From NCBI GenBank assembly GCA_038044205.1, contig JBBTAN010000017.1, forward strand, positions 30,027 to 94,026: a stretch of 64,000 nucleotides of DNA, in the 5' to 3' direction. The stretch comes from Nanobdellota archaeon. GTDB taxonomy: Archaea > Nanobdellota > Nanobdellia > Pacearchaeales > GW2011-AR1. A program made the translations under genes and the position numbers. The notes beneath the pieces were generated by a model. That model did not search any database. It saw nothing but the letters and a program-made list of their open reading frames with translations, and had not been told where the DNA came from. Of this stretch, positions 1 through 64,000 are shown piece after piece; positions within the stretch are counted from its first letter, which is position 1; the number at the start of each line of letters is the position of its first letter.

Positions 1-13
1 TTTTTATTATCAC

Positions 14-58
14 CCAGCAATTCCTCCCGCCGCTAAAGCAAGCGGGCTTCCTTGCTGG
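14..58 (+). ncRNA. GC-rich nested hairpin with UAAA tetraloop, copy 1 of 3
   Basis: outer stem ccagcaa 14-20 / ttgctgg 52-58; inner stem cccgc 26-30 / gcggg 42-46; apex gc-taaa-gc; same architecture with compensatory changes at 23701-23756. Confidence 0.45.
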
Positions 59-96
59 AAAACCCTGTGAAGAAATATATAAAAGGAATAAATTAA

Positions 97-426
97 ATGT
101 ATAATACAAAAGAAGAAGCAGAAATATCTGCTCAAAAATCAAAGGATATGCTTGATAAATATTGGAAAATAAATATAAAGAAATGTAATAAAGGTTGGTT
201 TTTTGTTCTAACTAATGGATGTAGATCTATATATAAACATTCTAATGGAAAATATTCATGTATGATTACAGATACCCAGAATTATCTTGGCCCTGATGAA
301 GAATGGAGAAATAGAGAATTATTCTATAAACCTGAAAATAGTTTTTCTAAATCTCTTTTAGGAGCTATCAAAAAAGCTGAAAGGATATGGCAAAAATACA
401 TAAAACATATAAATGATTCTTATTAA
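97..426 (+). CDS. hypothetical protein
   Basis: 109-aa ORF with SD-like aaaagga upstream; no family recognised. Confidence 0.6.
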   Translation: MYNTKEEAEISAQKSKDMLDKYWKINIKKCNKGWFFVLTNGCRSIYKHSNGKYSCMITDTQNYLGPDEEWRNRELFYKPENSFSKSLLGAIKKAERIWQKYIKHINDSY

Positions 427-438
427 AAGGAGAAAAGA

Positions 439-624
439 ATGTCACAAGAAGTAAATGATCTACTAAATAAAAAAATTACTTTTCTATTAACAGATGGAAC
501 AACTGTTATAGGTAGGCTAATTAAAGAAAATGTAGATACCGTTGATATGGAATCTTTTGAAGAAAGACCTGCTAATAATTTTAGAATCAGAAAGTCTAAT
601 ATCGTATATTACAAATACGAATAA
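439..624 (+). CDS. small protein, weakly Sm/Hfq-fold-like
   Basis: 61 aa, SD aaaggag; LLNKKITFLLTDGTTVIGRL..VDM resembles an Sm-type strand pattern, weak. Confidence 0.5.
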   Translation: MSQEVNDLLNKKITFLLTDGTTVIGRLIKENVDTVDMESFEERPANNFRIRKSNIVYYKYE

Positions 625-640
625 GAAAGGAGAAAGTAAC

Positions 641-898
641 ATGTTTACCAGAACTAGCTACGCAGTCAAGAGCGGTGATAGGCAAATGATCTTCAACCTC
701 TTTAGGAACAATGATTATAAGGAAACATTTAAGGGACGAGAAGATGATACGGTTGTTAGAATCGAATCTAATGAATATGAGAAAATGGAAAAGGCTGTAC
801 ATGATATGCAGGTACTCAGAGACGGCCTGAAAGAACAGCTTACTTCAATAGATACAGAAGAGGATCTTGATCCAGATGACACCGGAACCGAAAACTAA
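641..898 (+). CDS. hypothetical protein, acidic C-terminus
   Basis: ATG 641 follows SD aaaggagaaag; the track start at 542 lies inside the previous gene. Confidence 0.6.
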   Translation: MFTRTSYAVKSGDRQMIFNLFRNNDYKETFKGREDDTVVRIESNEYEKMEKAVHDMQVLRDGLKEQLTSIDTEEDLDPDDTGTEN

Positions 899-911
899 AG
901 GAAATAATTAA

Positions 912-1151
912 ATGAAAAATAAACTAGATGAACATATTGATAAAACGGCTGAATTAGTTATGGAACGTCTTATTAATCCCAATGTCACAAATGCCACTCC
1001 TATAGAAAGCGATATAATTAATCTTTTATCTTATATTTATCAAGAATTAAAAGAAAAAGATAATGAAATAAAATATCTAGAAGAACAAATATGTAAAATA
1101 GAAAAGAAATTATCTTTTACTGCGAATGTTGTTATGGAAATGGATAGGTAG
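912..1151 (+). CDS. hypothetical coiled-coil protein
   Basis: 79-aa ORF with SD-like aaagga. Confidence 0.55.
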   Translation: MKNKLDEHIDKTAELVMERLINPNVTNATPIESDIINLLSYIYQELKEKDNEIKYLEEQICKIEKKLSFTANVVMEMDR

Positions 1152-1211
1152 TTTTCTAAATCCATAAACTTATTACTATAAAAATATAATCAAATAAGAA
1201 AGGATAACTAT

Positions 1212-1823
1212 ATGAAAGATTATCCCTCTATCGCACGTTCAAATAAAGCTCCTATTGGAGAACATTGTATAGCTTTCTATAAATATGATGGGAGTAATTT
1301 ACGCTGGGAATGGTCCAAGAAAAAGGGATGGAATAAATTCGGAACTAGGAATCATCTATTTGATAAAAATGATCTACAGTTCGGACAAGCTATTCCTCTT
1401 TTTCTTGAAACCATTGCACCTAAATTAGATGATATAATTAAACAAGAATTTAAAAATATTGATATAGTAACTGTATTTACTGAATATTTTGGTCCATCTT
1501 CTTTTGCTGGACAACACCTTCCTGATGAAAAGAAAGAACTTCGTCTTTTTGATGTTTGTCCTCATAAAAAATGTATGATGAATCCTAAAGATTTTATTAA
1601 TATTTTTGGTTCTTTACCATTTGCAGCCCAAGTTGTTTATGAAGGAATACTCGCTGAACAATTTATTGATGATATAAGAAATAATAAATATCCTGTAAAT
1701 GAAGGTGTTGTCTGTAAAGGAGGTGATAGACATAATCTATGGATGGTAAAAATTAAAACAAATATATATAAACAGAAATTAATTGATACTTATGGAAATA
1801 GATGGAACAATTATTGGGAATAA
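1212..1823 (+). CDS. RNA/DNA ligase-family nucleotidyltransferase, short Rnl-like
   Basis: motif I FYKYDGSN (KxDG), then TEYFG, EGVVCKG and WMVKIKT in the order of ligase motifs III, IV and V. Confidence 0.7.
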   Translation: MKDYPSIARSNKAPIGEHCIAFYKYDGSNLRWEWSKKKGWNKFGTRNHLFDKNDLQFGQAIPLFLETIAPKLDDIIKQEFKNIDIVTVFTEYFGPSSFAGQHLPDEKKELRLFDVCPHKKCMMNPKDFINIFGSLPFAAQVVYEGILAEQFIDDIRNNKYPVNEGVVCKGGDRHNLWMVKIKTNIYKQKLIDTYGNRWNNYWE

Positions 1824-1837
1824 ATTATATTTTATAT

Positions 1838-1880
1838 TCAATTGATCCTTTCGTCTCAAAACCTTTATTATTCTATGGTA
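1838..1880 (+). promoter_or_regulatory. degenerate motif-2 element
   Basis: TCAATTGATCCTT followed by ttattc and tatggtAGATGAGAAA; tandem with the full copy at 1919. Confidence 0.4.
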
Positions 1881-1918
1881 GATGAGAAAGAACAAAGAAA
1901 AATAAAATAATTTATATT

Positions 1919-1961
1919 CCAACTGATCCGACATGCTTCTTGTTCCTTCTCATTCTATTAT
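1919..1961 (+). promoter_or_regulatory. motif-2 element (CCAACTGATCCGA-N24-TATTAT)
   Basis: 13-mer shared with 7 other sites; a -10-like hexamer lies 12 nt before ATG 1974. Confidence 0.55.
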
Positions 1962-1973
1962 AGAACAAAGGAA

Positions 1974-2300
1974 ATGACTATGAAACTAGGAGAAATTTTT
2001 ATAATAGTAGCTATTGCAATGATACTTGGTTCTTTATTTTTCTCTTATATAAAAGAATTTAGAGATTCTGTTAAACCTCAATTAGGAAAACAAGTAATTG
2101 AATTGCCAAAAGAAAAACAGATAATATATGAAGAACAAGTAGATAATACAAATATTGGTTTCTTGATAAATATGGCAATAATCTGGTTGGTATTGGATAT
2201 GAAAAGAATTGGATTTATAAAAATATTATTGGAAAAACTTCTTTCGTTGCTTCTCATTTTACTTTGGAACAAAGAAAGAAAACATCATGAAACCAATTGA
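1974..2300 (+). CDS. membrane protein, family T
   Basis: N-terminal TM helix plus IKEFRDSVKPQ, shared with the 2287 gene. Confidence 0.55.
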   Translation: MTMKLGEIFIIVAIAMILGSLFFSYIKEFRDSVKPQLGKQVIELPKEKQIIYEEQVDNTNIGFLINMAIIWLVLDMKRIGFIKILLEKLLSLLLILLWNKERKHHETN

Positions 2301-2601
2301 ACTTGCAATTACTGTTTTTATTATTTCTATTGTTGGCTATATTTTTATTTCAGGTATAAAAGAATTCAGAGACTCTTTAAAACCTCAACCTGTTATAGAA
2401 AAACAAATCCAATCAAAGGAAAATATTCAAGTAAATTATAAAAAAGAAATAGCTAAATTAAATATTATTATTTTAGATATGGAACAAAAAATCAGAGACC
2501 TAGAAAAACTACACGTTGAACAAGAATCTTTTATTTCAGATACAAGGAATATAGAAAAAAGACTGCGACAACTAGAAAAAATTCATTGCGAAAAAGAATA
2601 G
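2287..2601 (+). CDS. membrane-anchored coiled-coil protein, family T
   Basis: TM helix plus IKEFRDSLKPQ; paralog of 1974. Confidence 0.6.
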   Translation: MKPIELAITVFIISIVGYIFISGIKEFRDSLKPQPVIEKQIQSKENIQVNYKKEIAKLNIIILDMEQKIRDLEKLHVEQESFISDTRNIEKRLRQLEKIHCEKE

Positions 2602-2605
2602 AATG

Positions 2606-2614
2606 TTGTATAAT
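2606..2614 (+). promoter_or_regulatory. TTGTATAAT -10-like element upstream of tRNA-Leu
   Basis: gTTGTATAATTAGTTt ends 12 nt before the tRNA 5' end; near-identical strings at 13456 and 47040. Confidence 0.5.
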
Positions 2615-2626
2615 TAGTTTAGAAAT

Positions 2627-2717
2627 GCGGTAGTAGCCGAGCGGCACAGGCAAGGCGCTTAAAACGCCTCGGAAGTAGCAATACTTCTTGTGAGTTCGAA
2701 TCTCACCTACCGCACCA
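2627..2717 (+). tRNA. trnL: tRNA-Leu (anticodon UAA), type II with long variable arm, CCA encoded
   Basis: acceptor gcggtag/ctaccgc; anticodon stem aggcg/cgcct with loop cTTAAaa; variable arm gaagta-gcaa-tacttc; T arm gtgag-ttcgaat-ctcac. Confidence 0.9.
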
Positions 2718-2746
2718 TTTCTTGTTTTTATTAAAGGAAATATAAA

Positions 2747-3532
2747 ATGATAACAAAAGATGAGTTAGTTCAATTATGGAATTCAGATATTACTGTAGTG
2801 AAAGTTAGAGAAAAGTTAGGGAGAATTTCAGAGAGACAATTGTATAAATACCTAAAATTGTACGACATCCCCAAAAGAAAAAGGGGAGGAGTTAGGAAAC
2901 AAACGACATATCCACAAACCATAGAATCTGCTTATGTTATGGGACTTGCTATTGGCGATGGAAATATTTCTAAATTAAAAAGAACTTTAAGACTTAGATT
3001 GTATTGCGATGAAAGATATAAAAAACTTATAGATAAATGGAAGTTATCTTGTGAAAATGTATTTCAAAGAAGAGTGTCTATATCAAATCATCATTGTGGC
3101 AAATGTAAAATCATATCTATACATACTAATGCTCTTTCTACTTTTCCTTGGGAACCAAATAAAGGACATAAATGGAAGCAAAAAGTAAAGATTCCAGATT
3201 GGATAATTGAAAACGAGGAATTTTTACATGCTTGTATGAGAGGTTTGTTTGAAACAGATGGTTGTTAGTATACACAGATAATAAAAACAAAAAATCATGA
3301 ATATTGTTATGAAAGAGCTAATTTTTGCAATTCGTCAAAAGAATTAATAAAACAGGTGATAAATTATCTTAAAAAATATGATATTCATTTTTGCGTATTC
3401 AAAAGAAAATATAGAAAAGGTATCATTAGAATTACTAGACAGAAATTTAAATCTACCTCAACAAATTATGCTATTGCTGTAAATGGATATGAAAAATTAA
3501 AAGAATTGACAGGATTTGTAAAGAAGGAATAA
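2747..3532 (+). pseudogene. LAGLIDADG homing endonuclease interrupted by an in-frame TAG at 3266-3268
   Basis: motifs MGLAIGDGN and RGLFETDGC; after the TAG the same frame stays open for 87 more codons (..FCNSSKELIKQVINYLKKYDIHF..), ending at TAA 3530. Confidence 0.75.
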
Positions 3533-3539
3533 AAAAAAT

Positions 3540-3670
3540 AACAGGTTGCAATGTAGATGACCGATATATTAGGTGGGAAATGGGCCGGAGCGTCATGTCC
3601 TCCGTTATTATCTCCTTAACCGAAAGCTGCCGCCCATGCTGAAGGCTTTCCTTTTACATTGCAACCTGTT
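3540..3670 (+). ncRNA. hairpin-closed GC-rich structured element U1
   Basis: perfect 16-bp closing stem aacaggttgcaatgta 3540-3555 / tacattgcaacctgtt 3655-3670 around a GC-rich core of about 100 nt. Confidence 0.45.
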
Positions 3671-3684
3671 TTTAATTAAAAAAT

Positions 3685-3799
3685 AGAAAATAAATAATGT
3701 CCTTTGTGTGGAGCCAAGCCAGCCGGTGATAAACACACCGTTAGTTTTCTCGGCGTAGTCTGTTGCTGGTAACTGTAGGACTACTATTATTTATTTTCT
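3685..3799 (+). ncRNA. hairpin-closed structured element U2
   Basis: closing arms agaaaataaataatgtcct / aggactactattatttattttct; GC-rich core with gtgtg/cacac and ccagc/gctgg pairings. Confidence 0.4.
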
Positions 3800-3814
3800 T
3801 TTTATTTTTTATTT

Positions 3815-3909
3815 AGAAAAATAATAATATTGCTTATTGCAAACTACTTGGCCAGGATAACATGTATTTTGTTCGGCCAATTCAGTAGAAATACTATTAT
3901 TATTTTTCT
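3815..3909 (+). ncRNA. hairpin-closed structured element U3
   Basis: 15-bp closing stem agaaaaataataata 3815-3829 / tattattatttttct 3895-3909; inner ttggcc/ggccaa stem. Confidence 0.4.
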
Positions 3910-3919
3910 TTTTTATTTT

Positions 3920-4009
3920 GGCAGATGATACCGCATTGTGGCGGATAAATTGGAGCAAAATGCGCGGGATGCAATCTATTTTCCAATTTTAGGATTGTTA
4001 TCATCTGCC
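3920..4009 (+). ncRNA. hairpin-closed structured element U4
   Basis: 11-bp closing stem ggcagatgata / tatcatctgcc followed by a T run; core contains attgtggc and attttccaatt strings. Confidence 0.4.
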
Positions 4010-4024
4010 TTTTTAAATAAAAAA

Positions 4025-4107
4025 AATATATTAGTTCTCTTTTGTGTAGAGTGTCATTTAACCGCCTATAATGACAACAAATTCATCCAATTTGTAGCTA
4101 ATATATT
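4025..4107 (+). ncRNA. hairpin-closed structured element U5
   Basis: closing stem aatatattag / ctaatatatt; inner stem gtcatt/aatgac. Confidence 0.35.
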
Positions 4108-4189
4108 TAAAACAAAGTCACTTGTAGTGAGGGAATGGAACGAATAGATAGTGAACTGCGCTTCCCATCTATCTAAAACCCACAATCCC

Positions 4190-4229
4190 GCCAGATGAAT
4201 CTCCATATAATCTGGCCTTTGTTTTTTTA
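4190..4229 (+). terminator. hairpin plus T-run closing the noncoding array
   Basis: gccagat 4190-4196 / atctggc 4210-4216 followed by ctttgttttttt. Confidence 0.5.
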
Positions 4230-4241
4230 TTAGGGAGAAAA

Positions 4242-4619
4242 ATGAAAAATATAGAAAATAAATCCGTTATTGAGGAGATGAACTTTTATCCACGTAAAAT
4301 GAAATGTTTTAAATGTGGAATTACAATTGTTTTTTATGGAAATAAGAAGCCAAGTATTAGTTATGATGATTGGGATTTGAGGGATAATAAAGAAATATGT
4401 TATAGGTGTGCAACTACTAATTGTAGGTCAATAGATCCAATGAATATGAGTTTACTTCATTATGCTGCTTTAGAAAATAGATTAGAATCATGTAAATTTT
4501 TAATAAATAAAATAGATATAAATATATTAAATGATAGAAATGAAACACCATTAGATTTGGCGAAGGATAAAAAATTAATTTATTTTTTAGAAAGTAAGGG
4601 AGCAAAAAGGAGTAAGTAA
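4242..4619 (+). CDS. zinc-ribbon plus ankyrin-repeat protein, family F N-terminus
   Basis: FKCGITIVFYG..CYRCA Cys pairs; C-terminal LLHYAALENRLESCKFLINK..NETPLDLA ankyrin signature. Confidence 0.75.
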   Translation: MKNIENKSVIEEMNFYPRKMKCFKCGITIVFYGNKKPSISYDDWDLRDNKEICYRCATTNCRSIDPMNMSLLHYAALENRLESCKFLINKIDINILNDRNETPLDLAKDKKLIYFLESKGAKRSK

Positions 4620-4620
4620 A

Positions 4621-4884
4621 ATGAGAGAAGAAACTGTTGTTGAGACAAAAGCATGGAAACTTACTTGTAATGATTGTGGTAGGATAGAATTTTATTATGG
4701 AGATAAATTGCCTACTCATTTTTGGTTAGGATGGAATTTAGATGGAGGTGAACTTTGTTTTACCTGTGCATCAGTAGCAGGTAAACCAACTAACGCATCT
4801 CAGGAATTAGCTCAGAGAAAAGAGGATAAAAAGAATAAAAAAGGAGTAAGTAAACATGGAAAGACACACAAGACCACCTCTTAA
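4621..4884 (+). CDS. zinc-ribbon protein, family F
   Basis: CNDCGRIEFYYG..CFTCA parallels the N-terminus of 4242. Confidence 0.6.
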   Translation: MREETVVETKAWKLTCNDCGRIEFYYGDKLPTHFWLGWNLDGGELCFTCASVAGKPTNASQELAQRKEDKKNKKGVSKHGKTHKTTS

Positions 4885-5170
4885 AGCACCATTTTCAGTT
4901 GGAACTAAACTTAGATATATAGGAGATAGGAAAGTATCTTCTCTTATTGATGGAAAATATGTTCCTATTCTTTTTAATGGAATGGAAACTAAAATTATTT
5001 CCATTAGCCCTGGCTGGCAAGGAACGGGAATGATTATAGATGTAAATGATGAAACAGGTGAGGATATAATTGATTGCACTCATGATGATACTTCAGTATA
5101 TGAAACAGTAAATGGAGAGAAAAGATTGATTCACAATGAAAATAAAAAAGAATGGCAGGTAATAGAATGA
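4856..5170 (+). CDS. hypothetical protein, family E
   Basis: SD aaggagtaagtaaac; PPLKAPFSVGTKLRYIGDR..KKEWQVIE. Confidence 0.65.
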   Translation: MERHTRPPLKAPFSVGTKLRYIGDRKVSSLIDGKYVPILFNGMETKIISISPGWQGTGMIIDVNDETGEDIIDCTHDDTSVYETVNGEKRLIHNENKKEWQVIE

Positions 5171-5478
5171 AAAATACAAATCCACCATTAGAAGCTCCAT
5201 TTCCAGTTGGGACTAAATTAAAATATATTGGAGACAGGAGAAGTTGTGCTTTTATTAATGGAGAATATGTTCCTTGTATGTATAATGGCCTGGAAATAGA
5301 AATTATTTCCATTGACAAAGGAAGACATGGAACAGGACAAGTTCTTTTTGTAGATGAAGAAACAGGCGAAGAAGCATATTATAATACTGTAAATGGAAGC
5401 TCAGTATATGAAAATATAAAAGGTGAGAAGAGGTGTATTTTTCCTGAAAGTAAAAATGAATGGCAAGTAATAGAATAG
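5167..5478 (+). CDS. hypothetical protein, family E
   Basis: ATGA overlap with the 4856 stop; PPLEAPFPVGTKLKYIGDR..KNEWQVIE. Confidence 0.65.
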   Translation: MKNTNPPLEAPFPVGTKLKYIGDRRSCAFINGEYVPCMYNGLEIEIISIDKGRHGTGQVLFVDEETGEEAYYNTVNGSSVYENIKGEKRCIFPESKNEWQVIE

Positions 5479-5492
5479 AAAGGAAAATAAAC

Positions 5493-5915
5493 ATGAACTG
5501 GGACCATAAGGATATTTGGCGGAAACGTGAAGATAAATTTTTAATTGAAATTTCTAGGCATGAAGTGGATTATAAAGAGAAAGATAAAGGATCAAGTAGA
5601 TGGTGTATTTATATTTATATCTATCCTGGATATTTTTTGTTTGAGAAAATTTTAAAAGAAGGAAGACATTCTGATATTATTAATGATATGCCATTGCATG
5701 GTGGAGAGTCTTATTTTCAGAAACATATAAATGAAAAAGGAGAAATAACAAGTATACAAATTGGTGCAGATTACGATCATCTCCATGATGACAGATATTC
5801 ATTCTACAATACAAAAGAAAATGCTTCTTCAGTGTTTGCAGATGCTGATAATCTTTTTAACTGGGCAAAAATAAATAATAAAGAAAAAGAATCAATTGTA
5901 TTTTATGATATTTAA
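5493..5915 (+). CDS. hypothetical protein
   Basis: ATG 5493 after SD gaaaggaaaataaac; the track start at 5460 overlaps the previous gene. Confidence 0.6.
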   Translation: MNWDHKDIWRKREDKFLIEISRHEVDYKEKDKGSSRWCIYIYIYPGYFLFEKILKEGRHSDIINDMPLHGGESYFQKHINEKGEITSIQIGADYDHLHDDRYSFYNTKENASSVFADADNLFNWAKINNKEKESIVFYDI

Positions 5916-5926
5916 AAGGAGTAAAA

Positions 5927-6460
5927 ATGGAAATCATCAATATGTCAGTTGAGTTCAAAGTTATGGAAGAATTAAAAAATAAATTGTGTAGTATTAATAG
6001 TGATTTACATATTTCTTTCTATATAGATAGAAGAAAATCGACAGTTGGTTTAACTTTTGATGAAAAATGTATTGAATGGCAAATTGATGTTAAAGATAGA
6101 GAAAGATTTGTATTGAAAACATATTGTATATCTGAAAATATTATGAGAGGAATAAGAACCAATAGCGACAGTAAAAGATATCCAGATATTCATCCAGAAT
6201 CAGAAGATGTTACATCTGTTGTAAATGATATTCTTTTTATTATAAAAGAATATAATAAAAGTATTAGTGACATGCCAGAGAAGCAACGGAAATTTATAGA
6301 GGATGGAGCTAAGAAATGTCCTTATTGCGATAATTGGTTATTTCTTACTTCTTGTAATTTCCCTTCTATACGTTTTGGAACAGTTGAATTTTATGTTACA
6401 TGTAAATCTTGTAATAAAAATATAAATGTTATATATAAATTGGATCGTTTTGAGGAATAG
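5927..6460 (+). CDS. hypothetical protein with C-terminal zinc ribbon
   Basis: 177 aa, SD aaaggag; CPYCDN..CKSCNK. Confidence 0.65.
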   Translation: MEIINMSVEFKVMEELKNKLCSINSDLHISFYIDRRKSTVGLTFDEKCIEWQIDVKDRERFVLKTYCISENIMRGIRTNSDSKRYPDIHPESEDVTSVVNDILFIIKEYNKSISDMPEKQRKFIEDGAKKCPYCDNWLFLTSCNFPSIRFGTVEFYVTCKSCNKNINVIYKLDRFEE

Positions 6461-6509
6461 GATATGAGCAAATCTACATTAGTTGAGAAAGCATTATTGG
6501 CATTTTAAC

Positions 6510-6586
6510 GAGGGCGTAGCTCAGTTGGCTAGAACAAAAAGCTTTTAACTTTTAGGCCGTGAGTTCGAGCCTCACCGCTCTCACCA
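6510..6586 (+). tRNA. trnK: tRNA-Lys (anticodon UUU), CCA encoded
   Basis: acceptor gagggcg/cgctctc; anticodon stem aaaag/ctttt with loop cTTTTaa; T arm gtgag-ttcgagc-ctcac; one C-A mismatch in the D stem. Confidence 0.85.
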
Positions 6587-6621
6587 TTTTAACAAACAAA
6601 AATATAGAAAGGAGAGTAAAT

Positions 6622-7200
6622 TTGACTCACATTCCTATTGTAATTGAAAAGACTAAAGGCGGAGAACGCGGCTATGATATTTATAGCCGTTTACTCAAAG
6701 ATAGTATTATTTTTATTGGTGATTCAATTGATGATAATTTAGCTAATTCTGTTATTGCGCAAATGTTATTTCTCAGCCTAGAGAAAAAAGAAAAAGAAAT
6801 ATCTATTTATATTAATAGTCCAGGTGGTAATGTTACTTCAGGCATGGCTATATATGATACTATGCGTTATATTTCTAATCCTATTGCGACTTTCTGTCTT
6901 GGACAATGCGCCAGCATGGCTGCTGTTCTTTTAGCGGCTGGAGATAAAGGAAGACGGTTCTCTCTTCCTAATTCAAGAATTATGATTCATCAACCTTGGG
7001 GCGGGGCGTCGGGAAGCGCGTCTGATATTAGAATCCAAGCTAATGAAATTGAACGTCTAAAAAAATCAATTAATAAAATATTAGTAGATCATTCTGGTAA
7101 ACCTATTGAGACTGTAGAAAAAGATACAGATAGGGATTTTTTTATGAGTCCAAAAGAAGCTATTGAATATGGTTTAATTGATACTGTTCTTGGAGAATAA
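6622..7200 (+). CDS. clpP: ATP-dependent Clp protease proteolytic subunit ClpP
   Basis: TTG start after SD aaaggagag; [35 protein letters not shown] (Ser), MIHQPWGG (His), EAIEYGLID; the track ORF start lies inside the tRNA. Confidence 0.9.
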
Positions 7201-7203
7201 TAA

Positions 7204-7530
7204 ATGGATTTCTTACCTAAAAAAAGAATAATTAGAGAATTTTCATTAGGTGTTTTAAAAAATCCACAAGTATGGCCTCAAAATTTTCTTTTTGTTATGA
7301 AAATAAAAAATGATTTACATTTAGAATTATTAGGAGTTGTATTTGCAAATGAATATATTGTTCATGCTATTAAACAAGATAAACCTATCTGGGACTCAAT
7401 AGCAGCAGGAGAAGATGAAATTTATATCTATAAATCCTATGAAGATATGATAGATGATAATTGGTTTGTTAATCCGCATAGCTATAATCAACAATGCTGT
7501 GCAATTAAACTCAAATGGAGTGGAGAATAA
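7204..7530 (+). CDS. hypothetical protein
   Basis: 108-aa ORF, SD ggag 8 nt upstream. Confidence 0.6.
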   Translation: MDFLPKKRIIREFSLGVLKNPQVWPQNFLFVMKIKNDLHLELLGVVFANEYIVHAIKQDKPIWDSIAAGEDEIYIYKSYEDMIDDNWFVNPHSYNQQCCAIKLKWSGE

Positions 7531-7544
7531 TTTTTTTCTATTTT

Positions 7545-7582
7545 CCAATTGATCCGACCATGAACCAAATTTATTTTATTTT
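7545..7582 (+). promoter_or_regulatory. motif-2 element (CCAATTGATCCGA-N19-TATTTT)
   Basis: preceded by tattttCC; 24 nt upstream of ATG 7606. Confidence 0.55.
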
Positions 7583-7605
7583 TATTTTTGAAAAGGAGAA
7601 AATAA

Positions 7606-7935
7606 ATGAAAAAGCAATTTGTTGCTGTATTAAATATTACTGTTTATAATGAAGATAATTATTCAAATGATATATCTGCTATTACTGGAAATTCAATTGA
7701 TGAAATAACAATAAAAATAAAAGAAAATATTAAAAATGGAATTCATTTTAATTCTGTAGAGATCTATGAAGTAAATAATAATCCTATTATTTTAGATTTA
7801 AATGAATTATATAAAGAGATAGAAAAAGAAAGAAAGGCTGAATATAGAAAGAAAAATAAAGAAGCTAAAATTAAACAGGAAGCTAGGGATAAAGAATTAT
7901 ATTTGGAATTAAAAAAGAAATACGAAAAGGAATAA
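7606..7935 (+). CDS. hypothetical protein
   Basis: 109 aa, SD aaaaggag; very rich in AAA, ATA and TTA codons. Confidence 0.65.
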   Translation: MKKQFVAVLNITVYNEDNYSNDISAITGNSIDEITIKIKENIKNGIHFNSVEIYEVNNNPIILDLNELYKEIEKERKAEYRKKNKEAKIKQEARDKELYLELKKKYEKE

Positions 7936-7940
7936 ATAAA

Positions 7941-8453
7941 ATGGGAAAGTTTGAAAATTCAGATATAGATGAGCAAATTATTATTGATCTTGAAAATAAA
8001 ATGAAACAGTGTATGGATGAATATGGGAACATGACTCTGGGGTATCATGATACCTATAAAGCATTGAAATTGGCTAAAAATAGTAAAGATGAAGCAGCTA
8101 TAAAAGAAGCTCAAAGAAATCATCAAAAAACTATTGAAAATGATAATGATAAAAGGATTGAAAACGGTAAGAAATATAATGAATTATATTTAGAATTAAT
8201 TAAAATATTAACATCTATTAGAATACCTAAAACATACCATATTAGAGATGGATGTCACAATTGTGTTTATGGTTTTGATATGGGAGGCGAAACGTCAGGA
8301 GAACAACTTATCTGTACAATTCGCAAGCCAAATATAAAAACTGAAAGACTTTATAGTAATTATGATCATACTAGCTCTGGTACATCAAAAGATATTTTTT
8401 ATTGCAGACAAGTAGAATCATCTGGTTATTGTGATGGGCATAAAAAGGAGTAA
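7941..8453 (+). CDS. hypothetical protein
   Basis: 170 aa with SD. Confidence 0.65.
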   Translation: MGKFENSDIDEQIIIDLENKMKQCMDEYGNMTLGYHDTYKALKLAKNSKDEAAIKEAQRNHQKTIENDNDKRIENGKKYNELYLELIKILTSIRIPKTYHIRDGCHNCVYGFDMGGETSGEQLICTIRKPNIKTERLYSNYDHTSSGTSKDIFYCRQVESSGYCDGHKKE

Positions 8454-8457
8454 AAAT

Positions 8458-9012
8458 ATGAAATATTTTTTTGTTATTGATACTGAACAATATGCTGGAA
8501 ATTTTCAAAGAGAGATGGCTGCTTATATTACAGGAAGATGGGATTTTGAAACTCATGGGGAAAAAGAAGCTGATGCATTTATTAAAGAAGAAGGAGAAGA
8601 GACTTCCAGAAAATTTGATGAGACTATTATAGGTATAAATGATGATGAACATGGATGGTTTGTTGCTGCGCTTATTGCTACTCCAGGTTGGTTTAACAAT
8701 GGTCTAGGAGGCGAGTTTAGGGACGGTCAAGATAAAGAGGCAGAAAAACACTACAATAAAGAATCAAAGAGATGGGAAGGTAAGTATGGAGATAAAGCGG
8801 AAAAATATAATGGGCAAAAATATCCTTCATATCAAAGTATTGGAGTTGTATTCAGCAAGAAACCAACTGATAAAATGATAGAAACTATGAAACGTAGGGC
8901 TAAAGATTATGCTAAAAATTATAAAGATTGTATTGGTAGAAAACAAAAAATAAATATTACTAATTTTAGGCTAGTTACAGAAAAAATTATTAAAAAAGAA
9001 ATTTATATTTAG
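8458..9012 (+). CDS. hypothetical protein
   Basis: ATG 8458 after SD aaaaggagtaaaaat; MKYFFVIDTEQYAGNF.. Confidence 0.65.
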   Translation: MKYFFVIDTEQYAGNFQREMAAYITGRWDFETHGEKEADAFIKEEGEETSRKFDETIIGINDDEHGWFVAALIATPGWFNNGLGGEFRDGQDKEAEKHYNKESKRWEGKYGDKAEKYNGQKYPSYQSIGVVFSKKPTDKMIETMKRRAKDYAKNYKDCIGRKQKINITNFRLVTEKIIKKEIYI

Positions 9013-9024
9013 GAGTAAAAGAAA

Positions 9025-9354
9025 ATGAAAACAGAAACAGATTTTCCTGAAAATATTACTATTGGCGATAAATATGGACCTGCTATGAAAATAACTGATC
9101 AGGATGAAGCTAATATTTATTTTGAGAAGTGTGTTCGTCATCAAATGTGGTTTAATAAATCTAGAGATGAAGCAGTAAGTATTGAGAAACAGAACCTTGG
9201 TTATTTTTCTGGTTATTATGATTCTGAAACTATGGAAAGGGTGCAGAAATTATTTAATTGTTCTCATCCGGTTTTTGGTAAAGTAACAGCAGGTAATCCT
9301 CCTACACCTGAAGAAGCATTTAATGCTGGCGTAAAAATTGGAAAGAAAAAATAA
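9025..9354 (+). CDS. hypothetical protein
   Basis: 109 aa, SD aggag. Confidence 0.65.
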   Translation: MKTETDFPENITIGDKYGPAMKITDQDEANIYFEKCVRHQMWFNKSRDEAVSIEKQNLGYFSGYYDSETMERVQKLFNCSHPVFGKVTAGNPPTPEEAFNAGVKIGKKK

Positions 9355-9366
9355 AAAGAGGAAGAA

Positions 9367-9762
9367 ATGAAAAATGATTCTTCAGTTGAAACAGTTTTTG
9401 AATGCCAGAGATGTAAAGGAACATTTAAAACTAGAGAGGCTTTTAATAAACACCTAAATATTAAATTAAAAGTAGGAGATCTTACTTCCTGTGATGGACT
9501 AGAACTATTTATTATTGAAAGAATAGATGATTGCAAGATAATTGCTAAATTATTTTCTCTAGATGCAGAACTAAAAGAAGATGCTGAAGTATTTGAATTT
9601 GAACATGATCAATTAACTAAAGCAACAAATTGCGAAATTAAAACGGCTATTGAAGAAGCTATTGAAACTATTAAAGATAAAGAATTCACTATAAAAGAAT
9701 TTAAAAATGATATTAATTTTATAAAGAAACAAATTAAATATTTGAAAGCAAGGGGTAAGTAA
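9367..9762 (+). CDS. hypothetical protein, N-terminal CxxC motif
   Basis: 131 aa with SD; FECQRCKGTFKTREAFNKH. Confidence 0.6.
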   Translation: MKNDSSVETVFECQRCKGTFKTREAFNKHLNIKLKVGDLTSCDGLELFIIERIDDCKIIAKLFSLDAELKEDAEVFEFEHDQLTKATNCEIKTAIEEAIETIKDKEFTIKEFKNDINFIKKQIKYLKARGK

Positions 9763-10197
9763 ATGTATAAAAGCGATTCTCCATATTATAAAGTATTGGA
9801 ACTAGCTGGAGCAACTATTAAAAGGTTCGGAGAATTCGGTTCCTATCAAGGTGAATGGTGGGCTGAAGTAATATATAAAGATAAACGTGGTTGGGTAAAT
9901 GGTTTTTATGGATCCTGTACTGGTTGTGATGCACTATTAGCTGAATTTGGTAGAGCCGATCATAACTGTAATGGAGAGGAATACTATGATCCTATTTATA
10001 AAATGAATTTCAGAGAAAATTGCAAAACATGTCAAAATATAAAAAAGAGATTAATTGAATTGGGAGAAAAATACTTAGAAAATATTATGTCTAAAGCAGA
10101 TGCAATCACTCTAGCAAGAAAAAATTCAGATTGGGATGTTGAAGCAGATAAAATGGTTGATTTTATTAAAAATAAACAAAAAGGAATTAAAAAATGA
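9763..10197 (+). CDS. hypothetical Cys-rich protein
   Basis: 144 aa; GSCTGCD and CKTCQ motifs. Confidence 0.65.
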   Translation: MYKSDSPYYKVLELAGATIKRFGEFGSYQGEWWAEVIYKDKRGWVNGFYGSCTGCDALLAEFGRADHNCNGEEYYDPIYKMNFRENCKTCQNIKKRLIELGEKYLENIMSKADAITLARKNSDWDVEADKMVDFIKNKQKGIKK

Positions 10198-10460
10198 AAG
10201 ATGACAAAGTTATAACTGAAGACCCTCTTTTGCCTGCACCTTCTGTTATTATGAAGAAGTATTCTAGCAAACTAAGTTTAGAAGGATACGAAGAAGCAAG
10301 AATCCTTTTATCATTCCTTGATAGAGAAGCTGATAATAAAATGAAAGAAAAATTTATTAAATTTCTAAGAGATATAACTATTAAATATATCGAAAAATGG
10401 GATATAAAAGAACATGTGGAACAAGATTATCTTGACGAGATCAGTGAAATTACTAAATAA
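10194..10460 (+). CDS. hypothetical protein
   Basis: 88 aa, ATGA overlap with the previous stop. Confidence 0.6.
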   Translation: MKDDKVITEDPLLPAPSVIMKKYSSKLSLEGYEEARILLSFLDREADNKMKEKFIKFLRDITIKYIEKWDIKEHVEQDYLDEISEITK

Positions 10461-10477
10461 ACAAAAAGGAAATAAAA

Positions 10478-10978
10478 ATGGACGATGAAAATCTAATCAA
10501 AGAAGAAACAATAACTACAACTACTTATACATTACCAGATGGTAGAAAATATACAGATTACGCTGTAGCTAAATCTTTCCTAAACTCATATAAAAAAGAA
10601 CTTGAAAGACAACAAATAGCACAAAAACAACAAGAAGAAGAAAAGGAAATACTAAAATCTTTATTCTGCGAAGGAAATCCTAAATATGGAGGATTTTGGA
10701 TATATCTCTCTGACAAAGAATCATTTAATAAAATAAAGAAAATTAAATTAGATCATGATAAGCATGATTGGGAAAAAGGTTGGAATTATGTGGAATTTAA
10801 AGAATATAAATCTTGCAATAATGATGATTATGAAGATGAAGACGAAGAAGGGAAACCTGATGGAAATTTTAATGTAACAACTATCGACACAGAAATAGAA
10901 TTAAATAATAAAGCAATTAATTATTATAATAATAAAGCTAAAGAACTAAATGAAAGAAAAAATAATAATCCTGTTTAA
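10478..10978 (+). CDS. hypothetical protein
   Basis: 166 aa with SD. Confidence 0.65.
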   Translation: MDDENLIKEETITTTTYTLPDGRKYTDYAVAKSFLNSYKKELERQQIAQKQQEEEKEILKSLFCEGNPKYGGFWIYLSDKESFNKIKKIKLDHDKHDWEKGWNYVEFKEYKSCNNDDYEDEDEEGKPDGNFNVTTIDTEIELNNKAINYYNNKAKELNERKNNNPV

Positions 10979-11001
10979 TTTTTATATTTTATTTTCACCC
11001 A

Positions 11002-11036
11002 ATGCCCGGAACCATGACACCTGTTCTTTTTATTTT
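11002..11036 (+). promoter_or_regulatory. motif-1 element (ATGCCCGGA-N20-TATTTT)
   Basis: exact 9-mer, copy 1 of 12. Confidence 0.55.
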
Positions 11037-11119
11037 TTACCGTTGACAAATAAAAAACAATAAAGGAATTTATTAATAAATTAAATAATATATATTTATA
11101 TTATTTAAAGAGGAATAAA

Positions 11120-11788
11120 ATGAAAAAAATGTCTAAATGGGAACAATCAATTATTAATAAATTCATAAAACAAGCTGAAGCTGAAGATGATAAAAAATTT
11201 CCTAAACAAAATATGGCGAATGTAAATGATATGAAAAAAGAAGGATTACCTTTGCTTCATTACGAAGTAAAATATCAACAAATAGAGGAAATTAAAAAAT
11301 TGATTGATTTGGGGGCTGACATCAACATTAGCGTACCCCCTGTAAATATGACACCTTTACTTTGGGCAATCTCGTATGGATTTTATGAAATTGCTGAATT
11401 ACTTATCAACAAGGGAGCGGATGTTAATAAAAGTGGTGGAATTGTAAAAACAACTCCACTTCAGTGGGCACTCTCAACTAAACGTACATCCTCACCTAAT
11501 ATACTTCCTGAAAAACGAAGAGAACTTGTTAATATACTTATTACTAATGGTGCTGATGTTAATGCCGTGCATTCTTCAAATGGGTATACCCCACTTCATA
11601 TCGCAGCTTCTCATGGTCACAAGGATGCTGTTGCTATGTTGCTCCTTGCTGGTGCAAATGTTAATATCAAAACATATAATGGAGAAACTCCACTGGACCT
11701 TGCGGTAAAGTTAAACCAGAAAAACAAAAGAAAAGGTAAGGAAGTTATAGAATTAATTAAAAAAGCAATTGATGGTAACAACAAATAA
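11120..11788 (+). CDS. ankyrin-repeat protein
   Basis: TPLLWAISYGFYEIAELLINKGADVN and TPLHIAASHGHKDAVAMLLLAGANVN repeats. Confidence 0.9.
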   Translation: MKKMSKWEQSIINKFIKQAEAEDDKKFPKQNMANVNDMKKEGLPLLHYEVKYQQIEEIKKLIDLGADINISVPPVNMTPLLWAISYGFYEIAELLINKGADVNKSGGIVKTTPLQWALSTKRTSSPNILPEKRRELVNILITNGADVNAVHSSNGYTPLHIAASHGHKDAVAMLLLAGANVNIKTYNGETPLDLAVKLNQKNKRKGKEVIELIKKAIDGNNK

Positions 11789-11809
11789 AGAAATCTATTA
11801 TTTTCCCTG

Positions 11810-11844
11810 ATGCCCGGAACAAAATTACCTACCGTACCCATTCC
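11810..11844 (+). promoter_or_regulatory. motif-1 element (ATGCCCGGA-N20-CATTCC)
   Basis: exact 9-mer preceded by ttttccctg; followed by GC-rich hairpin actgtgg 11848-11854 / ccacagt 11883-11889. Confidence 0.5.
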
Positions 11845-11934
11845 TAGACTGTGGAATATCGCCATTGTCCAGACAAATGCCGCCACAGTGCTTTAAAACA
11901 TCATTTAAATGGCAATGAATAATATATTATATAT

Positions 11935-11977
11935 CCAACTGATCCGACCATTGGATTTTTTATTTTTATTTTATTGT
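11935..11977 (+). promoter_or_regulatory. motif-2 element (CCAACTGATCCGA-N24-TATTGT)
   Basis: followed by AGATGAGAAA, as at 1870 and 28095. Confidence 0.55.
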
Positions 11978-12043
11978 AGATGAGAAATATTTTATATATT
12001 TTATTTTATTTGTTTTGTTCCCAATAATAAAAAGGAATACAAA

Positions 12044-12322
12044 ATGGACAACAAAAACAAAGAAATTACAGATGAAACAGAAATGTTACTAATAAGAGTA
12101 GAAAATGGAAAAGTACACGTAAGTCGTTCTTCTTTTTCCCATCCTATACATATACTTGTTGCTGATTATGATAATCCTAATGATGAAGATATTATCCAAG
12201 AATCAAAATCTTTCTATTTTCCATTAGAAGAAAAGTGTTTAGTTCAACATGTCTGGGAAAGTGTATTAATGCCTAAAGATACAGAAGAATTAAGAAAAAC
12301 TTTTTTCACTAAAAATAAATAA
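12044..12322 (+). CDS. hypothetical protein, family G
   Basis: GKVHVSRSSFSHPIHILVADYDNP..LMPKDTEELRKTFFTKN, shared with the C-terminal half of 12498. Confidence 0.65.
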   Translation: MDNKNKEITDETEMLLIRVENGKVHVSRSSFSHPIHILVADYDNPNDEDIIQESKSFYFPLEEKCLVQHVWESVLMPKDTEELRKTFFTKNK

Positions 12323-12390
12323 ATAATAAAATAATAACTATATATTTTATTTTGTTTTTCAATATAAATAAAATACATTTCCACCCAACC

Positions 12391-12433
12391 CCAACTGATC
12401 CGACAATGAATATTTTTATTTTATTTTTATTGT
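12391..12433 (+). promoter_or_regulatory. motif-2 element (CCAACTGATCCGA-N24-TATTGT)
   Basis: preceded by ccacccaacc. Confidence 0.55.
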
Positions 12434-12497
12434 ATGAGAAAATGAATAATTAATATATTTATATTTTTTTTTGTTTTAAAAATGAAAGGAAACAAAA

Positions 12498-13193
12498 ATG
12501 AAAATCGAATATTATGATTGCATAAATACTATACTCAATTACATAAAAGAAAATATTAAATCTATTTATTATGAGAAACCTATCCGATGCCAATTATTAA
12601 ATCAGAATGATGGAATTTCTAAAGGATTCTCTTTAGATTTTGAAAATGAAAATGTGATTATTTATTGTTATGAAAACCTCTATCCTGAAAAAAGTTTTAA
12701 AATTATTTATGAAATAAAACATGAAATGCCAGAAACAAATATTATTTATGGATTTTCTATGGAATCTTGTAAAAATACAGCTAATGCTATTGTTAATTAT
12801 ATAGAAAATTTCCTAGGTCTTGAAAAATCACAAATACATCCTATTCATCCAGACTATGAAATGAATAATGGAATAGAAATGCTAGTCATTGTGTTTAGTA
12901 ATGGGAAAGTCCAAGGTATAAATCGTTCCAATTTTTCCTATCCTATACATATTTTAGTTGCCGATTATGATAACCCTTATAACGAAAATCGGAAACTAGG
13001 ATCAAAAACATGTTGCATATCAGGATTACAATGTCTAGTTAGACCTGTTTGGGAAGGTTCATTAATGCCTAAAAATACAGAAAAATTAAGAAAAACTTTT
13101 TTCACTAAAAAAGAGCGTATCCTAACTGACGAAGAAAAAGAAGCAATTTATTATCATAACCATCCTGGTGAAATTAATAATGGACCATTTTAA
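12498..13193 (+). CDS. hypothetical protein, family G C-terminal domain
   Basis: 231 aa; GKVQGINRSNFSYPIHILVADYDNP..LMPKNTEKLRKTFFTKK. Confidence 0.7.
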   Translation: MKIEYYDCINTILNYIKENIKSIYYEKPIRCQLLNQNDGISKGFSLDFENENVIIYCYENLYPEKSFKIIYEIKHEMPETNIIYGFSMESCKNTANAIVNYIENFLGLEKSQIHPIHPDYEMNNGIEMLVIVFSNGKVQGINRSNFSYPIHILVADYDNPYNENRKLGSKTCCISGLQCLVRPVWEGSLMPKNTEKLRKTFFTKKERILTDEEKEAIYYHNHPGEINNGPF

Positions 13194-13206
13194 AAAGGAG
13201 AATCGA

Positions 13207-13380
13207 ATGAAACTCAACGAACCTTTTGATGCTTATATTGATTCCGAACATCAGCTAGACCATAAATACGCAGAATCCCTTGGCCTAAAAATTAAAAAGA
13301 AAAATATTATTATTATTGATTCTTTTGCCATACCTGATAAAAATAAAGAAAATAATAATAAAGAAAATGAAAACAAGTAA
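13207..13380 (+). CDS. hypothetical small protein
   Basis: ATG 13207 after SD aaaaaggag. Confidence 0.5.
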   Translation: MKLNEPFDAYIDSEHQLDHKYAESLGLKIKKKNIIIIDSFAIPDKNKENNNKENENK

Positions 13381-13455
13381 TTATATTTATTTTATTTGTT
13401 ATTTATATTTTGTTTTTCTCCAGCCACAGAATAAATGAAGGAATCTAAATAATTA

Positions 13456-13464
13456 TTGTATAAT
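13456..13464 (+). promoter_or_regulatory. TTGTATAAT -10-like element upstream of tRNA-Met
   Basis: ends 13 nt before the tRNA 5' end; same 9-mer as at 2606. Confidence 0.5.
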
Positions 13465-13477
13465 TTAATGAATTCAC

Positions 13478-13556
13478 GGGCCTGTAGCTCAATTGGTTTT
13501 AGAGCATCGGACTCATAATCCGGGGGTTCCAGGATCATGCCCTGGCAGGCCCACCA
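13478..13556 (+). tRNA. trnM: tRNA-Met-type (anticodon CAU; Ile2 not excluded) with atypical T-loop, CCA encoded
   Basis: perfect acceptor gggcctg/caggccc; D stem gctc/gagc; anticodon loop cTCATaa; T stem ccagg/cctgg but T loop atcatgc lacks TTC. Confidence 0.8.
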
Positions 13557-13662
13557 TTTTCAATCTTTCCCAAAAAAGAAAAAATAAATAAAGGAATCCG
13601 TTTCAATAACATACAATTTATATTAGTCCACAATATTGTGGTTTGATATATGGAGGTCCAAT

Positions 13663-14325
13663 ATGAAAGAACAGGAAAAGATTAAAGCTATTGAGTTGAG
13701 AAAACAAGGGTTATCAGTCAATAAAATAGCAAAAGAAGTTGGTGCTTCAAAAGGAACTGTCAGTGTATGGGTTAGAGATATTCAATTAACAAAAGAACAA
13801 AAGATTCAATTAGCTAAAAATAGAAATCCAGGTTATTCAGGATTTAGCACAAAAGAAATATTAGCAGAAGAAAAAGAAAAAAGAATAGAATCACAAAACA
13901 AAGGGAGAGAAATAGTAAAAAGTTGTGAAGAAGGATATAGGTATGGATGTATGTTATACTGGACAAAAGGTGAAAAAAATAAAAATTGTGTTGTATTCTC
14001 GAATACAGATGTAAATATAATGATTCTATTTATTAATTTTTTGAGAAAATATTTTAACTGCAATAATAAAGATTTTTCTATTTCTGTAACCGCTAATGTC
14101 AATAGTGAATATTCTTCTTCAGATATAGAAAATTTTTGGATCCAGAACCTTGGTATTGAAAAAGAATGTTTAAAAAAATCAACATTCAAGAAAAACGATA
14201 AAGAAAATAATGAATATCCTTATGGGAAATGTCGTATAGCTCTAAATAATACAGATGTAATTCAGCAGATTTATGGCTCTATTCAAGAAATTGGTGGATT
14301 CGTCCAGGAAGAATGGCTATATTGA
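13663..14325 (+). CDS. HTH plus LAGLIDADG-like homing-endonuclease-like protein, family H
   Basis: IELRKQGLSVNKIAKEVGASKGTVSVWV (HTH); CMLYWTKGEKNKN..FINFLRKYF..FW resembles a single-motif LAGLIDADG-type domain from memory. Confidence 0.5.
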   Translation: MKEQEKIKAIELRKQGLSVNKIAKEVGASKGTVSVWVRDIQLTKEQKIQLAKNRNPGYSGFSTKEILAEEKEKRIESQNKGREIVKSCEEGYRYGCMLYWTKGEKNKNCVVFSNTDVNIMILFINFLRKYFNCNNKDFSISVTANVNSEYSSSDIENFWIQNLGIEKECLKKSTFKKNDKENNEYPYGKCRIALNNTDVIQQIYGSIQEIGGFVQEEWLY

Positions 14326-14432
14326 TTTTTTATTTTTTAGAAAAAGAAAAATAAATAAAGGAATTTTTATACCCTATGCCGAATCTAAATATATCCAACA
14401 TCATTTCGATGTTTGGTATAAGGAGATTCGGT

Positions 14433-15143
14433 ATGAAAAAAGAAGAAAAAGCCAAAGCTATTGAATTACGCAAGCAAGGGTTTTCATTGCGTACAATATC
14501 AAAACAACTAGGCGCATGTAGAAGTAGTGTAAGTTATTGGGTTAGAAATGTTTTATTAACAGATGCTCAAAAAACACAATTGATAGCTAATAAAAATAAT
14601 AGTGGATATTTAGGATTTGGAGCAAGAGTTGTAGCTGCTAAAGCTAAAGAAAAAAGGATGGAGTATCAAAATATAGGAATAGAAAAAGCTAGTAATTGCG
14701 ATATAGAATATTCAATGGGATGTATGTTGTATTGGGCCGAAGGTAGTAAAAATAAAAATGCTGTAATATTTACAAACACAGATGTTGATATGATGGTATT
14801 TTTTGTGAATTTTATGAGAAAATATTTCAATTGTAATAATGAAGACTTTGCAGTATCTATAAATACTTATTTAGATAATGGCTACACTGAAATTGAAGTG
14901 GAAAATTTTTGGATGGAAAAATTTAAACTTGACAGAACTTGTTTAAGAAAATCAATTTTTAGAAAAGGTGATGGGACAGGTAAATATCCTTATGGAACAT
15001 GTAGAATAAGTATAGGTAGCACAAAAATAGTTCAACAGATATATGGTTCTATACAAAAATTAATTGGTTTTAAAAGGGAATTGTGGTTAAATGGTAGCAG
15101 GGGTTGGAAAGGCCAAAATAAAAATTTAGAATCAATCAAATAA
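14433..15143 (+). CDS. HTH plus LAGLIDADG-like homing-endonuclease-like protein, family H
   Basis: paralog of 13663: IELRKQGFSLRTISKQLGACRSSVSYWV, CMLYWAEGSKNKN, FVNFMRKYF. Confidence 0.5.
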   Translation: MKKEEKAKAIELRKQGFSLRTISKQLGACRSSVSYWVRNVLLTDAQKTQLIANKNNSGYLGFGARVVAAKAKEKRMEYQNIGIEKASNCDIEYSMGCMLYWAEGSKNKNAVIFTNTDVDMMVFFVNFMRKYFNCNNEDFAVSINTYLDNGYTEIEVENFWMEKFKLDRTCLRKSIFRKGDGTGKYPYGTCRISIGSTKIVQQIYGSIQKLIGFKRELWLNGSRGWKGQNKNLESIK

Positions 15144-15151
15144 TAAAAAAT

Positions 15152-15227
15152 GGGCTAGTGGGGATGGTCTCCTCGCAACGTCTTATAAGCGTTGTTTTCT
15201 CAGTTCAATTCTGAGCTAGGCTTACCA
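15152..15227 (+). tRNA. trnI: non-canonical tRNA-like gene, anticodon UAU (Ile, AUA)
   Basis: T arm ctcag-ttcaatt-ctgag; anticodon stem aacgt/gcgtt with loop cTTATaa; acceptor gggctag/ctaggct has a G-G mismatch; crowded D arm; 3' tail t-acca. Confidence 0.55.
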
Positions 15228-15235
15228 TAAAAAAG

Positions 15236-15253
15236 AGATAGTATCAACTATCT
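15236..15253 (+). repeat. hairpin agatag-tatcaa-ctatct, copy 1
   Basis: near-identical hairpin at 15670-15687; the pair brackets gene 15270-15614. Confidence 0.6.
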
Positions 15254-15269
15254 TATTGGAGTAAATGTA

Positions 15270-15614
15270 ATGAGACGGAATTATTTAGTTCCTAAAGAAA
15301 AGTGTTATGATTGCAATGTAAATATAGGTGAGTTTCATGTTGATGGTTGTGATATAGAGATATGTCCAGAGTGTGGTGGTCAATGGATATCCTGTGAATG
15401 TGAAATAGATGAAGATGAACGTATTCCTTACGATGGGTATTTTCCAGGGACATTAGAGGCTATTGAATGTAATTTATATAGTAGATGGGATGAAGAGAAA
15501 AAGAGATGGATTAAGTGTTCAGCAGATGATATGGATGCAGGTCCGGACCTTAATCGTATTAGAGAAATAGGGACATGGGACAAAAAATCAAAAAAGTGGG
15601 TTGTCGTACAGTAA
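15270..15614 (+). CDS. Cys-rich hypothetical protein
   Basis: 114 aa with SD; CYDCNVNIGEFHVDGCDIEICPECGGQWISCEC. Confidence 0.7.
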   Translation: MRRNYLVPKEKCYDCNVNIGEFHVDGCDIEICPECGGQWISCECEIDEDERIPYDGYFPGTLEAIECNLYSRWDEEKKRWIKCSADDMDAGPDLNRIREIGTWDKKSKKWVVVQ

Positions 15615-15669
15615 CTTTAGAAAATAAAAATAAATAATTATTTTTTATTGTTGTGGACCAAAAATAAAA

Positions 15670-15687
15670 AGATAGAATCAACTATCT
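15670..15687 (+). repeat. hairpin agatag-aatcaa-ctatct, copy 2
   Basis: followed by tgtttatattttt; possible weak terminator. Confidence 0.6.
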
Positions 15688-15913
15688 TGTTTATATTTTT
15701 TATAAGTAAAATAAAAAAAGAAAGGAAGTAATATGTTGATTGAAATCAACTGTAAATTTTGAGAAAGTTTATAACAATTAAATAAAAAACAATATATATT
15801 ATATTAAACTGTAAGTGTTTTATAAAAAATAAAAAAATAATATATAAATATACACTCTATAAAAAATAATATATTTATATTTTACGCCCTAAATAAAAAA
15901 AGGAAAAATAAAA

Positions 15914-16087
15914 ATGTTATCATTTATATTATTTAGTTTATATTGTATGATATTATTTGGATTGACAATTTGTTTAGTTGAGAGAATATGTTATTTTTTG
16001 AATATAGGAGATACTATAGCAAAGTGGACTAAAAGGTGGTGGTTATGAGTATGGCAGATATTACATTTGGAATATTTACAGGGATAG
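15914..16087 (+). CDS. small membrane protein
   Basis: 57 codons, SD aaaaggaaaaataaaa, N-terminal TM segment; the 3' end overlaps the next ORF. Confidence 0.4.
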
Positions 16088-16170
16088 GTATATTATTTAT
16101 ACTTGGTCTTATTTTTATGGAATATGAGACATTTGAAGAAACAATGGATAGGTTGGAAAATAAAAAATGA
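16044..16170 (+). pseudogene. small TM protein with a 1-nt frameshift at a G4 run
   Basis: MSMADITFGIFT (frame of ATG 16044, SD aaggtgg) continues as GIGILFILGLIFMEYETFEETMDRLENKK only if gggg at 16080-16083 is read as ggg. Confidence 0.4.
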
Positions 16171-16340
16171 TAGATAATATAAAAGAAGCATTGTCCATAT
16201 TGAGATCAGGTAAGGATAATTATAGTCAAGCATTAGAGTTAAAGGAATTGGCATTGAGGATGAGGCGTGAGATAATTAATGAAATAGGTATAGTTGAATA
16301 TATAAAATTAGAAGAGAGGAATCGTCTAAAAGGAAAATGA
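16167..16340 (+). CDS. hypothetical small protein
   Basis: 57 aa, checked codon by codon. Confidence 0.5.
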   Translation: MIDNIKEALSILRSGKDNYSQALELKELALRMRREIINEIGIVEYIKLEERNRLKGK

Positions 16341-16344
16341 AAAA

Positions 16345-16635
16345 ATGTCATTTATTAAAATTATTTCTTTGGAATATAAGGATAAACAGGAGATCAAGGT
16401 TCATCCACTTTTTAGAGTTATTTCTGTTAATAAAAATGAAAATAATTATTTATATATTTCTGGTATTCATGATGGATATAAAGAAAGTTCAGATGGTTTA
16501 AAAATTGAAACAAGAATAGTATATATTACAAAAGAAGGCGATGTAGACAATGGAGTTATATGTTTTAGAAATCATATAGGTAGTGTAGTACATTTAGGTG
16601 AGATTTACCATATATTTATTAGCAATAAGGGGTAA
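16345..16635 (+). CDS. hypothetical protein
   Basis: 96 aa with SD. Confidence 0.6.
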   Translation: MSFIKIISLEYKDKQEIKVHPLFRVISVNKNENNYLYISGIHDGYKESSDGLKIETRIVYITKEGDVDNGVICFRNHIGSVVHLGEIYHIFISNKG

Positions 16636-16652
16636 AAAAGGAAAATAAAAAA

Positions 16653-16853
16653 ATGAATGAATGGAATAGTTGTATGTCTCATCCTAATAATGATAAAATT
16701 GTTTTGATTCGTCTTGATACTGGAGAATATGTAGTTGGCAGATGTCATAAAGGGGAGTGGCAAAGACCAGATTCGCATGGTAATTATTATATTTTATTTG
16801 GTGCAAGTAAATGGATTGATATACCTGATGAAAGTAATTTTAAAAATAAATAA
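16653..16853 (+). CDS. hypothetical protein
   Basis: 66 aa with SD. Confidence 0.6.
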   Translation: MNEWNSCMSHPNNDKIVLIRLDTGEYVVGRCHKGEWQRPDSHGNYYILFGASKWIDIPDESNFKNK

Positions 16854-16868
16854 AAAGGAAAAATAAAA

Positions 16869-16946
16869 ATGATTACTATGTTATTAGGATTTATTATAGG
16901 TATATGTTTATGTTATTGGATTTTTGGAGATGAAGATGAAAAGTAA
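16869..16946 (+). CDS. very small membrane peptide
   Basis: 25 aa, MITMLLGFIIGICLCYWIFG, SD aaaaggaaaaataaaa. Confidence 0.4.
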   Translation: MITMLLGFIIGICLCYWIFGDEDEK

Positions 16947-16950
16947 TAAA

Positions 16951-16991
16951 AATAAACATATATAATTTATTATTTTATTTTTTAAAAGGAG
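16951..16991 (+). repeat. 41-nt exact repeat, copy 1 (aataaacatatataatttattattttattttttaaaaggag)
   Basis: identical at 17886-17926; contains TATAAT and supplies the SD of the next gene. Confidence 0.8.
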
Positions 16992-16997
16992 AAGTAA

Positions 16998-17360
16998 ATG
17001 AAGGCAGAGAATAGGGTTATACTTGATTGGATAGCTAATGGTCGTGAGGTAATAAAATCAGGTGGATGTAATTATATATTTCATAATAATTCTGATACAG
17101 ATGGTTGGGATATTTTGGAATTTATATTGAAGAACAGAGGGAGGAAGGCAGCTATATATGAACTTGAGAATGCTTATTGTTTTATGAATCATAGGGATTT
17201 AGGAGAGGATAGTTGGGAATTTCATGATTCATATTTTATAAAAAAGAATCAGCCGAATCGTATGAATTTCAGAAAGAAGGATAGTTTCTGGTTAGTTAGG
17301 TTTGAGGAAGTTAAAGTTGAAGATGGAGTAAATAATTCTTTATCTGAATTATTTACATAG
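16998..17360 (+). CDS. hypothetical protein, family I
   Basis: 120 aa; ..NGREVIK..WLVRFEE parallels 17371. Confidence 0.65.
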   Translation: MKAENRVILDWIANGREVIKSGGCNYIFHNNSDTDGWDILEFILKNRGRKAAIYELENAYCFMNHRDLGEDSWEFHDSYFIKKNQPNRMNFRKKDSFWLVRFEEVKVEDGVNNSLSELFT

Positions 17361-17370
17361 GGGAGAAGTA

Positions 17371-17703
17371 ATGAAAAGAAGTAATCAAATATTAATGAAG
17401 AAGATTTCTAATGGAAGGCAAGCTATTAGATTTAATAATTTAGGTGAAGAAGAATATATTTGTCAATTTAATAAAGGATTATGTAATTATGATATTATTT
17501 TGGGGGCTATTTTAAAAAATAATAGGAAAAGGGTTGATGTTATAGAGCTTGAGTGTGCTCATACATTAGTTAGTAGGAAAGAGTTAGAAGAGATGGATGA
17601 TATGGACCAGCGTATATTTTTTAATACATGGTTTATAAAAGAAAAACAGTCGAAGAAAATAGATTTGTCTAAAAGACATGATTGGTTAGTTAGGTTTAAA
17701 TAA
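17371..17703 (+). CDS. hypothetical protein, family I
   Basis: 110 aa; ..NGRQAIR..WLVRFK. Confidence 0.65.
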   Translation: MKRSNQILMKKISNGRQAIRFNNLGEEEYICQFNKGLCNYDIILGAILKNNRKRVDVIELECAHTLVSRKELEEMDDMDQRIFFNTWFIKEKQSKKIDLSKRHDWLVRFK

Positions 17704-17726
17704 TTTAATTTAATTATGGAGGGACA

Positions 17727-17900
17727 ATGAGAGAAGAAGATCGGAATCGACTAATAGAGATAAAAAAGAAGATAAAATTGGGTATTATTTCCAGTCCAAT
17801 TGAGAAGAAATTTTTAGAGCAAATGTGGAACAATTACAGAGTAGAATATTGCGAGATAGAGCAATTGGTAGGGGATTATGGAATAAATAAACATATATAA
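17727..17900 (+). CDS. hypothetical small protein
   Basis: 57 aa, SD ggaggg; the 3' end runs into repeat copy 2. Confidence 0.5.
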   Translation: MREEDRNRLIEIKKKIKLGIISSPIEKKFLEQMWNNYRVEYCEIEQLVGDYGINKHI

Positions 17901-17926
17901 TTTATTATTTTATTTTTTAAAAGGAG
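17886..17926 (+). repeat. 41-nt exact repeat, copy 2
   Basis: identical to 16951-16991. Confidence 0.8.
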
Positions 17927-17933
17927 GAAGTAG

Positions 17934-18119
17934 ATGAAAAAAGAAGAAATTACGCCAGAATCTGCAAAGTTGGAAATGGATGAGATAGTTAAACTTAATG
18001 ATGTTGATCCTGAAGCAGGACATAGTAAAGCAGATGATCTTTTATGTCGTATTGCTAAAAAACATGGTTATGGAGATATTGTTAAATCTTTTAATAAAAT
18101 GGATAGATGGTATGCCTAA
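17934..18119 (+). CDS. hypothetical small protein
   Basis: 61 aa with SD. Confidence 0.6.
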   Translation: MKKEEITPESAKLEMDEIVKLNDVDPEAGHSKADDLLCRIAKKHGYGDIVKSFNKMDRWYA

Positions 18120-18138
18120 TAAAAAATTATATATAATT

Positions 18139-18414
18139 ATGGAATTATTAATCCATGAAATAAAAGAAAAAGGATTGCCTGTAGGTTATATAGTAAAAGA
18201 TATATTTGATATGGATAATTTATTGATTATAGAAGAAGATGAAAAAATTAATTTAGTTACTGATGAAGGTATTGAACCTCAATATGAGGGCAGTAAAAAG
18301 CAAAAGAAATTAGATGATTTAGATTTAGTAGCATTGGCTAAATTTTATTCTTATTCTTTGCGTGGTAAAGAGTTAGAAGAAATTAAAAATAGAATAATTA
18401 ATAATTTATTTTAA
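18139..18414 (+). CDS. hypothetical protein, start uncertain (18112 or 18139)
   Basis: in-frame ATGs at 18112 and 18139; no clear SD. Confidence 0.45.
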   Translation: MELLIHEIKEKGLPVGYIVKDIFDMDNLLIIEEDEKINLVTDEGIEPQYEGSKKQKKLDDLDLVALAKFYSYSLRGKELEEIKNRIINNLF

Positions 18415-18428
18415 TTGGAGACAATTGA

Positions 18429-18815
18429 ATGAAAAAGGGATTTACTTTAGCAGAGTTTTTAGTTGTAGCTGCTATTATAGGTATTTTGAGTGCTTTTTTA
18501 TATCCTGCTTTATATAAGTCAAGAGAAGAATATAGAAAACAAAATAATCCAGATAGTAATTTATGGTTAAGTGTTATCAGTAGAGGAGAAAAAGATATAG
18601 TAGCTTGGGTATCTATATATCCAATCCAAACTGACGTTTCAACTTCTATGGTTGGTTATAATGACAAGCATGAAGTAATATATACAGGCACAGGTCTTTC
18701 TTTTTGTTATTCTATAAAAATAGATGAGGTAGGTAAATATAAAGAAAAGTATAAGGATATATGGATATACACAAGTGATACGGTAGTTGAGAATGTTCCA
18801 GCGGAGAAACAATAA
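18429..18815 (+). CDS. type IV pilin/pseudopilin-like protein
   Basis: N-terminus MKKGFTLAEFLVVAAIIGILSAFLYPAL matches the prepilin cleavage/N-methylation motif G-FTL-E plus a hydrophobic helix. Confidence 0.75.
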   Translation: MKKGFTLAEFLVVAAIIGILSAFLYPALYKSREEYRKQNNPDSNLWLSVISRGEKDIVAWVSIYPIQTDVSTSMVGYNDKHEVIYTGTGLSFCYSIKIDEVGKYKEKYKDIWIYTSDTVVENVPAEKQ

Positions 18816-19087
18816 TGAAAATCAGGTTAAAAATTGATTTAGATTTATGTGATGGGTTTTATGATATAGGTGATAATGAGATGTCGGATATAGAATATGG
18901 CGAGATATTAGATTGTTTAAAAGAAATCTATGTTACAGGTCTTTTAGAATATTATCGTACAGATTTAGAGAATGTTAAAAAAATAGAGGATGCTGGAATA
19001 AGAAACAGATGTTGTGAGTGGAATAGAAAGGTAACAAAGATGATACAGAATTCCAAATTACGTTTTAAAGAAAGGATTGATAAATAA
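18815..19087 (+). CDS. hypothetical protein, family U
   Basis: MKIRLKIDLDLCD.. parallels MKVRLTIDFDLGD.. of 28649. Confidence 0.6.
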   Translation: MKIRLKIDLDLCDGFYDIGDNEMSDIEYGEILDCLKEIYVTGLLEYYRTDLENVKKIEDAGIRNRCCEWNRKVTKMIQNSKLRFKERIDK

Positions 19088-19290
19088 TGGTTAAAATTTT
19101 AGGTAAATGTGAGGACGATTATTCTAAACCAATATGGTATGTTGTTTGGGAGGGAGAAAAAGATAAAGTATTAGATGCTTTAGTTGAGCTAAAAAATAAA
19201 TCTTATTATCCAGATAGGCTTGAACTTGTAGTAGTTGAAGAAATTAATGGTAATCTTGGAGGTGCTGTTGGTCATCCTTGGAATGAGTAA
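19087..19290 (+). CDS. hypothetical protein
   Basis: 67 aa, ATGA-type overlap. Confidence 0.55.
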   Translation: MVKILGKCEDDYSKPIWYVVWEGEKDKVLDALVELKNKSYYPDRLELVVVEEINGNLGGAVGHPWNE

Positions 19291-19311
19291 TAATTTTTAA
19301 AGGAGTAAAAA

Positions 19312-19524
19312 ATGCCAGAGAATGAAGTAGTTGATGATGTTGATAATAGTGTTAAGGATAGTAAATATAAGAAAACATATGTATATAAAACAAGTAAAAA
19401 GGAAAAGTTTTGGAATTTTATGATGAATTATAATAAGGATGGCAGGAAGGGAAAGGATGATAGAAAAGTAGAGAGATTCCATAGACGTAGGCTACATATT
19501 AAAAAATTAAATAATAGGAGTTAA
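19312..19524 (+). CDS. basic hypothetical protein
   Basis: 70 aa, SD aaaggag. Confidence 0.55.
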   Translation: MPENEVVDDVDNSVKDSKYKKTYVYKTSKKEKFWNFMMNYNKDGRKGKDDRKVERFHRRRLHIKKLNNRS

Positions 19525-19527
19525 TTG

Positions 19528-19743
19528 ATGAATTCATCTGATAAATGGCTTGCAGGCACTGTGATAATTATTGTTTTTTTGATTTGCACTTCGCTTGTTA
19601 CTGGTTATATTTATAATTGTAAACATGAGGCAGAAATGGCTGAAAAAGGATATATATATGTTCCATCTTCTACAAATAATTCTCGTTGGGAAAAATTAAA
19701 AGATATAAATAAACAGATAGTTGAAAAGGATATAAATAAATGA
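19528..19743 (+). CDS. membrane-anchored hypothetical protein
   Basis: ATG 19528 lies 8 nt after ggag; TM segment WLAGTVIIIVFLICTSLVTGYIY. Confidence 0.6.
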   Translation: MNSSDKWLAGTVIIIVFLICTSLVTGYIYNCKHEAEMAEKGYIYVPSSTNNSRWEKLKDINKQIVEKDINK

Positions 19744-19988
19744 AAGTAATAAGTTCTAAATTAGTAGAATGTGGTGCTGTTGCGGCTATAAGAGAAGTAG
19801 TAATAGAAGCAAGTGTAGAAGAAAAGAGATTATTAGCTAAATCATTAAAAGTAGTAAATAGTTATCAGAAATTAGCTAAAAAAGAATTAAAAATGGATAA
19901 AGGAAATAAACCAGATTGGAAGATGTTTGAATTTTTTAATGATAATGGAAATATAAAGGTAGTAGTAAAGGATGGTGCTTGCGGTTAA
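19740..19988 (+). CDS. hypothetical protein
   Basis: 82 aa, ATGA overlap. Confidence 0.55.
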   Translation: MKVISSKLVECGAVAAIREVVIEASVEEKRLLAKSLKVVNSYQKLAKKELKMDKGNKPDWKMFEFFNDNGNIKVVVKDGACG

Positions 19989-20400
19989 TAAAAGGAAATT
20001 GATTTTAGATGAAAAAGTAGTTGAAAATAAAAATTTAACTACTTTGCAGAAAACAGATATAAGAAATGAATTCATTAGATCTCGTATTGAGCGTTTAGGA
20101 AATTTATCTAAAGATTTGGTTATAGAAGTTAAATGTAGTGTTACAGATGTTATCCCTATTATTGAGAGTAAGGACGGTAAGCTAATTAGCAATAAGATAG
20201 TAGGGGCAAACATAATTGCTACTGCTCCTGCTATATGGGATATAACTATAACATGCGATATTGATTTATTGAATAAAGTAAGAAAGATAAATAAAAATGA
20301 TAAAATAATTATATTATGTAACACTCCTCATGTTATAAATAGCAATAGGCCAATAAGGAAGATTGCTAGTGCGGTTGCAACTGATATAATCATGAAATAG
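19972..20400 (+). CDS. hypothetical protein, start uncertain
   Basis: 142-aa ORF overlapping the previous gene; TTG at about 20000 is an alternative start. Confidence 0.5.
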   Translation: MVLAVNKRKLILDEKVVENKNLTTLQKTDIRNEFIRSRIERLGNLSKDLVIEVKCSVTDVIPIIESKDGKLISNKIVGANIIATAPAIWDITITCDIDLLNKVRKINKNDKIIILCNTPHVINSNRPIRKIASAVATDIIMK

Positions 20401-20403
20401 TTG

Positions 20404-20438
20404 ATGCCCGGAAGATGGTCGGTTGGGGGTCATATTAT
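20404..20438 (+). promoter_or_regulatory. motif-1 element (ATGCCCGGA-N20-TATTAT)
   Basis: exact 9-mer; motif 2 follows 20 nt later. Confidence 0.6.
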
Positions 20439-20458
20439 TTTACAGATGGATTATTTTC

Positions 20459-20496
20459 CCAATTGATCCGAATAATTCATCTGAATTATTTATTAT
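20459..20496 (+). promoter_or_regulatory. motif-2 element (CCAATTGATCCGA-N19-TATTAT)
   Basis: 24 nt upstream of ATG 20521. Confidence 0.55.
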
Positions 20497-20520
20497 GGAG
20501 TAGGAGGAAAAATATCACTT

Positions 20521-21174
20521 ATGTCTATATGCACAAATAATAAAATAGAAAAGAATGCTGTAGTAAATATAAATGTAAATAATTATAGAGGCCGTATTTC
20601 TAAAAATGAATATTTATATGGAACTGGTTTTATTCTACATACTAAACATGGGCAATTACTAGTTACTGCTTGTCATATAGCTGTAATTCAAGCTATGTCT
20701 ATTTCTATAAAAAATGAGAATGGCCCAGTGGAAATAGAATATAAATCAGAGTTTAAAGTAATAGATAAAACAGATATTTCTTTTGCACAAATTAAAATCA
20801 ATAATATCAGTGGATTACAGGCATATCCTTATCCTATATATGATGGATTGCCTTCTTATTTATATGGATATTATGGATATTCTGATAAACCAGTAAAAAT
20901 AAAAGGAACTGTAATTCATTCAGATCAACCTGATCCTCTTCCTTATTTAAAACGATTACATATAAAAATGAAAAAAAATATATTTGAAAGTGAAATAAAA
21001 AATATCGGAACTAATTTCAAAGTTATTATGAATGATTGTGGTATTGAACATTCTATGCCTGGGATTTCTGGTGGTCCGTTATTGTATAGAGATAAAGTAA
21101 TAGGAGTTGTATTTGGAGATTGTCCACCCAAAATAGCTGCTTTCTCTATTAGACATTTACCTGGAATTAAATAG
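20521..21174 (+). CDS. trypsin-like (chymotrypsin-fold) serine protease
   Basis: GTGFILHTKHGQLLVTACHI (His), TDISFAQI (Asp), MPGISGGPLLYRDKVIGVVFG (GxSGGP Ser). Confidence 0.8.
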   Translation: MSICTNNKIEKNAVVNINVNNYRGRISKNEYLYGTGFILHTKHGQLLVTACHIAVIQAMSISIKNENGPVEIEYKSEFKVIDKTDISFAQIKINNISGLQAYPYPIYDGLPSYLYGYYGYSDKPVKIKGTVIHSDQPDPLPYLKRLHIKMKKNIFESEIKNIGTNFKVIMNDCGIEHSMPGISGGPLLYRDKVIGVVFGDCPPKIAAFSIRHLPGIK

Positions 21175-21243
21175 ATTGATTAATATTATATTTTTTAATA
21201 ATAAATAAATTATATTTATTATTAAACAATGAAAGGAGAAGAA

Positions 21244-21492
21244 ATGTCAGGAATAGGACTAAAAGAAAAAGTAGATAAAGAAACTGATTGTTCCGCATGT
21301 ATTCATGATACAGTTTGCTATAAAGGAAAAGAATTACGATGTATTAATTTTCTCTTTGGCAGGTCCAATAAAAATTTTGGATGTGATCAATGTGTACATA
21401 TTTATCGCAGAGACCCAGTAGAACGTCCATGCTTTAAATGTAATGATTTTAATGTTATATTTGCAGGAAAGTTAAATCTGTTAATAAATTAA
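21244..21492 (+). CDS. Cys-rich hypothetical protein
   Basis: ATG 21244 after SD gaaaggagaagaa; CSACIHDTVCY..CDQC..CFKC. Confidence 0.6.
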   Translation: MSGIGLKEKVDKETDCSACIHDTVCYKGKELRCINFLFGRSNKNFGCDQCVHIYRRDPVERPCFKCNDFNVIFAGKLNLLIN

Positions 21493-21603
21493 CAGAAGAT
21501 GAGGCGATGGGCTTTTTAGTTGTTGCAAATCATTTTATTAATTATTTAGAAAGAACTTATAAAATTAAATTAGAAGAAAACAAAAACAAAAAGGAGACAT
21601 GAA

Positions 21604-22029
21604 ATGGGATGGTGTGGCTATGGTATTTACGATGGAGATGACACCCAAACTTGTCATTTAGATTTCATTAAATGGGCAAAAATTCCAGTTGATGAAGATA
21701 TTGTTTTCGATAACTGGATAAAGTCAGGTATTAAAACTACTATCCCTGCTAAATATAGAAAATTATTTAAAAAAAATATTAATTTTGTTATTAAAAAGAT
21801 ACCTGGAAATAAAAAATTTAATGAAGATACTGCTATTGAGTGGCAAATGCTATTATCTTTATTTTTAGATTCTAACATTGTTCCACCTGTCAATATTAGA
21901 AAAAATGGGATTGCTGCTACTGAATATTTGCTTGGTGAACATGCTGAAGAGTTTGATAAACCTGGAATTAGAAAAAGGATATTAAGAAATTTTATTAAAC
22001 GCGCAGAAAAAACAAAAAAGATAAAGTAA
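21604..22029 (+). CDS. hypothetical protein, N-terminus resembles DUF4259-type MGxWGxGxxDxD
   Basis: MGWCGYGIYDGDDTQT; family assignment from memory, weak. Confidence 0.6.
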   Translation: MGWCGYGIYDGDDTQTCHLDFIKWAKIPVDEDIVFDNWIKSGIKTTIPAKYRKLFKKNINFVIKKIPGNKKFNEDTAIEWQMLLSLFLDSNIVPPVNIRKNGIAATEYLLGEHAEEFDKPGIRKRILRNFIKRAEKTKKIK

Positions 22030-22035
22030 TTAAAA

Positions 22036-22173
22036 TTAGATATATAGTTATTTGTACGAGCTTTGCCACTATATATCTAAACTGTCTATGCTCGACCGAG
22101 GCAGCATTAAAATGGAAAATAGATAACGTTTATTTATTTTTTGTTTCAATGGTGAGTAGGAGGGCGTTTTTTT
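22036..22173 (+). ncRNA. structured tandem repeat unit A
   Basis: 13-bp hairpin ttagatatatagt 22036-22048 / actatatatctaa 22068-22080 with a GC-rich loop; shares order and 3' block aatggtKAGgaRRRGSc with unit B. Confidence 0.45.
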
Positions 22174-22177
22174 AGAA

Positions 22178-22310
22178 TTAAATATATAGTATTGTTAATC
22201 CGCCTCTACTATATATTTAAACCGTCTAATCCGCCTTTTCTGAGACGGCATTAATAAAAATATATAACCCCTTATTTATTTTTATTTAATGGTTAGGAAA
22301 AGGCTTTATT
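22178..22310 (+). ncRNA. structured tandem repeat unit B
   Basis: hairpin ttaaatatatagt 22178-22190 / actatatatttaa 22208-22220 (G-C of unit A replaced by A-T); second hairpin ccgtct/agacgg; aatccgcc occurs in both loops. Confidence 0.45.
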
Positions 22311-22401
22311 ATTTTTATTTCTGTATATTGTTATCATATACAGTGGATTGAAACCAGAAACGCCACTAAACGCATTGTAGACCACGGAGAACCATTTTTC
22401 A

Positions 22402-22437
22402 ATGCCCGGAGGGATTAGACCTACCGCGTCCTATTAT
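22402..22437 (+). promoter_or_regulatory. motif-1 element (ATGCCCGGA-N21-TATTAT-N5-GTGGC)
   Basis: the only copy with a 21-nt spacer. Confidence 0.55.
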
Positions 22438-22486
22438 CGACCGTGGCAATCAATTCTTTTTATTTTCACACAAAAAGGAAAAATTT

Positions 22487-22741
22487 ATGTCAATTAAACA
22501 ATTAAGATCAATATCAAGCAGACAAGTAAGCATGTTATTTTATTACTATAATTTATCTAAAGAAAAAGAAAATTATCCAACTGCTCAACAAGAAATTAAT
22601 TATCTTTGTAGTCTTGGTTATATGAAATTTAATGAAAAAGATAAAAAGTTTGAATTGACGACAGAAGGAAGACAAGAAGTAGATTGGCTTATGTTGGAAG
22701 CCAATGAAGCATTCGAGAAATTTGGAGAGGAGAAGAAGTAG
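22487..22741 (+). CDS. small hypothetical protein, possible winged helix
   Basis: 84 aa; LCSLGYMKFNEKDKKFELTTEGRQEV resembles 26127 (LADQGLIDYGDKNWKITDEGKKEI). Confidence 0.6.
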   Translation: MSIKQLRSISSRQVSMLFYYYNLSKEKENYPTAQQEINYLCSLGYMKFNEKDKKFELTTEGRQEVDWLMLEANEAFEKFGEEKK

Positions 22742-22862
22742 ATGTATGAATTTAGTTTTATTAATCCTGTATATGGGTTAGCATATATAGGTGGGTTGAA
22801 ACTTAAAACATCGAAAATTAAAAAGAATTATGATTGCGATTAACAAAGAAAGGGAGAGGGGA

Positions 22863-23069
22863 ATGTTTAGTTACAAAATTTACGCAATGGATCTTTTCTA
22901 TCCTGATGGTGATAGAGTTTGTGTTCGTTGTGGGAATGGAGATATGAAACACTGTATTGATGAGATTGACACTTGGATGAAAGAACATAAAAATAATAAT
23001 GATTTTAATATTTTTGATGAAAATGGGTTGGCACTTGATTCAGATGAAATTTATTCTTTGGCGAGTTAA
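22863..23069 (+). CDS. small hypothetical protein
   Basis: ATG 22863 after SD agggagagggga. Confidence 0.55.
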   Translation: MFSYKIYAMDLFYPDGDRVCVRCGNGDMKHCIDEIDTWMKEHKNNNDFNIFDENGLALDSDEIYSLAS

Positions 23070-23086
23070 ATGAAAGGAGAAATAAC

Positions 23087-23650
23087 ATGGCACTCAATGA
23101 ACAGTTCAAGACAGAGCGAATTAAGCGTGGATTGAGTCAATGTTTGTTTGCCAGGGCACTTAATACAAATCAGGCTTATATTTCTATGATGGAGAGTGGA
23201 AAGAAACCTATTACTGAATCTGAATTTGTTGATATTCTGAAAAAGTTGACTGAATATGATGAAAGGATTAAAAATCCAGTTACCATTGCTCCAGTTGTTG
23301 AGAAGAAAGAAATTGTAATTGAGAAGGTTGAGAAACCTGATATTGTTGTTCCTATTTCTGAAAATGTTGAAATTGTTTATCATCAAAGAACTATTGAAGA
23401 GATGATAAAAGAATATAAAGACAAGGGGTATACTAATTTGCAGATTATGTGCATTGTCAATTCAAGTCGTTGGATTAAAAAGGCTAATGAATTTAGAAAG
23501 TTGTTGGGTATTGATACTATTGGCGTTGATGAAGCTGTAGAAGTTGAGGATAAGGAAGAAGTTAATGAAATTATTGAAGAAGATGTTTTTAACGAGAGTA
23601 TTGTTGAAGAAAATAACAATGAAATAGAAGAGACAGAGGAAATTGTGTAA
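23087..23650 (+). CDS. XRE/Cro-type helix-turn-helix protein with acidic tail
   Basis: KTERIKRGLSQCLFARALNTNQAYISMMESGKKPI is a classic HTH_3 pattern; no TTA codon seen. Confidence 0.8.
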   Translation: MALNEQFKTERIKRGLSQCLFARALNTNQAYISMMESGKKPITESEFVDILKKLTEYDERIKNPVTIAPVVEKKEIVIEKVEKPDIVVPISENVEIVYHQRTIEEMIKEYKDKGYTNLQIMCIVNSSRWIKKANEFRKLLGIDTIGVDEAVEVEDKEEVNEIIEEDVFNESIVEENNNEIEETEEIV

Positions 23651-23700
23651 GGAGAAATAAAATGAAATGGACTCGTTTCTTTCCTGTGTAATTTTCATTG

Positions 23701-23756
23701 TCAACCGCGATTTCTCCCCACCTAAAGGAAGGGAACTCCTCGCGGGAAGAGGTTGA
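23701..23756 (+). ncRNA. GC-rich nested hairpin with UAAA tetraloop, copy 2
   Basis: outer caacc/ggttg and gcga/tcgc; inner ccc/ggg; apex cc-taaa-gg; 3' ACTCC; covaries with copy 1. Confidence 0.45.
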
Positions 23757-23766
23757 AAATTTTCTA

Positions 23767-23801
23767 ATGCCAGGAAAGGCATAGAGACATGCAAGCATTC
23801 T
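23767..23801 (+). promoter_or_regulatory. degenerate motif-1 element (ATGCCAGGA-N20-CATTCT)
   Basis: one mismatch in the 9-mer. Confidence 0.35.
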
Positions 23802-23849
23802 CTATTGTGGTCCAAATTTTCGTGAAAGTAAAAGAAAAGGAGAAAGAAC

Positions 23850-24440
23850 ATGGAACAGGCTGTTAAATTTGATGCGAACAATATCAATTACACGGTTAAG
23901 CAATTGTGTGATGCTGTAAATGGAGTTTTTGTAAACAATAGTGATAAATATAACATCATTAATCATTTTTTGAATAATGAAATTGAAACTGCTCAATTGC
24001 ACGATATTATTACTGATACTGTTGAAAATGTTATTTCTGATTATAATTTCAGGTCTATCGTTAAAAACGTTATGCGAGATATGCCTACTGAAATAGTTAA
24101 TAGCGATGAAGTTGAATCTATTGTTGATGAAAAGATCAAGGAAATTGTTAACGATAAAAATGAGGCTATTCAGCAGACTATTGAAAATATTGCTGATGCC
24201 ACTCAAGATAATAGTAAAACTGTCAAAGATCTTAATCTTAAACTTGATGCTATCAATATTCGTATTGATAGACTTTATGCTTTGGATGTTATTTCTGCAA
24301 ATAAAACTGTAAAAGAGCTTACGAGTAAGCTTGATGCTGCCAATATGTGTATTGATAGACTCTATGCTTTGCTGAAGGAGAGCTATAAACTTATTGCCCA
24401 CTTCGATATGGAAAATAGTCCCAAGAAGAGGTTTGAGTGA
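23850..24440 (+). CDS. coiled-coil protein with internal repeat
   Basis: 196 aa; LKLDAINIRIDRLYALD / SKLDAANMCIDRLYALL repeat; no TTA, CTA or TCA codons across most of the gene. Confidence 0.7.
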   Translation: MEQAVKFDANNINYTVKQLCDAVNGVFVNNSDKYNIINHFLNNEIETAQLHDIITDTVENVISDYNFRSIVKNVMRDMPTEIVNSDEVESIVDEKIKEIVNDKNEAIQQTIENIADATQDNSKTVKDLNLKLDAINIRIDRLYALDVISANKTVKELTSKLDAANMCIDRLYALLKESYKLIAHFDMENSPKKRFE

Positions 24441-24444
24441 ACTA

Positions 24445-24471
24445 CCCTATGCTAAAGCCACAGGGCTTTCC
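24445..24471 (+). ncRNA. UAAA-tetraloop hairpin, copy 3
   Basis: ccct-at-gc-taaa-gc-cac-aggg followed by CTTTCC. Confidence 0.35.
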
Positions 24472-24490
24472 GGCGCTAAACGTCTGTAAT

Positions 24491-24535
24491 AAAGATCAGG
24501 TGATTTAGAAATTTACCACCTGATCTTTATTTTTA
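24491..24535 (+). terminator. rho-independent terminator-like hairpin
   Basis: 12-bp stem aaagatcaggtg / cacctgatcttt followed by a T-rich tract. Confidence 0.6.
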
Positions 24536-24546
24536 AGGAGTGAAAA

Positions 24547-24918
24547 ATGAGATTAACACCTGTGCAGAAGAAATTTCTTGATAGTTTAGAAGAAGAAATT
24601 ACAGATAAAGAAGATCGTTATGAAGAAGATCGTTACAAATGTAATATTGGCTGCGAAAAACATGAATGGCGCACTGCTGTTAGTTTACAAAAAAAAGGAT
24701 TGATAAAAATTACTTTGTCAGTTGATGATAAAGTTGGTATATATAATTATTTTGAGGTTCAGCTTGTTGATAGAAGAAAAAAGATAGAGTGTAGTTATAT
24801 TAATTCTTTTATTAGAGAACAAAGAGCTAAATCTTATTTAGATGCTGGTAAAAATCATGGCGAATATAATATTGGTGTTTTGGACACATTGAATGCACTT
24901 GAAGATTTCATTAAATAA
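24547..24918 (+). CDS. hypothetical protein, family J
   Basis: MRLTPVQKKFL..EWRTAVSLQKKGL. Confidence 0.65.
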   Translation: MRLTPVQKKFLDSLEEEITDKEDRYEEDRYKCNIGCEKHEWRTAVSLQKKGLIKITLSVDDKVGIYNYFEVQLVDRRKKIECSYINSFIREQRAKSYLDAGKNHGEYNIGVLDTLNALEDFIK

Positions 24919-24933
24919 AAAAGGAGTAAAAAA

Positions 24934-25239
24934 ATGAGATTAACACCTGTGCAGAAGAAATTTCTTAATAGTATAGAATATGAATTTATTAAAAATAATA
25001 CATTAGATACCAATGTTATGGTTGAGTGTTCTGGTTATGAATGGCGAACAGCAGTTAGTCTATCTAAAAAAGGATTGGTTAAACTTGATAGAGAAATCAC
25101 TGATAAAATTAGATCAAAAGATAAATTTAAAGTTAAAGTTGTAGATAATAATAATAATTTAAAAATGAGTCTTATTTTTTATTCTATTAAGGAATTACTT
25201 TCTGAACTTGAAAATATTATTAAAATAAATGGAAAATAA
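24934..25239 (+). CDS. hypothetical protein, family J
   Basis: first 33 nt identical to 24547; EWRTAVSLSKKGL. Confidence 0.65.
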   Translation: MRLTPVQKKFLNSIEYEFIKNNTLDTNVMVECSGYEWRTAVSLSKKGLVKLDREITDKIRSKDKFKVKVVDNNNNLKMSLIFYSIKELLSELENIIKINGK

Positions 25240-25241
25240 AA

Positions 25242-25424
25242 ATGAATATTATTTATAAAATTAAACAACTCATTGAGAAAAAGAGAGAAAATATAAAAAA
25301 CTGGGATGGGATGATTGGTATTGCAGATGATGCTGAAGCTTCTTATTATGAAGGTAAAGTTACTGAAGTTAAATCTTTTATTGAGGAACTAGAAGAAATT
25401 GTTAATGGAGAAAAAAATGGATAA
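25242..25424 (+). CDS. small helical protein, family K
   Basis: ASYYEGKVTEVKSFIEELEEIV. Confidence 0.55.
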   Translation: MNIIYKIKQLIEKKRENIKNWDGMIGIADDAEASYYEGKVTEVKSFIEELEEIVNGEKNG

Positions 25425-25611
25425 TGAAGATAAAATAAATGAAATAAAAAGATTAATTGTTCAGTTTGAAGGTACTCTTGAGTTGATGTCGCAAGTTCGT
25501 ACAGAATTTGATCTACAGCAAAATCTTATTCAAGGATCTTATTATCAAGGGAAAATAGGTGGTGTGGAGTCAGTTATTTCCGACCTGAAAAATATTATTA
25601 ATAAGGAGTAA
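25417..25611 (+). CDS. small helical protein, family K
   Basis: ATG 25417; GSYYQGKIGGVESVISDLKNII. Confidence 0.55.
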   Translation: MDNEDKINEIKRLIVQFEGTLELMSQVRTEFDLQQNLIQGSYYQGKIGGVESVISDLKNIINKE

Positions 25612-25615
25612 GTAA

Positions 25616-25837
25616 ATGGATATAATTAATGAAAATAAAATTAATGAAATTTGGATGGTTATAGGTAAATATAAACAACTTATTGATTGTTGGAAAGAAA
25701 TTAGCGAAGAAACTGAAGATCATGAAAAGGCATCTTATTATGATGGTAAAATCTCTACTGCTGAATCTTTTATTTCAGACCTAAAAGATATTCTAAAAGA
25801 AAATAAGGATATTGAAGAAATTCTGTGTGATGAATAA
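25616..25837 (+). CDS. small helical protein, family K
   Basis: ASYYDGKISTAESFISDLKDIL. Confidence 0.6.
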   Translation: MDIINENKINEIWMVIGKYKQLIDCWKEISEETEDHEKASYYDGKISTAESFISDLKDILKENKDIEEILCDE

Positions 25838-25852
25838 TAAGGAGTAAGTAAA

Positions 25853-26137
25853 ATGAATGGAACAATTGATTATCTTAAACTTTTTGAGGCATTTAAGACT
25901 CTGTGTAGGGATAGGAAACTGAAGAGTGTTAATGTTAAGGCAAGTGAGGATAAGCTTATTGGAGTATCTGTTACAATTAAGGTTGTTTGTAAGGATATGA
26001 ATAAAGCAAAGAGAGTGGTTGATTACGCTTTTAATGAGTCGCTAATGTCTGATTATTTTTGTATGATTAGTGCAAGCCAAATTTTTGCCGATATTTCTTT
26101 TGTCTGTGTGCCAAAGGAAAAGAATAATGACAGTTGA
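25853..26137 (+). CDS. hypothetical protein
   Basis: 94 aa with SD. Confidence 0.6.
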   Translation: MNGTIDYLKLFEAFKTLCRDRKLKSVNVKASEDKLIGVSVTIKVVCKDMNKAKRVVDYAFNESLMSDYFCMISASQIFADISFVCVPKEKNNDS

Positions 26138-26336
26138 CCAATTAATTCTTTTTATTTATAGATATGAAAATATTTATCCGTATATGAAATATCCTTATAG
26201 TGGATTTGAGGAAAATTTTAAATATCTTGCCGATCAGGGATTGATTGATTATGGAGACAAAAATTGGAAAATTACTGATGAAGGTAAAAAAGAAATAGAG
26301 AATATTTTAAATAGTTTTAAAAAGAATAAGGAGTAA
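26127..26336 (+). CDS. small hypothetical protein, possible winged helix
   Basis: ATG 26127; similar C-terminal half to 22487. Confidence 0.5.
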   Translation: MTVDQLILFIYRYENIYPYMKYPYSGFEENFKYLADQGLIDYGDKNWKITDEGKKEIENILNSFKKNKE

Positions 26337-26339
26337 GTA

Positions 26340-26714
26340 ATGAAAATTTACAACAAGAGGGAAATGGCTGATGTTGTTCTTTCTAGTCTTATTTCTATAG
26401 TTAAGAAATATAGAAATAAGAATCATATTGAAATTGGTTCTTATCAGAATGGTCGAGAACAAGGCCATTCTATTATTCTTTGGAATCAGGATAATTTTAA
26501 TAGTAAATGGATTGCTTTTTCTGAATATAGAAATTCAGATGAATTAGTTGTTTATGAAAGTAGACATGATCCTATGCAGGGATTAACTGATTCAGCCTGG
26601 GAAAATAAGAAATTTTATAATTTTGATAAAAAGGGCAAGGGATATAAGAATGCTATTGTTATCTTTGATATGATTAAAGAATTTTATACTGTAAAAGAAG
26701 TTGTGAATAACTAA
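26340..26714 (+). CDS. hypothetical protein
   Basis: 124 aa with SD. Confidence 0.65.
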   Translation: MKIYNKREMADVVLSSLISIVKKYRNKNHIEIGSYQNGREQGHSIILWNQDNFNSKWIAFSEYRNSDELVVYESRHDPMQGLTDSAWENKKFYNFDKKGKGYKNAIVIFDMIKEFYTVKEVVNN

Positions 26715-26730
26715 AAAAGGAGAAAATAAA

Positions 26731-27021
26731 ATGAATCTTAATTTTCAGTCAAACAAGTGCGTTAGTTGTGGTGAGGTTAATTTACCAAAGCATAATGAGT
26801 GTCACAAATGTGGTTTTGATACTGTTAATGGGAATATTAGAAAAATAGGAAAAATTATTAACGGTTATAGTGATGACGTTAATGGTGTTAGAGGATATGT
26901 TACTTACCTTCTTACTGATTTGCACTATTTTTGCAAGCACGAAAATTTAGACTTGAATGAACTTGTTACTGAAGCTGCTAGTAATTTTAATATGGAAATT
27001 TATAGTCAAAACTGTAAATAA
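26731..27021 (+). CDS. zinc-ribbon protein, family L
   Basis: CVSCGE..CHKCG..IRKIGKIINGY parallels 31348. Confidence 0.65.
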   Translation: MNLNFQSNKCVSCGEVNLPKHNECHKCGFDTVNGNIRKIGKIINGYSDDVNGVRGYVTYLLTDLHYFCKHENLDLNELVTEAASNFNMEIYSQNCK

Positions 27022-27042
27022 AAAAAGAAAAGGAGAAGTAAC

Positions 27043-28014
27043 ATGGCGCACGAACTTAGTATTACAAGGGAAGGTATTGTTGAGTTTGCTTGGTCTGGGA
27101 AGACGCCTTGGCATAATCTGGGCGTTAAGGTTGATGGATTGATGGATCCTATTCAGGCGCTTGAACAGGCTCATTTGAACTGGGATGTCAATCTTGTTCC
27201 TCTTACTATGCCTAATGGAAATGTTGTTCCTGATAAGCGGGCAAGTGTTAGGAGTGATACTGGGGCTTATTTGGGTACTGTCGGAACCCAATATACTCCA
27301 CTTCAGAATAAGGAACAGGCTGAGTTTATTAGAGATTTGATCGGAGGGACTGGAACTAAAGTTGAGTGTTGTGGTGCTTTGTTTGGTGGAAGTAAGACTT
27401 TCTGGACTGTTAGGGTTGGTGAAGATATTTATATCAAGCCGGAAGATTCTATTCAGCGTTATCTTATTGTTGCTAATGGCCATGATGGAAGTCTTTCGTT
27501 TAAAGCTTTCTGGTCTCCTATTCGTGTTGTTTGTAACAATACTCTTTCTATGTCTTTGAATAGGAAAGATAATGGTTTTTCTATTCGTCATAAGACTGGG
27601 GTTAAAGACCATGTTGAAGAGGCTAGGGAGATTTTGGGATTGACCGAACTTTATTACAAGAATTTGACTGAAAGTTTTCAGGCTATGGTAAATAAACAAC
27701 TTGATGCGGCTGGATATAAGGAGTATTTGGAATCTATCTTTCCTATTACTGATGGCAAGAAGATTAGTAAGCAACAGGCTGATATGATTCAGGTAATGAA
27801 TGTTAATTTTGAGTCTGGTCGTGGTGCTAATATTGCTGGAAAGACTGTTTGGGGTGCCATGAATAGTGTAACTGAATATATAGATCATCAAAAGAGATTA
27901 AATAAAACTGATGATGTTGTTGATGCTACTTCCCGTCATTTCGAGTCTGTTCTTTATGGACAGGGACAAACTATTAAGCAGAAGGCTTACGATAAGGCGC
28001 TGGCTCTAGTCTAA
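27043..28014 (+). CDS. DUF932 (phage/plasmid-like protein) family
   Basis: MAHELSITREGIVEFAWSGKTPWHNLG..ALEQAHLNWDV..ANGHDGSLSFKAFWSPIRVVCNNTL matches my memory of DUF932/TIGR03299; AAG, CTT and TTG codon bias. Confidence 0.8.
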   Translation: MAHELSITREGIVEFAWSGKTPWHNLGVKVDGLMDPIQALEQAHLNWDVNLVPLTMPNGNVVPDKRASVRSDTGAYLGTVGTQYTPLQNKEQAEFIRDLIGGTGTKVECCGALFGGSKTFWTVRVGEDIYIKPEDSIQRYLIVANGHDGSLSFKAFWSPIRVVCNNTLSMSLNRKDNGFSIRHKTGVKDHVEEAREILGLTELYYKNLTESFQAMVNKQLDAAGYKEYLESIFPITDGKKISKQQADMIQVMNVNFESGRGANIAGKTVWGAMNSVTEYIDHQKRLNKTDDVVDATSRHFESVLYGQGQTIKQKAYDKALALV

Positions 28015-28056
28015 TATATTTAATTTTCCAATTAATAGAAAAGGAGTAAAAAATGG

Positions 28057-28094
28057 ACAATTGATCCGATTGACTTTTTGAAATGTAGTATTGT
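28057..28094 (+). promoter_or_regulatory. motif-2 element (ACAATTGATCCGA-N19-TATTGT)
   Basis: sits directly on an orphan SD plus ATG (aaaaggagtaaaaaATGGACAATTGA); followed by AGAAGAGAAA. Confidence 0.5.
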
Positions 28095-28161
28095 AGAAGA
28101 GAAAAACAAAAATATAATTACATGGTGTTGTTATATTTTTGTAAAGAAAAAGGAGAAGAAA

Positions 28162-28434
28162 ATGGAAAAGAATGCTGTCAACATGTTGCCTCTTGTTATG
28201 TATCCTGAAAATGATATGTATCCTGATGAAAAGTATTCTCATATTATCATGATTGTTGAAACTCATTCTAAAAATAAGAAAGAACTTACAGATAATGCCA
28301 TGAAATTCCTCAAAGAACATAATTTCTTTGATGTTATGAAAAATGGGGATTTGTGCCAAGTTCTTGTAGCTAGTAATAAAATCCAACCTATGCAGTTGCC
28401 TATTAAACTCAAAGATGAAACAACTACTGTCTAA
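28162..28434 (+). CDS. hypothetical protein
   Basis: ATG 28162 after SD aaaaaggagaagaaa. Confidence 0.6.
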   Translation: MEKNAVNMLPLVMYPENDMYPDEKYSHIIMIVETHSKNKKELTDNAMKFLKEHNFFDVMKNGDLCQVLVASNKIQPMQLPIKLKDETTTV

Positions 28435-28491
28435 TATAAAAAATTATAAAATAAATAGGCAATAATATCGTGTCTCGCTGTATTATTGCCG

Positions 28492-28523
28492 ACAACCTCA
28501 TCATTGTGGTGAGGTTGTTTTAT
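28492..28523 (+). terminator. rho-independent terminator-like hairpin
   Basis: acaacctca / tgaggttgt followed by tttt; preceded by a second hairpin ggcaataata / tattattgcc at 28458-28490. Confidence 0.6.
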
Positions 28524-28648
28524 ATATTATTTTTATTTTTATTTTCCAGTCCACGTTTGCCGTAAATATAATATATTTTATTTTTATTATTTTTATTTTA
28601 TTATAATATATATTATTTATTTATATTTAAACAACAAAGGAGAAATAA

Positions 28649-29107
28649 ATGAAAGTGCGTTTGACGATTGATTTTGATTTAGGCGACAAATATAATGAAA
28701 AAGATTTTAATTTTTTGGAAGATAGATTACCTAAATATTATTTTTGTGATCCACATAGTAATCTTGCAGAAATGGCTATGGTTAATGGAATTCCTAAAAA
28801 AGATGAAACTATTGAGGATGTTGCTTGTTGTGAAAGTTCTCAAAAACATTACTTGGAAATGGTGCAAATAGCAGATACTGCTACCTGCAAATTTGAACAA
28901 ATAAAGGAGAAGAAAATGGACGCACAAGAAGCATTAAATATACTACGTAGAATAATCCATAAAGTTGATTATGATCATTCTGATATTTTATTCTATAACG
29001 CTAAAGAAGCTGTTGAAATTCTTACAAAAGAAATAAATAAACCAAAATATAAACCTGTTGATAATATTATTATTTCTACACCTACAACTAAATGGAAGAT
29101 TCCCTGA
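28649..29107 (+). CDS. hypothetical protein, family U N-terminus
   Basis: 152 aa; stop TGA 29105-29107 overlaps the ATG of motif 1. Confidence 0.65.
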   Translation: MKVRLTIDFDLGDKYNEKDFNFLEDRLPKYYFCDPHSNLAEMAMVNGIPKKDETIEDVACCESSQKHYLEMVQIADTATCKFEQIKEKKMDAQEALNILRRIIHKVDYDHSDILFYNAKEAVEILTKEINKPKYKPVDNIIISTPTTKWKIP

Positions 29108-29141
29108 TGCCCGGATAGGCATTTCCCTGCCTACTGATTAT
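29107..29141 (+). promoter_or_regulatory. motif-1 element (ATGCCCGGA-N20-GATTAT)
   Basis: exact 9-mer in a TGATG stop-start overlap. Confidence 0.55.
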
Positions 29142-29186
29142 AGATTGAAAATATAGAAAAGTAAGATAAAGAAAGGAGTAAGTAAC

Positions 29187-29885
29187 ATGTTGTCAGTTGA
29201 TAGTAAACAAGTAAATAATAAATGTATTATTTCTGCTGATTTTACAACTAATTGTCCAAGAAGGAGAAATGGAACTCCATGTAAATATTGTTATGTTGAA
29301 TCAAGTAGAAATAATAAATGGAATCCAAAACCAATTTCAGATTATTTGCCTTACACTGGTTGGGTAAAAAGAATAAGAAATCATACAAAATTTAAATTGA
29401 AAAAGGCTGGAGGATTGAGACTTTTTTCCTATGGCGATTACATGCCAGAACATGACAAAGATATTATTTTATTTTTGGACGACTGTTCCAAGTACAATGT
29501 AGACGTAAAGGTAATCACAAAACAGAGAGATTTTATCAAAAAATATCATAATCATCCAGCTATAAAAGTTATTCATATTAGTATAGATAATCTAAAAGAA
29601 AATGGATCTCATGTAAGTCATAAGTCTGCAAGGTTTTATAGAAATAAATATAAAAAAGTATTAGTTAGGTCTGTTGCTTGTAATTGGGATGATGTAAATA
29701 AATTTGGTAAAGCTAAATGGTGTGATATTATTACTTTGAATCATAAAATTATTCCAGGTAAAAGATTTCATTTATTTAGTAAAAATGAAAGGAAAGAAGC
29801 AAATAATATTTATCCAGGGAAGATATGCTGTATTACTAATCATTGTAATACGTGCAAAATTAAATGTAGAAAAAATAAGGAGTAA
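29187..29885 (+). CDS. Cys-rich protein, possible Fe-S enzyme
   Basis: 232 aa; CPRRRNGTPCKYC (Cx8Cx2C) near the N-terminus and CCITNHCNTCKIKC at the C-terminus; function not established. Confidence 0.65.
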   Translation: MLSVDSKQVNNKCIISADFTTNCPRRRNGTPCKYCYVESSRNNKWNPKPISDYLPYTGWVKRIRNHTKFKLKKAGGLRLFSYGDYMPEHDKDIILFLDDCSKYNVDVKVITKQRDFIKKYHNHPAIKVIHISIDNLKENGSHVSHKSARFYRNKYKKVLVRSVACNWDDVNKFGKAKWCDIITLNHKIIPGKRFHLFSKNERKEANNIYPGKICCITNHCNTCKIKCRKNKE

Positions 29886-29888
29886 AAT

Positions 29889-30140
29889 ATGGATTTAATT
29901 AATCCTAAAGGAGCGTTGAGTAAGGAAGAAATTGCACAAGCTATTGCTATTGGGCGACAATTATGGCAGGTAACTGTTACAATTAAAACTTCTGTCTTTC
30001 CTGAAATCTGGTCCGGTCCTCATGTTAATAGTGTGTGGTATAATTATGACGATGCTGAAACCCATAGAAAGTGGTTAAGTAAATGTGAAATGTGTTGGAA
30101 GACAAAGACAGAAGAATATAAGGAAAAGTTAAATGGATAA
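29889..30140 (+). CDS. hypothetical protein
   Basis: 83 aa with SD. Confidence 0.6.
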   Translation: MDLINPKGALSKEEIAQAIAIGRQLWQVTVTIKTSVFPEIWSGPHVNSVWYNYDDAETHRKWLSKCEMCWKTKTEEYKEKLNG

Positions 30141-30405
30141 TATTATATTTGAGAAAAAAGATAATAATTCATTTAGTTTTCATAGTTCGGTTAGTTCTGT
30201 TTGTGCTTTTCCTTTTATAAATATAGATTTAGGTCATGTAGGAGATAAGGAACATGTATTTGTTGAGATTAGACCTTATGATAGCGAAATAAGAATGAGC
30301 ATCAATCTTAATAAACTTGATTTTTTTAATTTAGTTGATAGCTTTAGTCAATTAAAAGAAAAAATTGAAAGTGGTGAAATTAAATGGAAGGAGAAATTAA
30401 CATGA
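30133..30405 (+). CDS. hypothetical protein, family M
   Basis: FPFINIDLGHVGD..SGEIKWKEK. Confidence 0.6.
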   Translation: MDNIIFEKKDNNSFSFHSSVSSVCAFPFINIDLGHVGDKEHVFVEIRPYDSEIRMSINLNKLDFFNLVDSFSQLKEKIESGEIKWKEKLT

Positions 30406-30680
30406 ATGCAGTTTTGAATCAGAAGGGAAAATTTGAATATCAGTTTTATAAGGTTTATAGTAATAATGTTATGTTGCCATTTATCAATTTTCATGTTGGA
30501 TATATTGATGAGGGAGAAGAATGTATTTATATGGAAACTACTCCTATTTATGGTGGAAATAATTATTCTTGTTTGACAAAGAATGAATTTGATATTTATG
30601 TTAAAAGTTTGAATGAGTTTAAATCCAAGGTCGATAGTGGTGAAATTAAGTGGCCTGAAAAGGAAGAAATAAATGAATGA
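30402..30680 (+). CDS. hypothetical protein, family M
   Basis: ATG 30402; LPFINFHVGYIDE..SGEIKWPEK. Confidence 0.6.
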   Translation: MNAVLNQKGKFEYQFYKVYSNNVMLPFINFHVGYIDEGEECIYMETTPIYGGNNYSCLTKNEFDIYVKSLNEFKSKVDSGEIKWPEKEEINE

Positions 30681-30888
30681 AATAACTGACGAAGTAATTG
30701 AAAAATATATTAAAAATGATGGTAAAAATTGTCCTTACTGTGGAAATGAAAATTTAATATTTGGAGAATTAGAATTAAATTCTACATACAATGTAGTTTA
30801 CAGGGATGTGACATGTGGAAATTGTCATAGAAAATGGAATAATATTTTTACACTCACTAATATTGATTATAATCCAAAACAAAAATAA
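30673..30888 (+). CDS. zinc-ribbon protein, family N
   Basis: CPYCGN..CGNCHRKWNNIFTLTNI parallels 56326. Confidence 0.6.
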   Translation: MNEITDEVIEKYIKNDGKNCPYCGNENLIFGELELNSTYNVVYRDVTCGNCHRKWNNIFTLTNIDYNPKQK

Positions 30889-30902
30889 AAAAGAAATAAT
30901 AA

Positions 30903-31061
30903 ATGAATGAAGAAAATACAGTACGCATGAAGGAAGTAGAAGTTGTAGAGTTAGAAGAAGGTGAAATTGATGAAGTTTACAGCATGAATCCTTACAAGAC
31001 TAGGCGAATAAAAATTAAATATTGGGTTAGAAAAAAGAAATTAGTCCCTGTTTATTTTTGA
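30903..31061 (+). CDS. hypothetical small protein
   Basis: 52 aa, checked codon by codon. Confidence 0.45.
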   Translation: MNEENTVRMKEVEVVELEEGEIDEVYSMNPYKTRRIKIKYWVRKKKLVPVYF

Positions 31062-31075
31062 AAGGAGTAAGTAAA

Positions 31076-31342
31076 ATGAAAAATGAAAATCCGTTGGTTC
31101 TTTCAGAAAACAATTGCAAGAATTTGTATAAAGCTATACAAACTAATTTGGACATTTTATGTACTATGTGCGGAGACATACTTCTTCCTGATGAAATGAA
31201 GTTATCAGATACAAGTGCAGATAATTTTAATATTATTGCAGATAGAGCAGGGAAAGCATTAAGTATTTTTGAGGGAAAAGATGATACTAATAAAATTATT
31301 TGGAATAAAGCTAATAGAATTAGGAAAAATAAAAAGGAGTAA
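31076..31342 (+). CDS. hypothetical protein
   Basis: ATG 31076 after SD aaaggagtaagtaaa. Confidence 0.6.
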   Translation: MKNENPLVLSENNCKNLYKAIQTNLDILCTMCGDILLPDEMKLSDTSADNFNIIADRAGKALSIFEGKDDTNKIIWNKANRIRKNKKE

Positions 31343-31347
31343 GTAAC

Positions 31348-31635
31348 ATGGAAAAAGAAACTTGTTCTTCTTGTGGCGCTATAAATTCTTCTTCTGATGA
31401 ATGTAAGGGTTGTGAAGCTCCTACTGTTGGTAGCAGTATCAGGAGAGTTGCGAAAATTGTTAAAGGTTATTGTGGCACTTGTGAGGATAAAGAATCAGAT
31501 ATTCTTGATCTTTTGATTGATATTATGCTTTACTGTAAGGATGATAAGCTGGATTTTGATAAGGTTCTGAAGTCTGCTAATAGACATTACGATGTCGAGA
31601 GCAAGTTTCAGGATAGTTGTGTTTACAAGGAGTAA
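31348..31635 (+). CDS. zinc-ribbon protein, family L
   Basis: CSSCGA..CKGCE..IRRVAKIVKGY. Confidence 0.65.
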   Translation: MEKETCSSCGAINSSSDECKGCEAPTVGSSIRRVAKIVKGYCGTCEDKESDILDLLIDIMLYCKDDKLDFDKVLKSANRHYDVESKFQDSCVYKE

Positions 31636-31638
31636 AAA

Positions 31639-31866
31639 ATGAAAATTGATTTTATTTTTAAAGGTAACAAGGTTTTCCCTGAAGATATAGATAATAAATC
31701 TATTCCTTTACATGATATGGTCGAATATGGAGTGAGTAAATATACAGGAGCAGGTGGTGAGCAATATGTTATTGCTTTGACAAAAGAGTTTGCTGAACAT
31801 TATTGGAGCACTGGAGATTCAAAAGAAATATATTTTGATGATACAATGAGATTTTACTGGAGATAG
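31639..31866 (+). CDS. hypothetical protein
   Basis: 75 aa with SD. Confidence 0.6.
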   Translation: MKIDFIFKGNKVFPEDIDNKSIPLHDMVEYGVSKYTGAGGEQYVIALTKEFAEHYWSTGDSKEIYFDDTMRFYWR

Positions 31867-31874
31867 TTTTCCCG

Positions 31875-31909
31875 ATGCCCGGAAAGAGCGTAGACGGTTC
31901 AAGTATTAT
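31875..31909 (+). promoter_or_regulatory. motif-1 element (ATGCCCGGA-N20-TATTAT-N5-GTGGC)
   Basis: about 70 percent identical over about 50 nt to the 55205 copy. Confidence 0.6.
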
Positions 31910-31960
31910 ATTTCGTGGCCAAAACAGTTAGAAAGTATAATTTAGCAAGGAGAAAGAAAA

Positions 31961-32758
31961 ATGAAAATGAGTGAATGTAACAAGGTTTTTTATTACAAGA
32001 ATTTCAAGACATATCTTCCTGAAGGTGACTATATTATTATTGTTGCTGGAAGACTCTATAAGGGAAAAGATTTTACCCATGCCAATATCGCTGCAAAGCG
32101 TTATGTTGTTCATGAATTTAAACATTACATGAGAAACTATAAAAAATGGACTGCCAAGCCTGGTGTTAATTATTATTTCGCTATTAGGAAATCTGATATT
32201 GAGATGCTGGAAGGTGATGCTTATTCTTATGTTCCTGTTCTTATTGGCGGAGTGAAAGTTATCCTCAATGTTGGCGGTGGATCTGGATTTGAAAAGGACA
32301 TTTGGGAGAACTGGGTTCGAGATGTAGCTGAAATTAGTGTAAATCATCCTATTAAAGATATAAATAAAATTGCCGATATTGCTATTTCACCTTCCAAGTT
32401 TAAGGAACTTGGTATTCCTGATATTACTTTCAAAACTGATAAAGAATCTCTTGAGTATAGGGAAAGAGAAATAAATCATTTTAATGAATTGGTTGCCAAG
32501 GAACTTATTTCTTCTAAATTGGTTGGAATGAAGGTTTATACTCATAATTGGGCTACTTGGCTCAGACCTGAAGGCTCTACTAATATTGAATACTTTGACA
32601 GGGTTGAACGTCCAAAGAATAAAAGAATATTGAAAGGTTATTTGAATGATTATCCTCATGTTTATCATATTCTAAAATATGATTATATTGATTGGATAAA
32701 GACTTGTGAGATGAATGGAGTTAAATTTAATAAATTGGCTATGGAGGTTACTGTATAA
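31961..32758 (+). CDS. hypothetical protein
   Basis: 265 aa with SD. Confidence 0.7.
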   Translation: MKMSECNKVFYYKNFKTYLPEGDYIIIVAGRLYKGKDFTHANIAAKRYVVHEFKHYMRNYKKWTAKPGVNYYFAIRKSDIEMLEGDAYSYVPVLIGGVKVILNVGGGSGFEKDIWENWVRDVAEISVNHPIKDINKIADIAISPSKFKELGIPDITFKTDKESLEYREREINHFNELVAKELISSKLVGMKVYTHNWATWLRPEGSTNIEYFDRVERPKNKRILKGYLNDYPHVYHILKYDYIDWIKTCEMNGVKFNKLAMEVTV

Positions 32759-32770
32759 GGAGAAATAAAA

Positions 32771-33190
32771 ATGGAAATGGATACAGAGCTAAATTATCAA
32801 TATGTTTCTATAGTAATAGAAAAGAAAAATATAAATAATTGTTGGAAAGCTATAGATAGCCTTGACATTTTTGATGAAGTATATAAAGATATTCGTGATG
32901 CTATTGGACAGTTTAGATATGAAGCTATTTTTGAATATGATGATAACAACAATAGGACTGACAATATTTCTATTATAGCTAAACATAATGATTTCAGCGA
33001 AAAAGATGAAAAGTTATTGTCTGCTATTGCTCCATTTGTAAAACCTGATTCTTATGTTATTTTTATGACAGAAGATCAAGTTGCTTGGAAATATACATTT
33101 GAGAAAGGTAAATTAGTTAAATATGTTAGATCTAATGAATGGAATGAAGTTCCAAAAATATGCGAAGTATTGAAATATTTTAGTTTTTAA
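32771..33190 (+). CDS. hypothetical protein, family O
   Basis: 139 aa; ..AWKYTFEKGKLVKYVRSNEW. Confidence 0.65.
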   Translation: MEMDTELNYQYVSIVIEKKNINNCWKAIDSLDIFDEVYKDIRDAIGQFRYEAIFEYDDNNNRTDNISIIAKHNDFSEKDEKLLSAIAPFVKPDSYVIFMTEDQVAWKYTFEKGKLVKYVRSNEWNEVPKICEVLKYFSF

Positions 33191-33204
33191 AAAAGGAGAA
33201 AGAA

Positions 33205-33588
33205 ATGAGTATTCATGTTAATACTTTTATGAGAGTTGTTATTGAAAATAAAAATATAGAAAAATGTTTGAAGGTTATGTCAAAAATTAAAAATGAATGT
33301 TCCGGTATTGATCCTGCAAAAAACAAATATAATGATATAGAGGAAGCATTCAATACATGGGGATATGATTGTTTTATTGAAGAGAATGGAAATGCTGCTA
33401 TAGGGGAGAGGCTTTCTGAAAAGTGGTGGAATGATGATATTCTATGGAAGAAGATTGCTAAATATGTAACACCTGATTCTTTTATTGAGTTTTCTGGAGA
33501 GGAAGGTGAAGAATGGAAGTATATTTTTGGAAATGGTAAAATGATTGAATATGAACGTTCCAAGGAATGGATTAAAAAGGAGAATTAA
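33205..33588 (+). CDS. hypothetical protein, family O
   Basis: IEEAFNTWGYDCFIEENGN..EWKYIFGNGKMIEYERSKEW. Confidence 0.65.
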   Translation: MSIHVNTFMRVVIENKNIEKCLKVMSKIKNECSGIDPAKNKYNDIEEAFNTWGYDCFIEENGNAAIGERLSEKWWNDDILWKKIAKYVTPDSFIEFSGEEGEEWKYIFGNGKMIEYERSKEWIKKEN

Positions 33589-33591
33589 AAA

Positions 33592-33998
33592 ATGAATATT
33601 AGAATTAAAGAAGGGAAAATGGTTATTCACAAAATATTTGAAGATAGATGTCTCGATATCCTTAGTAGAAACTATGGCCTTATTCTTGTATTGAGGAAGC
33701 TTTCGCATCTTTAGGATATATAATTTTTAGAGATAATGATACGGGGCATATTGTTGTAAACAATAGAATTGTTGGTCCTTGGCGTTCAGATGAGAATATG
33801 TGGCGTATTATTGAGTCATATATCATAAAAGGTAGCTATCTTATTTTTATTGGAGATAATGGGAAAGTATTTCAAATCGCTTATGAGAATGAGAAAATAG
33901 TTGAATATGCACAATATTCTGATTGGGAGAAAATTACAAAAAACTGGCAAAAGAAAATATGGTTTGATTGGAGAGAAAAGTCAACAACTCCTGCCTAG
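33592..33998 (+). pseudogene. family O paralog split by a frameshift
   Basis: the N-terminal 40 codons from ATG 33592 stop at TAG 33712; the homologous remainder IEEAFASLGYIIFRDNDTG..KIVEYAQYSDWE is in the -1 frame, open from 33669. Confidence 0.6.
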
Positions 33999-34048
33999 AG
34001 GTAGATATTTTTTATAGAAAATAATTATTAAAAAAGGAAAATTAAAAA

Positions 34049-34735
34049 ATGCCAACTATAATGAAAAGAAAAGGAAATAAGGTTAGGACTGATGATTATG
34101 TTATCACTGTTCCTAATGATCATTCAGGTATTTCTATTGTATGCGACAATAGAGTTGATGATGGTGATGATTTTAGAACTGATGGTTATGTGTATAATAA
34201 AAATAAAAGAATAAGGAAATGGTTGTCTAATTTGCAACAGTTTAAAATTTGGCATCCAGTATATGAAAATATTGAAACACTGGAACAACGTAGGTATAAA
34301 GTTGCTTGTAGATGTAATATAAAAATGAATACTTCTTGGGCAAATATAAATAAAAAGTTTAAAGGGGATGTAAGTGGTATTTACAATAATAATACTTTTG
34401 TAATTGTTAAACATGATGATTACCTTTCATCTTATTCTTTTGAAAACTATATTTATACTCATAAAAGAATGGCAAAGAAAAATCAAAAGTTAGTTGATGA
34501 GTATTTTGCTGCGGAGATTAATTTTGATAAATGGTCAAGATGGAAGGCAGTATTTAATGTTTCTTTTATTCATGCTATCAATAAAAAATATGAAAATGAA
34601 ATAAGGAAAATGAATAAAGAAGGTAGATTTGTTTGCAAAATGGATATAAATGGTAGAACTTATTGGTTTAATCAAAGAGATAATTATCTTTCTGAATTGG
34701 CTTATCCAGAAAATATTATTAATTTTTCTTTGTAA
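34049..34735 (+). CDS. hypothetical protein
   Basis: 228 aa with SD. Confidence 0.7.
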   Translation: MPTIMKRKGNKVRTDDYVITVPNDHSGISIVCDNRVDDGDDFRTDGYVYNKNKRIRKWLSNLQQFKIWHPVYENIETLEQRRYKVACRCNIKMNTSWANINKKFKGDVSGIYNNNTFVIVKHDDYLSSYSFENYIYTHKRMAKKNQKLVDEYFAAEINFDKWSRWKAVFNVSFIHAINKKYENEIRKMNKEGRFVCKMDINGRTYWFNQRDNYLSELAYPENIINFSL

Positions 34736-34757
34736 CTAAAAGAAAGGAGTAAGTACA

Positions 34758-34982
34758 ATGGTTCCTAATCATATTTGTGAGTATTATAAAGTTACTAATG
34801 AATCTATGCAGAATATTTATAGATCTTATGGAAAAGTTATTGATAGTATTACTGATCTTAATTCTGCAGTTATCAATCATCCAACTATGAGTTGTGGAAG
34901 AAAAAATAAAATTGACAACAATATTGCAGAAGCTATTAAATTACTTCAGGATGTATTTGGAGTGTATTCGAGACAGAAGTAA
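34758..34982 (+). CDS. hypothetical protein
   Basis: 74 aa with SD. Confidence 0.6.
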   Translation: MVPNHICEYYKVTNESMQNIYRSYGKVIDSITDLNSAVINHPTMSCGRKNKIDNNIAEAIKLLQDVFGVYSRQK

Positions 34983-35002
34983 AACAAAAAAGGAGAAATG
35001 TA

Positions 35003-35185
35003 ATGAATAAGTTTCTTTCGTTTGCTGATGCGAAGGCGTTTGTTAGCGGGATGAATCTGAAGAGTAATAAGGAATGGGCTGAGTATTGTAAGTCTGGTAA
35101 TAAGCCTAACAATATCCCCTCTAATCCTAATACTGTGTACAAGGACAATGGATGGACTACTTGGGGTGATTATCTGGCCCAGTAG
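35003..35185 (+). CDS. stand-alone copy of a short KSGxKPxxIPSxPxxxYKxxGWxxWGDYL module
   Basis: FLSFADAKAFVSGMNLKSNKEWAEYCKSGNKPNNIPSNPNTVYKDNGWTTWGDYLAQ; from memory this module is usually fused N-terminally to phage or giant-virus helicases and nucleases. Confidence 0.6.
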   Translation: MNKFLSFADAKAFVSGMNLKSNKEWAEYCKSGNKPNNIPSNPNTVYKDNGWTTWGDYLAQ

Positions 35186-35195
35186 AATATAGGAT

Positions 35196-35236
35196 ATAAG
35201 AGGGAGAAGACACTTATTCTCCCTCTTATATTTTTA
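35196..35236 (+). terminator. rho-independent terminator-like hairpin
   Basis: 13-bp stem ataagagggagaa / ttctccctcttat followed by atttttattt. Confidence 0.65.
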
Positions 35237-35273
35237 TTTATATAGCAAGTAAAATAATATAGAAAGGAAATAA

Positions 35274-35816
35274 ATGAATAGTAAAAATGCTTTTTCTCAT
35301 AGTTGGAACTATATAGAAACAAAGCCGACTATTCTTCCTAATGGCTATAAAATTATGCGGGAATGGCAGGAAGAGGCTTTTAACTTCCTCAACCATCATC
35401 CTAATTGGATTCTTAACGCTCCTATGGCAAGTGGCAAGTCCCTTGAAATTTGTTATTTGGCTACTGAATATCTTCTTCAACATCCTGATAGGAAAGTTGT
35501 CATCTCTGTCCCACAAACCATTATTGCTAGTGGGTTTACAAATAATTATATTCAATTTCCAGACGGTAAACAGGTTAAATTTATCCCTACCGACCTTTGT
35601 AATAATAAAAAGAATGGAGCCAATACACAGGCTCTGATTGATTTTATTACTAAGCCTAATAAAAGGAATGATATAATTAGGGGATTTAATAAAAATTATC
35701 AATTTCATGGTGCTTGGGATACTGGTAGATGGGGATTTGATTATGAATGTTATGAGTATCTTGGAACAGGAAAGAATGTAACAAAAATGGGAACAGTTGT
35801 TTTTTACAAGAAGTAA
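35274..35816 (+). CDS. helicase N-terminal fragment (Walker A only)
   Basis: WQEEAFNFLNHHPNWILNAPMASGKSLEICYLA..VVISVPQTIIASGF resembles SF2 motifs I and Ia; no DExH or later motifs before the stop. Confidence 0.5.
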   Translation: MNSKNAFSHSWNYIETKPTILPNGYKIMREWQEEAFNFLNHHPNWILNAPMASGKSLEICYLATEYLLQHPDRKVVISVPQTIIASGFTNNYIQFPDGKQVKFIPTDLCNNKKNGANTQALIDFITKPNKRNDIIRGFNKNYQFHGAWDTGRWGFDYECYEYLGTGKNVTKMGTVVFYKK

Positions 35817-35838
35817 AACAAAAAAAGGAGTAAGTAAA

Positions 35839-36150
35839 ATGAATGAAAAGAATTATTTGGTTCAGTATGTTAGAGGGAGTCATGGTAGGAAAGTTGGTGT
35901 TGTGGTTGCTACTATTAAAGATGGACTTTTTTGGTTTGGATGGTCATTGTGTAATGAAAAGGATGAATTTAATAGGAAGATTGCTTATGATATTGCTTAT
36001 GGAAGAGCTAATAAGTATAGTAATCCTGTTGAAAAATATGATAGTGGACAATTTTCTAATCTTCCAAATTCGGTAAAAAAGACAGTTAAAAAGATTTACA
36101 GCAGGTGTGTTGCTTATTTTAAACAGCCTGTAAACACTGGAAAGGAGTAA
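35839..36150 (+). CDS. hypothetical protein
   Basis: ATG 35839 after SD aaaaggagtaagtaaa. Confidence 0.65.
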   Translation: MNEKNYLVQYVRGSHGRKVGVVVATIKDGLFWFGWSLCNEKDEFNRKIAYDIAYGRANKYSNPVEKYDSGQFSNLPNSVKKTVKKIYSRCVAYFKQPVNTGKE

Positions 36151-36155
36151 GTACA

Positions 36156-36319
36156 ATGGGAACCAGGAGCATCACTGTTATTGAAGAGGATGGAGAGGCT
36201 CTTGTGAGCATTTACAGACAGATGGATGGATATCCAATGAAGTAGTTGAAGTTGAATATATCGGGAAAGCAAAGGATGGTATGACGGATGGACTTATAGT
36301 TTCTTCTTTTAATGGTTAG
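36156..36319 (+). pseudogene. chimeric gene remnant
   Basis: a 29-codon N-terminus MGTRSITVIEEDGEALVSIYRQMDGYPMK stops at a TAG ending at 36245; an overlapping frame encodes EVVEVEYIGKAKDGMTDGLIVSSFNG, which matches the C-terminus of family A. Confidence 0.55.
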
Positions 36320-36333
36320 AAAAGGAGGGGAAA

Positions 36334-36678
36334 ATGGAAATGGACAGACTTGTAAATAAATATAAAAGATCAACTGGTTGGAATGATACTACTTTTCTTT
36401 ATTTGTTTATGGAATTTCTTGATAGTCAGGATCTGAATATGAAAGTTGATAGATTTCTTAAGATTAAGGCAGATGAGGAATTAGCTTTTAGTAGAGAATC
36501 CGAACCAAATTTTAATCCAGAACAATTTCCTGATAATGTAAATGATCATTTTAATGTAGAAGATTTAAAGACAAAGGTTGGGGACGTTTTAGACGAAAAC
36601 CTGAAAACAAAAATTATTTCCGATACTATTAATAACGGAAATCATCCGGTTTCAGAACATTTAACTGGGAGAAAATAA
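36334..36678 (+). CDS. hypothetical protein
   Basis: 114 aa, SD aaaaggagggg. Confidence 0.65.
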   Translation: MEMDRLVNKYKRSTGWNDTTFLYLFMEFLDSQDLNMKVDRFLKIKADEELAFSRESEPNFNPEQFPDNVNDHFNVEDLKTKVGDVLDENLKTKIISDTINNGNHPVSEHLTGRK

Positions 36679-36980
36679 TGAAAAATAAAAATATTTTCTT
36701 TGGATTGCGTCATAAAAACACTGGAGAGTTTTGTAGTTTTGAGGCTAATACAAGTTTAAGTATTGGAGGTAGAGAAGCTGGTGATATAGAACATTTTCTA
36801 TGCAAATCTGATAGTTATGATAGTCGTATTTGGACAGTAAATAAAAAAGAAATAGCTGAAAACGCTCGTGTTAATAATACTGAATTATATAATGCGGAAT
36901 ATATGACACCACACCATGATTCTAGTTTTATCCCTGATGATTGGGAAGTTGTTGAACTTGAAATTAAAGTAAAAGACTAA
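36678..36980 (+). CDS. hypothetical protein
   Basis: 100 aa, ATGA-type overlap. Confidence 0.6.
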   Translation: MKNKNIFFGLRHKNTGEFCSFEANTSLSIGGREAGDIEHFLCKSDSYDSRIWTVNKKEIAENARVNNTELYNAEYMTPHHDSSFIPDDWEVVELEIKVKD

Positions 36981-36998
36981 CAAAAAGGAGTAAGTAAC

Positions 36999-37730
36999 AT
37001 GGGGATCACTATTCATTACAAAATGAAGTTTACTGGTACTGAAAAGGAGCTTACTGATAAGCTTGGACTTGTTGCTAATTATGCTAATGAACTTATGTTC
37101 AAAGATGTAAAAAAGAATATTTATAAATTTGATTTCAACACAGATATTAATAAAATTGATTCTTTTACTCCTACTATTATTGTTAAAAATGAAGATCTTC
37201 ATAAATATGCTGGTGCTTATCTCAAACCTATTATGGTTGATGGTAAGTATGTTGTTATTGATGAGGATTATCGTTGGGCTAAAATTCAGACTCAACCTTG
37301 GGAAGATAGACGTAATGAAAATGGAGTTATGGTTTCTTCTACAGTGAAAGGTGGTAATGGTATTTGTCTTGATACTTGGTTTGGAGAAGGTTGTGAACCA
37401 ACTAATTTCGGGTTCTATCGTAAAGGAAAGGGTAAGATTTGGAAGGGGAAATCCTTTACTAAAACTCAATACGCTGAAGAGTTTGTAAAAGCTCATATTT
37501 CTGTTTGCCATCTTTTGAAGTTTGCTCAAAAAATTGGTCTTGTTACTAAAGTTAGTGATGAAGGTGATTTTTACGAGACTAATGATATGACTAAATTGGT
37601 TGATAATTCGGAGGAAAATCTTCAACTTATTGCTGGCATGGTTGATATGTTTAAAAAGATGGATATTAATTTTGATGGTAAGGGACTTGAAGCTGATAGG
37701 CTTCTCAAAAATTATCAACTGAAAACCTGA
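36999..37730 (+). CDS. hypothetical protein
   Basis: 243 aa with SD; about 240 consecutive codons without TTA, CTA or TCA. Confidence 0.7.
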   Translation: MGITIHYKMKFTGTEKELTDKLGLVANYANELMFKDVKKNIYKFDFNTDINKIDSFTPTIIVKNEDLHKYAGAYLKPIMVDGKYVVIDEDYRWAKIQTQPWEDRRNENGVMVSSTVKGGNGICLDTWFGEGCEPTNFGFYRKGKGKIWKGKSFTKTQYAEEFVKAHISVCHLLKFAQKIGLVTKVSDEGDFYETNDMTKLVDNSEENLQLIAGMVDMFKKMDINFDGKGLEADRLLKNYQLKT

Positions 37731-37742
37731 AAGGGAAAATAA

Positions 37743-38042
37743 ATGAAAACATTTACTATTACTGGAGTTTTGGAAAAGAGTGATGAACCATATTGTGGAG
37801 ATAATGAAGTTCTATTTGGCTATATTGATGCAGAAGATAAAGATCAGGCATTGAATAATTATTTGGAAGAACTTTATAATAGTTGTGGGTTTAGGGATAA
37901 GGGAAGGGGCATTGTTATTACAGGTATCTTTGAAGGTAAATTGCTTAATCTTTTTACTGATAAAGAACAATGTTTTGCCAATAATGGAGATATGACTAAA
38001 CTTGGATATAAGACTAATAATATTTCTTTGCAATATAAATAA
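37743..38042 (+). CDS. hypothetical protein
   Basis: 99 aa with SD. Confidence 0.6.
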   Translation: MKTFTITGVLEKSDEPYCGDNEVLFGYIDAEDKDQALNNYLEELYNSCGFRDKGRGIVITGIFEGKLLNLFTDKEQCFANNGDMTKLGYKTNNISLQYK

Positions 38043-38114
38043 TTTATTATATTTTTATATAATTTAGTCTTCTATTGTTAAATTTTCAGAAACAAAAGAA
38101 AAGGAGTAATTAAC

Positions 38115-38618
38115 ATGGGAATGGACGTTTATGGACGCAGGAACAAGGAAGCTTACTTTCGTGCTAATTGTTGGTCTTGGAGACCTATTCATTTTCTTAT
38201 TAAAATTGCGGATAATAATATTAATATTTTTGATGAAAAGACTATGAATTTAATAGGATCCAATGATGGCGCTGGCCTTAAAACTCAAAAAGAATGTAAT
38301 TTATTGGCTGATGAACTTGAGAGGTTGCTTGATAATCCTGATTTGATTACCAGAGAAGGTAGTCTTGTTGTTTCGGAATCTAATTGGGATTGTGAAGATG
38401 GAGAAGAAAAATGTCAATGTATTTCTTTTAAACCTATTTATCATAGACCAGATAGATCTGATTTTTGTACTAAAGATGGACATTTTATTAATCTAAATGA
38501 AGCAAAGAAAAAGAATATTCCATTGGATGATTTGTGTTCTCCTTATTCGACTTCATTTCCTCATGTAAAAGAATTTATTGAATTTCTTAGAATTTGTGGA
38601 GGATTTAAAGTATGTTAA
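38115..38618 (+). CDS. hypothetical protein
   Basis: 167 aa with SD. Confidence 0.65.
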   Translation: MGMDVYGRRNKEAYFRANCWSWRPIHFLIKIADNNINIFDEKTMNLIGSNDGAGLKTQKECNLLADELERLLDNPDLITREGSLVVSESNWDCEDGEEKCQCISFKPIYHRPDRSDFCTKDGHFINLNEAKKKNIPLDDLCSPYSTSFPHVKEFIEFLRICGGFKVC

Positions 38619-38642
38619 TTTAACAAAAAAGGAGTAAACAAA

Positions 38643-38933
38643 ATGAGCCACTATCATGGAACAGGAACTATATGTAAAATTATTTCATATAATGATTATT
38701 TTAAAATAAATTCTCATCCGAAAAATCACATACTTATTTTTATTAAAATGAAAGATGGATCATTGTTTTATCGTAATAAAAAATACTGTGTAGATTTTAC
38801 GCCACAAACAGGACAAGTAGTTGATGTTTATTTCGACCCAAGTAAAACAATTCTAATTTCACCGAAATCAGAAATGTCATCTGAAAATTTAAATAAAGAT
38901 CTAAATATATTTTTCACAAAAAATTTAAATTAA
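38643..38933 (+). CDS. hypothetical protein
   Basis: 96 aa with SD. Confidence 0.6.
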   Translation: MSHYHGTGTICKIISYNDYFKINSHPKNHILIFIKMKDGSLFYRNKKYCVDFTPQTGQVVDVYFDPSKTILISPKSEMSSENLNKDLNIFFTKNLN

Positions 38934-38953
38934 ACAAAAAAGGAGTAAGTGAA

Positions 38954-39145
38954 ATGTTTAGGACAGTCTTTCTTGAGGCGACATTTAACGTTAATTTGAC
39001 AGTAGAAGTTGACGAAGGTGTTGATATGGATGAAGTTATGGATTCTATCCATGCTGAATTTTCTAGCGATATGCCATTTGAAAAGTGCGAAGTCACCAAT
39101 CAGAATCTCAATGTAATTGATTATGCAGTTGTCGATTCAAAATAA
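38954..39145 (+). CDS. hypothetical small acidic protein
   Basis: 63 aa with SD. Confidence 0.55.
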   Translation: MFRTVFLEATFNVNLTVEVDEGVDMDEVMDSIHAEFSSDMPFEKCEVTNQNLNVIDYAVVDSK

Positions 39146-39181
39146 AAAAAATAAATATAAATTCTTTTATTTCAAGGACTT

Positions 39182-39219
39182 ACAACTGATCCGAAATAGA
39201 TTTTTCTATTTTCTATTGT
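39182..39219 (+). promoter_or_regulatory. motif-2 element (ACAACTGATCCGA-N19-TATTGT)
   Basis: here it precedes motif 1 (reverse of the usual order). Confidence 0.5.
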
Positions 39220-39242
39220 AATATAGAAGGAAATTTATTTTC

Positions 39243-39277
39243 ATGCCCGGAAGGGGCAAGGAATGGACAATTATTCT
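39243..39277 (+). promoter_or_regulatory. motif-1 element (ATGCCCGGA-N20-TATTCT)
   Basis: its reading frame runs 25 codons and ends in an ATGA overlap with ATG 39317. Confidence 0.55.
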
Positions 39278-39316
39278 CAACTGTCAAGGAATACTTGTTG
39301 GTTGGAAAGGAGAAAA

Positions 39317-39610
39317 ATGAAAAAAGATATTCTAATGTCTGGTATAGATACTCTTCATCCAAGTGATGTTCGAACTAATACTTATTATGTTCTTGCTAAT
39401 GATACTGGTTCGAAAATTAAATTTTTATATTATTTTATAGATAATAAAATTGAATCTGGTAATTTTAATTATTATAAATGTTATATATTCCCTACTATAG
39501 AATCTATTAAAGATTATATTTATGATCCAAAAAATAAGTTGAAGGACTATAAACCAGTGCAAGTTACAGAAGAACAGATTAGAAATTTTTCTTTTAAATG
39601 TAAGGAGTAG
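39317..39610 (+). CDS. hypothetical protein, family P
   Basis: ATG 39317 after SD ggaaaggag; YYVLANDTGSKIKFLYYF..IRNFSFK. Confidence 0.6.
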   Translation: MKKDILMSGIDTLHPSDVRTNTYYVLANDTGSKIKFLYYFIDNKIESGNFNYYKCYIFPTIESIKDYIYDPKNKLKDYKPVQVTEEQIRNFSFKCKE

Positions 39611-39613
39611 GAA

Positions 39614-39883
39614 ATGTTTCAATACATTATTGAAGATGATAGTAAAACTTTTTATGTTTTTATTAATGATAAAGAAGAATTCTTTATTGATCCTGTTCAT
39701 CAATTAGATGGTAAGAGGATATTTACTAAACAGTTTAATTCTAAAATATGTTTTATTTCAACTGATATTAAATATATGAAAAATCTTCGAGATGCGAATA
39801 TGACTCTTGTAAAAGGTTGTAAAATTATTAAAGTAAGAGCAGATTCTACTACAGAATTTAATTTTGACTATAAAATGGAGTAA
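39614..39883 (+). CDS. hypothetical protein, family P
   Basis: FYVFINDKEEFFIDP..TTEFNFD. Confidence 0.6.
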   Translation: MFQYIIEDDSKTFYVFINDKEEFFIDPVHQLDGKRIFTKQFNSKICFISTDIKYMKNLRDANMTLVKGCKIIKVRADSTTEFNFDYKME

Positions 39884-39885
39884 AA

Positions 39886-40125
39886 ATGGACTCTATAGAA
39901 GTCAAACAAAAGCCATTTCAACATTATATTTTAGTCAATGATAAAAATGAATTTTTATATTATTTTGACCCAAAAGATCTGAGTAAAGTTACAACTAAAA
40001 ATATAGAAGATGCTTATTTGCAATCAGATTATGATCGTATTAAAAATTATAAAACAGAAGGATTTAGAATTGTAAAAGTAACTGTTGAAACTATTTTAAA
40101 TTATTCATTTGAGGATGTAAAATGA
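39886..40125 (+). CDS. hypothetical protein, family P
   Basis: HYILVNDKNEFLYYFDP..ILNYSFED. Confidence 0.6.
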   Translation: MDSIEVKQKPFQHYILVNDKNEFLYYFDPKDLSKVTTKNIEDAYLQSDYDRIKNYKTEGFRIVKVTVETILNYSFEDVK

Positions 40126-40490
40126 AAATAAATAAAAATCCTATTTTAAATATCACGACAATGTTGGAGCAAACATTGGAGAAGATGAACTTTGATTATG
40201 ATTTTTTTATTGATGTAGTAAAGTATGAAACAAACCTAGTAATGGAAAATGGAATATTTATTATTATTGAAGATTATAGAATTGGATGGTGCGACGATGA
40301 AGATAAGAACTCAATTTACGTAATAGATAGCGATCCATTAAACTCTGTGGAAGAGTTTAAAAATTGCGATGATAAAGAAGAATTTGAAAATGTTGTTAAT
40401 TTTATTATTTCTTTGATAGAGAATTATATTAAGCACAAAGAAGAACTTAGACGAAAATTCATTGAAAGGAATAAAACCCCTGTTCTTTAG
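40122..40490 (+). CDS. hypothetical protein
   Basis: 122 aa, ATGA overlap. Confidence 0.6.
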   Translation: MKINKNPILNITTMLEQTLEKMNFDYDFFIDVVKYETNLVMENGIFIIIEDYRIGWCDDEDKNSIYVIDSDPLNSVEEFKNCDDKEEFENVVNFIISLIENYIKHKEELRRKFIERNKTPVL

Positions 40491-40508
40491 TTTAGCGGTA
40501 GAAAAATT
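40491..40508 (+). repeat. 18-nt repeat TTTAGCGGTAGAAAAATT, copy 1
   Basis: identical at 40857-40874; both copies are followed by AATGAAAGG and CTTGT boxes. Confidence 0.75.
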
Positions 40509-40551
40509 TCTTTTTAATGAAAGGGAATCATCTAACTGGACTTGTAGGGAC

Positions 40552-40560
40552 TTGTATAAC
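40552..40560 (+). promoter_or_regulatory. TTGTATAAC -10-like element within three tandem CTTGT boxes
   Basis: CTTGT at 40541, 40551 and 40560; 21 nt upstream of ATG 40581. Confidence 0.4.
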
Positions 40561-40580
40561 TTGTGTAAAAAAGAAAGGAA

Positions 40581-40856
40581 ATGAAAATGGAAGATGAACT
40601 TCTTGATACTGTTACGACTGATATTAATCCTAAAGATACTGGTGGGGAAAGTGTTTTGCTTCGCACTAAAATTTACGCAAATGGAGATCCTGGAGGTATT
40701 TTTATCAATCAAGAATTCACTATTAATTCGTATTGTAACAGGGCTACTTTTGATCTTGTTGGCGCAGTTCTGACACCTGATATTTTGCGTAAGATGGCTA
40801 ATGATTTGGAAGAAGCTATGTGTAAAGCCAAAGCTAAAACTATTGTAAATGTTTAA
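40581..40856 (+). CDS. hypothetical protein (start 40581 or 40587)
   Basis: 91 aa with SD aaagaaagga. Confidence 0.65.
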   Translation: MKMEDELLDTVTTDINPKDTGGESVLLRTKIYANGDPGGIFINQEFTINSYCNRATFDLVGAVLTPDILRKMANDLEEAMCKAKAKTIVNV

Positions 40857-40874
40857 TTTAGCGGTAGAAAAATT
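40857..40874 (+). repeat. 18-nt repeat TTTAGCGGTAGAAAAATT, copy 2
   Basis: see 40491. Confidence 0.75.
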
Positions 40875-40999
40875 GCAGTTGGAATGAAAGGAGGAATAAT
40901 ATGTAAATATATATTATTTTTTCAATTGTGTCACTTGTGTAACTAATTTTTTGTAAGTGTAGGTCATAAATGACCTGAAAAATGAAAGGAAAAAGTAAA

Positions 41000-41530
41000 A
41001 TGGACACTAACACTAATCTGACTGTTGAGGAGATTGAGCAGATTGCGGCTGATAAGGCTAAGGCTGAGATTCTTGACCTTGAGAACAAGCGCGAGGAGGT
41101 TATTAGGGCTTCCCTTGTTGCGGTTAAGGAGGTTGAGGATAAGTTTGCTGCTGATGTCAAGGCTATTGAGGCTGTCATTGCTGAAAAGACTGGAAAGGCT
41201 TATACTCGCAAAGGTATTCGCCGGGGGCGCAAGCCTGTTGCTCCTGGTACTGCCAAGGGAACTAGACGTAAGATGGACCTTAAGAAGTCTGTCTACAATG
41301 TCCTTTCTACTTGTGAAGAGCCGATGACTGCTACGGCTGTTGCTGATTGCCTTGTTGCCGATAATTTTGACCTTCAGGGGCTTGAGGTTAAGGCGTTCAA
41401 GGCGCGTATTGCTACTTTGATGGCGTCTAATTCCGTCTTTGCCAAGGCTAAGGACGCCGAGGGTAATGAGCTTCGCGGCAAGTATATTGCCGTTGTTGAG
41501 GCTCCCGCTACCGCCCCTGCTACCACGTAA
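41000..41530 (+). CDS. Lys/Ala/Glu-rich protein, possible DNA-binding (winged-helix or histone-H1-like), likely highly expressed
   Basis: ATG 41000 after SD gaaaggaaaaagtaaa (alternative 40982); basic linker RKGIRRGRKPVAPGTAKGTRRK; by hand count AAG about 20 to 1 over AAA, with no TTA or ATA. Confidence 0.65.
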   Translation: MDTNTNLTVEEIEQIAADKAKAEILDLENKREEVIRASLVAVKEVEDKFAADVKAIEAVIAEKTGKAYTRKGIRRGRKPVAPGTAKGTRRKMDLKKSVYNVLSTCEEPMTATAVADCLVADNFDLQGLEVKAFKARIATLMASNSVFAKAKDAEGNELRGKYIAVVEAPATAPATT

Positions 41531-41550
41531 TTGATCTAATAAAACCTACT

Positions 41551-41580
41551 AGGGGAGAGTTTATTAAACTCTCCCCTTTC
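41551..41580 (+). terminator. terminator-like hairpin
   Basis: 10-bp stem aggggagagt / actctcccct followed by ttt. Confidence 0.6.
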
Positions 41581-41637
41581 CCTATTATAGAGGGACAATT
41601 TATTTTCTAATTTTATGGCCAAGAAAAGGAGAAAAAT

Positions 41638-41880
41638 ATGAATTTATATCTTATTAAAAATCCTTATTATAGTCCTTATTGTTCCGCTGTAGTTTGTGCA
41701 AAGAATGAAAAAAGTGCAAGGTTGATTCATCCTGATGGATATGAATGGCAAAATAATAAAAAAACATGGAATGATATGTCTGCGTGGTGTAATCCAGAAA
41801 ATGTTATAGTGGAATATCTTGGAAAAGCAAGAAAAGGAATGAAATCTGGAGTTATAGAATTTACTTTTGATAATTCATAG
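41638..41880 (+). CDS. hypothetical protein, family A
   Basis: YCSAVVCAKNEKSARLIHPDG..VIVEYLGKARKGMKSGVI. Confidence 0.65.
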   Translation: MNLYLIKNPYYSPYCSAVVCAKNEKSARLIHPDGYEWQNNKKTWNDMSAWCNPENVIVEYLGKARKGMKSGVIEFTFDNS

Positions 41881-41895
41881 TGAAAGGAGAAAAAC

Positions 41896-42363
41896 ATGAG
41901 TAAGTTTGGAAGTGGTTATAGTTGGAATGGTTCTGATGAATTCCCTGTACTTTGTTATTTTGATGATAATAAAAATTTATTTATTGATGACGTTCCTGCC
42001 ACTGTAAATACTCCTGATATTGTTAGAACTATAATAAAATATTTGCTTATTGATAAAAAAAATATTGAAATATGTTTTTATTTTAATTATAAGGGTTATT
42101 ATGATCCAGGAAAACTAAACGATCTACCTGAAAATTGTTACCCACCTGAAAGTGAAGATGAGAGAGAAATAACGGATTTTTATGTATGGGATATTGATAG
42201 TAAAGATATTATTTATATCTCTGATGAAGATAAAAAGACTATTATGGATAATTGGAAATATATTGACAAAAAGCTTTATGAGATTGAAATTGACACTAAA
42301 TCTGATGATTCTTATGATCCGCCTGATGTCGATGATTATGAACCTTCCTATAGAAGCTTCTAA
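41896..42363 (+). CDS. hypothetical protein, family B
   Basis: SGYSWNGSDEFPVLCYFDD..DSYDPPDVDDYEPSYR. Confidence 0.65.
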   Translation: MSKFGSGYSWNGSDEFPVLCYFDDNKNLFIDDVPATVNTPDIVRTIIKYLLIDKKNIEICFYFNYKGYYDPGKLNDLPENCYPPESEDEREITDFYVWDIDSKDIIYISDEDKKTIMDNWKYIDKKLYEIEIDTKSDDSYDPPDVDDYEPSYRSF

Positions 42364-42375
42364 AGGAAATAAAAA

Positions 42376-42897
42376 ATGAAAAGAATATATTTATCAATTG
42401 ATCTTGATTATTTTTATTCTATAGAGTCTGCTGAATATATTATAGATAGTGTACTTGAGATTGAAATTCCAACTGTTTTTGTTGTTATGCACCAGTATTT
42501 AGTTAAACATATAAATAAATTTCATCCAGATGTCCTTATCAATATTGACGCCCATGATGACTGTGCAATTCATGCAGTCAAACATCCTAAAGACTATAAT
42601 TGGGTAAATAAAATTGCTAAAAGTATTAGAAAAAATGGTGTATATAAATGGGTTACTTCAGATGATAGTGGATTTTGTGTTGGAGAGGATGGTTACAATA
42701 ATCAGTGGGAAGACAATCGTATTCCTTGGAAGAAATATTATTCAATCTTTAAATATTCTGATGATTTACATTTTAGTAAAATAGCTAATAAAAAAGAAAT
42801 AGTTGCTTGTGGAATTGCTCTATCACCTGATTTTACTCCTCATCCAATTCGAGAATGGGCGAAGAAAAGATTTAAATTTATTAATAAATATGTTTGA
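42376..42897 (+). CDS. hypothetical protein with SIDLDYF and IDAHDD metal-site-like strings
   Basis: 173 aa with SD; the motif resemblance to ureohydrolases is weak and in the wrong order. Confidence 0.6.
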   Translation: MKRIYLSIDLDYFYSIESAEYIIDSVLEIEIPTVFVVMHQYLVKHINKFHPDVLINIDAHDDCAIHAVKHPKDYNWVNKIAKSIRKNGVYKWVTSDDSGFCVGEDGYNNQWEDNRIPWKKYYSIFKYSDDLHFSKIANKKEIVACGIALSPDFTPHPIREWAKKRFKFINKYV

Positions 42898-43094
42898 ATG
42901 GAATTATTTATCAAACTTTTGATAAAAAGAAAATAAACAATCCAGTTGCAACTATTAATAGTCTTATTCTTTCGCCTGAACAAACTAGGCAAGCATATCA
43001 AGATTCTATGGCTTGCAGGTGTGGAAATTGTATTTGTTGTGTTATTAGAAATAAAATTATAGAAAAGAATATGTATTTTTCTTTTGTGGAGTAA
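42894..43094 (+). CDS. small Cys-rich protein, TTG start
   Basis: 66 aa; CRCGNCICC. Confidence 0.45.
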   Translation: MNGIIYQTFDKKKINNPVATINSLILSPEQTRQAYQDSMACRCGNCICCVIRNKIIEKNMYFSFVE

Positions 43095-43098
43095 ATAA

Positions 43099-43503
43099 AT
43101 GAAAATAGCAATCAGGTTTGGCGATAATGATTTTTATAATACTTTCATTCCTCTGTTAAATATTATTAAAGATGCTTATTTAAAAAATAATACTTTCACA
43201 GAAGATAAAAATAAATTATGTTTTATAATCAGAGAACTTGCTTCTATTACTTATTTAACTCATCAGAATCATTATGACTATAATGGATTAGATAAAATAG
43301 AAAATGGTTTAGAAACTGGTAGCCATAAAGAAATTATATTTATTAAAAAATATTTTAATAAAAAGATAACCCCTGATAGAATTTTAGTAAATGATGAAGT
43401 CGATAAATATATAGAAAAATGTGAAGGAGGGGATAATGGAGATACTTATATACTGGAGATAAATCCTCATCGTGAAGAAGATAGTTATGCTTATAGCATC
43501 TAA
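43099..43503 (+). CDS. hypothetical protein
   Basis: 134 aa, SD ggag. Confidence 0.65.
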   Translation: MKIAIRFGDNDFYNTFIPLLNIIKDAYLKNNTFTEDKNKLCFIIRELASITYLTHQNHYDYNGLDKIENGLETGSHKEIIFIKKYFNKKITPDRILVNDEVDKYIEKCEGGDNGDTYILEINPHREEDSYAYSI

Positions 43504-43729
43504 AAAAGTAAAAAATGTATAATGATGCTTATAATAAGTGGCGTTAAAGTAAAAAACTTACAGATGAAGAATTAAATTATTGACAATATGCAGATTGCTA
43601 TTAAAGCACTTGATAATATAAATAATATGAATCACGAACGAACTATTATTGGTATTAGAAAAGATGTAAGTTGGCTTTATGATATAAAATCAGATAGATC
43701 GTTGACTAAAAAATAAAAAGGAGTAAAAA

Positions 43730-43975
43730 ATGGAACTCATTTCTGTTGTATTGGTTAAATTTGATGAAGTAAATCCATATCTTGAATTTGTTTATTCTTT
43801 TGATTCTACTCATATTAGAAAAGCAGAAAAGTTATTTTGTGAAACTATTAAAAAATATGAGCCTAATATAAATAAAGAACATCTGGATGCGGCTATTGAA
43901 GGTGGATTTTATGATTGTGAAAATTGCGATGCTATTTATATGAAATGGAATACTTTAAATGGCTTTGTAGAATAA
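43730..43975 (+). CDS. small protein, family C
   Basis: MELISVVLVKFDE..YEPNINKEHLDAAIEGGFYDC. Confidence 0.6.
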   Translation: MELISVVLVKFDEVNPYLEFVYSFDSTHIRKAEKLFCETIKKYEPNINKEHLDAAIEGGFYDCENCDAIYMKWNTLNGFVE

Positions 43976-43986
43976 GGAGAAAAAAC

Positions 43987-44238
43987 ATGGACCTTGTTTC
44001 TATTATTTGTGTTCATCTTGAAGGTGGAAATATTGAATTGGATTCTGTTTATAGTTATGACGACAATCCTGCTGATATTGATAAAATTAATGACAAGTTC
44101 TGCGAAATGATTAAGAAAAAGAATCCAGATATATCGGAAGACGATTTGGACGATGCTGTTCTTAATGAGAAGTTTGAATTTTGTGATGGTTCGGTTATTT
44201 ATCTCAAGTCGCATAAAATTAAGAAGTTTTATAGTTAA
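43987..44238 (+). CDS. small protein, family C
   Basis: ATG 43987 after SD aaggagaaaaaac; MDLVSIICVHLEG..NPDISEDDLDDAV. Confidence 0.6.
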   Translation: MDLVSIICVHLEGGNIELDSVYSYDDNPADIDKINDKFCEMIKKKNPDISEDDLDDAVLNEKFEFCDGSVIYLKSHKIKKFYS

Positions 44239-44264
44239 CTTTAAACAAGAAAAGGAAAATAAAA

Positions 44265-44471
44265 ATGAATAAAACTGAATCTACTGATGTTTACAATGGA
44301 GATATAAATATATCTGATATTATTTCTTATATTAGAGCTAATATCCGCTATATTAAAGAAAGTGAATTGCTCGAAAAGGATTATGTCGCTGGATTTGTTG
44401 ATGCGATGGAAGGTATTGAAAAGTATATAAATAAAAGGAGTAATGAAAATGGAACAAAAGAATATAGATGA
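44265..44471 (+). CDS. hypothetical protein
   Basis: 68 aa with SD. Confidence 0.55.
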   Translation: MNKTESTDVYNGDINISDIISYIRANIRYIKESELLEKDYVAGFVDAMEGIEKYINKRSNENGTKEYR

Positions 44472-44643
44472 ACTAAATAAAAATTTTACTATTGCTAAAA
44501 ATGAATTTGATGAAATGTATGTAAAATTTAATAGTTTGAAACATGAGATAGAAACTTCTAAAAGAAATGAACGTATTGGACAAATTATTAGCGCCTGTAT
44601 TGGAGCTATTATTGGTTCTCTTTTTGTTTACTATTATCTATAA
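44449..44643 (+). CDS. tail-anchored membrane protein
   Basis: ATG 44449 lies 9 nt after ggag; C-terminal TM IISACIGAIIGSLFVYYYL. Confidence 0.55.
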   Translation: MEQKNIDELNKNFTIAKNEFDEMYVKFNSLKHEIETSKRNERIGQIISACIGAIIGSLFVYYYL

Positions 44644-44658
44644 GAAAGGAAAATAAAA

Positions 44659-45060
44659 ATGTCTAACGAAGCGAAGGTTTGCAGTCTTCCTAAGTGTGAC
44701 TTTTGCAGGGAAAACAATGTTGATACTGATGCTATTTATGATGGAAAGACTACTATGGGATGTTGGGGTAATATGTGCGAGAAGCATTTTAAACAATATG
44801 GAGTTGGTTTAGGTCTTGGTAAAGGACAGAAACTTGTTGTTAAAACTCCTTCCACTAATAAGAATACAGATAAAGTTGTAAATGCTATTGATAATACTGA
44901 TCCTTCTGATGAAGATTCTATGATGGAACTTCTTATGGATTCTGTTAGGGAAGTTGAGTGTCCACTTTGCCATGAATCTAGGTCTGTTGAGCCTGATGCT
45001 AACTACACTTTTATTTGCGAAGGTTGTGGAGCTAAAGTAAAAGTTAATTCTATTTTCTAA
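44659..45060 (+). CDS. Cys-rich hypothetical protein
   Basis: 133 aa; CSLPKCDFC..GCWGNMCEKH..CPLCH..CEGCG. Confidence 0.65.
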   Translation: MSNEAKVCSLPKCDFCRENNVDTDAIYDGKTTMGCWGNMCEKHFKQYGVGLGLGKGQKLVVKTPSTNKNTDKVVNAIDNTDPSDEDSMMELLMDSVREVECPLCHESRSVEPDANYTFICEGCGAKVKVNSIF

Positions 45061-45069
45061 GGAATACAA

Positions 45070-45225
45070 ATGAAAATAACAGTTTTTACTCATGATTTTC
45101 ACAGTAAATCTTTGGAAGGTAATTATTTACGATATAAAAATATAAATCCCGAACAAGCTGAAGCTTATATGAGATGTTTGGAAGAATATAAAAAGAAAAA
45201 TTCTAAAATCTTTAGTAAGGAATAA
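45070..45225 (+). CDS. small protein, family W
   Basis: 51 aa; INPEQAEAY shared with 45388. Confidence 0.45.
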   Translation: MKITVFTHDFHSKSLEGNYLRYKNINPEQAEAYMRCLEEYKKKNSKIFSKE

Positions 45226-45228
45226 AAA

Positions 45229-45375
45229 ATGAAATTAGGCATTTTTTGTTTTGGATGTTTTGTAGGCGGGATGTTTATGATGGCTGTAAATTATAGCCAA
45301 TTTTTATTGGGTTGGACAGCAATGGCTGGCATTGGAGTTATTGTTGATAGTATTATTAATTATATCAAGAAGTAA
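45229..45375 (+). CDS. small two-TM membrane protein
   Basis: 48 aa, checked codon by codon. Confidence 0.45.
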   Translation: MKLGIFCFGCFVGGMFMMAVNYSQFLLGWTAMAGIGVIVDSIINYIKK

Positions 45376-45387
45376 GGAGTAAATCAA

Positions 45388-45582
45388 ATGACTATTGATC
45401 ACTGTAAGGAAATGATTGAGAAGTATAAGATAATTAATCCTGAGCAGGCTAAGGCTTATCAGGAAGTTATTAATGATGCTAATTTTATTGCTTGTAATGG
45501 TAATAATTTTACTACATTGAATCAGCTTAATACTATTATTGTTAAAAAGTATAATAAGGAGAAAGAAAATGAAGGAATTTAG
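45388..45582 (+). CDS. small protein, family W
   Basis: IINPEQAKAY. Confidence 0.55.
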   Translation: MTIDHCKEMIEKYKIINPEQAKAYQEVINDANFIACNGNNFTTLNQLNTIIVKKYNKEKENEGI

Positions 45583-45772
45583 GGTTAGCTGGGAAATTGA
45601 CATTGATGCTAATAGTCCTTATGAGGCTGCTAAAGAGGCTTTTAAAATTATGCAAGAGCCAGGATCTTCTGCTACATTTTTTGAAGTTACTTCACCTAAA
45701 GGAAATAAATATCAATATGATCTTGAGTATGGTGATGATGATAATAAAGATAATTATGATGAGAATGGTTGA
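45569..45772 (+). CDS. hypothetical acidic protein
   Basis: ATG 45569 after SD aaggagaaagaaa; stop TGA 45770-45772 overlaps the motif-1 ATG. Confidence 0.6.
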   Translation: MKEFRVSWEIDIDANSPYEAAKEAFKIMQEPGSSATFFEVTSPKGNKYQYDLEYGDDDNKDNYDENG

Positions 45773-45806
45773 TGCCCGGAATGATAGAAAACTGGCGTTC
45801 TATTAT
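45772..45806 (+). promoter_or_regulatory. motif-1 element (ATGCCCGGA-N20-TATTAT)
   Basis: followed by hairpin acgccaaa-tgg-tttggcgt (45815-45833) abutting the SD; its frame ends in an ATGA overlap with ATG 45849. Confidence 0.6.
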
Positions 45807-45848
45807 AGTTTGTAAACGCCAAATGGTTTGGCGTAAGGAGAAAGAAGA

Positions 45849-46091
45849 ATGAAAATTTTCAATGTTATTTCTGTTAGTTATGATGCTGACGATAAGCAAC
45901 CTACACTTGAACTTGTTTATCCTTACAGTAGTTTGGAAAATGCTAGAAAGAAGTTTTACGCTCTTGTTAGGGAAAGCGAACCTGATATTTCTGATAACGA
46001 TTTGAAACTTCTTTCCAAAGATCGTAAATATATTTATCAAGATGAAGATTGTGTACTTTTTATTGATTCTAAAACTATTGACCAGTATTAA
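45849..46091 (+). CDS. small protein, family C
   Basis: MKIFNVISVSYDA..SEPDISDNDLKLL. Confidence 0.6.
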   Translation: MKIFNVISVSYDADDKQPTLELVYPYSSLENARKKFYALVRESEPDISDNDLKLLSKDRKYIYQDEDCVLFIDSKTIDQY

Positions 46092-46109
46092 AAGAAAAGG
46101 AGAAAAAAC

Positions 46110-46583
46110 ATGCGTGGTTATAGTTGGAATGGTTCTGATGAATTTGCTGTTCTTTGTTATTTTGATGAAGATAATAAAAATTTACTTATTGATGAAAGTC
46201 CTGCCCCAGTTGATACTCCAGTTGAGATTCTAAATATCATTGCAAATCTTCTTACTGAAGCTCAAAATATTGAAATTTATTTTAAATTTAATTACAACGG
46301 TTATTATGATCCAGGAGAACTAAATGATCTACCTGAAAATTGTCACCCCCCTGAAAATGAAAATGAAGATAAAAGAGAGGTAACTGGTCTTTATGTTAAA
46401 GATGTAGATACAAAGGGACTTATTTATATTACCGATGAAGACAAAAAGACTCTTATGAGTAATTGGAAGTATATCGACGAAAAGCTTTATAGTGTTAAAA
46501 TTGATACTAAATCTGATGATTCTTATGATCCGCCTGATGTCGATACTTATGAACCTTCCTACAGAAAGTTTTATTGGAAATAA
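46110..46583 (+). CDS. hypothetical protein, family B
   Basis: RGYSWNGSDEFAVLCYFDE..DSYDPPDVDTYEPSYR; the 3' end is nearly identical at the nucleotide level to 41896. Confidence 0.65.
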   Translation: MRGYSWNGSDEFAVLCYFDEDNKNLLIDESPAPVDTPVEILNIIANLLTEAQNIEIYFKFNYNGYYDPGELNDLPENCHPPENENEDKREVTGLYVKDVDTKGLIYITDEDKKTLMSNWKYIDEKLYSVKIDTKSDDSYDPPDVDTYEPSYRKFYWK

Positions 46584-46585
46584 AA

Positions 46586-46814
46586 ATGAAAAGAATATAC
46601 TTATATTGAAAGTATTAAAACTTTTAACAGTGCAGAAGAAAATACAGAAAATTTTGTCTATAGTGAAGAATTGTTAGAATTGTTTGAGAGCATAATTAAA
46701 GAAGATGATCCAACTATTACTGATGAAAATTTTGTAAAATATGAACAATATTATGATTTTAAAGATGGGAAAAGGAGTATTCTTATATTTAATCATGATT
46801 TGACACTGTATTAA
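46586..46814 (+). pseudogene. duplication junction: 7-codon stub of the 42376 gene fused to a start-less family C copy
   Basis: ATGAAAAGAATATACTTATATTGA (MKRIYLY-stop) copies the start of 42376; from 46608 another frame encodes ..NFVYSEELLELFESIIKEDDPTITDENF.. with no ATG. Confidence 0.55.
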
Positions 46815-46831
46815 GAAAAGGAGAAAGTAAA

Positions 46832-47035
46832 ATGGACAGTCCAAAGTATCCTCATATCAAGGTTAAGTTGGTTGGTACTGATGGAAATGCTTTTGCCCTT
46901 TTGGGTAAGGTTAAGAATGCTCTTATGAAGAACAATGTTCCGCAAATTGAGATTGATGAATTTCTTAAAACGGCTATGAGTGGAGATTATGATGATCTTC
47001 TTTGTACTTGTATGAACACTGTGGATGTTGACTAA
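46832..47035 (+). CDS. hypothetical small protein
   Basis: 67 aa with SD. Confidence 0.6.
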   Translation: MDSPKYPHIKVKLVGTDGNAFALLGKVKNALMKNNVPQIEIDEFLKTAMSGDYDDLLCTCMNTVDVD

Positions 47036-47037
47036 AA

Positions 47038-47055
47038 ACTTGTAAATAATTAGTT
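47038..47055 (+). promoter_or_regulatory. 18-nt repeat ACTTGTAAATAATTAGTT, copy 1 (-10-like TTGTAAATAAT)
   Basis: identical at 47266-47283; resembles gTTGTATAATTAGTT upstream of tRNA-Leu. Confidence 0.5.
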
Positions 47056-47079
47056 AAAACTAAAAAAGGAGTAAATAGT

Positions 47080-47250
47080 ATAGATGAGATTAATGAATTG
47101 AGCATTGCTGTTATTAAATTACAGAAAAGCACAGAAGGTTTACTAAAAGAAATTGAAATTGGCAAAAAGAGAGATAAAATTATCAATATTATTAGTTGTA
47201 TTATATTTGGACTTTTTGGTTGTATTATAACTTTTCTTCTTTTGCGGTAA
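47080..47250 (+). CDS. tail-anchored small membrane protein with apparent ATA start
   Basis: open frame IDEINELSIAVIKLQ..IISCIIFGLFGCIITFLLLR; no ATG, GTG or TTG between the upstream stop and ATA 47080, which sits 8 nt after ggag. Confidence 0.4.
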   Translation: MDEINELSIAVIKLQKSTEGLLKEIEIGKKRDKIINIISCIIFGLFGCIITFLLLR

Positions 47251-47265
47251 AAGTAGTTAAGTAAA

Positions 47266-47283
47266 ACTTGTAAATAATTAGTT
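47266..47283 (+). promoter_or_regulatory. 18-nt repeat ACTTGTAAATAATTAGTT, copy 2
   Basis: followed by hairpin gttctaa-atagg-ttagaac, then SD and ATG 47324. Confidence 0.5.
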
Positions 47284-47323
47284 CTAAATAGGTTAGAACT
47301 AAAATGTAAAAAAGGAGAATGAA

Positions 47324-47563
47324 ATGGCAAGGGTTAATGCAAGTAGTAAGGTTGTTGTTGATATTATGGAAGGAGTTATTAGAGGATTTTTTACCGGAGG
47401 TGCAACTCCTACAGAGTTTGTTGCTGCTGTTAATAATGCTTTCTTTCATGGGGAGATTATCGAAGAAGACTATAACCTTGGGGAAAAGAATGATGAATAT
47501 CTTGGCGAGTTTTATGACGGGATTGAAAAGATGAGTTCTGCGGCTAAAAAGATGGAAAAGTAA
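47324..47563 (+). CDS. hypothetical protein
   Basis: 79 aa with SD. Confidence 0.6.
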   Translation: MARVNASSKVVVDIMEGVIRGFFTGGATPTEFVAAVNNAFFHGEIIEEDYNLGEKNDEYLGEFYDGIEKMSSAAKKMEK

Positions 47564-47601
47564 TTTATTCTTTTTAGAACTAAAAAAGAAAGGAAGTAAA
47601 A

Positions 47602-48144
47602 ATGATTAATTTCAGGAATTTTGGTAAGTGGGCTAATGATGGAGTTCGTTCTATTGGCCAGAAGATTGTTGCTTATGCTATTATGAATGAACAGAAGAAA
47701 TTGCTTGAGAAGGCTCTTGAGCCTCTTAAAGAGACTATCAAGGAGATTACTACTAATGATGGTATCAAAGACCCCAAAAAGCTTACTTATAGGCTTGACG
47801 GTCAAATGTCTGGCAAGTATCCTCTTGCGTGGTCTACTGTTAGCCTCAAGCCTGATGTTGACGTTGATAAGGCTATTCCTGCCCTTGCCAAGAAGTATGG
47901 TTGTGATGAGGATCTAAAGACTATTGAAGCGGCTATTATTAAAGAGAATAAGTTTGTCAAGGCTGATTTGAAGGCTGCTATTAAGGATATTGAGAATTGG
48001 GAGAAGAAGTATAGCAAGAATATTCCTACTCTCAATGTCTTTGAGAATAGTGAAGCTGTTGATGCTGGTTGTGTTATTACTGTTGATGAAAATGGGGATG
48101 GTTATACCGTTGTGAAGAAGGATGAAGACACCGTTACTGCTTAA
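47602..48144 (+). CDS. hypothetical protein, AAG/CTT-biased codons
   Basis: 180 aa with SD; a strong terminator follows. Confidence 0.7.
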   Translation: MINFRNFGKWANDGVRSIGQKIVAYAIMNEQKKLLEKALEPLKETIKEITTNDGIKDPKKLTYRLDGQMSGKYPLAWSTVSLKPDVDVDKAIPALAKKYGCDEDLKTIEAAIIKENKFVKADLKAAIKDIENWEKKYSKNIPTLNVFENSEAVDAGCVITVDENGDGYTVVKKDEDTVTA

Positions 48145-48149
48145 TTATT

Positions 48150-48188
48150 AAGGGGAGGGGCGCGCACCCCTCCCCTTTTTCTTTTATT
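48150..48188 (+). terminator. strong rho-independent terminator
   Basis: aaggggagggg-cgcgca-cccctcccctt followed by tttttctttt. Confidence 0.85.
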
Positions 48189-48249
48189 TTTAATTTTAAT
48201 ATTATATTAATAAAATGGTAGAGTTTTTATTCAGAATGATTATGGACAA

Positions 48250-48405
48250 ATGCTTATGTTAAATGAAGATAATCTTGAAGAATTTATTACTTGTATCCAT
48301 TGCAATAGAGAAGGATTTGTGTCTGAACTTGAGTATTGCAATAATTGTGAATCCTGTTCAGATTGTTGCGACTGTCCAGAAAAAGATGAAAAAGACAACG
48401 AATAA
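48250..48405 (+). CDS. small Cys-rich zinc-finger-like protein
   Basis: MLMLNEDNLEEFITCIHCNREGFVSELEYCNNCESCSDCCDCPEKDEKDNE; preferred over the overlapping track ORF 48263-48469. Confidence 0.5.
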   Translation: MLMLNEDNLEEFITCIHCNREGFVSELEYCNNCESCSDCCDCPEKDEKDNE

Positions 48406-48453
48406 AGATATAATGATACTGTGGTTTATTCTGAAAAATAAAAGGAGAAAAAA

Positions 48454-48774
48454 TTGTATATTACTTTGATTAAAATAAATACAGAATATTTTATTTTGGC
48501 ATTTGAAACGGGGGCTATATCTGCTAAAAAAACAGAAAAAGAATGGATTGATTATTTAGAAGATCTATTTATGAAAAATAATAATATGAATAATATTTTA
48601 ATTCAGCCTTCGGTTATTAAAATTGAATCAGCAAATGATATTAGAGAAAATCTATGTAAGTCTAAAATTCCTATTATTAAAAAATTTCCTGTGTTTACAG
48701 GTATTGTTGCAGATGGTCCAGAAGTAGAAAATAGATGGAATAATGGAACTAAACCAAAAACAATAAGGGAGTAA
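48454..48774 (+). CDS. hypothetical protein, TTG start
   Basis: SD aaaaggagaaaaaa then TTG. Confidence 0.55.
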   Translation: MYITLIKINTEYFILAFETGAISAKKTEKEWIDYLEDLFMKNNNMNNILIQPSVIKIESANDIRENLCKSKIPIIKKFPVFTGIVADGPEVENRWNNGTKPKTIRE

Positions 48775-48779
48775 GTAAA

Positions 48780-48887
48780 ATGAATCAATTAATATTTATT
48801 TATATTATTAGTTTATCATTGGGACTTTTATTGGGAATTGCAACTAAATATATTTATTTTAAAGTATGTAAATATAAGGAGACATAA
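48780..48887 (+). CDS. very small membrane protein
   Basis: 35 aa, SD aagggagtaagtaaa. Confidence 0.45.
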   Translation: MNQLIFIYIISLSLGLLLGIATKYIYFKVCKYKET

Positions 48888-48888
48888 A

Positions 48889-49086
48889 ATGTATGGATTG
48901 AATGACACTGGTAAAAAGGAAATAAATTATGCAGATCGAGATTCTTCTGTTGAAGAAGCTCTTATTGAACTAGGTAAACTATCTGATGAATTGAAATATT
49001 CGGAAGATTTAGTTGATTCTAGGAAAATGGCAAAAATCTTTGCTGAAATATATAAAAATGGCTATAAAGATGGACAAGAAGCATAA
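48889..49086 (+). CDS. hypothetical small protein
   Basis: ATG 48889 after SD aaggagacataaa; ends ..IYKNGYKDGQEA. Confidence 0.55.
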   Translation: MYGLNDTGKKEINYADRDSSVEEALIELGKLSDELKYSEDLVDSRKMAKIFAEIYKNGYKDGQEA

Positions 49087-49099
49087 TATATTTTTTCTG

Positions 49100-49134
49100 A
49101 TGCCCGGAGACGATTTGGACCCTGTTCTTATTAT
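49100..49134 (+). promoter_or_regulatory. motif-1 element (ATGCCCGGA-N20-TATTAT)
   Basis: the hexamer abuts the ggag of the next gene's SD. Confidence 0.55.
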
Positions 49135-49146
49135 GGAGTAGAAAAC

Positions 49147-49272
49147 ATGGTAGTAAGAACACCAAAAGAAAGAGAATATAAAGGTATAGCAGGTATTATT
49201 GCTCCTATTATATTTTTTGCTTTAGTTATTAGTATGTTTTTTATATCTTTTATTAAAGTTATTTTCACTTAA
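49147..49272 (+). CDS. small membrane protein
   Basis: 41 aa, checked codon by codon. Confidence 0.45.
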   Translation: MVVRTPKEREYKGIAGIIAPIIFFALVISMFFISFIKVIFT

Positions 49273-49289
49273 CAAAAAGGAGAAATCAA

Positions 49290-49466
49290 ATGGCAAAAGA
49301 AATTATCAAAAACAGTCCCAAGGAAAAAGAATTTGCTATTCAATGTTTTATTGATGGTCAAAGAGTTCAAACCCATAAACTAAATAAAGAAGAAGCTGCT
49401 AATTTTATTGTTACTGCAAAGCATTTAATTGATTATTTGTCTAAAGAATATGGAATTGAAAAATAA
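49290..49466 (+). CDS. hypothetical small protein
   Basis: 58 aa, SD aaaaaggag. Confidence 0.5.
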   Translation: MAKEIIKNSPKEKEFAIQCFIDGQRVQTHKLNKEEAANFIVTAKHLIDYLSKEYGIEK

Positions 49467-49598
49467 GTAAATAAAAAGGAAAGTAAAATGAATAGAAAGA
49501 CAAGAGAAGAAATTATATTAAAAATAGCTAAAAGTTTAGGTTTTGATACTTTTGAACCAATTCCTGAAAGATGTTCTGATTCAACAAATGATTATTAA

Positions 49599-49758
49599 AT
49601 GTCAGAAATTTATGCAGATGAAATTAAAAAAAGCATTGGAATCTATTTATGATTTAGGTTATCAAGAAGGTGACAGTGACGGTTATAGATTAGGTTATTT
49701 GGAAGGTAAAGGAGGTTTCCCAGATAGACATAAAATCTACGTTACAGGATATATTTAG
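49599..49758 (+). pseudogene. small protein split at an A7 run
   Basis: MSEIYADEIKK (ATG 49599) joins ALESIYDLGYQEGDSDGYRLGYLEGKGG.. only if aaaaaaa at 49626-49632 is read as six A. Confidence 0.4.
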
Positions 49759-49780
49759 ATATAAATAAAGGAGAATAATT

Positions 49781-49930
49781 ATGCCAGATGAAATTAGTGG
49801 TGCGGATAAAATAAGACCAGATAAAAATAAAATAAATGAACAAGTAAATAAAAAGAAAAGGAAAATATGTAAGGATTTTGAAAATAATTTATTTAATTTA
49901 TTGAAAAAAGTAGATAAGGAGAAAAAATGA
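49781..49930 (+). CDS. hypothetical small basic protein
   Basis: 49 aa with SD; ATGA overlap with the next gene. Confidence 0.45.
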   Translation: MPDEISGADKIRPDKNKINEQVNKKKRKICKDFENNLFNLLKKVDKEKK

Positions 49931-50145
49931 GTGATAGTAAAACTTCTGTAAAATTTAATTTAAGTGGTTCATTTTGCACTTTGCTAACTATTCTTTTTAT
50001 TGGATTAAAATTAACCAATTATATTACATGGAGTTGGATTTGGATTCTTTCTCCTTTATGGATTCCTGTTAGTTTTTGTATATTAATTCTTTGTGTGATT
50101 GGTCTAATTTGTTGGTCAGAGGATAAGAAAGAGAAAAATGAGTAA
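49927..50145 (+). CDS. two-TM membrane protein, family Q
   Basis: LFIGLKLTNYITWSWIWILSPLWIPV. Confidence 0.65.
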   Translation: MSDSKTSVKFNLSGSFCTLLTILFIGLKLTNYITWSWIWILSPLWIPVSFCILILCVIGLICWSEDKKEKNE

Positions 50146-50380
50146 AAAGACAAAAGAATATTCAGTTAGTATTGATTTCTGCGGTCTATTATGTTTACTT
50201 TTTATTGCTCTAAAACTAACTAATTATATTGATTGGTCTTGGATTTGGGTATTGGCCCCTATCTGGATACCAATTACTATTGTATTATCAATTACCGCCA
50301 TGTTCTTTGGAGTAATGGGAATTGTTATATTTTTTGTTTATTTAACTGAAGTTATTGCTAATAATAAAAGGAATAAGTAA
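50138..50380 (+). CDS. two-TM membrane protein, family Q
   Basis: LFIALKLTNYIDWSWIWVLAPIWIPI. Confidence 0.65.
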   Translation: MSKKTKEYSVSIDFCGLLCLLFIALKLTNYIDWSWIWVLAPIWIPITIVLSITAMFFGVMGIVIFFVYLTEVIANNKRNK

Positions 50381-50559
50381 TGAAAGATAGAAAGTGCCCA
50401 AGACAAGGATTTTTAACAACTCCTGAATTATGCGCTCAAAGAAGAGCAAGAGATTTTGATAGATGTAAAATTTGTAAACATAGAAAAGAATATGATGAGG
50501 AAGATGCTAAAATAAGTGCTGAAGTTAAGCCGCAAGAAGAAAACAAAGAAAAGGAGTAA
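50380..50559 (+). CDS. hypothetical small basic protein
   Basis: 59 aa, checked codon by codon. Confidence 0.5.
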   Translation: MKDRKCPRQGFLTTPELCAQRRARDFDRCKICKHRKEYDEEDAKISAEVKPQEENKEKE

Positions 50560-50564
50560 GTAAA

Positions 50565-50813
50565 ATGATTGTTTCTATTGTTCATCTTGATATTAAAAAT
50601 GGTTTTCCTGTAGTTGAAACAATTTATACATATGAAAATAAAAATTTAGAAGATTTAAAAGATAAATTTTTTGCAACAATTAAAAAGGATGACCCAAATA
50701 TAAGCCCTGAAAATTTAGAAAAATGCCTGAACTCTTTATATTACCAATATAAAAATAATAATAAATCTATTTCTTTACATTGGCATTTTGTTGAACAGGA
50801 AGTGCGAACGTAA
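50565..50813 (+). CDS. small protein, family C
   Basis: MIVSIVHLDIKNG..DDPNISPENLEKCL. Confidence 0.6.
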   Translation: MIVSIVHLDIKNGFPVVETIYTYENKNLEDLKDKFFATIKKDDPNISPENLEKCLNSLYYQYKNNNKSISLHWHFVEQEVRT

Positions 50814-50834
50814 CAAAGAAAAGGAGTAAGCAAC

Positions 50835-51071
50835 ATGAAAGTTATTTCTGTTTTTACTATTGGACATTGTGAAGGAAAACCTGTTATTGATAATTTTTAT
50901 TCTTTTGAAAACGATGATATTTACGACGCAGAAAGAATGTTTTTTGATTTATTGAAAAAAGACAATGAAAATATCAGACATGAAGATATTGCTGCACATA
51001 TTAGAAATGGACTTTATGATTGTAAAAATGGTGATACTATTTTTATCAATACATCTTCTATTGAGAAGTAA
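50835..51071 (+). CDS. small protein, family C
   Basis: MKVISVFTIGHCEG..DNENIRHEDIAAHI. Confidence 0.6.
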   Translation: MKVISVFTIGHCEGKPVIDNFYSFENDDIYDAERMFFDLLKKDNENIRHEDIAAHIRNGLYDCKNGDTIFINTSSIEK

Positions 51072-51093
51072 ACAAAGAAAAGGAGTAACTAAC

Positions 51094-51546
51094 ATGGAAG
51101 TCAAGGAACAAGTTAGAAAGTTTGAATGGAATGAATTTGATATTATTCAGAATCAAGCCAAATTCTTGATGGAAGAAGAAAATATTGATGAAAAGAAAGC
51201 ATTTGATATTACTTGCGAAGACCCTGATCTTATTTCTTTTGAATGGGATTCTTTTCTTGATATGGTTACAGAAGAACTAAAAGAAATGAATCCAGGTGGT
51301 GATTGGGCTTGTAATGTTAAGGGGTTTGGTTGGCGTAAACTTGATGGGCATACTTATTTTAATGCCAAGGATGCTAAAGAATTTTTTAGTAAGATTCTTC
51401 CTGATTGCGAATGTAGATTTATTATGAATATTTTTCCTTGTGAAAAAACTATTTCTATTAACAATTTTCACCATGACTCGCCTTATGGTGAAGAATGGTA
51501 TTATTTGGAACCTGTCTTTTTTAGCGAGGAAAGTAAAAATGAATAA
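51094..51546 (+). CDS. hypothetical protein
   Basis: ATG 51094 after SD aaaggagtaactaac. Confidence 0.65.
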   Translation: MEVKEQVRKFEWNEFDIIQNQAKFLMEEENIDEKKAFDITCEDPDLISFEWDSFLDMVTEELKEMNPGGDWACNVKGFGWRKLDGHTYFNAKDAKEFFSKILPDCECRFIMNIFPCEKTISINNFHHDSPYGEEWYYLEPVFFSEESKNE

Positions 51547-51745
51547 AACAGACAATGCGCTCCATCTTGCTAATACAGGGCATTATACAATGGAAATGTT
51601 CTGGGAAAGAATGACAACTAAAGAATGGAAACTTATTCTTTTAGATGGTAATGATAAAATTTGCTGTCATGGAGTTCCTCGACAGTTAGTTGCAAAGAAG
51701 TTAGGTTGTGGCATTGTTGAAGTAAGGAAAGCACCTTTGGAATAA
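51539..51745 (+). CDS. hypothetical small protein
   Basis: ATG 51539 overlaps the previous gene's end. Confidence 0.5.
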   Translation: MNKTDNALHLANTGHYTMEMFWERMTTKEWKLILLDGNDKICCHGVPRQLVAKKLGCGIVEVRKAPLE

Positions 51746-51761
51746 AGAAAGGGAAATAAAT

Positions 51762-52970
51762 ATGTCTTCTTCTCTTATTGTTCCTGTCTGTCGCATTAAA
51801 AATAATAGAGAGCATCCTAATGCTTCCCTATTGGGTATTTGTGATGTCCTCGGATATCAAATGGTCGTCCCGCTCAAAGAGGCTCCTGATGGTCCTATTG
51901 CACGTTATTTTAAAAAGAATATGGTAGATGATAAGGGTAAGAAGATTCCAACTAATCAAGATGATCCTGAAGCTGAAGTTATTAATTTGGATTTTATGTA
52001 CCCAGAAGATAAATTAGTTGTATATTTCCCTTTCGACACTATTCTTTCTTCTGAATGGGCTTGTAAATTTGGTGTTCAATCTCTTCTCAAAGGTGCTAAT
52101 AATGATAGAGTAGGAAAGATTAAACTTAGAGGCGAACCAAGTTTTGGACTTGTTGTTGATATTCCTGAAGGTGTTGACTGGCAAGAAGGAACTAATGTTG
52201 CTGATTACTATGGCGCTATTAAATATGAACCGCCAGTTAGACAAATTTGTGGTGATGCTCATTATGCGGACCCTGATATTGATCCTTTCTTTGAAAAATT
52301 TACTGATGTTCAGAATGGTAGAATTTATACTGATATTTTTGAAGACGGTGAAGAAATCATTGCTACAGAAAAGTTGCATGGGTGCAACGGAAAAGTAGCG
52401 CTTATAAATAATAATTATGTTGCTGGTTCAATGAATCATAGAAGGAAGCGTCCAGTTAGGATGGAAGGTGAAAATGTTATTGAATGTTCTTTTGATGATA
52501 AGGAAATGAAAGAAAATATATATTGGTTTCCTTGGACTGTTTCTACTGTTAGGACAATGATGGAAAGTATAAAAAATATGGGGAATATTGTTCTTTATGG
52601 TGAGATTTATGGAGGGAGTATACAGAGTCTTACTTATGGAATTCCAAAAGGTAAAGGATTAGGATTCAGGGCTTTCGGACTAACAGTAAATGGTAAGTAT
52701 ATGGACTGGGACGATTTTGAATCAACTTGTAAAAAATATGGAGTTGATATTGTTCCTGTTATTTATAGGGGGCCATTTAGCATGGCTATTGCTAAACAAC
52801 ATGCTAATGGAAAAACTACTCTTACTAAAGATGGACAAATTAGAGAAGGAGTAGTTTGCTATCCAGTAAAAGAAAGAACAAATTCAAGGATTGGTAGATG
52901 TATACTGAAATATATTTCGGATGAATATTTACTTTCCAAACATCAAGATAATGACACAAAGGATATTTAA
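51762..52970 (+). CDS. ATP-dependent RNA ligase with N-terminal OB-like domain (Rnl5/DraRnl-like architecture)
   Basis: N-terminal VCRIKNNREHPNASLLGICDVLGYQMVV; motif I TEKLHGCNG (KxHG); later YGEIYGGSIQ, REGVVCYPV and ILKYIS in ligase motif order. Confidence 0.75.
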   Translation: MSSSLIVPVCRIKNNREHPNASLLGICDVLGYQMVVPLKEAPDGPIARYFKKNMVDDKGKKIPTNQDDPEAEVINLDFMYPEDKLVVYFPFDTILSSEWACKFGVQSLLKGANNDRVGKIKLRGEPSFGLVVDIPEGVDWQEGTNVADYYGAIKYEPPVRQICGDAHYADPDIDPFFEKFTDVQNGRIYTDIFEDGEEIIATEKLHGCNGKVALINNNYVAGSMNHRRKRPVRMEGENVIECSFDDKEMKENIYWFPWTVSTVRTMMESIKNMGNIVLYGEIYGGSIQSLTYGIPKGKGLGFRAFGLTVNGKYMDWDDFESTCKKYGVDIVPVIYRGPFSMAIAKQHANGKTTLTKDGQIREGVVCYPVKERTNSRIGRCILKYISDEYLLSKHQDNDTKDI

Positions 52971-52994
52971 ATAAAAAATAATAAATAAATCAAT

Positions 52995-53020
52995 AGGGGG
53001 CTTCTACAGCCCCTTATTTT
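52995..53020 (+). terminator. rho-independent terminator-like hairpin
   Basis: aggggc-ttctaca-gcccct followed by tatttt. Confidence 0.6.
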
Positions 53021-53042
53021 AATTGATAGTATATTTTCTCTC

Positions 53043-53077
53043 ATGCCCGGAGCAAATCGCTCTCAATGCCCTATTAT
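53043..53077 (+). promoter_or_regulatory. motif-1 element (ATGCCCGGA-N20-TATTAT)
   Basis: motif 2 follows 16 nt later. Confidence 0.6.
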
Positions 53078-53093
53078 TCGTTATAGGCCAATT

Positions 53094-53131
53094 CCAATTG
53101 ATCCGAATAAACATAATTTTCTTTTTATTAT
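53094..53131 (+). promoter_or_regulatory. motif-2 element (CCAATTGATCCGA-N19-TATTAT)
   Basis: the hexamer abuts the SD gaaaggag of ATG 53147. Confidence 0.5.
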
Positions 53132-53146
53132 GAAAGGAGAATAAAA

Positions 53147-53518
53147 ATGAAAATTTCAACATGTAATGTAAAATTAAATGGAGTAAGGTCGATAACGAAT
53201 AAAATATTAAAAGAATATGATTTGCCAGACATTAAAAGTATCAATGAAGGAGATTGTTATCGTTGGGCATGGGGATTTTACAAAAAATACGGTGGAACTC
53301 TTTGCACTGTAAGTTTCTATAATTATGGATTTGGTCATGCTTTCATTAAAATAAATAATAAATATTATGATGCGGAAAGTCCTAATGGAGTAAAGGATTG
53401 GAGAAATTTAAAATTATGGCCCAATGCTCCTATATCCGAAAGACAATATAATAATTTAAAAAATAAAAGAGTAATGAGAATGACAGTTGCTGAATATAGA
53501 AAATTTTGGGACTTTTAA
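53147..53518 (+). CDS. hypothetical protein, possible Cys-His peptidase-like fold
   Basis: GDCYRWAWGF..GFGHAFIKINNKYYDAE pattern; weak. Confidence 0.6.
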   Translation: MKISTCNVKLNGVRSITNKILKEYDLPDIKSINEGDCYRWAWGFYKKYGGTLCTVSFYNYGFGHAFIKINNKYYDAESPNGVKDWRNLKLWPNAPISERQYNNLKNKRVMRMTVAEYRKFWDF

Positions 53519-53530
53519 TGGAGGATAAAA

Positions 53531-53983
53531 ATGTCTATTACTTTTGATAAATCTATTGAGAATAAAGTAATAGAAATGTTAGATAGAGGACCAATTGATC
53601 TTATTATTTCAAGGATTTTAGAAGTATGGAATCCTTTTGATATATTAATGAGTAAAAATTTAGAAGAAGTTAAAATTGATGTATTGCACTATATAAAAAA
53701 CAAAGATTTCCAGAGAAAATATTTAGAAAATATATTTGGTTTAAATGAAAATTATATTAGAGATCTTAATTATGATATTCGCAGAATAGCTTGGTTTGTA
53801 TATAACGGTTGGGAAGATGCTGTAGATATTGATGTTGGCATAAATGGATTTGATACCAGATTTATTTGCCATGACGGCAATCATAGGTTGTGTGCGGCAA
53901 TAATAAAAGGAGATAAGACTATTAAAGCAAAAGTTAGTGGAGGTTGTGATATTATTTCTTATTATTGTGGATTAGTTGACTAA
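53531..53983 (+). CDS. ParB/Srx-like nuclease-domain protein
   Basis: FICHDGNHRLCAAIIKGDKTIKAKV matches the DGxHR core of ParB-like nuclease domains. Confidence 0.6.
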   Translation: MSITFDKSIENKVIEMLDRGPIDLIISRILEVWNPFDILMSKNLEEVKIDVLHYIKNKDFQRKYLENIFGLNENYIRDLNYDIRRIAWFVYNGWEDAVDIDVGINGFDTRFICHDGNHRLCAAIIKGDKTIKAKVSGGCDIISYYCGLVD

Positions 53984-53995
53984 AAAGGAGAATAA

Positions 53996-54277
53996 ATGAA
54001 TAAAAATTATTATGATATTCGTATTTCTATTTTATTGGAAAAGAAAAATAATATAAATGATATTATTTTTATATTAAATAGATTTTGTTCTGATTTTTCT
54101 TCAAAGGAGACAGAAGAGGGATTGGTTGTCAATTTTAAATCATTTCCCAGTTATTTAGAAGATAAAGATATTGCCACTGGGTTGAAGGATATTATTTTTG
54201 AGACTAATGGTAAACCTTGTAAAATTGAGATGATTTTTATCCATACTAAACAAGTAGAAAATAATTTCTTTTTCTAA
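53996..54277 (+). CDS. small protein, family D (1 of 6)
   Basis: YYDIRISIL..NGKPCKIEMIFIH. Confidence 0.6.
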   Translation: MNKNYYDIRISILLEKKNNINDIIFILNRFCSDFSSKETEEGLVVNFKSFPSYLEDKDIATGLKDIIFETNGKPCKIEMIFIHTKQVENNFFF

Positions 54278-54287
54278 AGGAGAAAAA

Positions 54288-54581
54288 ATGAATAAATTTT
54301 ATAGAATTCATATTACTGTGAAAGATTTGCCAAAAGATAGAATTTCTATTATTTTTGATAAATTGCAGGAATATCACTGGTCTTTTTGCTTAAACGATGA
54401 TGATATTTATCTTGATAAAGATATTTGTTATATATATTATTATACAGTAGAAGATGTATCTATTGTATATCCTCCTGAAGCTACCGAAGAAACAATTAAA
54501 ACAAGATTGAAAAATATTATAACTAATGATAATAAATATTTTTATGAGATAAATATCGTTTTGGAACAATGCAGTTGTTAA
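54288..54581 (+). CDS. small protein, family D (2 of 6, most divergent)
   Basis: FYRIHITV..; same size and position in the array. Confidence 0.55.
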   Translation: MNKFYRIHITVKDLPKDRISIIFDKLQEYHWSFCLNDDDIYLDKDICYIYYYTVEDVSIVYPPEATEETIKTRLKNIITNDNKYFYEINIVLEQCSC

Positions 54582-54603
54582 AACAAAAAAGGGAATAAAT
54601 AAA

Positions 54604-54888
54604 ATGGACAAAAATGAATATGAAGTTTCTATTGATATAGAATTTGAAGAAAATGATCGCGAAATAAGTATTGGATGTGCTTTAAAAAAGATTAGTAAAA
54701 CTTTTGCTTTTTATGGCGGGAATAATAAATTTAGAGCTTTCTCTATGTATGTAGAATCATATTTACTTGACCATGAACTTGCTGAATCAATTAAAAATGC
54801 TGTTTGGGACGCCAATAGAAGAAAATGTAAAATTGATATTAATATTTCTCATAGAGTATATAATAATTTTTCTTATGAAAGTAAATAA
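54604..54888 (+). CDS. small protein, family D (3 of 6)
   Basis: EYEVSIDI..NRRKCKIDINISH. Confidence 0.6.
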   Translation: MDKNEYEVSIDIEFEENDREISIGCALKKISKTFAFYGGNNKFRAFSMYVESYLLDHELAESIKNAVWDANRRKCKIDINISHRVYNNFSYESK

Positions 54889-54902
54889 AAAGGAAAATAA
54901 AA

Positions 54903-55205
54903 ATGAGAACGACTTTCAATATTGATAATATTCATAATTATGAAATAAGTATTGAAACTAAAGATGATATTCAATTTGACTTTATTTCAGAATCATTGAA
55001 GAAGTTTGGAAAATTTTATAGCAATAAATATAAAGATAATTTTGGAGGAAATTGGTATTCTGAAGGGATTTATACAGATCTTACAAAAGAGAATTTGCTT
55101 AAAGATATACGACAAACTATTTTTACTGCAAATAATCAATCTTTTGCTGTGGATATTATGATTACGTTCAATGTTAGAGAGACATATAGCTTTGATTCTT
55201 GGTGA
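54903..55205 (+). CDS. small protein, family D (4 of 6)
   Basis: NYEISIET..NNQSFAVDIMITF; stop TGA overlaps the motif-1 ATG. Confidence 0.6.
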   Translation: MRTTFNIDNIHNYEISIETKDDIQFDFISESLKKFGKFYSNKYKDNFGGNWYSEGIYTDLTKENLLKDIRQTIFTANNQSFAVDIMITFNVRETYSFDSW

Positions 55206-55239
55206 TGCCCGGAAAGAGTTTGTACAGGGTAAGTATTAT
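55205..55239 (+). promoter_or_regulatory. motif-1 element (ATGCCCGGA-N20-TATTAT-N5-GTGGC) embedded in a coding start
   Basis: exact 9-mer; the same nucleotides encode MPGKSLYRVSIIYCGK of the family D gene. Confidence 0.5.
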
Positions 55240-55525
55240 CTATTGTGGCAAAATTATGGTTAAAGGTGCAGATGAAAAAATGATTGGTGATATTTTTTCT
55301 AATTTGAAAAATTATATTACTTCCATCAATATGAATGAAACTAAATTTGGATTATATTTTTATGCTAATAAGTTCTCTACGGAATTTGATAAAAAACAAT
55401 TGTCTGAACTTCTTTATTGTAGAATCAATAGTATCAATGGAAAACCCTGCGATATTGAATTTTTTATTTCTCATAGTATTACAGATAGGTTTTATTTTCC
55501 TCTCCCTCAAAAGAAAGAAAAATGA
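55205..55525 (+). CDS. small protein, family D (5 of 6), apparently starting on the motif-1 ATG
   Basis: the homologous N-terminal strand LYRVSIIY (compare HYRVSVRII in 55809) lies upstream of the internal ATGs 55256 and 55280; NGKPCDIEFFISH. Confidence 0.55.
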   Translation: MPGKSLYRVSIIYCGKIMVKGADEKMIGDIFSNLKNYITSINMNETKFGLYFYANKFSTEFDKKQLSELLYCRINSINGKPCDIEFFISHSITDRFYFPLPQKKEK

Positions 55526-55794
55526 AAATGAAAAAGAAATTGTATTTGTATAAAATTTGGATGGATGGTGATGCTGGTTGGGACGAATATGATTCTGCTG
55601 TTGTTTGCGCTGAAAATGTAGGTGAAGCTAAAAGAATTCATCCTGGCGGTTATCCTTTTAATAGGCGCACTGACAAGTGGGAACATAATTATGGTTGGAC
55701 AACTGATCCTAATGATGTCCAAGTTCAGTATATTGGAGTTGCAAATAAAGATATGGAACCAGGTGTTGTAGTTGCTTCTTTTAATGCCGGTTAA
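55522..55794 (+). CDS. hypothetical protein, family A
   Basis: YDSAVVCAENVGEAKRIHPGG..VQVQYIGVANKDMEPGVVVASF. Confidence 0.65.
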   Translation: MKMKKKLYLYKIWMDGDAGWDEYDSAVVCAENVGEAKRIHPGGYPFNRRTDKWEHNYGWTTDPNDVQVQYIGVANKDMEPGVVVASFNAG

Positions 55795-55808
55795 AAAAAG
55801 GAGAGAAC

Positions 55809-56099
55809 ATGGAAAGTGAAAATCATTATCGAGTTTCAGTTAGAATTATTAATTTTAATGTAAATAAAGCATTATATATTCTTTCTTTTCTTTATGATTG
55901 TGAATTTACTATTTCTTGTAACACTACCCCTGCTATCTATGGATATAAAGAAGATTATTTTTCTCTTTGTGCAAATGAAAGTAATATTGCTGATAGTATT
56001 AGTAAAGAAATACTTAAAGCAAATAATGGTCAGTGCGATATCGAGATTGATATTTATACAAAGACTGAAAAGAAATATTCTTTTAAGGACAAGGAGTAA
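55809..56099 (+). CDS. small protein, family D (6 of 6)
   Basis: HYRVSVRII..NGQCDIEIDIYT. Confidence 0.6.
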   Translation: MESENHYRVSVRIINFNVNKALYILSFLYDCEFTISCNTTPAIYGYKEDYFSLCANESNIADSISKEILKANNGQCDIEIDIYTKTEKKYSFKDKE

Positions 56100-56102
56100 G
56101 AA

Positions 56103-56306
56103 ATGGAACTTCGCAGGTTAGGCAAGGAAGAAGTAAAAAACGATACTTTTCTTTTAGATCTTCCTATTGTTTGTGAAGGGAATCAAGATGCTATTGAATC
56201 TATGATTAAACAAATGGGTTTGAAGTGGGTGAGTGATAATAGTATTTATGGCGGTTATTGGGTTGATACCCATATCGGAGAGAAAACTTGTTATCTGCCC
56301 ACCTGA
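56103..56306 (+). CDS. hypothetical small protein
   Basis: 67 aa with SD. Confidence 0.55.
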   Translation: MELRRLGKEEVKNDTFLLDLPIVCEGNQDAIESMIKQMGLKWVSDNSIYGGYWVDTHIGEKTCYLPT

Positions 56307-56325
56307 TCTTTTTAAGGAGTAAATA

Positions 56326-56568
56326 ATGAAAGGGATTTCTGCTGAAAAGAAAAAGAAATATATAAAATCAACTGGTGGTTTTTGTATTTATTGTGGAAAG
56401 AAAAAGTTGGTGGTTGGTCCAATTTATTTTTATAGTTATGGAATTTTTAGAACAGTTATTTGTAGTTCTTGTAAAAAATTGTGGGAAGATAAATTTATTT
56501 TATCCAATGTTGTTGATTTGGTGGAAGATGAAAAGAAAGTAAGTAAAAAACAAAAAAGGAGTAAGTAA
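56326..56568 (+). CDS. zinc-ribbon protein, family N
   Basis: CIYCGK..CSSCKKLWEDKFILSNV. Confidence 0.6.
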   Translation: MKGISAEKKKKYIKSTGGFCIYCGKKKLVVGPIYFYSYGIFRTVICSSCKKLWEDKFILSNVVDLVEDEKKVSKKQKRSK

Positions 56569-56569
56569 C

Positions 56570-57286
56570 ATGAACGATGTTGAAATTGATGAGACTGTTG
56601 AGAAGATCAAGGAATTTTCCAATAAGGGTATCCCTTGTTATGTTTGGGGTAGGATTACTGGACCTTATTCTGGTTGTTTTTATCTTAATGTTATTGGTAT
56701 TGTGAAAGATGATAAGTGTTACGTAACCGCTGAACTTAATTCTTATCTTTCTTACAAGCAGTATGTCGCCCCTTCTGATTACAAGTCTGATTATCTTACA
56801 GTTGGTTGTGTAAAAATTGAAAATATTGAGGATGTTTTGGGAAGGGGTTATAGGGAGATTAAAGTTAAGCCCCTTACTGATATTGTTGAGGATGTTCCTT
56901 ATGCTTGTGTTGGACAGGTTATTGATATGATTGATGACCTTGGTTATGATAGGCCGGAAGGATTTGTTTGTAAGTGTTGCGATACCCCTTTTGAGGATAA
57001 GGATGATGTTATGTATCTTGAGGGAGAGTTTAGAGGCAATGGTGGTATTGGTATTGAAGTTGGTGCGCCAGTTTGTCAAAACTGCTATTTGGAACGTCAT
57101 TGTTCTTATTGTGGGGAGGAAATTGAAATTTATCAAGGGGATCTTGATGAGGATAGTCATTGTATTTATTGCTGCAAGGAAAAGATTTGTATTAAGTGTG
57201 GAGAAAAAATTAAAATTGATTGGTATAATAAGGAAAAGGATGTTGAGAATTTTATAAAGGGAATCTGTAGCGATTGCGCGGAGTAA
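56570..57286 (+). CDS. multi-zinc-finger Cys-rich protein
   Basis: 238 aa; CKCCD, CQNC, CSYCG, CIYCC, CIKCG and CSDC pairs; about 197 codons without TTA, CTA or TCA. Confidence 0.7.
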   Translation: MNDVEIDETVEKIKEFSNKGIPCYVWGRITGPYSGCFYLNVIGIVKDDKCYVTAELNSYLSYKQYVAPSDYKSDYLTVGCVKIENIEDVLGRGYREIKVKPLTDIVEDVPYACVGQVIDMIDDLGYDRPEGFVCKCCDTPFEDKDDVMYLEGEFRGNGGIGIEVGAPVCQNCYLERHCSYCGEEIEIYQGDLDEDSHCIYCCKEKICIKCGEKIKIDWYNKEKDVENFIKGICSDCAE

Positions 57287-57298
57287 AGGAGAGAAAAC

Positions 57299-57466
57299 AT
57301 GAAAAAGATTTTTATTGAAGTTAAAGGTGGAGTTGTTACAGGAGTTCTTACTGATATAGATACCAACCTTGATGTTATTGTTGTTGATTATGACAATGAC
57401 GATAAACCTATTCTACAAGTGCGAGAGGATTTTATCAAAGAAAATACAACTCATTATATCTACTAA
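57299..57466 (+). CDS. hypothetical small protein
   Basis: 55 aa, SD aaaggagagaaaac. Confidence 0.5.
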   Translation: MKKIFIEVKGGVVTGVLTDIDTNLDVIVVDYDNDDKPILQVREDFIKENTTHYIY

Positions 57467-57474
57467 CCATAAAG

Positions 57475-57500
57475 GCCAAACTTTAATTAGTTTGGCTTTT
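57475..57500 (+). terminator. rho-independent terminator-like hairpin
   Basis: gccaaact-ttaatt-agtttggc followed by tttt. Confidence 0.6.
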
Positions 57501-57532
57501 AATTATAGAGGCTAAATAAAAAAGGAGAACAA

Positions 57533-57908
57533 ATGCCAGAGAAATGTCTATTTAATAAAAAATATAAATTATATTATGTAAAAGATAATATTATTATCTA
57601 TGGCCCTCATGATAAATTAATAAATACGGATAATATATATGGTGATTGTTCTTTTATTTTTGGAGATGCGAAAAATATATACGGAACAGTTACTAATTTG
57701 ATTGGGGATGTTACAGGTTCTTCTGGAGATGTAACTTATAATTGGAGATGTTACAGGTATTAATGGAGATTTTAGTGGGCTTGAAGGAAAAATTAATTAT
57801 ATTTCTGATGAAGAAAGAAAAAATGGAATATCTGTTGAGGATTTATTGAAAGAAGAAAGAGAAAATAGAAATTGTTTGTCTCAAATAATGAAAGGAGAAA
57901 GTAAATGA
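57533..57908 (+). pseudogene. GD-repeat protein split by a frameshift
   Basis: ..IYGDCSFIFGDAKNIYGTVTNLIGDVTGSSGDVTY then stop; the repeat continues as LIIGDVTGINGDFSGLEGKIN.. in the +1 frame, open from 57735 and ending in an ATGA overlap with 57905. Confidence 0.55.
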
Positions 57909-58111
57909 ATGATAGATTTCTTGAGAAGAGGCTTCAGCTTTACAATAGATATTTAGTTAGAAAGTTACAAGGATTTTATTGGAGAGATGGGTTTTGGGGT
58001 AAAAGATCTTTTAGAAAATTATATCCTGTTGGCAATAAAAATAAAGGAACTCATTGCAGAACTATTAATTTTATTCATATTGAAAAGTATTGGGAATCAA
58101 GGAGTAAGTAA
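57905..58111 (+). CDS. hypothetical basic protein
   Basis: 68 aa. Confidence 0.55.
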   Translation: MNDRFLEKRLQLYNRYLVRKLQGFYWRDGFWGKRSFRKLYPVGNKNKGTHCRTINFIHIEKYWESRSK

Positions 58112-58411
58112 ATGAATTATAGTAATATTAGTAATGATGAATGGTCCGCTACTAAACATATTAGAAATGCTAAATTCAATTATGAATTAGCGGTATTTGA
58201 ATTCATGCGAGATAAATGGATTCTTGATCCTAAATATAAAAATAAATTTATTGCTATTCATAATGGAAAGATAATTGCTATTGGGGATGATTTTGTTGCT
58301 CTTGCTAGAGAAGTAAGAGATTTATCAGAGATAGAAGGACCAATTCCTATTTGTTTTGTTGAGGAAAAGAATAATATAGAACATTTTGATGGAACAGTAT
58401 TGTCGAATTAA
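58112..58411 (+). CDS. hypothetical protein (DUF5678-like pattern, weak)
   Basis: NKFIAIHNGKIIAIGDDFVALAREV. Confidence 0.6.
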   Translation: MNYSNISNDEWSATKHIRNAKFNYELAVFEFMRDKWILDPKYKNKFIAIHNGKIIAIGDDFVALAREVRDLSEIEGPIPICFVEEKNNIEHFDGTVLSN

Positions 58412-58433
58412 AAATAGTGAAAGGAGTAAGTGA

Positions 58434-58727
58434 ATGAATAAAAGTGATTTTCTTGGTCTTGTTTCTTCTTCTGTGGACAATAATCCTGATTGGGTGAAGG
58501 ATATTATGTCGGCTATATCTCTTGCTATTACAGATAAATATGAGAAAGAAATGAATAAAAAAGCAATTGCTGATGTTGCTATTTGTCATTTGATGAATGA
58601 AAAAATTAACTCTGAAAAGATCAATGCTTGGGGTCGAAGAGTTATTGTTAAAGCTATTAATGATGGTAGTTTTGGCGGGACTGAATGGGCAACTGAAATA
58701 ATTGAAAAGTTGACTAAAAAGGAATAA
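58434..58727 (+). CDS. hypothetical protein
   Basis: 97 aa with SD. Confidence 0.6.
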   Translation: MNKSDFLGLVSSSVDNNPDWVKDIMSAISLAITDKYEKEMNKKAIADVAICHLMNEKINSEKINAWGRRVIVKAINDGSFGGTEWATEIIEKLTKKE

Positions 58728-58730
58728 AAA

Positions 58731-59051
58731 ATGAACGATTATAAGACTGTTGTTGTATTTAGAAAGTTGAAAGATAGTGGAGATATTCTTGCTTTGTTCC
58801 CACAGGAGTATTCTGATATTACTGGAAATCTTTGTTCTTCTTTTGAACATGTAGGCGGTCATGGTGGGGCTGATTATTCTCATTGTATTAAGCAAACTCT
58901 TCCTTGTAATCCTGCTGAATATGAAGATACCAAAAACGAACTAGAAAAAATTGGATATGATCTTATTATTAAAAATAGTTCTCGGCCAAATAGAGATAAA
59001 AAGATCAGGTTGAGGGAATTGAAAGAATTGGACCTTAATAGGAGTAAGTAA
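58731..59051 (+). CDS. hypothetical protein
   Basis: 106 aa with SD. Confidence 0.6.
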   Translation: MNDYKTVVVFRKLKDSGDILALFPQEYSDITGNLCSSFEHVGGHGGADYSHCIKQTLPCNPAEYEDTKNELEKIGYDLIIKNSSRPNRDKKIRLRELKELDLNRSK

Positions 59052-59336
59052 ATGAATAATAATTATATTATTAGACTGAAAGATCTTTACAATGAAACTG
59101 TAGTGGCTATTGCAAAGAAATGTATGAATACTACTGATAATGTTTTCCCTGAAGTGCGAAACTATATTGGAGGTTCTAAAATGACAGCATTGGTAGTTCT
59201 TGCTTGTTGTATGAATAATAATTACTCTGATGTTTATGATGATATTGATCGTGCTATCTATTCTATGTCCACTGATGTAATGCAATCTATAGCCAATTGT
59301 TATTCTAATTCTATTGTTTGTTTTGGAAAGGAGTAA
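59052..59336 (+). CDS. hypothetical protein, family R
   Basis: LKDLYNETVVAIAKKCM..MTALVVLACCMNNN. Confidence 0.6.
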   Translation: MNNNYIIRLKDLYNETVVAIAKKCMNTTDNVFPEVRNYIGGSKMTALVVLACCMNNNYSDVYDDIDRAIYSMSTDVMQSIANCYSNSIVCFGKE

Positions 59337-59340
59337 ATAA

Positions 59341-59613
59341 ATGAATAATACAACTATCCGAGAACTAAAAGAACTTTATATTCTTGAGGTTGAAAGAATT
59401 GCGAATAAATGTTTATATAAATACGATATTCCACAAGAGGTAAAAGAATATATTGATTCTCCATTGACAGCTTTAGTTGTTATTCTTTGTACAGATAGTG
59501 ATTATTGGAGAAAAAATAATGATGCAGTTAATGCTATGTGTTCTGATGTAATGAAATGTATGTCTAATAATTTATCTGAATCTGTTCTTTGTTTTGAATA
59601 TAGCGAAGAATAA
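59341..59613 (+). CDS. hypothetical protein, family R
   Basis: LKELYILEVERIANKCL..LTALVVILCTDSD. Confidence 0.6.
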   Translation: MNNTTIRELKELYILEVERIANKCLYKYDIPQEVKEYIDSPLTALVVILCTDSDYWRKNNDAVNAMCSDVMKCMSNNLSESVLCFEYSEE

Positions 59614-59630
59614 AAAAAAGGAGAAAGTAA

Positions 59631-59942
59631 ATGAAAAAGAATAAGTTGAATTTGTATAGACTTTGGGTTGATGAAAAAGATTATTATCCTGGTTTTTTTG
59701 ATTTTTGTGGGAAATATGAATCTGTTATTGTTTGTGCGAAGAATGAAAAGGAAGCTAAATTAATTACCCCTACTAAAGAAGATCAAAAATTACAAGATGA
59801 TGGAACATGGTTTTATGATCATGGATGGGTCACATCTCCAGATAAAGTTCATATCCAACATATTGGAGTTGCTAATGAAAATATAAAACCAGGTATTGTA
59901 GTTGCTTCTCTTGTTGGAGAAAGTGATATATATCCAGATTGA
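59631..59942 (+). CDS. hypothetical protein, family A
   Basis: YESVIVCAKNEKEAKLITP..VHIQHIGVANENIKPGIVVASL. Confidence 0.65.
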   Translation: MKKNKLNLYRLWVDEKDYYPGFFDFCGKYESVIVCAKNEKEAKLITPTKEDQKLQDDGTWFYDHGWVTSPDKVHIQHIGVANENIKPGIVVASLVGESDIYPD

Positions 59943-59964
59943 CATAAAATAAAGGAATAAGTAA

Positions 59965-60256
59965 ATGACAGATAAAGAAAAAGAAATTATTGATTCAGTA
60001 ACAATTAATTTTTATAGTTCTATAAAACATAAATATTGTTTAGATATAGAAAATATTGCTAAAAGTCTTCCGCCAAGCGATAGAGCAATACAATGCACGA
60101 AATATAGATAAATCATCTATTATTTCTCTTTTTATTCTTGCTTGTAGTAACAATAGAAAAGATTATGGAAGTGGTAATTTTAGATATGATATTTCTGATA
60201 TAGCTTTTGATACTATGTATGGGGACATTCTAAAAAAGGAGAAAGAAAATGAGTGA
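59965..60256 (+). pseudogene. family R paralog split by a frameshift
   Basis: the N-terminal part from ATG 59965 (..CLDIENIAKSL..) stops at 60111; the homologous remainder AIEQYNARNIDKSSIISLFILACSNN.. is in the +1 frame. Confidence 0.55.
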
Positions 60257-60527
60257 TGATGAAATGAGTGATGTTAAACCTGATTCCTTTTATGTTAATG
60301 GAAATATTGATGATATGAGGACTATTTATTTGAAGGATTTGGCAGAAATTGTAAAGAAAAGCCTTAATACTCCAATTCAGAATGTTGTAGAGGATTATAT
60401 TTATTCTCCATTTATGGCTTTATTTGTTATTGTTTGTAGCGAAACCAAAGATTATAGTAAAAATAATGTTGTTGAGGTTGCTCGCAATATTATTTATGAA
60501 GATGTGAAAAATTGGATAACCGAATAA
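60249..60527 (+). CDS. hypothetical protein, family R
   Basis: IYLKDLAEIVKKSL..FMALFVIVCSETKD. Confidence 0.6.
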   Translation: MSDDEMSDVKPDSFYVNGNIDDMRTIYLKDLAEIVKKSLNTPIQNVVEDYIYSPFMALFVIVCSETKDYSKNNVVEVARNIIYEDVKNWITE

Positions 60528-60542
60528 AAAAGGAAAAAGAAA

Positions 60543-60740
60543 ATGAATAATATTGATAGCATTAAACGTATTATTAAATATTTGTCAGGTAATGAAGATA
60601 TTGATTTAATTAGTACTCAAATAGAACTAAAAAATGCTTTGTCTTTTATTTGTAATGAATTTGAGGAAATTAGAAAATTGATTGAGAACAAAGATACCGG
60701 AGGTTTTAGTAGAACTGAATGGTCAGAAAAAAATAAGTAA
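60543..60740 (+). CDS. hypothetical small protein
   Basis: 65 aa with SD. Confidence 0.55.
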   Translation: MNNIDSIKRIIKYLSGNEDIDLISTQIELKNALSFICNEFEEIRKLIENKDTGGFSRTEWSEKNK

Positions 60741-60751
60741 GGAGAAAGAAA

Positions 60752-61279
60752 ATGACAAGTGTTGATCTTTGTCCAAGGATATATGTTGCTTCTCTTGCTG
60801 ATTACAATAATGGTAATCTTCATGGAATTTGGATTGATCTTGATGAAAATACTGATGTTGATGAAGTTTTTGAGAAGATTAATAAAATGCTAAGTGAATC
60901 TAAATATCCTGTTGCAGAAGAGTTTGCTATACATGATTATGATGATTTTGGAGGTATGGAAATTAATGAAAATGAATCAATTGAAAATGTAGTTGAAATG
61001 GCTAATTATCTTACTAAACATGGTGAAGCCTTTGCTCTTTGGTCTAATAATGTTGGGTTTGAAGGAGCTAAAGATAATTTTGAAGAGGCTTATGTTGGAC
61101 ATTATGATTCTAAAAAGCAATATGCTGAACAGTTTGCTGATGATATTTATTCAGCAAAGGATTTGGGAGAATTAGCTATTTATATTGATTGGGAAAAGTA
61201 TGCTGATGATTTGTTTAGTAATGATTATTGCGATATAGAAGGTAATAGATCTGGTATTTATGTCTTTCGTAACATCTAA
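60752..61279 (+). CDS. ardA: ArdA antirestriction protein (DNA mimic, anti type I R-M)
   Basis: CPRIYVASLADYNNGNLHGIWIDLDENTDVDEV..VAEEFAIHDYDDFGG..YIDWEKYADDLF..IYVF matches the ArdA family signature closely; highly acidic. Confidence 0.9.
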   Translation: MTSVDLCPRIYVASLADYNNGNLHGIWIDLDENTDVDEVFEKINKMLSESKYPVAEEFAIHDYDDFGGMEINENESIENVVEMANYLTKHGEAFALWSNNVGFEGAKDNFEEAYVGHYDSKKQYAEQFADDIYSAKDLGELAIYIDWEKYADDLFSNDYCDIEGNRSGIYVFRNI

Positions 61280-61285
61280 AAAATA

Positions 61286-61315
61286 AGGGCCAACATTAAG
61301 TTGGCCCCTATTTTA
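61286..61315 (+). terminator. rho-independent terminator-like hairpin
   Basis: agggccaac-attaa-gttggcccct followed by atttta. Confidence 0.6.
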
Positions 61316-61334
61316 ATAGAAGACAAATTTTCCC

Positions 61335-61369
61335 ATGCCCGGAGACAAATCTATAGCCATTCCTATTAT
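61335..61369 (+). promoter_or_regulatory. motif-1 element (ATGCCCGGA-N20-TATTAT)
   Basis: preceded by attttccc. Confidence 0.6.
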
Positions 61370-61413
61370 ATAGTAGAAATAAAACAATATACTTGTCAAA
61401 AAGGAGAAAGAAA

Positions 61414-61671
61414 ATGATTAATTCTTTAAATTCAAAGTTTGAATGTATTCTTATGGCGCCATCATTTGGTTGGTTTAGGCCAACATGTAGGCGTCCACAA
61501 TCGCCTTGGAAAATTGCACATTGGTATCTTAATAAATTGATTGAAAGAGGAGAACGTTTAGAAGAAGGTATTGATATTGTTATTCGCAAAATAAATAATG
61601 ATTTAGAAACACGTTTTACTATTGTAAAAAGTAAATGGAATAATAAATGGACTCTAAAAAAAAGAGAATAA
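61414..61671 (+). CDS. hypothetical basic protein
   Basis: ATG 61414 after SD aaaaaggagaaagaaa. Confidence 0.6.
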   Translation: MINSLNSKFECILMAPSFGWFRPTCRRPQSPWKIAHWYLNKLIERGERLEEGIDIVIRKINNDLETRFTIVKSKWNNKWTLKKRE

Positions 61672-61674
61672 AAA

Positions 61675-62091
61675 ATGAATAGAATTTCTGTTCCCGATAC
61701 TAATGTTAATATTGAATCAGAAACAATAGAGGCTTATTCTATTGTAACTAATCTTGGTCCTGATTTTGTTAAGAAGAGGTTGGATGAGACAAATGAAACT
61801 ATTAATGAATGGCAAAATAAACAAAAATATCATATTAAATGTATTAAAATAAATATAATTGTTGGTCTTATTGCTACTGGTTTGGCTTATCTATCCTATT
61901 ATTGGGCGCAAGATATTTGGATTACTATTGCTTTCTTTATTTTTGCCTGCCCTATGTCTATTTATTTTATTATTACAGATTATTATTTATATAAAATACT
62001 TGAGAATGGGATAAAAGTTCAGGCTGAATATAAAGACAAATGGTTGTATTATGATAGAATAATTAATAATTATATAACCAAGAGAAACTAA
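61675..62091 (+). CDS. two-TM membrane protein
   Basis: 138 aa; IIVGLIATGLAYLSYYW and ITIAFFIFACPMSIYFIIT. Confidence 0.65.
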   Translation: MNRISVPDTNVNIESETIEAYSIVTNLGPDFVKKRLDETNETINEWQNKQKYHIKCIKINIIVGLIATGLAYLSYYWAQDIWITIAFFIFACPMSIYFIITDYYLYKILENGIKVQAEYKDKWLYYDRIINNYITKRN

Positions 62092-62102
62092 AGGAGTAAA
62101 AA

Positions 62103-62444
62103 ATGGAGCAAGTCAATAAAGAAATTTTGGGAATGTGGAAGAATAAGGCTTTTCAAGTAATTGATTCTTTTTCTAAAATGGGAGATGATAGTTCAAATAG
62201 AAAAAGTTTTAGAGGAAAACTTGGTATTATCAAATCAAGACTTCAAGATATAGTAAATGGTAATTCTCGTGATGATAATAATGATTCTATGGAAATTCTA
62301 TCTGATCTACTTATTGACACTTCATGGGGACTATCTGAACCTATACACCTTGCTTTCTTTTTGTTTATAGGAATGAATGTTAGTCCAAAAACATTTATTA
62401 GTTATTGCCGAGCTATTAAAAATAATATTTATTCAATGAAATAA
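62103..62444 (+). CDS. hypothetical protein
   Basis: 113 aa with SD. Confidence 0.6.
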   Translation: MEQVNKEILGMWKNKAFQVIDSFSKMGDDSSNRKSFRGKLGIIKSRLQDIVNGNSRDDNNDSMEILSDLLIDTSWGLSEPIHLAFFLFIGMNVSPKTFISYCRAIKNNIYSMK

Positions 62445-62453
62445 GGAGTTACA

Positions 62454-62771
62454 ATGTATATTGCAAGCGTCAAATCACCTTGTGGACTTGGTAATTTTTC
62501 TATTAGTGGAGATGAAAAAGGTATTGCTAGAGCTATATATTATTTTCTTGGTTTTCTTATTGAGGAAAAGGAATTAGAACCCCATGTTATTACTATAGCT
62601 GATGGAGAAGGAAATTATTTTGAAGTGCGTTCTGAAAATAATTTGTCTAGGATAACTAAAGATATATCTACATATTTTGATGGACATGGAAGGGAAATAA
62701 CAAAAGAAGAATATTTTAAATATATGGAAAATGAAAATTTGTTCGTCATTCAAAGAATAAGGAGTAGATAA
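62454..62771 (+). CDS. hypothetical protein, family S
   Basis: GDEKGIARAIYYFLGFLIEEKELEPHVITIADGEGNYFE. Confidence 0.6.
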   Translation: MYIASVKSPCGLGNFSISGDEKGIARAIYYFLGFLIEEKELEPHVITIADGEGNYFEVRSENNLSRITKDISTYFDGHGREITKEEYFKYMENENLFVIQRIRSR

Positions 62772-62965
62772 TGGAACATGAATATAAAGAAATTAGGCAA
62801 ATGTGGGCAAGAAAAGAGAATGGTGAATTTATTAAACATGCAGATTGTAGAATTAGAACTTGGTCACATTCTTATAGTATTAGCATTGCCTTTCCTAATG
62901 AAATTGTAATTCCTATTCCTGTTGAAGTTACTACCATAATTAAAGAAACAAGAAGAAAGGAATAA
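62771..62965 (+). CDS. hypothetical small protein
   Basis: 64 aa, ATGA-type overlap. Confidence 0.55.
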   Translation: MEHEYKEIRQMWARKENGEFIKHADCRIRTWSHSYSISIAFPNEIVIPIPVEVTTIIKETRRKE

Positions 62966-62969
62966 TTTA

Positions 62970-63293
62970 ATGCTTATGTTGAAAGTGGAAAACTACTTTG
63001 ATGAAGAAATTGTTATTTGTGGAGATGAGTATGCAGTAGCAAAAAGTTTTTATTTTATTGCTTTGGGGATGAAAGAGAAAGATAGATTCCCTATGAAAGT
63101 TACTATAACTGACAATAAGGGGTATTATTACGAAGCTCTTATGACAGAAGAATTAGATGATAAAGGTACTTTACAATTTACACTATACGTAGTTGATGAA
63201 GATGGTCCTATTTATTATGGAAAGTCAGGAGAAAAGATTACGGAAGAACAATATGAAACTAATGAGTATGGATACGAAAAGGAGCAAAAATAA
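62970..63293 (+). CDS. hypothetical protein, family S
   Basis: GDEYAVAKSFYFIALGMKEKDRFPMKVTITDNKGYYYE. Confidence 0.6.
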   Translation: MLMLKVENYFDEEIVICGDEYAVAKSFYFIALGMKEKDRFPMKVTITDNKGYYYEALMTEELDDKGTLQFTLYVVDEDGPIYYGKSGEKITEEQYETNEYGYEKEQK

Positions 63294-63626
63294 ATGTCTT
63301 TTATGGAAAAGCAAGTTGAATATGGAACTTGGATTGAAGTTAATACTAACTGCGGTATTTCTTTTTTCCCGGCCGATCTACTCGATAATAAAGATATTAT
63401 TTATCTGAAAAACAATCCTGATGTTGATGATATTCCTAATCAACTAATAGATAAGATAAAGCAATATATTGAAGGTAATGAAATCTGGACTGTTGAAGTT
63501 ACTGATGGTTATGGCGCTAGGCTTTCCGCACCAGGTTATATGGATTGCACGGAATGGTCTGTCTTTGAGACAGAACAAGAAGCTATTGATTACATTGACG
63601 AATTTTATGGAGATGATGAAGAATAG
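63294..63626 (+). CDS. hypothetical acidic protein
   Basis: 110 aa with SD. Confidence 0.6.
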   Translation: MSFMEKQVEYGTWIEVNTNCGISFFPADLLDNKDIIYLKNNPDVDDIPNQLIDKIKQYIEGNEIWTVEVTDGYGARLSAPGYMDCTEWSVFETEQEAIDYIDEFYGDDEE

Positions 63627-63777
63627 ATAAAAATTTATTTAAATTTTGAATATCGGAATTTTGTTATGGTGATATAGTTAAGGTTGAAGTTAAAGCTCAA
63701 ATTGAACCGTTGAATAAAGAAATTATTGGTCTTAAAAATAGAATCGAAAAACTGGAAAAGAATAAGGAGTAAGTGAA

Positions 63778-64000
63778 ATGGGATACTGCGTTACTTGTGA
63801 TTGCAACGTTACTATTAATTCCGATAATATTAAGAATGTTCTTTCTATTATCAACAAAACTAATGGTGGTTTTTATAGAGATGACAATGAACCTTTTACT
63901 TCTATTATTAAAGCATTTTCCGTATGGGGATATTTGGCAGACATTGATGAAAATATGAATATTATCATTAATGAAAGAAATGCTGAAAAATGGATAGATG
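63778..64000 (+). CDS. family O paralog, partial at the window edge
   Basis: ATG 63778 after SD aaggagtaagtgaa; IIKAFSVWGYLADIDENMNIIINERNAEKW parallels IEEAFNTWGYDCFIEENGN.. of 33205; preferred over track ORF 63773. Confidence 0.55.
   Translation, partial: MGYCVTCDCNVTINSDNIKNVLSIINKTNGGFYRDDNEPFTSIIKAFSVWGYLADIDENMNIIINERNAEKWID

Follow-up and report, generated by a model that had tools for sequence, protein, structure and literature searches.

Graded depletion of A-ending codons among the genes of a phage-like genome that encodes tRNAs

Gene organization and encoded tRNAs

The window, a 64-kb stretch of DNA analyzed as a whole, is part of an uncultivated phage-like genome of 500 kb with a G+C content of 29%. 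Its gene set comprises 158 ORFs, with 50 in a first block (A) and 108 in a second (B), the latter made up of 90 ordinary and 18 low-A3 genes. The main features are as follows.

97–22741, plus strand: block A, 50 small A3-rich genes around all four tRNA genes
2627–2717, plus strand: tRNA-Leu, anticodon UAA (reads UUA); ARAGORN; Rfam tRNA, 54.9 bits
6510–6586, plus strand: tRNA-Lys, anticodon UUU (reads AAA); ARAGORN; Rfam tRNA, 59.6 bits
13478–13556, plus strand: tRNA, anticodon CAU; ARAGORN; Rfam, 61.6 bits
15152–15223, plus strand: tRNA-like gene, anticodon UAU (would read AUA); called by ARAGORN alone, weakly supported
22030–22486, plus strand: non-coding gap of 457 nt just before the change point in codon usage, with a duplicated hairpin and a single TGCCCGGA motif
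22830–64000, plus strand: block B, 108 genes with fewer A-ending codons, continuing at least 8 kb beyond the window

In block A, TTA accounts for 46% of Leu codons, ATA for 42% of Ile codons and AAA for 82% of Lys codons, and the minus-strand genes just upstream of the window have the same codon usage. The gene content of block B includes DUF932, RNA ligase and ArdA. The change point in codon usage lies between positions 22741 and 22830 and persists when the 18 extreme genes are left out (chi2 about 100). In the non-coding gap, the hairpins are perfect, of 13–14 bp, at 22036–22080 and 22178–22220, 142 nt apart (fold z = −4.8), with the TGCCCGGA motif copy at 22403. The block-level change point did not feature in the first-pass annotation.

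All four tRNAs proposed in that annotation (anticodons UAA, UUU, UAU and CAU) were called by ARAGORN; Rfam backs the Leu, Lys and CAU genes but not the Ile-UAU call, which matched no Rfam tRNA model even with the threshold relaxed to E ≤ 1. The latter folds as a cloverleaf (z = −1.9) whose D-arm is unusual (5-bp stem, 5-nt loop lacking GG); its anticodon stem is 7 bp long and its T-loop, UUCAAUU, is canonical. Judging by its sequence, the CAU tRNA is not an initiator and is either an elongator Met tRNA or an Ile2 tRNA of the lysidine type, which would read AUA. It has a G1–C72 pair, just two G–C pairs at the base of its anticodon stem, and the pairs C4–G69 and C5–G68; these last two are TilS determinants in E. 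coli tRNA-Ile2 and offer a lead as to its identity.

Codon usage differs from gene to gene

Codon-usage differences among the genes far exceed chance, with the proportion (TTA+AAA+ATA)/(Leu+Lys+Ile) varying between the 158 ORFs with a chi2 of 547 on 157 df. The A3 observed/expected ratio is 1.20 in block A, 1.01 in ordinary block B genes and 0.52 in the 18 scattered low-A3 genes, the extremes of which reach 0.13–0.21. It had been proposed that the genes form two distinct codon-usage classes, with a unimodal distribution of TTA, AAA and ATA frequencies named as the finding that would speak against this. Histograms have one mode with a heavy, long lower tail, and for these three codons a two-component beta-binomial does no better than a single one (dBIC −3.5). 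When all A-ending codons were included, a minor component of approximately 10% of genes was weakly preferred (dBIC +5.7 and +3.5). The differences are thus graded, not clearly bimodal. The low-A3 genes are listed below with their A3 observed/expected ratios (o/e).

23087–23650, plus strand: HTH_3 regulator (Pfam HTH_3, 1.7e-6); o/e 0.70, z = −4.0; TTA 0/9
23850–24440, plus strand: no assigned function, 196 codons; o/e 0.58, z = −4.7
27043–28014, plus strand: DUF932 family (Pfam DUF932, 3e-52); o/e 0.44, z = −8.2
31348–31635, plus strand: no assigned function; o/e 0.45, z = −4.4; perfect AAAAGGAGTAAGTAAC-ATG leader
31961–32758, plus strand: no assigned function; o/e 0.71, z = −3.9; TTA 0/15; TGCCCGGA motif upstream at 31876
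35003–35185, plus strand: extreme low-A3 gene, 60 aa; o/e 0.13, z = −4.9
36999–37730, plus strand: no assigned function; o/e 0.61, z = −5.1; perfect leader; ATA also absent
41000–41530, plus strand: most extreme low-A3 gene, an ORFan, 49% GC, Ala/Lys-rich; o/e 0.15, z = −10.2
46832–47035, plus strand: first member of a cluster; o/e 0.33, z = −4.0
47324–47563, plus strand: second member of the cluster; o/e 0.64, z = −2.7
47602–48144, plus strand: third member of the cluster, an ORFan; o/e 0.21, z = −9.2
56570–57286, plus strand: Cys-rich, no assigned function, 238 codons; o/e 0.44, z = −7.2; perfect leader
25853–26137 (plus strand), 35274–35816 and 44659–45060: milder low-A3 genes, z between −2.6 and −4.1
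45388–45582, 45849–46091 and 58731–59051: further milder low-A3 genes, z between −2.6 and −4.1

The best relatives found for the DUF932 gene are 32–40% identical and occur in GC-rich genomes, while 35 homologs of 36999–37730 were found in phage-like contigs. The gene at 35003–35185 has a weak, sub-threshold Pfam match to INT_rpt (E = 0.012) and is followed directly by a terminator-like 18-bp hairpin (35191–35234). A 12-bp hairpin (41551–41577) lies 3′ of 41000–41530, and the three-gene cluster (46832–48144) ends in a strong G+C-rich terminator at 48150–48177 (11 pairs, 8 of them G–C). A hairpin with a T-run was also spotted by eye 3′ of 23850–24440. No full-length homolog of either of the two most extreme genes was found among 5.8 billion clustered proteins; for 41000–41530 there was likewise none among 1.8 billion representatives, its sole other match being a repeat domain in a 4333-aa protein.

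The individual counts in the first-pass annotation were borne out. In 27043–28014, said to lack TTA, CTA and TCA over its first 283 codons, the first TTA occurs at codon 286 and there is a CTA at codon 322; 36999–37730, 56570–57286 and 23850–24440 have no TTA, CTA or TCA throughout. With the codon usage of ordinary neighbors as null, the chance of such absence in each named gene ranges from 2e-7 to 2e-3. TTA and ATA are absent from 41000–41530, in which AAG outnumbers AAA 18:1, and 7606–7935, cited as a gene rich in the cognate codons, has TTA at 6 of 7 Leu, AAA at 13 of 18 Lys and ATA at 5 of 14 Ile positions. The description of a subset almost free of all three codons is too strong for AAA, which is reduced but not absent (AAA 20/AAG 11 in 36999–37730; AAA 10/AAG 7 in 23850–24440).

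Depletion extends to nearly all A-ending codons

The depletion covers nearly all A-ending codons, beyond the three with encoded tRNAs: GCA, ACA, AGA, GAA, TCA, CTA and GTA drop in step with TTA, ATA and AAA. Codons that played no part in picking the genes are depleted as much as those that did, with GCA at 0.02 in low genes vs 0.23, ACA at 0.06 vs 0.31, AGA at 0.17 vs 0.54 and GAA at 0.52 vs 0.80. In a correspondence analysis, axis 1 took up 17% of the inertia (axis 2, 6.6%) and correlated with the A3 score at 0.99, all 13 of its most positive loadings being A-ending codons. Leave-one-family-out slopes were ~0.7–1.2 in the A-ending families, except for GGA, which is off the axis, and TTA, which has the steepest gradient of any codon (1.4–1.8) and is represented in the low set by 2 codons where ~49 are expected. 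Across block B, use of the cognate codons correlates with that of the other A-ending ones (rho 0.52).

In low-A3 genes NNA gives way to NNT in four-codon boxes and to NNG in those for Lys, Glu, Gln and Arg, with a modest gain in NNC and CGT. CGT makes up 0.21 of Arg codons vs 0.10, and C/(C+T) reaches 0.153 vs 0.109 in the two-codon boxes for pyrimidines (p = 2e-4). Third-position A falls from 0.394 in block A to 0.304 in ordinary block B genes and 0.164 in low-A3 genes. Codon positions 1 and 2 hardly differ between the gene groups, and A in intergenic DNA goes up, from 0.379 in block A to 0.426 in block B, opposite to third-position A. Frame 1 of the low set has 2 TTA where 20 are expected; the triplet is depleted far less in frame 3 (75 vs 101) and not at all in frame 2 (164 vs 148). 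The effect acts on codons, since the shift is limited to in-frame third positions and is followed neither by positions 1 and 2 nor by intergenic DNA.

Antisense open reading frames

Long open frames lie antisense to some of the low-A3 genes.

26947–27891, minus strand: codon-aligned antisense ORF of 314 aa, a by-product and not a gene
36885–37718, 56495–57160 and 23802–24401, minus strand: other codon-aligned antisense ORFs, by-products and not genes

The four ORFs, of 199–314 aa, are all in register with the sense codons, and their frames are open because TTA, CTA and TCA are absent from the sense codons. Their earlier interpretation as by-products was upheld, with third-position C of 31–38% vs 7% in real genes, no Shine-Dalgarno sequence at any of the four and TTG or GTG starts in three. 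That they are real overlapping genes, with avoidance of TTA, CTA and TCA selected to keep the frames open, is extremely improbable. Four codon-aligned ORFs of such length in a 29% GC genome would favor this, as would the pooled depletion of TTA, CTA and TCA in the low set (0.11), which is stronger than that of control NNA codons (0.37; p about 3e-6). However, the extra depletion is due to TTA alone (0.04), with CTA (0.28) and TCA (0.14, 3 observed) within the range of ATA (0.27) and GCA (0.30), and no other convincing gene was found on the minus strand of the window.

Possible causes of the codon bias

The first-pass annotation tied codon usage to the encoded tRNAs, such that A3-poor genes would be read by host tRNAs alone, for example right after entry, and A3-rich genes would depend on or be boosted by phage tRNAs. 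The block with all four tRNA genes does use their codons most (cognate fraction 0.589 vs 0.389), and two-codon purine boxes with a tRNA in the window shift more between blocks than those without (pooled OR 2.54 vs 1.34, p = 4e-6). The AAA shift exceeds that of GAA, CAA and AGA, the ATA shift is 2.87 vs 1.87 for other NNA codons (p = 9e-4), and TTA is ~25-fold depleted in the low set vs ~2.7-fold for control NNA codons. Block B also has typical early or anti-defense genes (ArdA, DUF932, HTH regulator), and the structured non-coding element is located just upstream of the boundary. However, GTA (OR 2.76) and CTA (2.44), for which no tRNA was found in the window or in 8–9 kb of flank on either side, shift between blocks as much as ATA and TTA, and the shift tracks the second base (NTA > NCA, NAA > NGA) more than tRNA presence. 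Between low and ordinary genes, the contrast for AAA (4.6) and ATA (4.4) is no different from that for AGA (4.1) and GCA (4.1). The low-A3 genes lie dispersed, one at a time, between ordinary neighbors on a single strand, unlike a temporal module, and the suggested correlation with promoter class was not found, the same promoter-like motifs occurring in both blocks with no relation to codon class. One of the four tRNAs (Ile-UAU) is doubtful, and because no host could do without decoding TTA, AAA and ATA itself, reliance on phage tRNAs could be only quantitative. We therefore retain from this proposal the codon-level heterogeneity, the high cognate usage of the tRNA-bearing block and the steepness of TTA, but not specificity for the encoded tRNAs, and regard it as rather unlikely overall.

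Two further explanations dispense with translation, and both appear less probable still. One is neutral mutational asymmetry linked to transcription, by which coding-strand A would be lost and G and T gained in heavily transcribed genes. A is indeed replaced by G and T, there is a strong G>C skew along the entire plus strand, and several biased genes resemble discrete transcription units with their own terminators. Against this, the shift is absent from positions 1 and 2 and from intergenic DNA, the replacement in four-codon boxes is mostly A to T, a transversion, and TTA is depleted in frame only; GGA is nearly exempt where GCA and ACA are strongly depleted, a codon-specific and not base-specific pattern, and we consider such an origin improbable. 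The other, slightly more improbable again, is that the biased genes are foreign, acquired singly from GC-richer donors, with a composition that has not yet drifted to that of the phage. G+C at positions 1 and 2 is higher in low-A3 genes (0.39 vs 0.33, p = 1e-5), 41000–41530 has 49% GC and a C3 of 0.18, and the DUF932 relatives are mostly in GC-rich actinophages and a 58% GC contig. Third-position T, however, is not lowered (0.47–0.61 vs 0.51), A alone being replaced, and the phage-type leader is the same or even more stereotyped in low-A3 genes, which are without flanking mobility genes. At 40% identity, even the closest DUF932 relative is far too distant for a donor signature to survive at synonymous sites. 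The earlier suggestion of a recently acquired module also fits poorly with genes that are scattered singly and keep a T-rich third position, the two most extreme being ORFans.

Proposed translational selection linked to expression

Our preferred reading, to which we give about even odds, is that selection of graded strength disfavors codons requiring U34 tRNAs, most of all where expression is high, and that phage tRNAs top up TTA, AAA and ATA. Ordinary translational selection would be the most economical mechanism. Synonymous third positions would be under graded selection against A-ending codons (U at the wobble position, U34), with an A3-rich default in the tRNA-bearing block (1–22.7 kb) and the genes upstream of the window, moderate depletion from 22.8 kb on and strong depletion in ~18 scattered genes. 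Genes needing fast or abundant translation would take the codons of abundant host tRNAs (G34 and C34 readers), and the encoded tRNAs, all for all-A/U codons, would supplement the heavily used TTA, AAA and ATA. Outside AT-rich hosts, the rarest Leu codon tends to be TTA, the one with the steepest gradient here.

Both host tRNA supply as the cause and high expression of the biased genes are inferred, whereas the heterogeneity, its confinement to in-frame third positions, its spread over A-ending codons and the block boundary were observed. The low-A3 signature in CGT and pyrimidine C resembles classical optimization, and features of the Shine-Dalgarno sequence, leader and terminator hint at high expression. 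Shine-Dalgarno pairing, a test independent of the leader consensus, is slightly stronger in low-A3 genes (−7.6 vs −6.3 kcal/mol), at a marginal p = 0.057, and GGAG at fixed spacing occurs in 44% of them vs 9–10% elsewhere. The perfect AAAAGGAGTAAGTAAC-ATG leader occurs in three genes, each of them low-A3. As low-A3 genes supplied the leader consensus in the first place, the comparison of leaders and GGAG spacing is partly circular. Several low-A3 genes have strong hairpin terminators directly 3′.

Other observations count against high expression: no low-A3 gene encodes a recognizable structural protein or any other abundant one, and ORFans account for the two most extreme. The low-A3 status of 36999–37730 orthologs over five phage-like contigs is mixed and also counts against selection of this kind, the A3 rank being low in the three closest (3/38, 8/46 and 8/33) and not low in two more distant ones (27/28 and 16/21). 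In the search for a host, the TnpB had no close relative in reference genomes and the ClpP was 57–66% identical across many phyla; no host was thereby identified, and the codons are accordingly only presumed to be host-preferred. Uniform avoidance of AAA, GAA and CAA is not known from highly expressed genes of low-GC Firmicutes, and expression-linked selection therefore needs a host with C34 isoacceptors.

Comparison with known systems

Host-preferred codons in some phage genes and non-random codon landscapes have been described for 33 of 74 phages (PMC2266997), and in Shigella phage Sf14 codon differences between gene groups were linked to phage tRNAs (PMC12482277). The phenomenon is already known and the present case is a new instance of it. 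The analogy drawn in the first-pass annotation with bldA/TTA control in Streptomyces breaks down on the defining feature of that system, for TTA is a common codon here, making up 31% of Leu codons and occurring in 117 of the 158 genes. The pattern has the appearance of the usual, expression-linked kind of codon bias and not of a novel translational switch.

Codon usage along the window

The window has 29% G+C and carries ~158 small genes, all on the + strand, together with four tRNA genes called by ARAGORN. Each gene was scored by the observed over expected use of A at the third codon position (A3) given its amino-acid content, and the genes form three tiers, not two classes:

97-22741, + strand: tier 1 (block A), with all four tRNA genes; 50 genes, A3 observed/expected 1.20, third-position A 0.394
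From 22830 on, + strand: tier 2, the ordinary genes of block B (22830-64000); 90 genes, A3 observed/expected 1.01, third-position A 0.304
Scattered through block B, + strand: tier 3, the low-A3 genes; 18 genes, A3 observed/expected 0.52, third-position A 0.164

The lowest scores of the third tier (0.13-0.21) belong to 35003-35185, 41000-41530 and 47602-48144. The change point between the blocks lies between 22741 and 22830 and persists without the 18 extremes (chi2 about 100). It is found just downstream of a 457-nt non-coding gap (22030-22486) that holds a duplicated element, its copies spaced 142 nt apart; each copy has a perfect hairpin of 13-14 bp (TTAGATATATAGT ... ACTATATATCTAA) with a second hairpin after it. 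The fold of this gap has z = -4.8, and Rfam at the gathering threshold returned nothing for it. The A3-rich style may be the default of the genome, because eight minus-strand genes and a TnpB gene in the upstream flank are A3-rich too; ordinary block B usage runs on for at least 8 kb downstream.

A first-pass annotation had proposed two codon-usage classes, one of them almost free of TTA, AAA and ATA, the cognate codons of the tRNA calls Leu-UAA, Lys-UUU and Ile-UAU, and had named five genes as examples. Every specific codon count that it gave holds on recount:

27043-28014, + strand: first TTA at codon 286
36999-37730, + strand: no TTA, CTA or TCA across the whole gene
56570-57286, + strand: no TTA, CTA or TCA across the whole gene
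23850-24440, + strand: no TTA, CTA or TCA across the whole gene
41000-41530, + strand: no TTA or ATA; AAG:AAA 18:1

Given the Leu and Ser content of each gene and the usage of its ordinary neighbours, the chance of finding no TTA, CTA or TCA is 2e-7 to 2e-3 per gene. AAA is reduced and not absent, 36999-37730 having 20 AAA and 11 AAG codons. Heterogeneity among genes is established. The TTA+AAA+ATA share of Leu, Lys and Ile varies beyond binomial sampling (chi2 547, 157 df), the sum of squared z-scores after amino-acid control is 975 for 158 genes, and the dispersion in block B is 6.0, falling to 2.2 once the 18 extremes are removed. Discrete bimodality is not established. The annotation had itself held that a unimodal distribution would speak against two classes, and the distribution found has a single mode and a heavy lower tail. 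For the three cognate codons two beta-binomials fit no better than one, and a minor component of ~10% of genes is weakly favoured when all A-ending codons are taken.

The avoidance had been described mainly in terms of the cognate codons, whereas all A-ending codons fall together. In the five named genes the depletion is as strong for A-ending codons on which their choice did not depend:

Share of A-ending codons within their families, named genes against other genes at 23-64 kb
GCA: 0.02 against 0.23
ACA: 0.06 against 0.31
AGA: 0.17 against 0.54
GAA: 0.52 against 0.80
CCA: 0.11 against 0.32

As a guard against circularity, the A-ending share of each family was regressed on that of all other families. 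Over all genes and within block B, the slopes were 1.4-1.8 for TTA, 1.1-1.2 for AAA, 1.0 for ATA, 1.05-1.2 for GTA, 1.1-1.2 for TCA, 1.0-1.1 for ACA, 0.8-0.9 for GCA and 0.3 for GGA. Within-amino-acid correspondence analysis was dominated by a single axis, which carries 17% of the inertia where the second carries 6.6%, correlates at 0.99 with the overall A3 score and has A-ending codons as 13 of its 13 most positive loadings. Both analyses therefore identify a general avoidance of A-ending codons, in which TTA alone is clearly steeper.

Relation to the tRNA genes

Three of the tRNA calls (Leu-UAA, Lys-UUU and one with anticodon CAU) score 55-62 bits against the Rfam tRNA model and are genuine tRNA genes. 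The Ile-UAU call at 15152-15223 is doubtful, being made by ARAGORN only, with no match to the Rfam tRNA model even at E<=1. Its fold is non-canonical: the D-stem is 5 bp long with a 5-nt loop that lacks GG, the anticodon stem has 7 bp and follows it directly, the variable loop measures 3 nt, and G3-G69 is mismatched. The tRNA with anticodon CAU, which is no initiator, has C4-G69 and C5-G68, pairs that are TilS determinants of tRNA-Ile2; as a lead, it would also read AUA if it is of the tRNA-Ile2 type. The rest of the 500-kb genome may hold further tRNAs beyond this view.

The cognate codons are used heavily by the phage's own genes. AAA, ATA and TTA (76, 26 and 20 per 1000 codons) rank first, third and fifth by count among A-ending codons and occur in 157, 132 and 117 of the 158 genes, respectively. 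As TTA accounts for 31% of all Leu codons and for 46% of those in block A, the control by a rare TTA codon that had been suggested by analogy with bldA does not apply.

The annotation had further suggested that the gene sets differ in timing or in their dependence on the encoded tRNAs. Between blocks A and B the cognate codons do shift more than matched codons, with an odds ratio (OR) of 3.1 for TTR and 2.33 for AAR against 1.63 for CAR, 1.32 for GAR and 1.2 for AGR (p = 4e-6), and of 2.87 for ATA against 1.87 for other NNA codons (p = 9e-4). However, GTA (2.76) and CTA (2.44) shift as much as ATA and TTA, although neither has a tRNA gene in the window or in the 8-9 kb that flank it on each side, and we consider this model unlikely. 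The size of the shift tracks the second base, being largest for NTA, intermediate for NCA and NAA and smallest for NGA; given this pattern, AAA alone stands out from its context. When low-A3 genes are compared with ordinary ones, TTA is depleted ~25-fold against ~2.7-fold for control NNA codons, and AAA and ATA are unremarkable. In fairness, the data amount to a general A3 axis, to which TTA adds an effect of its own and AAA a small one at block level.

Selection versus composition

Across the tiers position 3 alone shifts, positions 1 and 2 remaining nearly constant, which rules out a general A-depletion of the mRNA. The intergenic DNA of block B is more A-rich, the opposite direction to the third positions. 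In the low-A3 set the reading frame has 2 TTA where position-specific composition predicts 20; frame 2 shows no depletion (164 observed vs 148 expected) and frame 3 a mild one (75 vs 101). That TTA or TA is avoided as a motif, as a nuclease site might be, was ruled out on the ground that depletion is in frame only. The lost A is replaced by T in four-codon boxes and by G in purine two-codon boxes, C rises modestly in pyrimidine boxes (0.153 vs 0.109, p = 2e-4), the CGT share of Arg is 0.21 vs 0.10, and third-position T stays at 0.47-0.61.

This codon-specific pattern fits selection on translation; neither import from GC-rich donors nor a simple mutational skew fits it. Graded translational selection against codons needing wobble-U tRNAs has, in our judgement, about an even chance of being correct; selection would be strongest in a minority of probably well-expressed genes, and the encoded tRNAs would supply the heavily used all-A/U codons. 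A neutral bias linked to transcription appears improbable. A foreign origin of the biased genes, which the annotation had raised as a recently acquired module, is very improbable: they form no contiguous block and are scattered singly, third-position T is unchanged, the best relative of the DUF932 gene is 40% identical, and the two most extreme genes are ORFans, which argues against recent acquisition. That the most biased genes are ORFans also rules out the notion of older, conserved genes being better adapted.

The four long antisense ORFs (314, 277, 221 and 199 aa) had been explained as by-products of the avoidance, and this explanation stands. They are in register with the sense codons, their third-position C is 31-38% vs 7% in real genes, none of the four has a Shine-Dalgarno sequence, and three of the four start with TTG or GTG; that they are real genes is extremely improbable. 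TTA, CTA and TCA are jointly more depleted than other NNA codons, TTA alone being responsible, with CTA (0.28) and TCA (0.14, 3 observed) in the range of ATA and GCA. Selection keeping the antisense frame open was ruled out, as TTA but not CTA or TCA exceeds the general depletion.

Properties of the low-A3 genes

The products of the low-A3 genes are longer than those of their neighbours (median 156 aa vs 94 aa), and G+C at positions 1 and 2 is higher (0.39 vs 0.33). Pfam and PHROGs searches of the biased genes identified DUF932, an HTH domain, a helicase-like fragment and a weak zinc ribbon, the others having no family, and a PDB sequence search with them gave no match. AlphaFold2 models of the two extremes (pLDDT 56 and 39) were too poor for a fold search. 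For the two most extreme genes, 41000-41530 and 47602-48144, no full-length homologue was found in very large protein collections. Residues 80-153, the C-terminal part of the 41000-41530 product, align with 21 separate stretches of P0047, a protein of 4333 aa (E = 3e-13), which identifies them as a copy of an uncharacterised repeat domain. Orthologues of 36999-37730 occur in five other phage-like contigs and rank low in A3 in the three closest only, so conservation of the trait is unproven.

Shine-Dalgarno pairing is slightly stronger in low-A3 genes (p = 0.057), and GGAG at fixed spacing precedes 44% of them vs 9-10% elsewhere. Perfect AAAAGGAGTAAGTAAC-ATG leaders number three in all, 3/3 on low-A3 genes. 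The leader test, GGAG spacing included, is partly circular, as the consensus was derived from these genes. Strong hairpin terminators directly follow 35185, 41530 and 48144. Such leaders, pairing and terminators, as read from the DNA, would be expected of strongly expressed units.

A 16-nt sequence, TTTAGCGGTAGAAAAA, was observed straight after the stop codons of two consecutive genes (40491-40507 and 40857-40873), followed by ACTTGT(A/G) repeats just upstream of the most biased gene, 41000-41530. This stretch may be a regulatory region.

Intergenic motifs and non-coding elements

Two intergenic motifs recur in the window:

TGCCCGGA, + strand, 12 exact copies: 11003, 11811, 20405, 22403, 29108, 31876, 39244, 45773, 49101, 53044, 55206, 61336
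TTCCAAyTGATCCGA, + strand, eight exact copies: 1924, 7550, 11940, 12396, 20464, 28062, 39187, 53099

The G+C-rich TGCCCGGA has no copy on the - strand, and 11 of its 12 copies are intergenic. Often it is joined to the stop codon ahead of it (tgaTGCCCGGA), with TTTTC-rich DNA before it and TATTAT ~20-21 nt after it. It resembles a promoter or a processing site specific to the phage, and it showed no link with codon class. Downstream of the second motif lie a T-rich tract and either TATTAT or TATTGT, and several of its copies lie 55-130 nt from TGCCCGGA (20405/20464, 39187/39244, 53044/53099, 11811/11940). A scan for sigma-70 promoters gave no excess over background in the AT-rich DNA of the window, and the TGNTATAAT pattern was not enriched.

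At 3533-3937 there is a 405-nt non-coding, locally G+C-rich stretch with a 19-nt inverted repeat (3537-3555/3655-3673, 95% complementary) and repeated 'ACTATTATT...TTTTCTTTTT' units. It matched no Rfam family at the gathering threshold; it may encode a non-coding RNA or else consist of several regulatory elements.

Source and identity of the contig

The window belongs to a 499,814-bp groundwater contig (ENA ERZ1292626, Hainich well H43, 0.1 um fraction). Every public assembly of this contig differs from the window at two bases only, 11770 and 25489, so that these assemblies supply no polymorphism for codon analysis. Both bases are T in the window and A in the public sequences; these correspond to Lys -> Asn in an ankyrin gene and Thr -> Ser in gene 25417-25611. 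Identical proteins are found in an NCBI MAG labelled 'Nanoarchaeota archaeon' (MEK6832583 to MEK6832724), a bin label that is probably wrong. Recognisable products of the window are ClpP, ankyrin-repeat proteins, an HTH regulator, DUF932, a helicase-like fragment, an RNA ligase and ArdA. The contig is probably a huge phage, wrongly binned, since it has a bacterial-type ClpP, ArdA, DUF932 and arrays of small genes on the same strand, and since homologues of one window gene are found in contigs with DnaB, primase, PolA, HNH and LAGLIDADG genes. Calling its tRNA genes 'phage tRNAs' is an assumption. The ClpP is uninformative on host, having 57-66% identity to bacterial ClpPs across many phyla, and a host search with TnpB gave no close relative in the reference genome collection.

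No close phage relatives were found in GenBank or IMG/VR, no near-identical DNA in the phage collection and no relatives of three window proteins in IMG/VR; a JGI metagenome scan returned one unrelated contig of 58% GC and nothing else. The TnpB gene (L004 7629-8711, - strand) is of the IS605 family (OrfB_IS605 and a Cas12f-like TNB domain). It stands some 80 nt to 1.2 kb ahead of the first base of the window and separates the upstream genes from the long + strand array. The predicted window proteins are rich in Cys (2.3%) and Trp (1.6%), with many CxxC pairs in several small proteins, e.g., 56570-57286.

Comparison with known systems

If A3 avoidance tracks expression, it would allow the most strongly expressed genes of an uncultivated 500-kb phage to be picked from sequence. 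This would be useful in a genome where hardly any small gene has a known function and where both of the most biased genes are ORFans. It would also constrain the host, whose tRNA pool should favour NNT/NNG readers and be poor in the Leu-UAA isoacceptor. Tests built on TTA, AAA and ATA alone would miss both the axis of all A-ending codons and the boundary at 22.8 kb.

PARIS-type and PrrC-type nucleases act on tRNA-Lys(UUU), and anti-restriction proteins set off PARIS. Three genes with roles in such tRNA-cleavage conflicts (PARIS, and PrrC with Rnl repair) occur in this one 64-kb region:

6510-6586: tRNA-Lys(UUU)
51762-52970, + strand: RNA ligase (PF09414, 1e-25)
60752-61279, + strand: ArdA, an anti-restriction protein

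Phage tRNAs are known to act in counter-defence against tRNA cleavage, as with T5 tRNA-Lys versus PARIS (PMC11464382), through anticodon-loop variants (PMC10264068) and in retron evasion (PMC11555353). A link between codon usage and counter-defence is speculative. In its specific form, A3-poor genes would, by leaving out all codons read by wobble-U tRNAs, be a 'U34-independent' set that can still be translated while host immunity cleaves those tRNAs, with the encoded tRNA-Lys/Leu/Ile and RNA ligase restoring the rest, which we regard as a long shot.

In the bldA system of Streptomyces, TTA codons occur very rarely and only in a small regulon. As there, TTA is the codon that separates the gene sets most sharply, and a tRNA-Leu(UAA) gene dedicated to it exists, but the arrangement is inverted, the exceptional set being the one without TTA, and any dependence could be quantitative only. 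In T4, gene-group codon usage was reportedly matched to phage tRNAs by Kunisawa in 1992, with late genes favoured. The same was described for Shigella phage Sf14 (PMC12482277). The window shares with both phages a clustering of tRNA genes in one region, unequal use of cognate codons among gene groups and the idea that one group leans more on phage tRNAs. It differs in that temporal classes are known there, in that only three or four tRNAs are visible here, and in that the bias reaches codons without a visible phage tRNA.

Non-random codon landscapes in phages were reported by Lucks et al. (2008; PMC2266997), with a subset of genes using host-preferred codons and the biased genes being those of head and tail proteins in phages with a known host. 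Both cases have significantly non-random usage along the genome after amino-acid control, with block-level and gene-specific bias. Here the genes sit in a non-structural region and encode small proteins without known function, and the axis is A3 versus T3/G3 in place of GC3 or CAI. Phage codon landscapes and tRNA-linked gene groups are known phenomena, of which the present window is a fresh instance in an unusual and poorly sampled genome.

Follow-up and report, generated by a model that had tools for sequence, protein, structure and literature searches.

Distribution and structure of the repeated element

The window (the whole stretch of DNA analysed, 64,000 nucleotides in length) carries a long succession of small orphan genes and arrays of paralogues. 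The 9-mer ATGCCCGGA occurs in it as 12 exact copies, all on the + strand, against an expectation of 0.13, and none of 100 shuffled sequences reached 12 copies. Seven of the 12 lie in the range covered by the first-pass annotation. When both 10 kb flanks are included (83.5 kb), there are 16 exact and two one-mismatch copies, again all on the + strand; in both of the latter the change falls at the third position of the Pro codon (CCT, CCA). The hexamer TATTAT (at least five of six matches) follows the 9-mer at 20 +/- 1 nt in 14 of the 16 exact copies, with a spacing of 21 nt once and 20 nt otherwise; the two exact copies with a poor -10 hexamer are that at 11810 and the first copy upstream of the window.

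In the upstream part of the window, the class-1 elements (all + strand) are intergenic at 10992-11043 (9-mer 11002-11010; TATTTT 20 nt on; 118 nt before the gene at 11120, which is led by a Shine-Dalgarno (SD) sequence), 11800-11851 (exact 9-mer 11810-11818; poor -10 CATTCC, matching at three of six positions; class-2 motif after it at 11940), 20394-20445 (9-mer 20404-20412, 20 nt, TATTAT; in tandem with a class-2 motif at 20464, then the gene at 20521) and 22392-22444 (9-mer 22402-22410; the sole 21-nt spacer, then TATTAT; 85 nt before the gene at 22487). The one-mismatch element at 23757-23808, also intergenic, carries ATGCCAGGA at 23767-23775 and a -10-like CATTCT, 83 nt before the gene at 23850. 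Further downstream, elements are found at 29097-29148 (9-mer 29107-29115; -10 GATTAT; upstream gene stopping in the TGA of TGATG; mini-ORF of 3 codons; next gene at 29187), 31865-31916 (9-mer 31875-31883, 20 nt, TATTAT; mini-ORF of 18 codons; next gene at 31961), 39233-39284 (9-mer 39243-39251; -10-like TATTCT; class-2 motif at 39187, 56 nt upstream) and 45762-45813 (9-mer 45772-45780, 20 nt, TATTAT; upstream gene stopping in the TGA of TGATG; mini-ORF of 26 codons). The element at 49090-49141 (9-mer 49100-49108, 20 nt, TATTAT) runs straight into GGAG, after which comes a questionable ORF of 41 codons at 49147; the first called gene beyond it is at 49290. Two elements follow hairpin terminators: 53033-53084 (9-mer 53043-53051, 20 nt, TATTAT) lies ~25 nt after the terminator at 52993-53017 and precedes a class-2 motif at 53099 and the gene at 53147, and 61325-61376 (9-mer 61335-61343, 20 nt, TATTAT) lies 27 nt after the terminator at 61287-61307, 3' of the ArdA gene, and precedes the gene at 61414. 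The remaining copy, at 55195-55246, lies in coding sequence.

The position profile of the 12 window copies shows T at -9 to -5 upstream of the 9-mer, A-T-T at +30 to +32 in 11-12 copies, and Y-R at +39/+40, with a weakly conserved block directly 3' of the TATTAT-like hexamer. Pairwise identity between copies is 0.29 in the spacer, the same as random (0.296), rises to 0.47 in the -10/start block, and returns to 0.32-0.34 beyond +51. The spacer is 46% G+C versus 28% in intergenic DNA; promoter spacers are seldom so rich in G+C. Outside the ATGCCCGGA motif CCCGG is nearly missing, 12 of its 13 occurrences in the window falling inside it. Since TG directly precedes the 9-mer in six of the 12 window copies, TGATG is part of the motif consensus. 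The copies form sub-families with common spacer and start-region sequence (55205, 31875 and -4484, upstream of the window; 49100, 61335 and 68674; 22402 and 11810), the best pairs being 57-69% identical over 42 nt, plus the 9-mer. A search for an RNA fold common to the copies found none, and no related genomes carrying the ATGCCCGGA element were found.

The class-2 motif consists of CCAAYTGATCCGA followed by TATTRT, mostly 19 or 24 nt on, and occurs eight times in the window versus 0.64 expected. It behaves like class 1: its sole minus-strand copy sits within a minus-strand gene block, and at four sites it is paired in tandem with a class-1 element.

Position relative to genes and terminators

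Counting the 12 exact copies and the one-mismatch copy at 23767, the window has 13 copies, of which 12 fall wholly between genes although 86% of it is coding (P = 7e-10); of the 18 copies in the window and flanks, 17 are intergenic, including all three in the downstream flank. Two copies occupy a divergent gap that heads a + strand gene block, and strong terminators (hairpin plus T-run) lie 25-60 nt upstream of copies 53043, 61335 and 68674. The window copies precede the next SD-led ORF by 47-234 nt, and nine of the 18 copies stand 74-86 nt before it. An SD is present in ~165 of 171 called genes (about 97%), and every gene downstream of a copy has a strong SD of its own.

The copy at the start of gene 55205

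In the element at 55195-55246 (+ strand), the 9-mer (55205-55213) is followed after 20 nt by TATTAT (55234-55239) and then CTATTGTGG; the element overlaps the stop of one family D gene (54903-55205, + strand) and the first 14 codons of the next (55205-55525, + strand), the TGA stop of the former (55203-55205) sharing one base with the ATG of the latter. The 106-codon frame from this ATG, for which TTG 55199, GTG 55202 and TTG 55220 are in-frame alternative starts, is a real member of the paralogous family, as the first-pass annotation had stated. All six family D members share an N-terminus composed of M, 2-5 residues and Y-x-[IV]-x-[IV]. The N-terminal strand of the 55205 protein is, as previously noted, encoded by the spacer of the putative promoter and TATTAT, together with the block just downstream of TATTAT. 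A structure model of modest quality predicts a beta-alpha-beta-beta-alpha-beta fold in which strand 1 comprises residues 10-19. Together, sequence and model indicate that the gene probably needs the strand encoded in the spacer and hexamer, and on the basis of the paralogue alignment and the model its start is very likely at or just after 55205, rather than at 55256 or 55280. The I-I-Y-C-G-K of this protein is a 6-residue insertion relative to four of its five paralogues in the alignment.

The copy at 31875 had been described as ~70% identical to that at 55205 over ~50 nt and interpreted as a decayed 5' gene fragment. The similarity amounts to 67% over +9 to +50, plus the identical 9-mer, and stops at about +50, which is also where the resemblance of 55205 to the intergenic copy in the upstream flank ends. 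Because the similarity ends at the edge of the element, 31875 is not a gene fragment.

A putative two-part promoter

ATGCCCGGA is probably the upstream element of a bipartite promoter peculiar to an uncultivated phage-like genome of ~500 kb and 29% G+C, a role that we infer from sequence. This reading draws on directly observed features, namely the motif statistics, strand and spacing, the position relative to genes and terminators, the lack of coding signatures, and the paralogue alignment. In such a promoter, a T-rich tract just upstream of the 9-mer would occupy the UP-element position, and the invariant 9-mer, presumably read by a sigma factor or an activator, would lie at about -41 to -33. 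A 20-nt spacer, free in sequence but raised in G+C, would then lead to TATTAT as the -10 hexamer, with a purine about 6 nt after it as the likely transcription start. Transcripts would thus start some 40 nt beyond the A of the 9-mer, and their leader of roughly 35-45 nt would carry a strong SD for the next gene and lack the ATG of the 9-mer. Since promoter-derived transcripts would not contain this ATG, the Met-Pro-Gly reading and the mini-ORFs would be by-products, and mini-ORF translation would be possible only on read-through transcripts. The Met-Pro-Gly reading is most likely incidental, except at 55205, where the promoter sits inside the 5' end of a real gene. There, a full-consensus promoter would be threaded through the junction of two family D genes; the start codon of the second gene would be the promoter's ATG or the TTG five codons later, the otherwise unconstrained spacer would encode the conserved Y-R-V-S of the first beta strand, and TATTAT with the block after it would encode I-I-Y-C-G-K. 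No sigma factor, polymerase or activator gene was found in 84 kb of the ~500 kb contig. The promoter consensus is new; the two-part phage promoter is already a known type.

Met-Pro-Gly reading and other explanations

The first-pass annotation read the 9-mer as Met-Pro-Gly, with mini-ORFs coupled to downstream genes; its observation as a whole is partly confirmed and its interpretation partly supported. At the coordinates given, the TGA of TGATGCCCGGA is indeed the stop codon of the ORFs 28649-29107, 45569-45772 and 54903-55205. Mini-ORFs opening at the ATG of the 9-mer span 3-33 codons (previously 3-32), and the two ATGA overlaps are real (stops 39318-39320 and 45850-45852 with ATGs 39317 and 45849). 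Two further mini-ORFs had been said to stop just short of the next start: that of 53043 does end 2 nt before the ATG at 53147, and that of 49100 ends 5 nt before 49147, but the 41-codon ORF at 49147 is not called by the gene caller of the source collection. The motif itself keeps the first ~12 codons stop-free. In a chance model of pseudo-ORFs that allows for this, 16-21% end within -6 to +3 of the next start, compared with an observed four of 11 (P = 0.08-0.18; P = 0.12-0.14 for the two ATGA overlaps). With this correction, neither the lengths of the mini-ORFs nor the places where they stop depart from chance.

It is worth weighing whether the 9-mer is a real, possibly leaderless start, the element a copied gene 5' end, and the Met-Pro-Gly mini-ORFs translated so as to relay ribosomes via UGAUG, AUGA or UAAUG, an explanation that appears very unlikely. 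Three upstream genes stop in the TGA of TGATG, four mini-ORFs overlap the next start (39243, 45772, -4484 and 64163) with one more 2 nt short, and both one-mismatch copies are synonymous for Pro, all of which speak for translation, as does the fact that copy 55205 begins a real gene. A mild excess of the stop-start-overlap frame points the same way: 10 of 17 copies stand at a distance of 2 mod 3 from the next gene (P = 0.027), a bias not seen at other intergenic ATGs. So does a weak nAnnnT pattern that resembles a -10 and precedes the ATG by 6-11 nt in nine of 12 copies (by eye from the sequences and profile); it gives some small scope for a start at this very ATG. In the 11 copies that the range of the first-pass annotation does not cover, however, the phase (five copies, P about 0.3) and the overlaps (two, P 0.24) are not significant by binomial estimates, and both halves of the relay are present only at 45772. 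No SD precedes the ATG of the 9-mer, though about 97% of genes have one, and the downstream genes all carry their own. Of the Pro codons, CCC is the least used (3.9%), and no called gene has it in second position. The peptides share only MPG and an I-I encoded by the fixed-phase TATTAT, and mean conservation by codon position (0.53, 0.58 and 0.46) reveals no third-position relaxation and thus no codon periodicity. Translation also fails to account for the constant 20-nt spacing of TATTAT, the conserved block beyond it, or the end of the 31875-55205 similarity at the element's border. The idea of a conserved gene 5' end, possibly leaderless and spread by recombination, with translated and coupled mini-ORFs is not supported, in view of the intergenic placement (17 of 18), the missing SD and the lack of periodicity. 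The accompanying argument that the invariant CCC and GGA reflect selection at the nucleic-acid rather than the protein level holds, and the annotation's fallback, a promoter that is coding by chance in one case, is the reading favored by the evidence.

The promoter may additionally be a mobile regulatory cassette resembling the PeSL of T4-type phages, with recombination between copies shuffling small genes and giving 55205 its 5' end. This extension is unlikely, even though the copies form sub-families alike in spacer and start region, the window is full of small orphan genes and paralogue arrays, and TATTAT with the following block encodes the insertion in the 55205 protein. Identity between the best pairs is too low for homologous recombination, a strong stem-loop terminator adjoins only three of 18 copies, searches gave no related genome with element-bounded insertions or deletions, and the Y-R-V-S of the 55205 spacer matches the paralogues, which argues that the gene kept its own 5' end rather than having it replaced. 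It is highly improbable that the host is archaeal and that TATTAT is a TATA box used by TBP and TFB with the 9-mer as an upstream activator site, despite a source record that calls the bin a Nanoarchaeota archaeon and small proteins that weakly match TFIIB-type zinc ribbons. The latter are only 71-96 residues long and are therefore not TFB. An archaeal BRE abuts the TATA box, whereas the 9-mer lies 20 nt from the hexamer; the conserved block 5-14 nt after the hexamer fits a bacterial start site rather than one about 23 nt away, and at three sites (49100 and the class-2 motifs 20464 and 53099) the hexamer has an SD or ATG within 15-26 nt. The region also contains hairpin and T-run terminators, ClpP, ArdA, a type IV pilin-like N-methylation motif and many PHROG matches. 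Least probable of all is a strand-specific site unrelated to transcription (Chi-like, for nicking or packaging, or bound by a replication or partition protein): the single orientation and the concentration of CCCGG in the motif (12 of 13 in the window) agree with it, but such sites do not avoid coding sequence, as 12 of 13 window copies do, keep no fixed distance to a -10-like hexamer, and are not found between terminators and SD-led genes or heading a gene block.

Comparison with known systems

The putative two-part promoter has counterparts among phage promoters read by a phage sigma factor or activator, such as the middle and late promoters of Bacillus phage SPO1 and the middle promoters of T4 (MotA box plus host-type -10). 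Both show a conserved, non-host-like upstream element whose distance to a -10-like, A+T-rich hexamer is constant. In both, the numerous copies point the same way as the genes and occupy intergenic gaps within early or accessory gene blocks, and a genome has more than one motif class. To our knowledge, the consensus ATGCCCGGA-20 nt-TATTAT matches no known phage promoter consensus. The upstream element here ends 20 nt from the hexamer, as opposed to about 12 nt for the MotA box and about 17 nt for a -35 box; the G+C-rich spacer is a further difference, and no specificity-factor gene was identified in 84 kb.

The Cluster K mycobacteriophages carry SAS, a 13-bp repeat with AGGAG that occupies the ribosome-binding position, 3-7 bp ahead of the start codon (PMC3203893). 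Like SAS, the present repeat is short, asymmetric, nearly confined to one orientation, restricted to non-structural genes, specific to one phage group and discussed in relation to gene starts; unlike SAS, it includes an ATG, lacks an SD, and stands 47-234 nt upstream of the nearest following SD-led ORF (PMC3203893). The T4-type PeSL cassettes (PMC2839356, PMC4122927) are likewise repeated, promoter-bearing intergenic elements among small variable genes, and a few copies here are joined to a terminator stem-loop; in contrast to PeSL, most copies have no stem-loop, inter-copy identity is low, and no relatives showing element-bounded gene exchange were found (PMC2839356, PMC4122927).

TATTAT is a five-of-six match to the sigma-70 hexamer TATAAT, with a purine about 6 nt downstream, and the T-rich tract at about -50 to -46 is in the position of the distal UP subsite. 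Unlike sigma-70 promoters, the element has GGA and variable bases instead of a TTGACA-like hexamer at 17 +/- 1 nt, the 9-mer itself bears no resemblance to TTGACA, and sigma-70 consensus matches are not enriched in the window (114, 133 and 118 versus 119, 116 and 128 in shuffles). Promoters within coding sequence occur as internal promoters of phage and bacterial operons, and at 55205 one stretch of DNA would likewise serve as both promoter and codons. Unlike internal promoters, that at 55205 would straddle a stop-start junction and supply its own ATG as the likely start codon, and in the 55205 protein the constrained blocks seem to be accommodated by the variable N-terminus and the 6-residue insertion.

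Distribution and Structure of the Repeated Element

The 64 kb window contains 12 exact occurrences of the 9-mer ATGCCCGGA, none of them on the minus strand, compared with a mean of 0.13 and a maximum of 1 in shuffled sequences. Five + strand copies (11002, 11810, 20404, 22402, and 61335) add to the seven noticed by the first-pass annotation between 29105 and 55525, whose coordinates all proved correct on re-checking, with a caveat at 49147, where the "gene" exists as an open reading frame (ORF) but has 41 codons and is absent from the gene calls of the source collection. When flanks of 10 kb on each side were added from the same source contig, the 83.5 kb scanned contained 16 exact and two one-mismatch copies (ATGCCAGGA at 23767 and ATGCCTGGA 5' of the window), every one on the + strand. 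The pentamer CCCGG falls inside the motif in 12 of its 13 occurrences in the window. The repeat is a real and highly non-random signal at the DNA level.

The complete element (class 1) begins with a T-rich tract at -9 to -5, often followed by CTG, and continues with the invariant 9-mer, a purine, a spacer of 20 nt (21 nt in one copy), and the hexamer TATTAT. Of the 16 exact copies, 14 match this hexamer at five or more of its six positions, 20 ± 1 nt past the 9-mer. A weakly conserved block (frequently TATTGTGG or AGTAGAAA) lies 5-14 nt past the hexamer and, judging from the sequence profile, includes a pyrimidine-purine step at +39/+40, 5-6 nt after the hexamer. Pairwise identity among copies is 0.29 in the spacer versus a random expectation of 0.296, rises to 0.47 over the hexamer and putative start block, and is back down to 0.32-0.34 beyond +51, a profile that defines an element of ~60 nt in which two blocks are fixed. 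Across all 18 copies (e.g., at window 55214-55233), the spacer is richer in G+C (46%) than intergenic DNA (28%; P about 1e-13). An RNA or hairpin element was considered and rejected, since folding each copy revealed no common structure, at the level of RNA or DNA (z-scores near zero), and an Rfam search returned tRNAs only. Two individual copies have a short hairpin in the predicted leader, directly past the predicted start site: AAACGCCAAA..TTTGGCGT for the copy at 45772 (leader at window 45807-45848), and CGAAGA..TCTTCG for the copy at -4484 in the upstream flank (leader at 5455-5496 of flank sequence L167). These hairpins may act as 5' stabilizers.

Position Relative to Genes and a Second Motif

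The window is 86% coding, almost entirely on the + strand, and a GGAG-type Shine-Dalgarno (SD) sequence lies 5-9 nt upstream of about 165 of the 171 called genes. Despite this density, 12 of the 13 window copies of the element are fully intergenic, overlapping a stop codon by at most one base (P = 7e-10), as are all three copies in the downstream flank, and both copies in the upstream flank lie in a divergent gap where minus-strand genes end and a long + strand block starts. The next SD-preceded ORF begins 47-234 nt from the window copies, with distances of 74-86 nt in 9 of the 18 copies, and strong hairpin terminators with a T-run directly precede the copies at 53043, 61335, and 68674. Based on these sequence patterns, the best-supported explanation, which we consider likely, is that the 9-mer belongs to a phage-specific promoter in two parts, of which it forms the upstream block. 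The first-pass annotation had mentioned as a fallback a promoter that happens to be coding in one case, and it is this proposal that gains support from intergenic placement, orientation with the genes, and the fixed distance to a -10-like hexamer. The sigma-70 consensus is matched no more often in the window than in shuffled sequence.

Apart from words derived from SD sequences, only two families of G+C-containing 8-mers are enriched in the intergenic DNA: the ATGCCCGGA motif and TGATCCGA, which has 8 window copies versus 0.64 expected. The latter belongs to a second motif (class 2), CCAAYTGATCCGA, with TATTRT downstream, in most cases at a distance of 19 or 24 nt. Class-2 copies are found on the + strand at window positions 1924, 7550, 11940, 12396, 20464, 28062, 39187, and 53099, and the flanks (sequences L165 and L167) add copies at 72068 (+ strand) and -8879 (minus strand). 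Their orientation follows that of the genes, with the sole minus-strand copy located within a minus-strand gene block. The two motifs form tandems at four places (11810/11940, 20404/20464, 39187/39243, and 53043/53099), and together they occupy 17 of the 50 window intergenic gaps of 60 nt or more. CCAAYTGATCCGA is probably a second promoter class. The temporal promoter classes of large phages have a -10-like hexamer in common and differ in the upstream block; by analogy, class 1 and class 2 look like temporal promoter classes of a large phage.

Translated Mini-ORFs as an Alternative Explanation

Since the 9-mer can be read as Met-Pro-Gly (MPG), the first-pass annotation favored a conserved gene 5' end from which short frames (mini-ORFs) are translated and coupled to the neighboring genes. 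This proposal gained no support, and the accompanying argument, that the invariance of CCC and GGA points to selection on the nucleic acid, proved right. CCC is the least used proline codon (19 of 484, 3.9%) and never appears as the second codon of a called gene, so its invariance in 12 copies cannot reflect selection for proline, and mean conservation over +9 to +50 is 0.53, 0.58, and 0.46 for the three codon positions, with no relaxation at the third. No SD sequence precedes the ATG of the 9-mer. The mini-ORF peptides have nothing in common except MPG and a pair of isoleucines, the latter owing to the constant phase of TATTAT. With a median of 20 codons, the mini-ORFs are longer than the frames of other out-of-frame ATGs (median of 10; P = 0.014), a difference that arises because the 9-mer, the G+C-rich spacer, and the in-phase TATTAT leave the first ~12 codons nearly stop-free; past this point the lengths look ordinary. 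A leaderless start, also raised in the first-pass annotation, could draw on a weak nAnnnT pattern at -11 to -6 in 9 of 12 copies (by inspection of the sequences and profile), but such a model gives no account of the downstream TATTAT.

Stop-start overlaps were the other main argument for translation, and three upstream and four downstream are observed in the window and flanks, two of them contributed by flank copies (ATGA at -4484 and TAATG at 64163). In a control with the stop-free motif built in, 16-21% of pseudo-ORFs end within -6 to +3 of the next start, making the observed 4 of 11 stops near the next start (P = 0.08-0.18) and the two ATGA overlaps (P = 0.12-0.14) no commoner than composition and layout predict. 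On the upstream side, TG precedes the 9-mer in half of the window copies, so that TGATG is part of the motif, and the upstream genes simply extend as far as it. A dual use can nevertheless be envisaged, in which the sequence is a promoter element for its own transcripts while, on read-through RNA, its AUG serves as a start for terminating ribosomes or for initiation without an SD sequence, and MPG mini-ORFs ferry ribosomes across the gap to the next gene via AUGA or UAAUG overlaps. Selection would then preserve the reading phase between the promoter and the gene that follows, and the distance from the ATG of the 9-mer to that of the next gene is indeed 2 mod 3 in 10 of 17 copies (P = 0.027), a bias not seen for other intergenic ATGs; 7 of the 10 distances of 74-86 nt are separated by multiples of 3. 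This phase bias and the fact that both one-mismatch variants (CCT and CCA) are synonymous, together with the four overlaps, leave a small residual probability for translated mini-ORFs. Among the 11 copies outside the range in which the proposal was made, 5 share the phase and 2 have overlaps, neither of which is significant (our own binomial estimates, P about 0.3 and 0.24), and we regard dual use as very improbable. The stop-start overlaps and mini-ORFs are most likely by-products of an ATG-containing promoter squeezed between genes.

The Copy at 55205 and the Family D Genes

The copy at 55205 matches the full consensus and is the only one inside coding sequence. The gene it opens (55205-55525) belongs to family D, six paralogues of 93-106 residues at window 53996-56099 (genes at 53996, 54288, 54604, 54903, 55205, and 55809). 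A family D profile searched against 5.8 billion proteins matched just these six genes. All six proteins begin with M, 2-5 residues, and Y-x-[IV]-x-[IV], and a structure model built from the paralogues (modest confidence, pLDDT 68.7) has the order beta-alpha-beta-beta-alpha-beta with strand 1 at residues 10-19; Foldseek returned only generic ferredoxin-like folds (E about 3e-3). The alignment and model uphold the first-pass statement that the 55205 frame enters a real family D gene whose N-terminal strand lies in the segment led by the 9-mer. The public annotation gives this gene 89 residues, starting at ATG 55256, versus 106 from 55205 in the gene calls of the metagenome collection. The strand L-Y-R-V-S-I-I-Y is encoded upstream of the internal ATGs 55256 and 55280, and a start at 55256 is disfavored because strand 1 would be lost; by the structure model, the 89-residue form would be expected to misfold. 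The paralogue alignment and structure model favor the 106-residue form, starting without an SD sequence at ATG 55205, in a TGATG overlap with the upstream stop. An alternative start at TTG 55220, behind a weak GGA/AAGAG, is less likely.

The element and the protein accommodate each other closely here: the variable M-P-G comes from the 9-mer and the conserved Y-R-V-S from the unconstrained spacer, and TATTAT with the block that follows specifies I-I-Y-C-G-K, six residues that are inserted in comparison with four of the five paralogues. We read this as a genuine promoter threaded through a gene start, a clean case of a promoter and a coding 5' end on the same bases, in which the variable parts of the protein absorb the fixed blocks of the promoter. 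Over +9 to +50, the intergenic copy at -4484 is 69% identical and the copy at 31875 is 67% identical to that at 55205, and both similarities end at about +50; the copy at 31875, previously likened to a decayed 5' gene fragment, is therefore no such fragment but a putative sister promoter. If the embedded promoter fires near 55245, the resulting transcripts would lack the start of the 55205 gene and would serve mainly 55809 and the genes beyond it, since the intervening gene (55522-55794, 90 codons) has no SD sequence of its own and shares an ATGA stop-start overlap with the 55205 gene. This intervening gene, one of just two or three window genes that lack an SD sequence, probably depends on translational coupling, as suggested by its sequence context.

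Identity of the Genome and Search for Relatives

The window is part of a contig of 499,814 bp (ENA ERZ1292626, Hain_H43_01um_R3_3) from Hainich groundwater (metagenome of the 0.1 μm size fraction), in a bin publicly labeled as a Nanoarchaeota archaeon. Metatranscriptome data for the Hainich wells are reported in PMC12960796. The 84 kb read consist of small orphan genes in a single orientation, with SD sequences before about 97% of genes and with hairpin terminators; they encode ClpP, ArdA, DUF932, RNA ligase, ankyrin-repeat proteins, a pilin-type N-methylation motif, and TnpB, and contain 29 matches to PHROG families. The TnpB-type gene (OrfB_IS605/Cas12f-like) lies just 5' of window position 1 (L167 8744-9826), on the minus strand inside a + strand block. 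Four tRNA genes, Leu-TAA (2627-2717), Lys-TTT (6510-6586), Met-CAT (13478-13556), and Ile-TAT (15152-15223), read codons that end in A or T, or AUG, a set that fits a low-G+C phage supplementing the tRNAs of its host. Gene content and bacterial-type expression signals suggest that the genome is that of a very large bacteriophage or a comparable element, and the Nanoarchaeota label probably arose as a binning artefact. Small zinc-ribbon proteins (CxxC...CxxC, 71-96 residues) are encoded at 30673-30888 and 56326-56568, and at 26731-27021 and 31348-31635; each of these two pairs looks paralogous. They are not TFB homologues and underlie weak Pfam matches to the TFIIB-type zinc ribbon. None of the genes directly downstream of the putative promoters matches a PHROG family.

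No relatives carrying the motif were found across the phage, viral, genome, metagenome, and protein collections searched. A near-identity search of the phage collection gave no match, and scans for the motif gave 41 matches in the viral collection, each a chance singleton, and at least 118 in the genome collection, chance singletons among the matches listed. A stricter 20-base pattern had 16 matches in metagenomes, on unrelated contigs of 35-59% G+C. Among proteins, DUF932 had no match in the viral collection, ClpP matched 80 viral loci (none with the motif), and an RNA ligase search gave only distant matches of at most 28% identity; the nearest RNA ligase homologues (54-61% identical) are on contigs that have a G+C content of about 50% and lack the motif, so this gene is no marker of relatives. 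The same phage assembled from other sequencing runs has identical sequences and thus offers no usable population variation. A literature search for the 9-mer returned primers only.

Comparison with Known Promoter Systems

The promoter-like motifs can serve as a transcription map for one part of an uncultivated genome of ~500 kb that lacks annotated relatives, and a likely start-codon error is corrected for one publicly annotated gene (55205). They also illustrate that a short ATG-containing DNA signal can pass for a family of tiny genes. The understanding of phage transcription is unchanged unless the reader of the 9-mer proves unusual; no sigma factor, activator, or RNA polymerase family was recognized among the 150 window proteins or the flank genes (84 kb of ~500 kb). 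With sigma-70-type promoters the element shares TATTAT, which matches five of the six positions of TATAAT, but it has no TTGACA-like -35 at 17 ± 1 nt, where GGA and variable bases are found instead. With phage-specific promoter classes it shares the many intergenic, gene-oriented copies, an element unlike that of the host, and the fixed distance to the -10. The start-associated sequences (SAS) of Cluster K mycobacteriophages contain the SD core and lie 3-7 bp upstream of the start codon (PMC3203893), whereas the 9-mer lacks an SD core and is separated from the next SD-led ORF by 47-234 nt. Unlike the promoter-terminator cassettes (PeSL) of T4-type phages, the element is not generally fused to a terminator stem-loop, a strong hairpin with a T-run lying within 90 nt upstream in 3 of the 18 copies (53043, 61335, and 68674). 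The kind of element is well known, and its consensus and 20-nt geometry are new.
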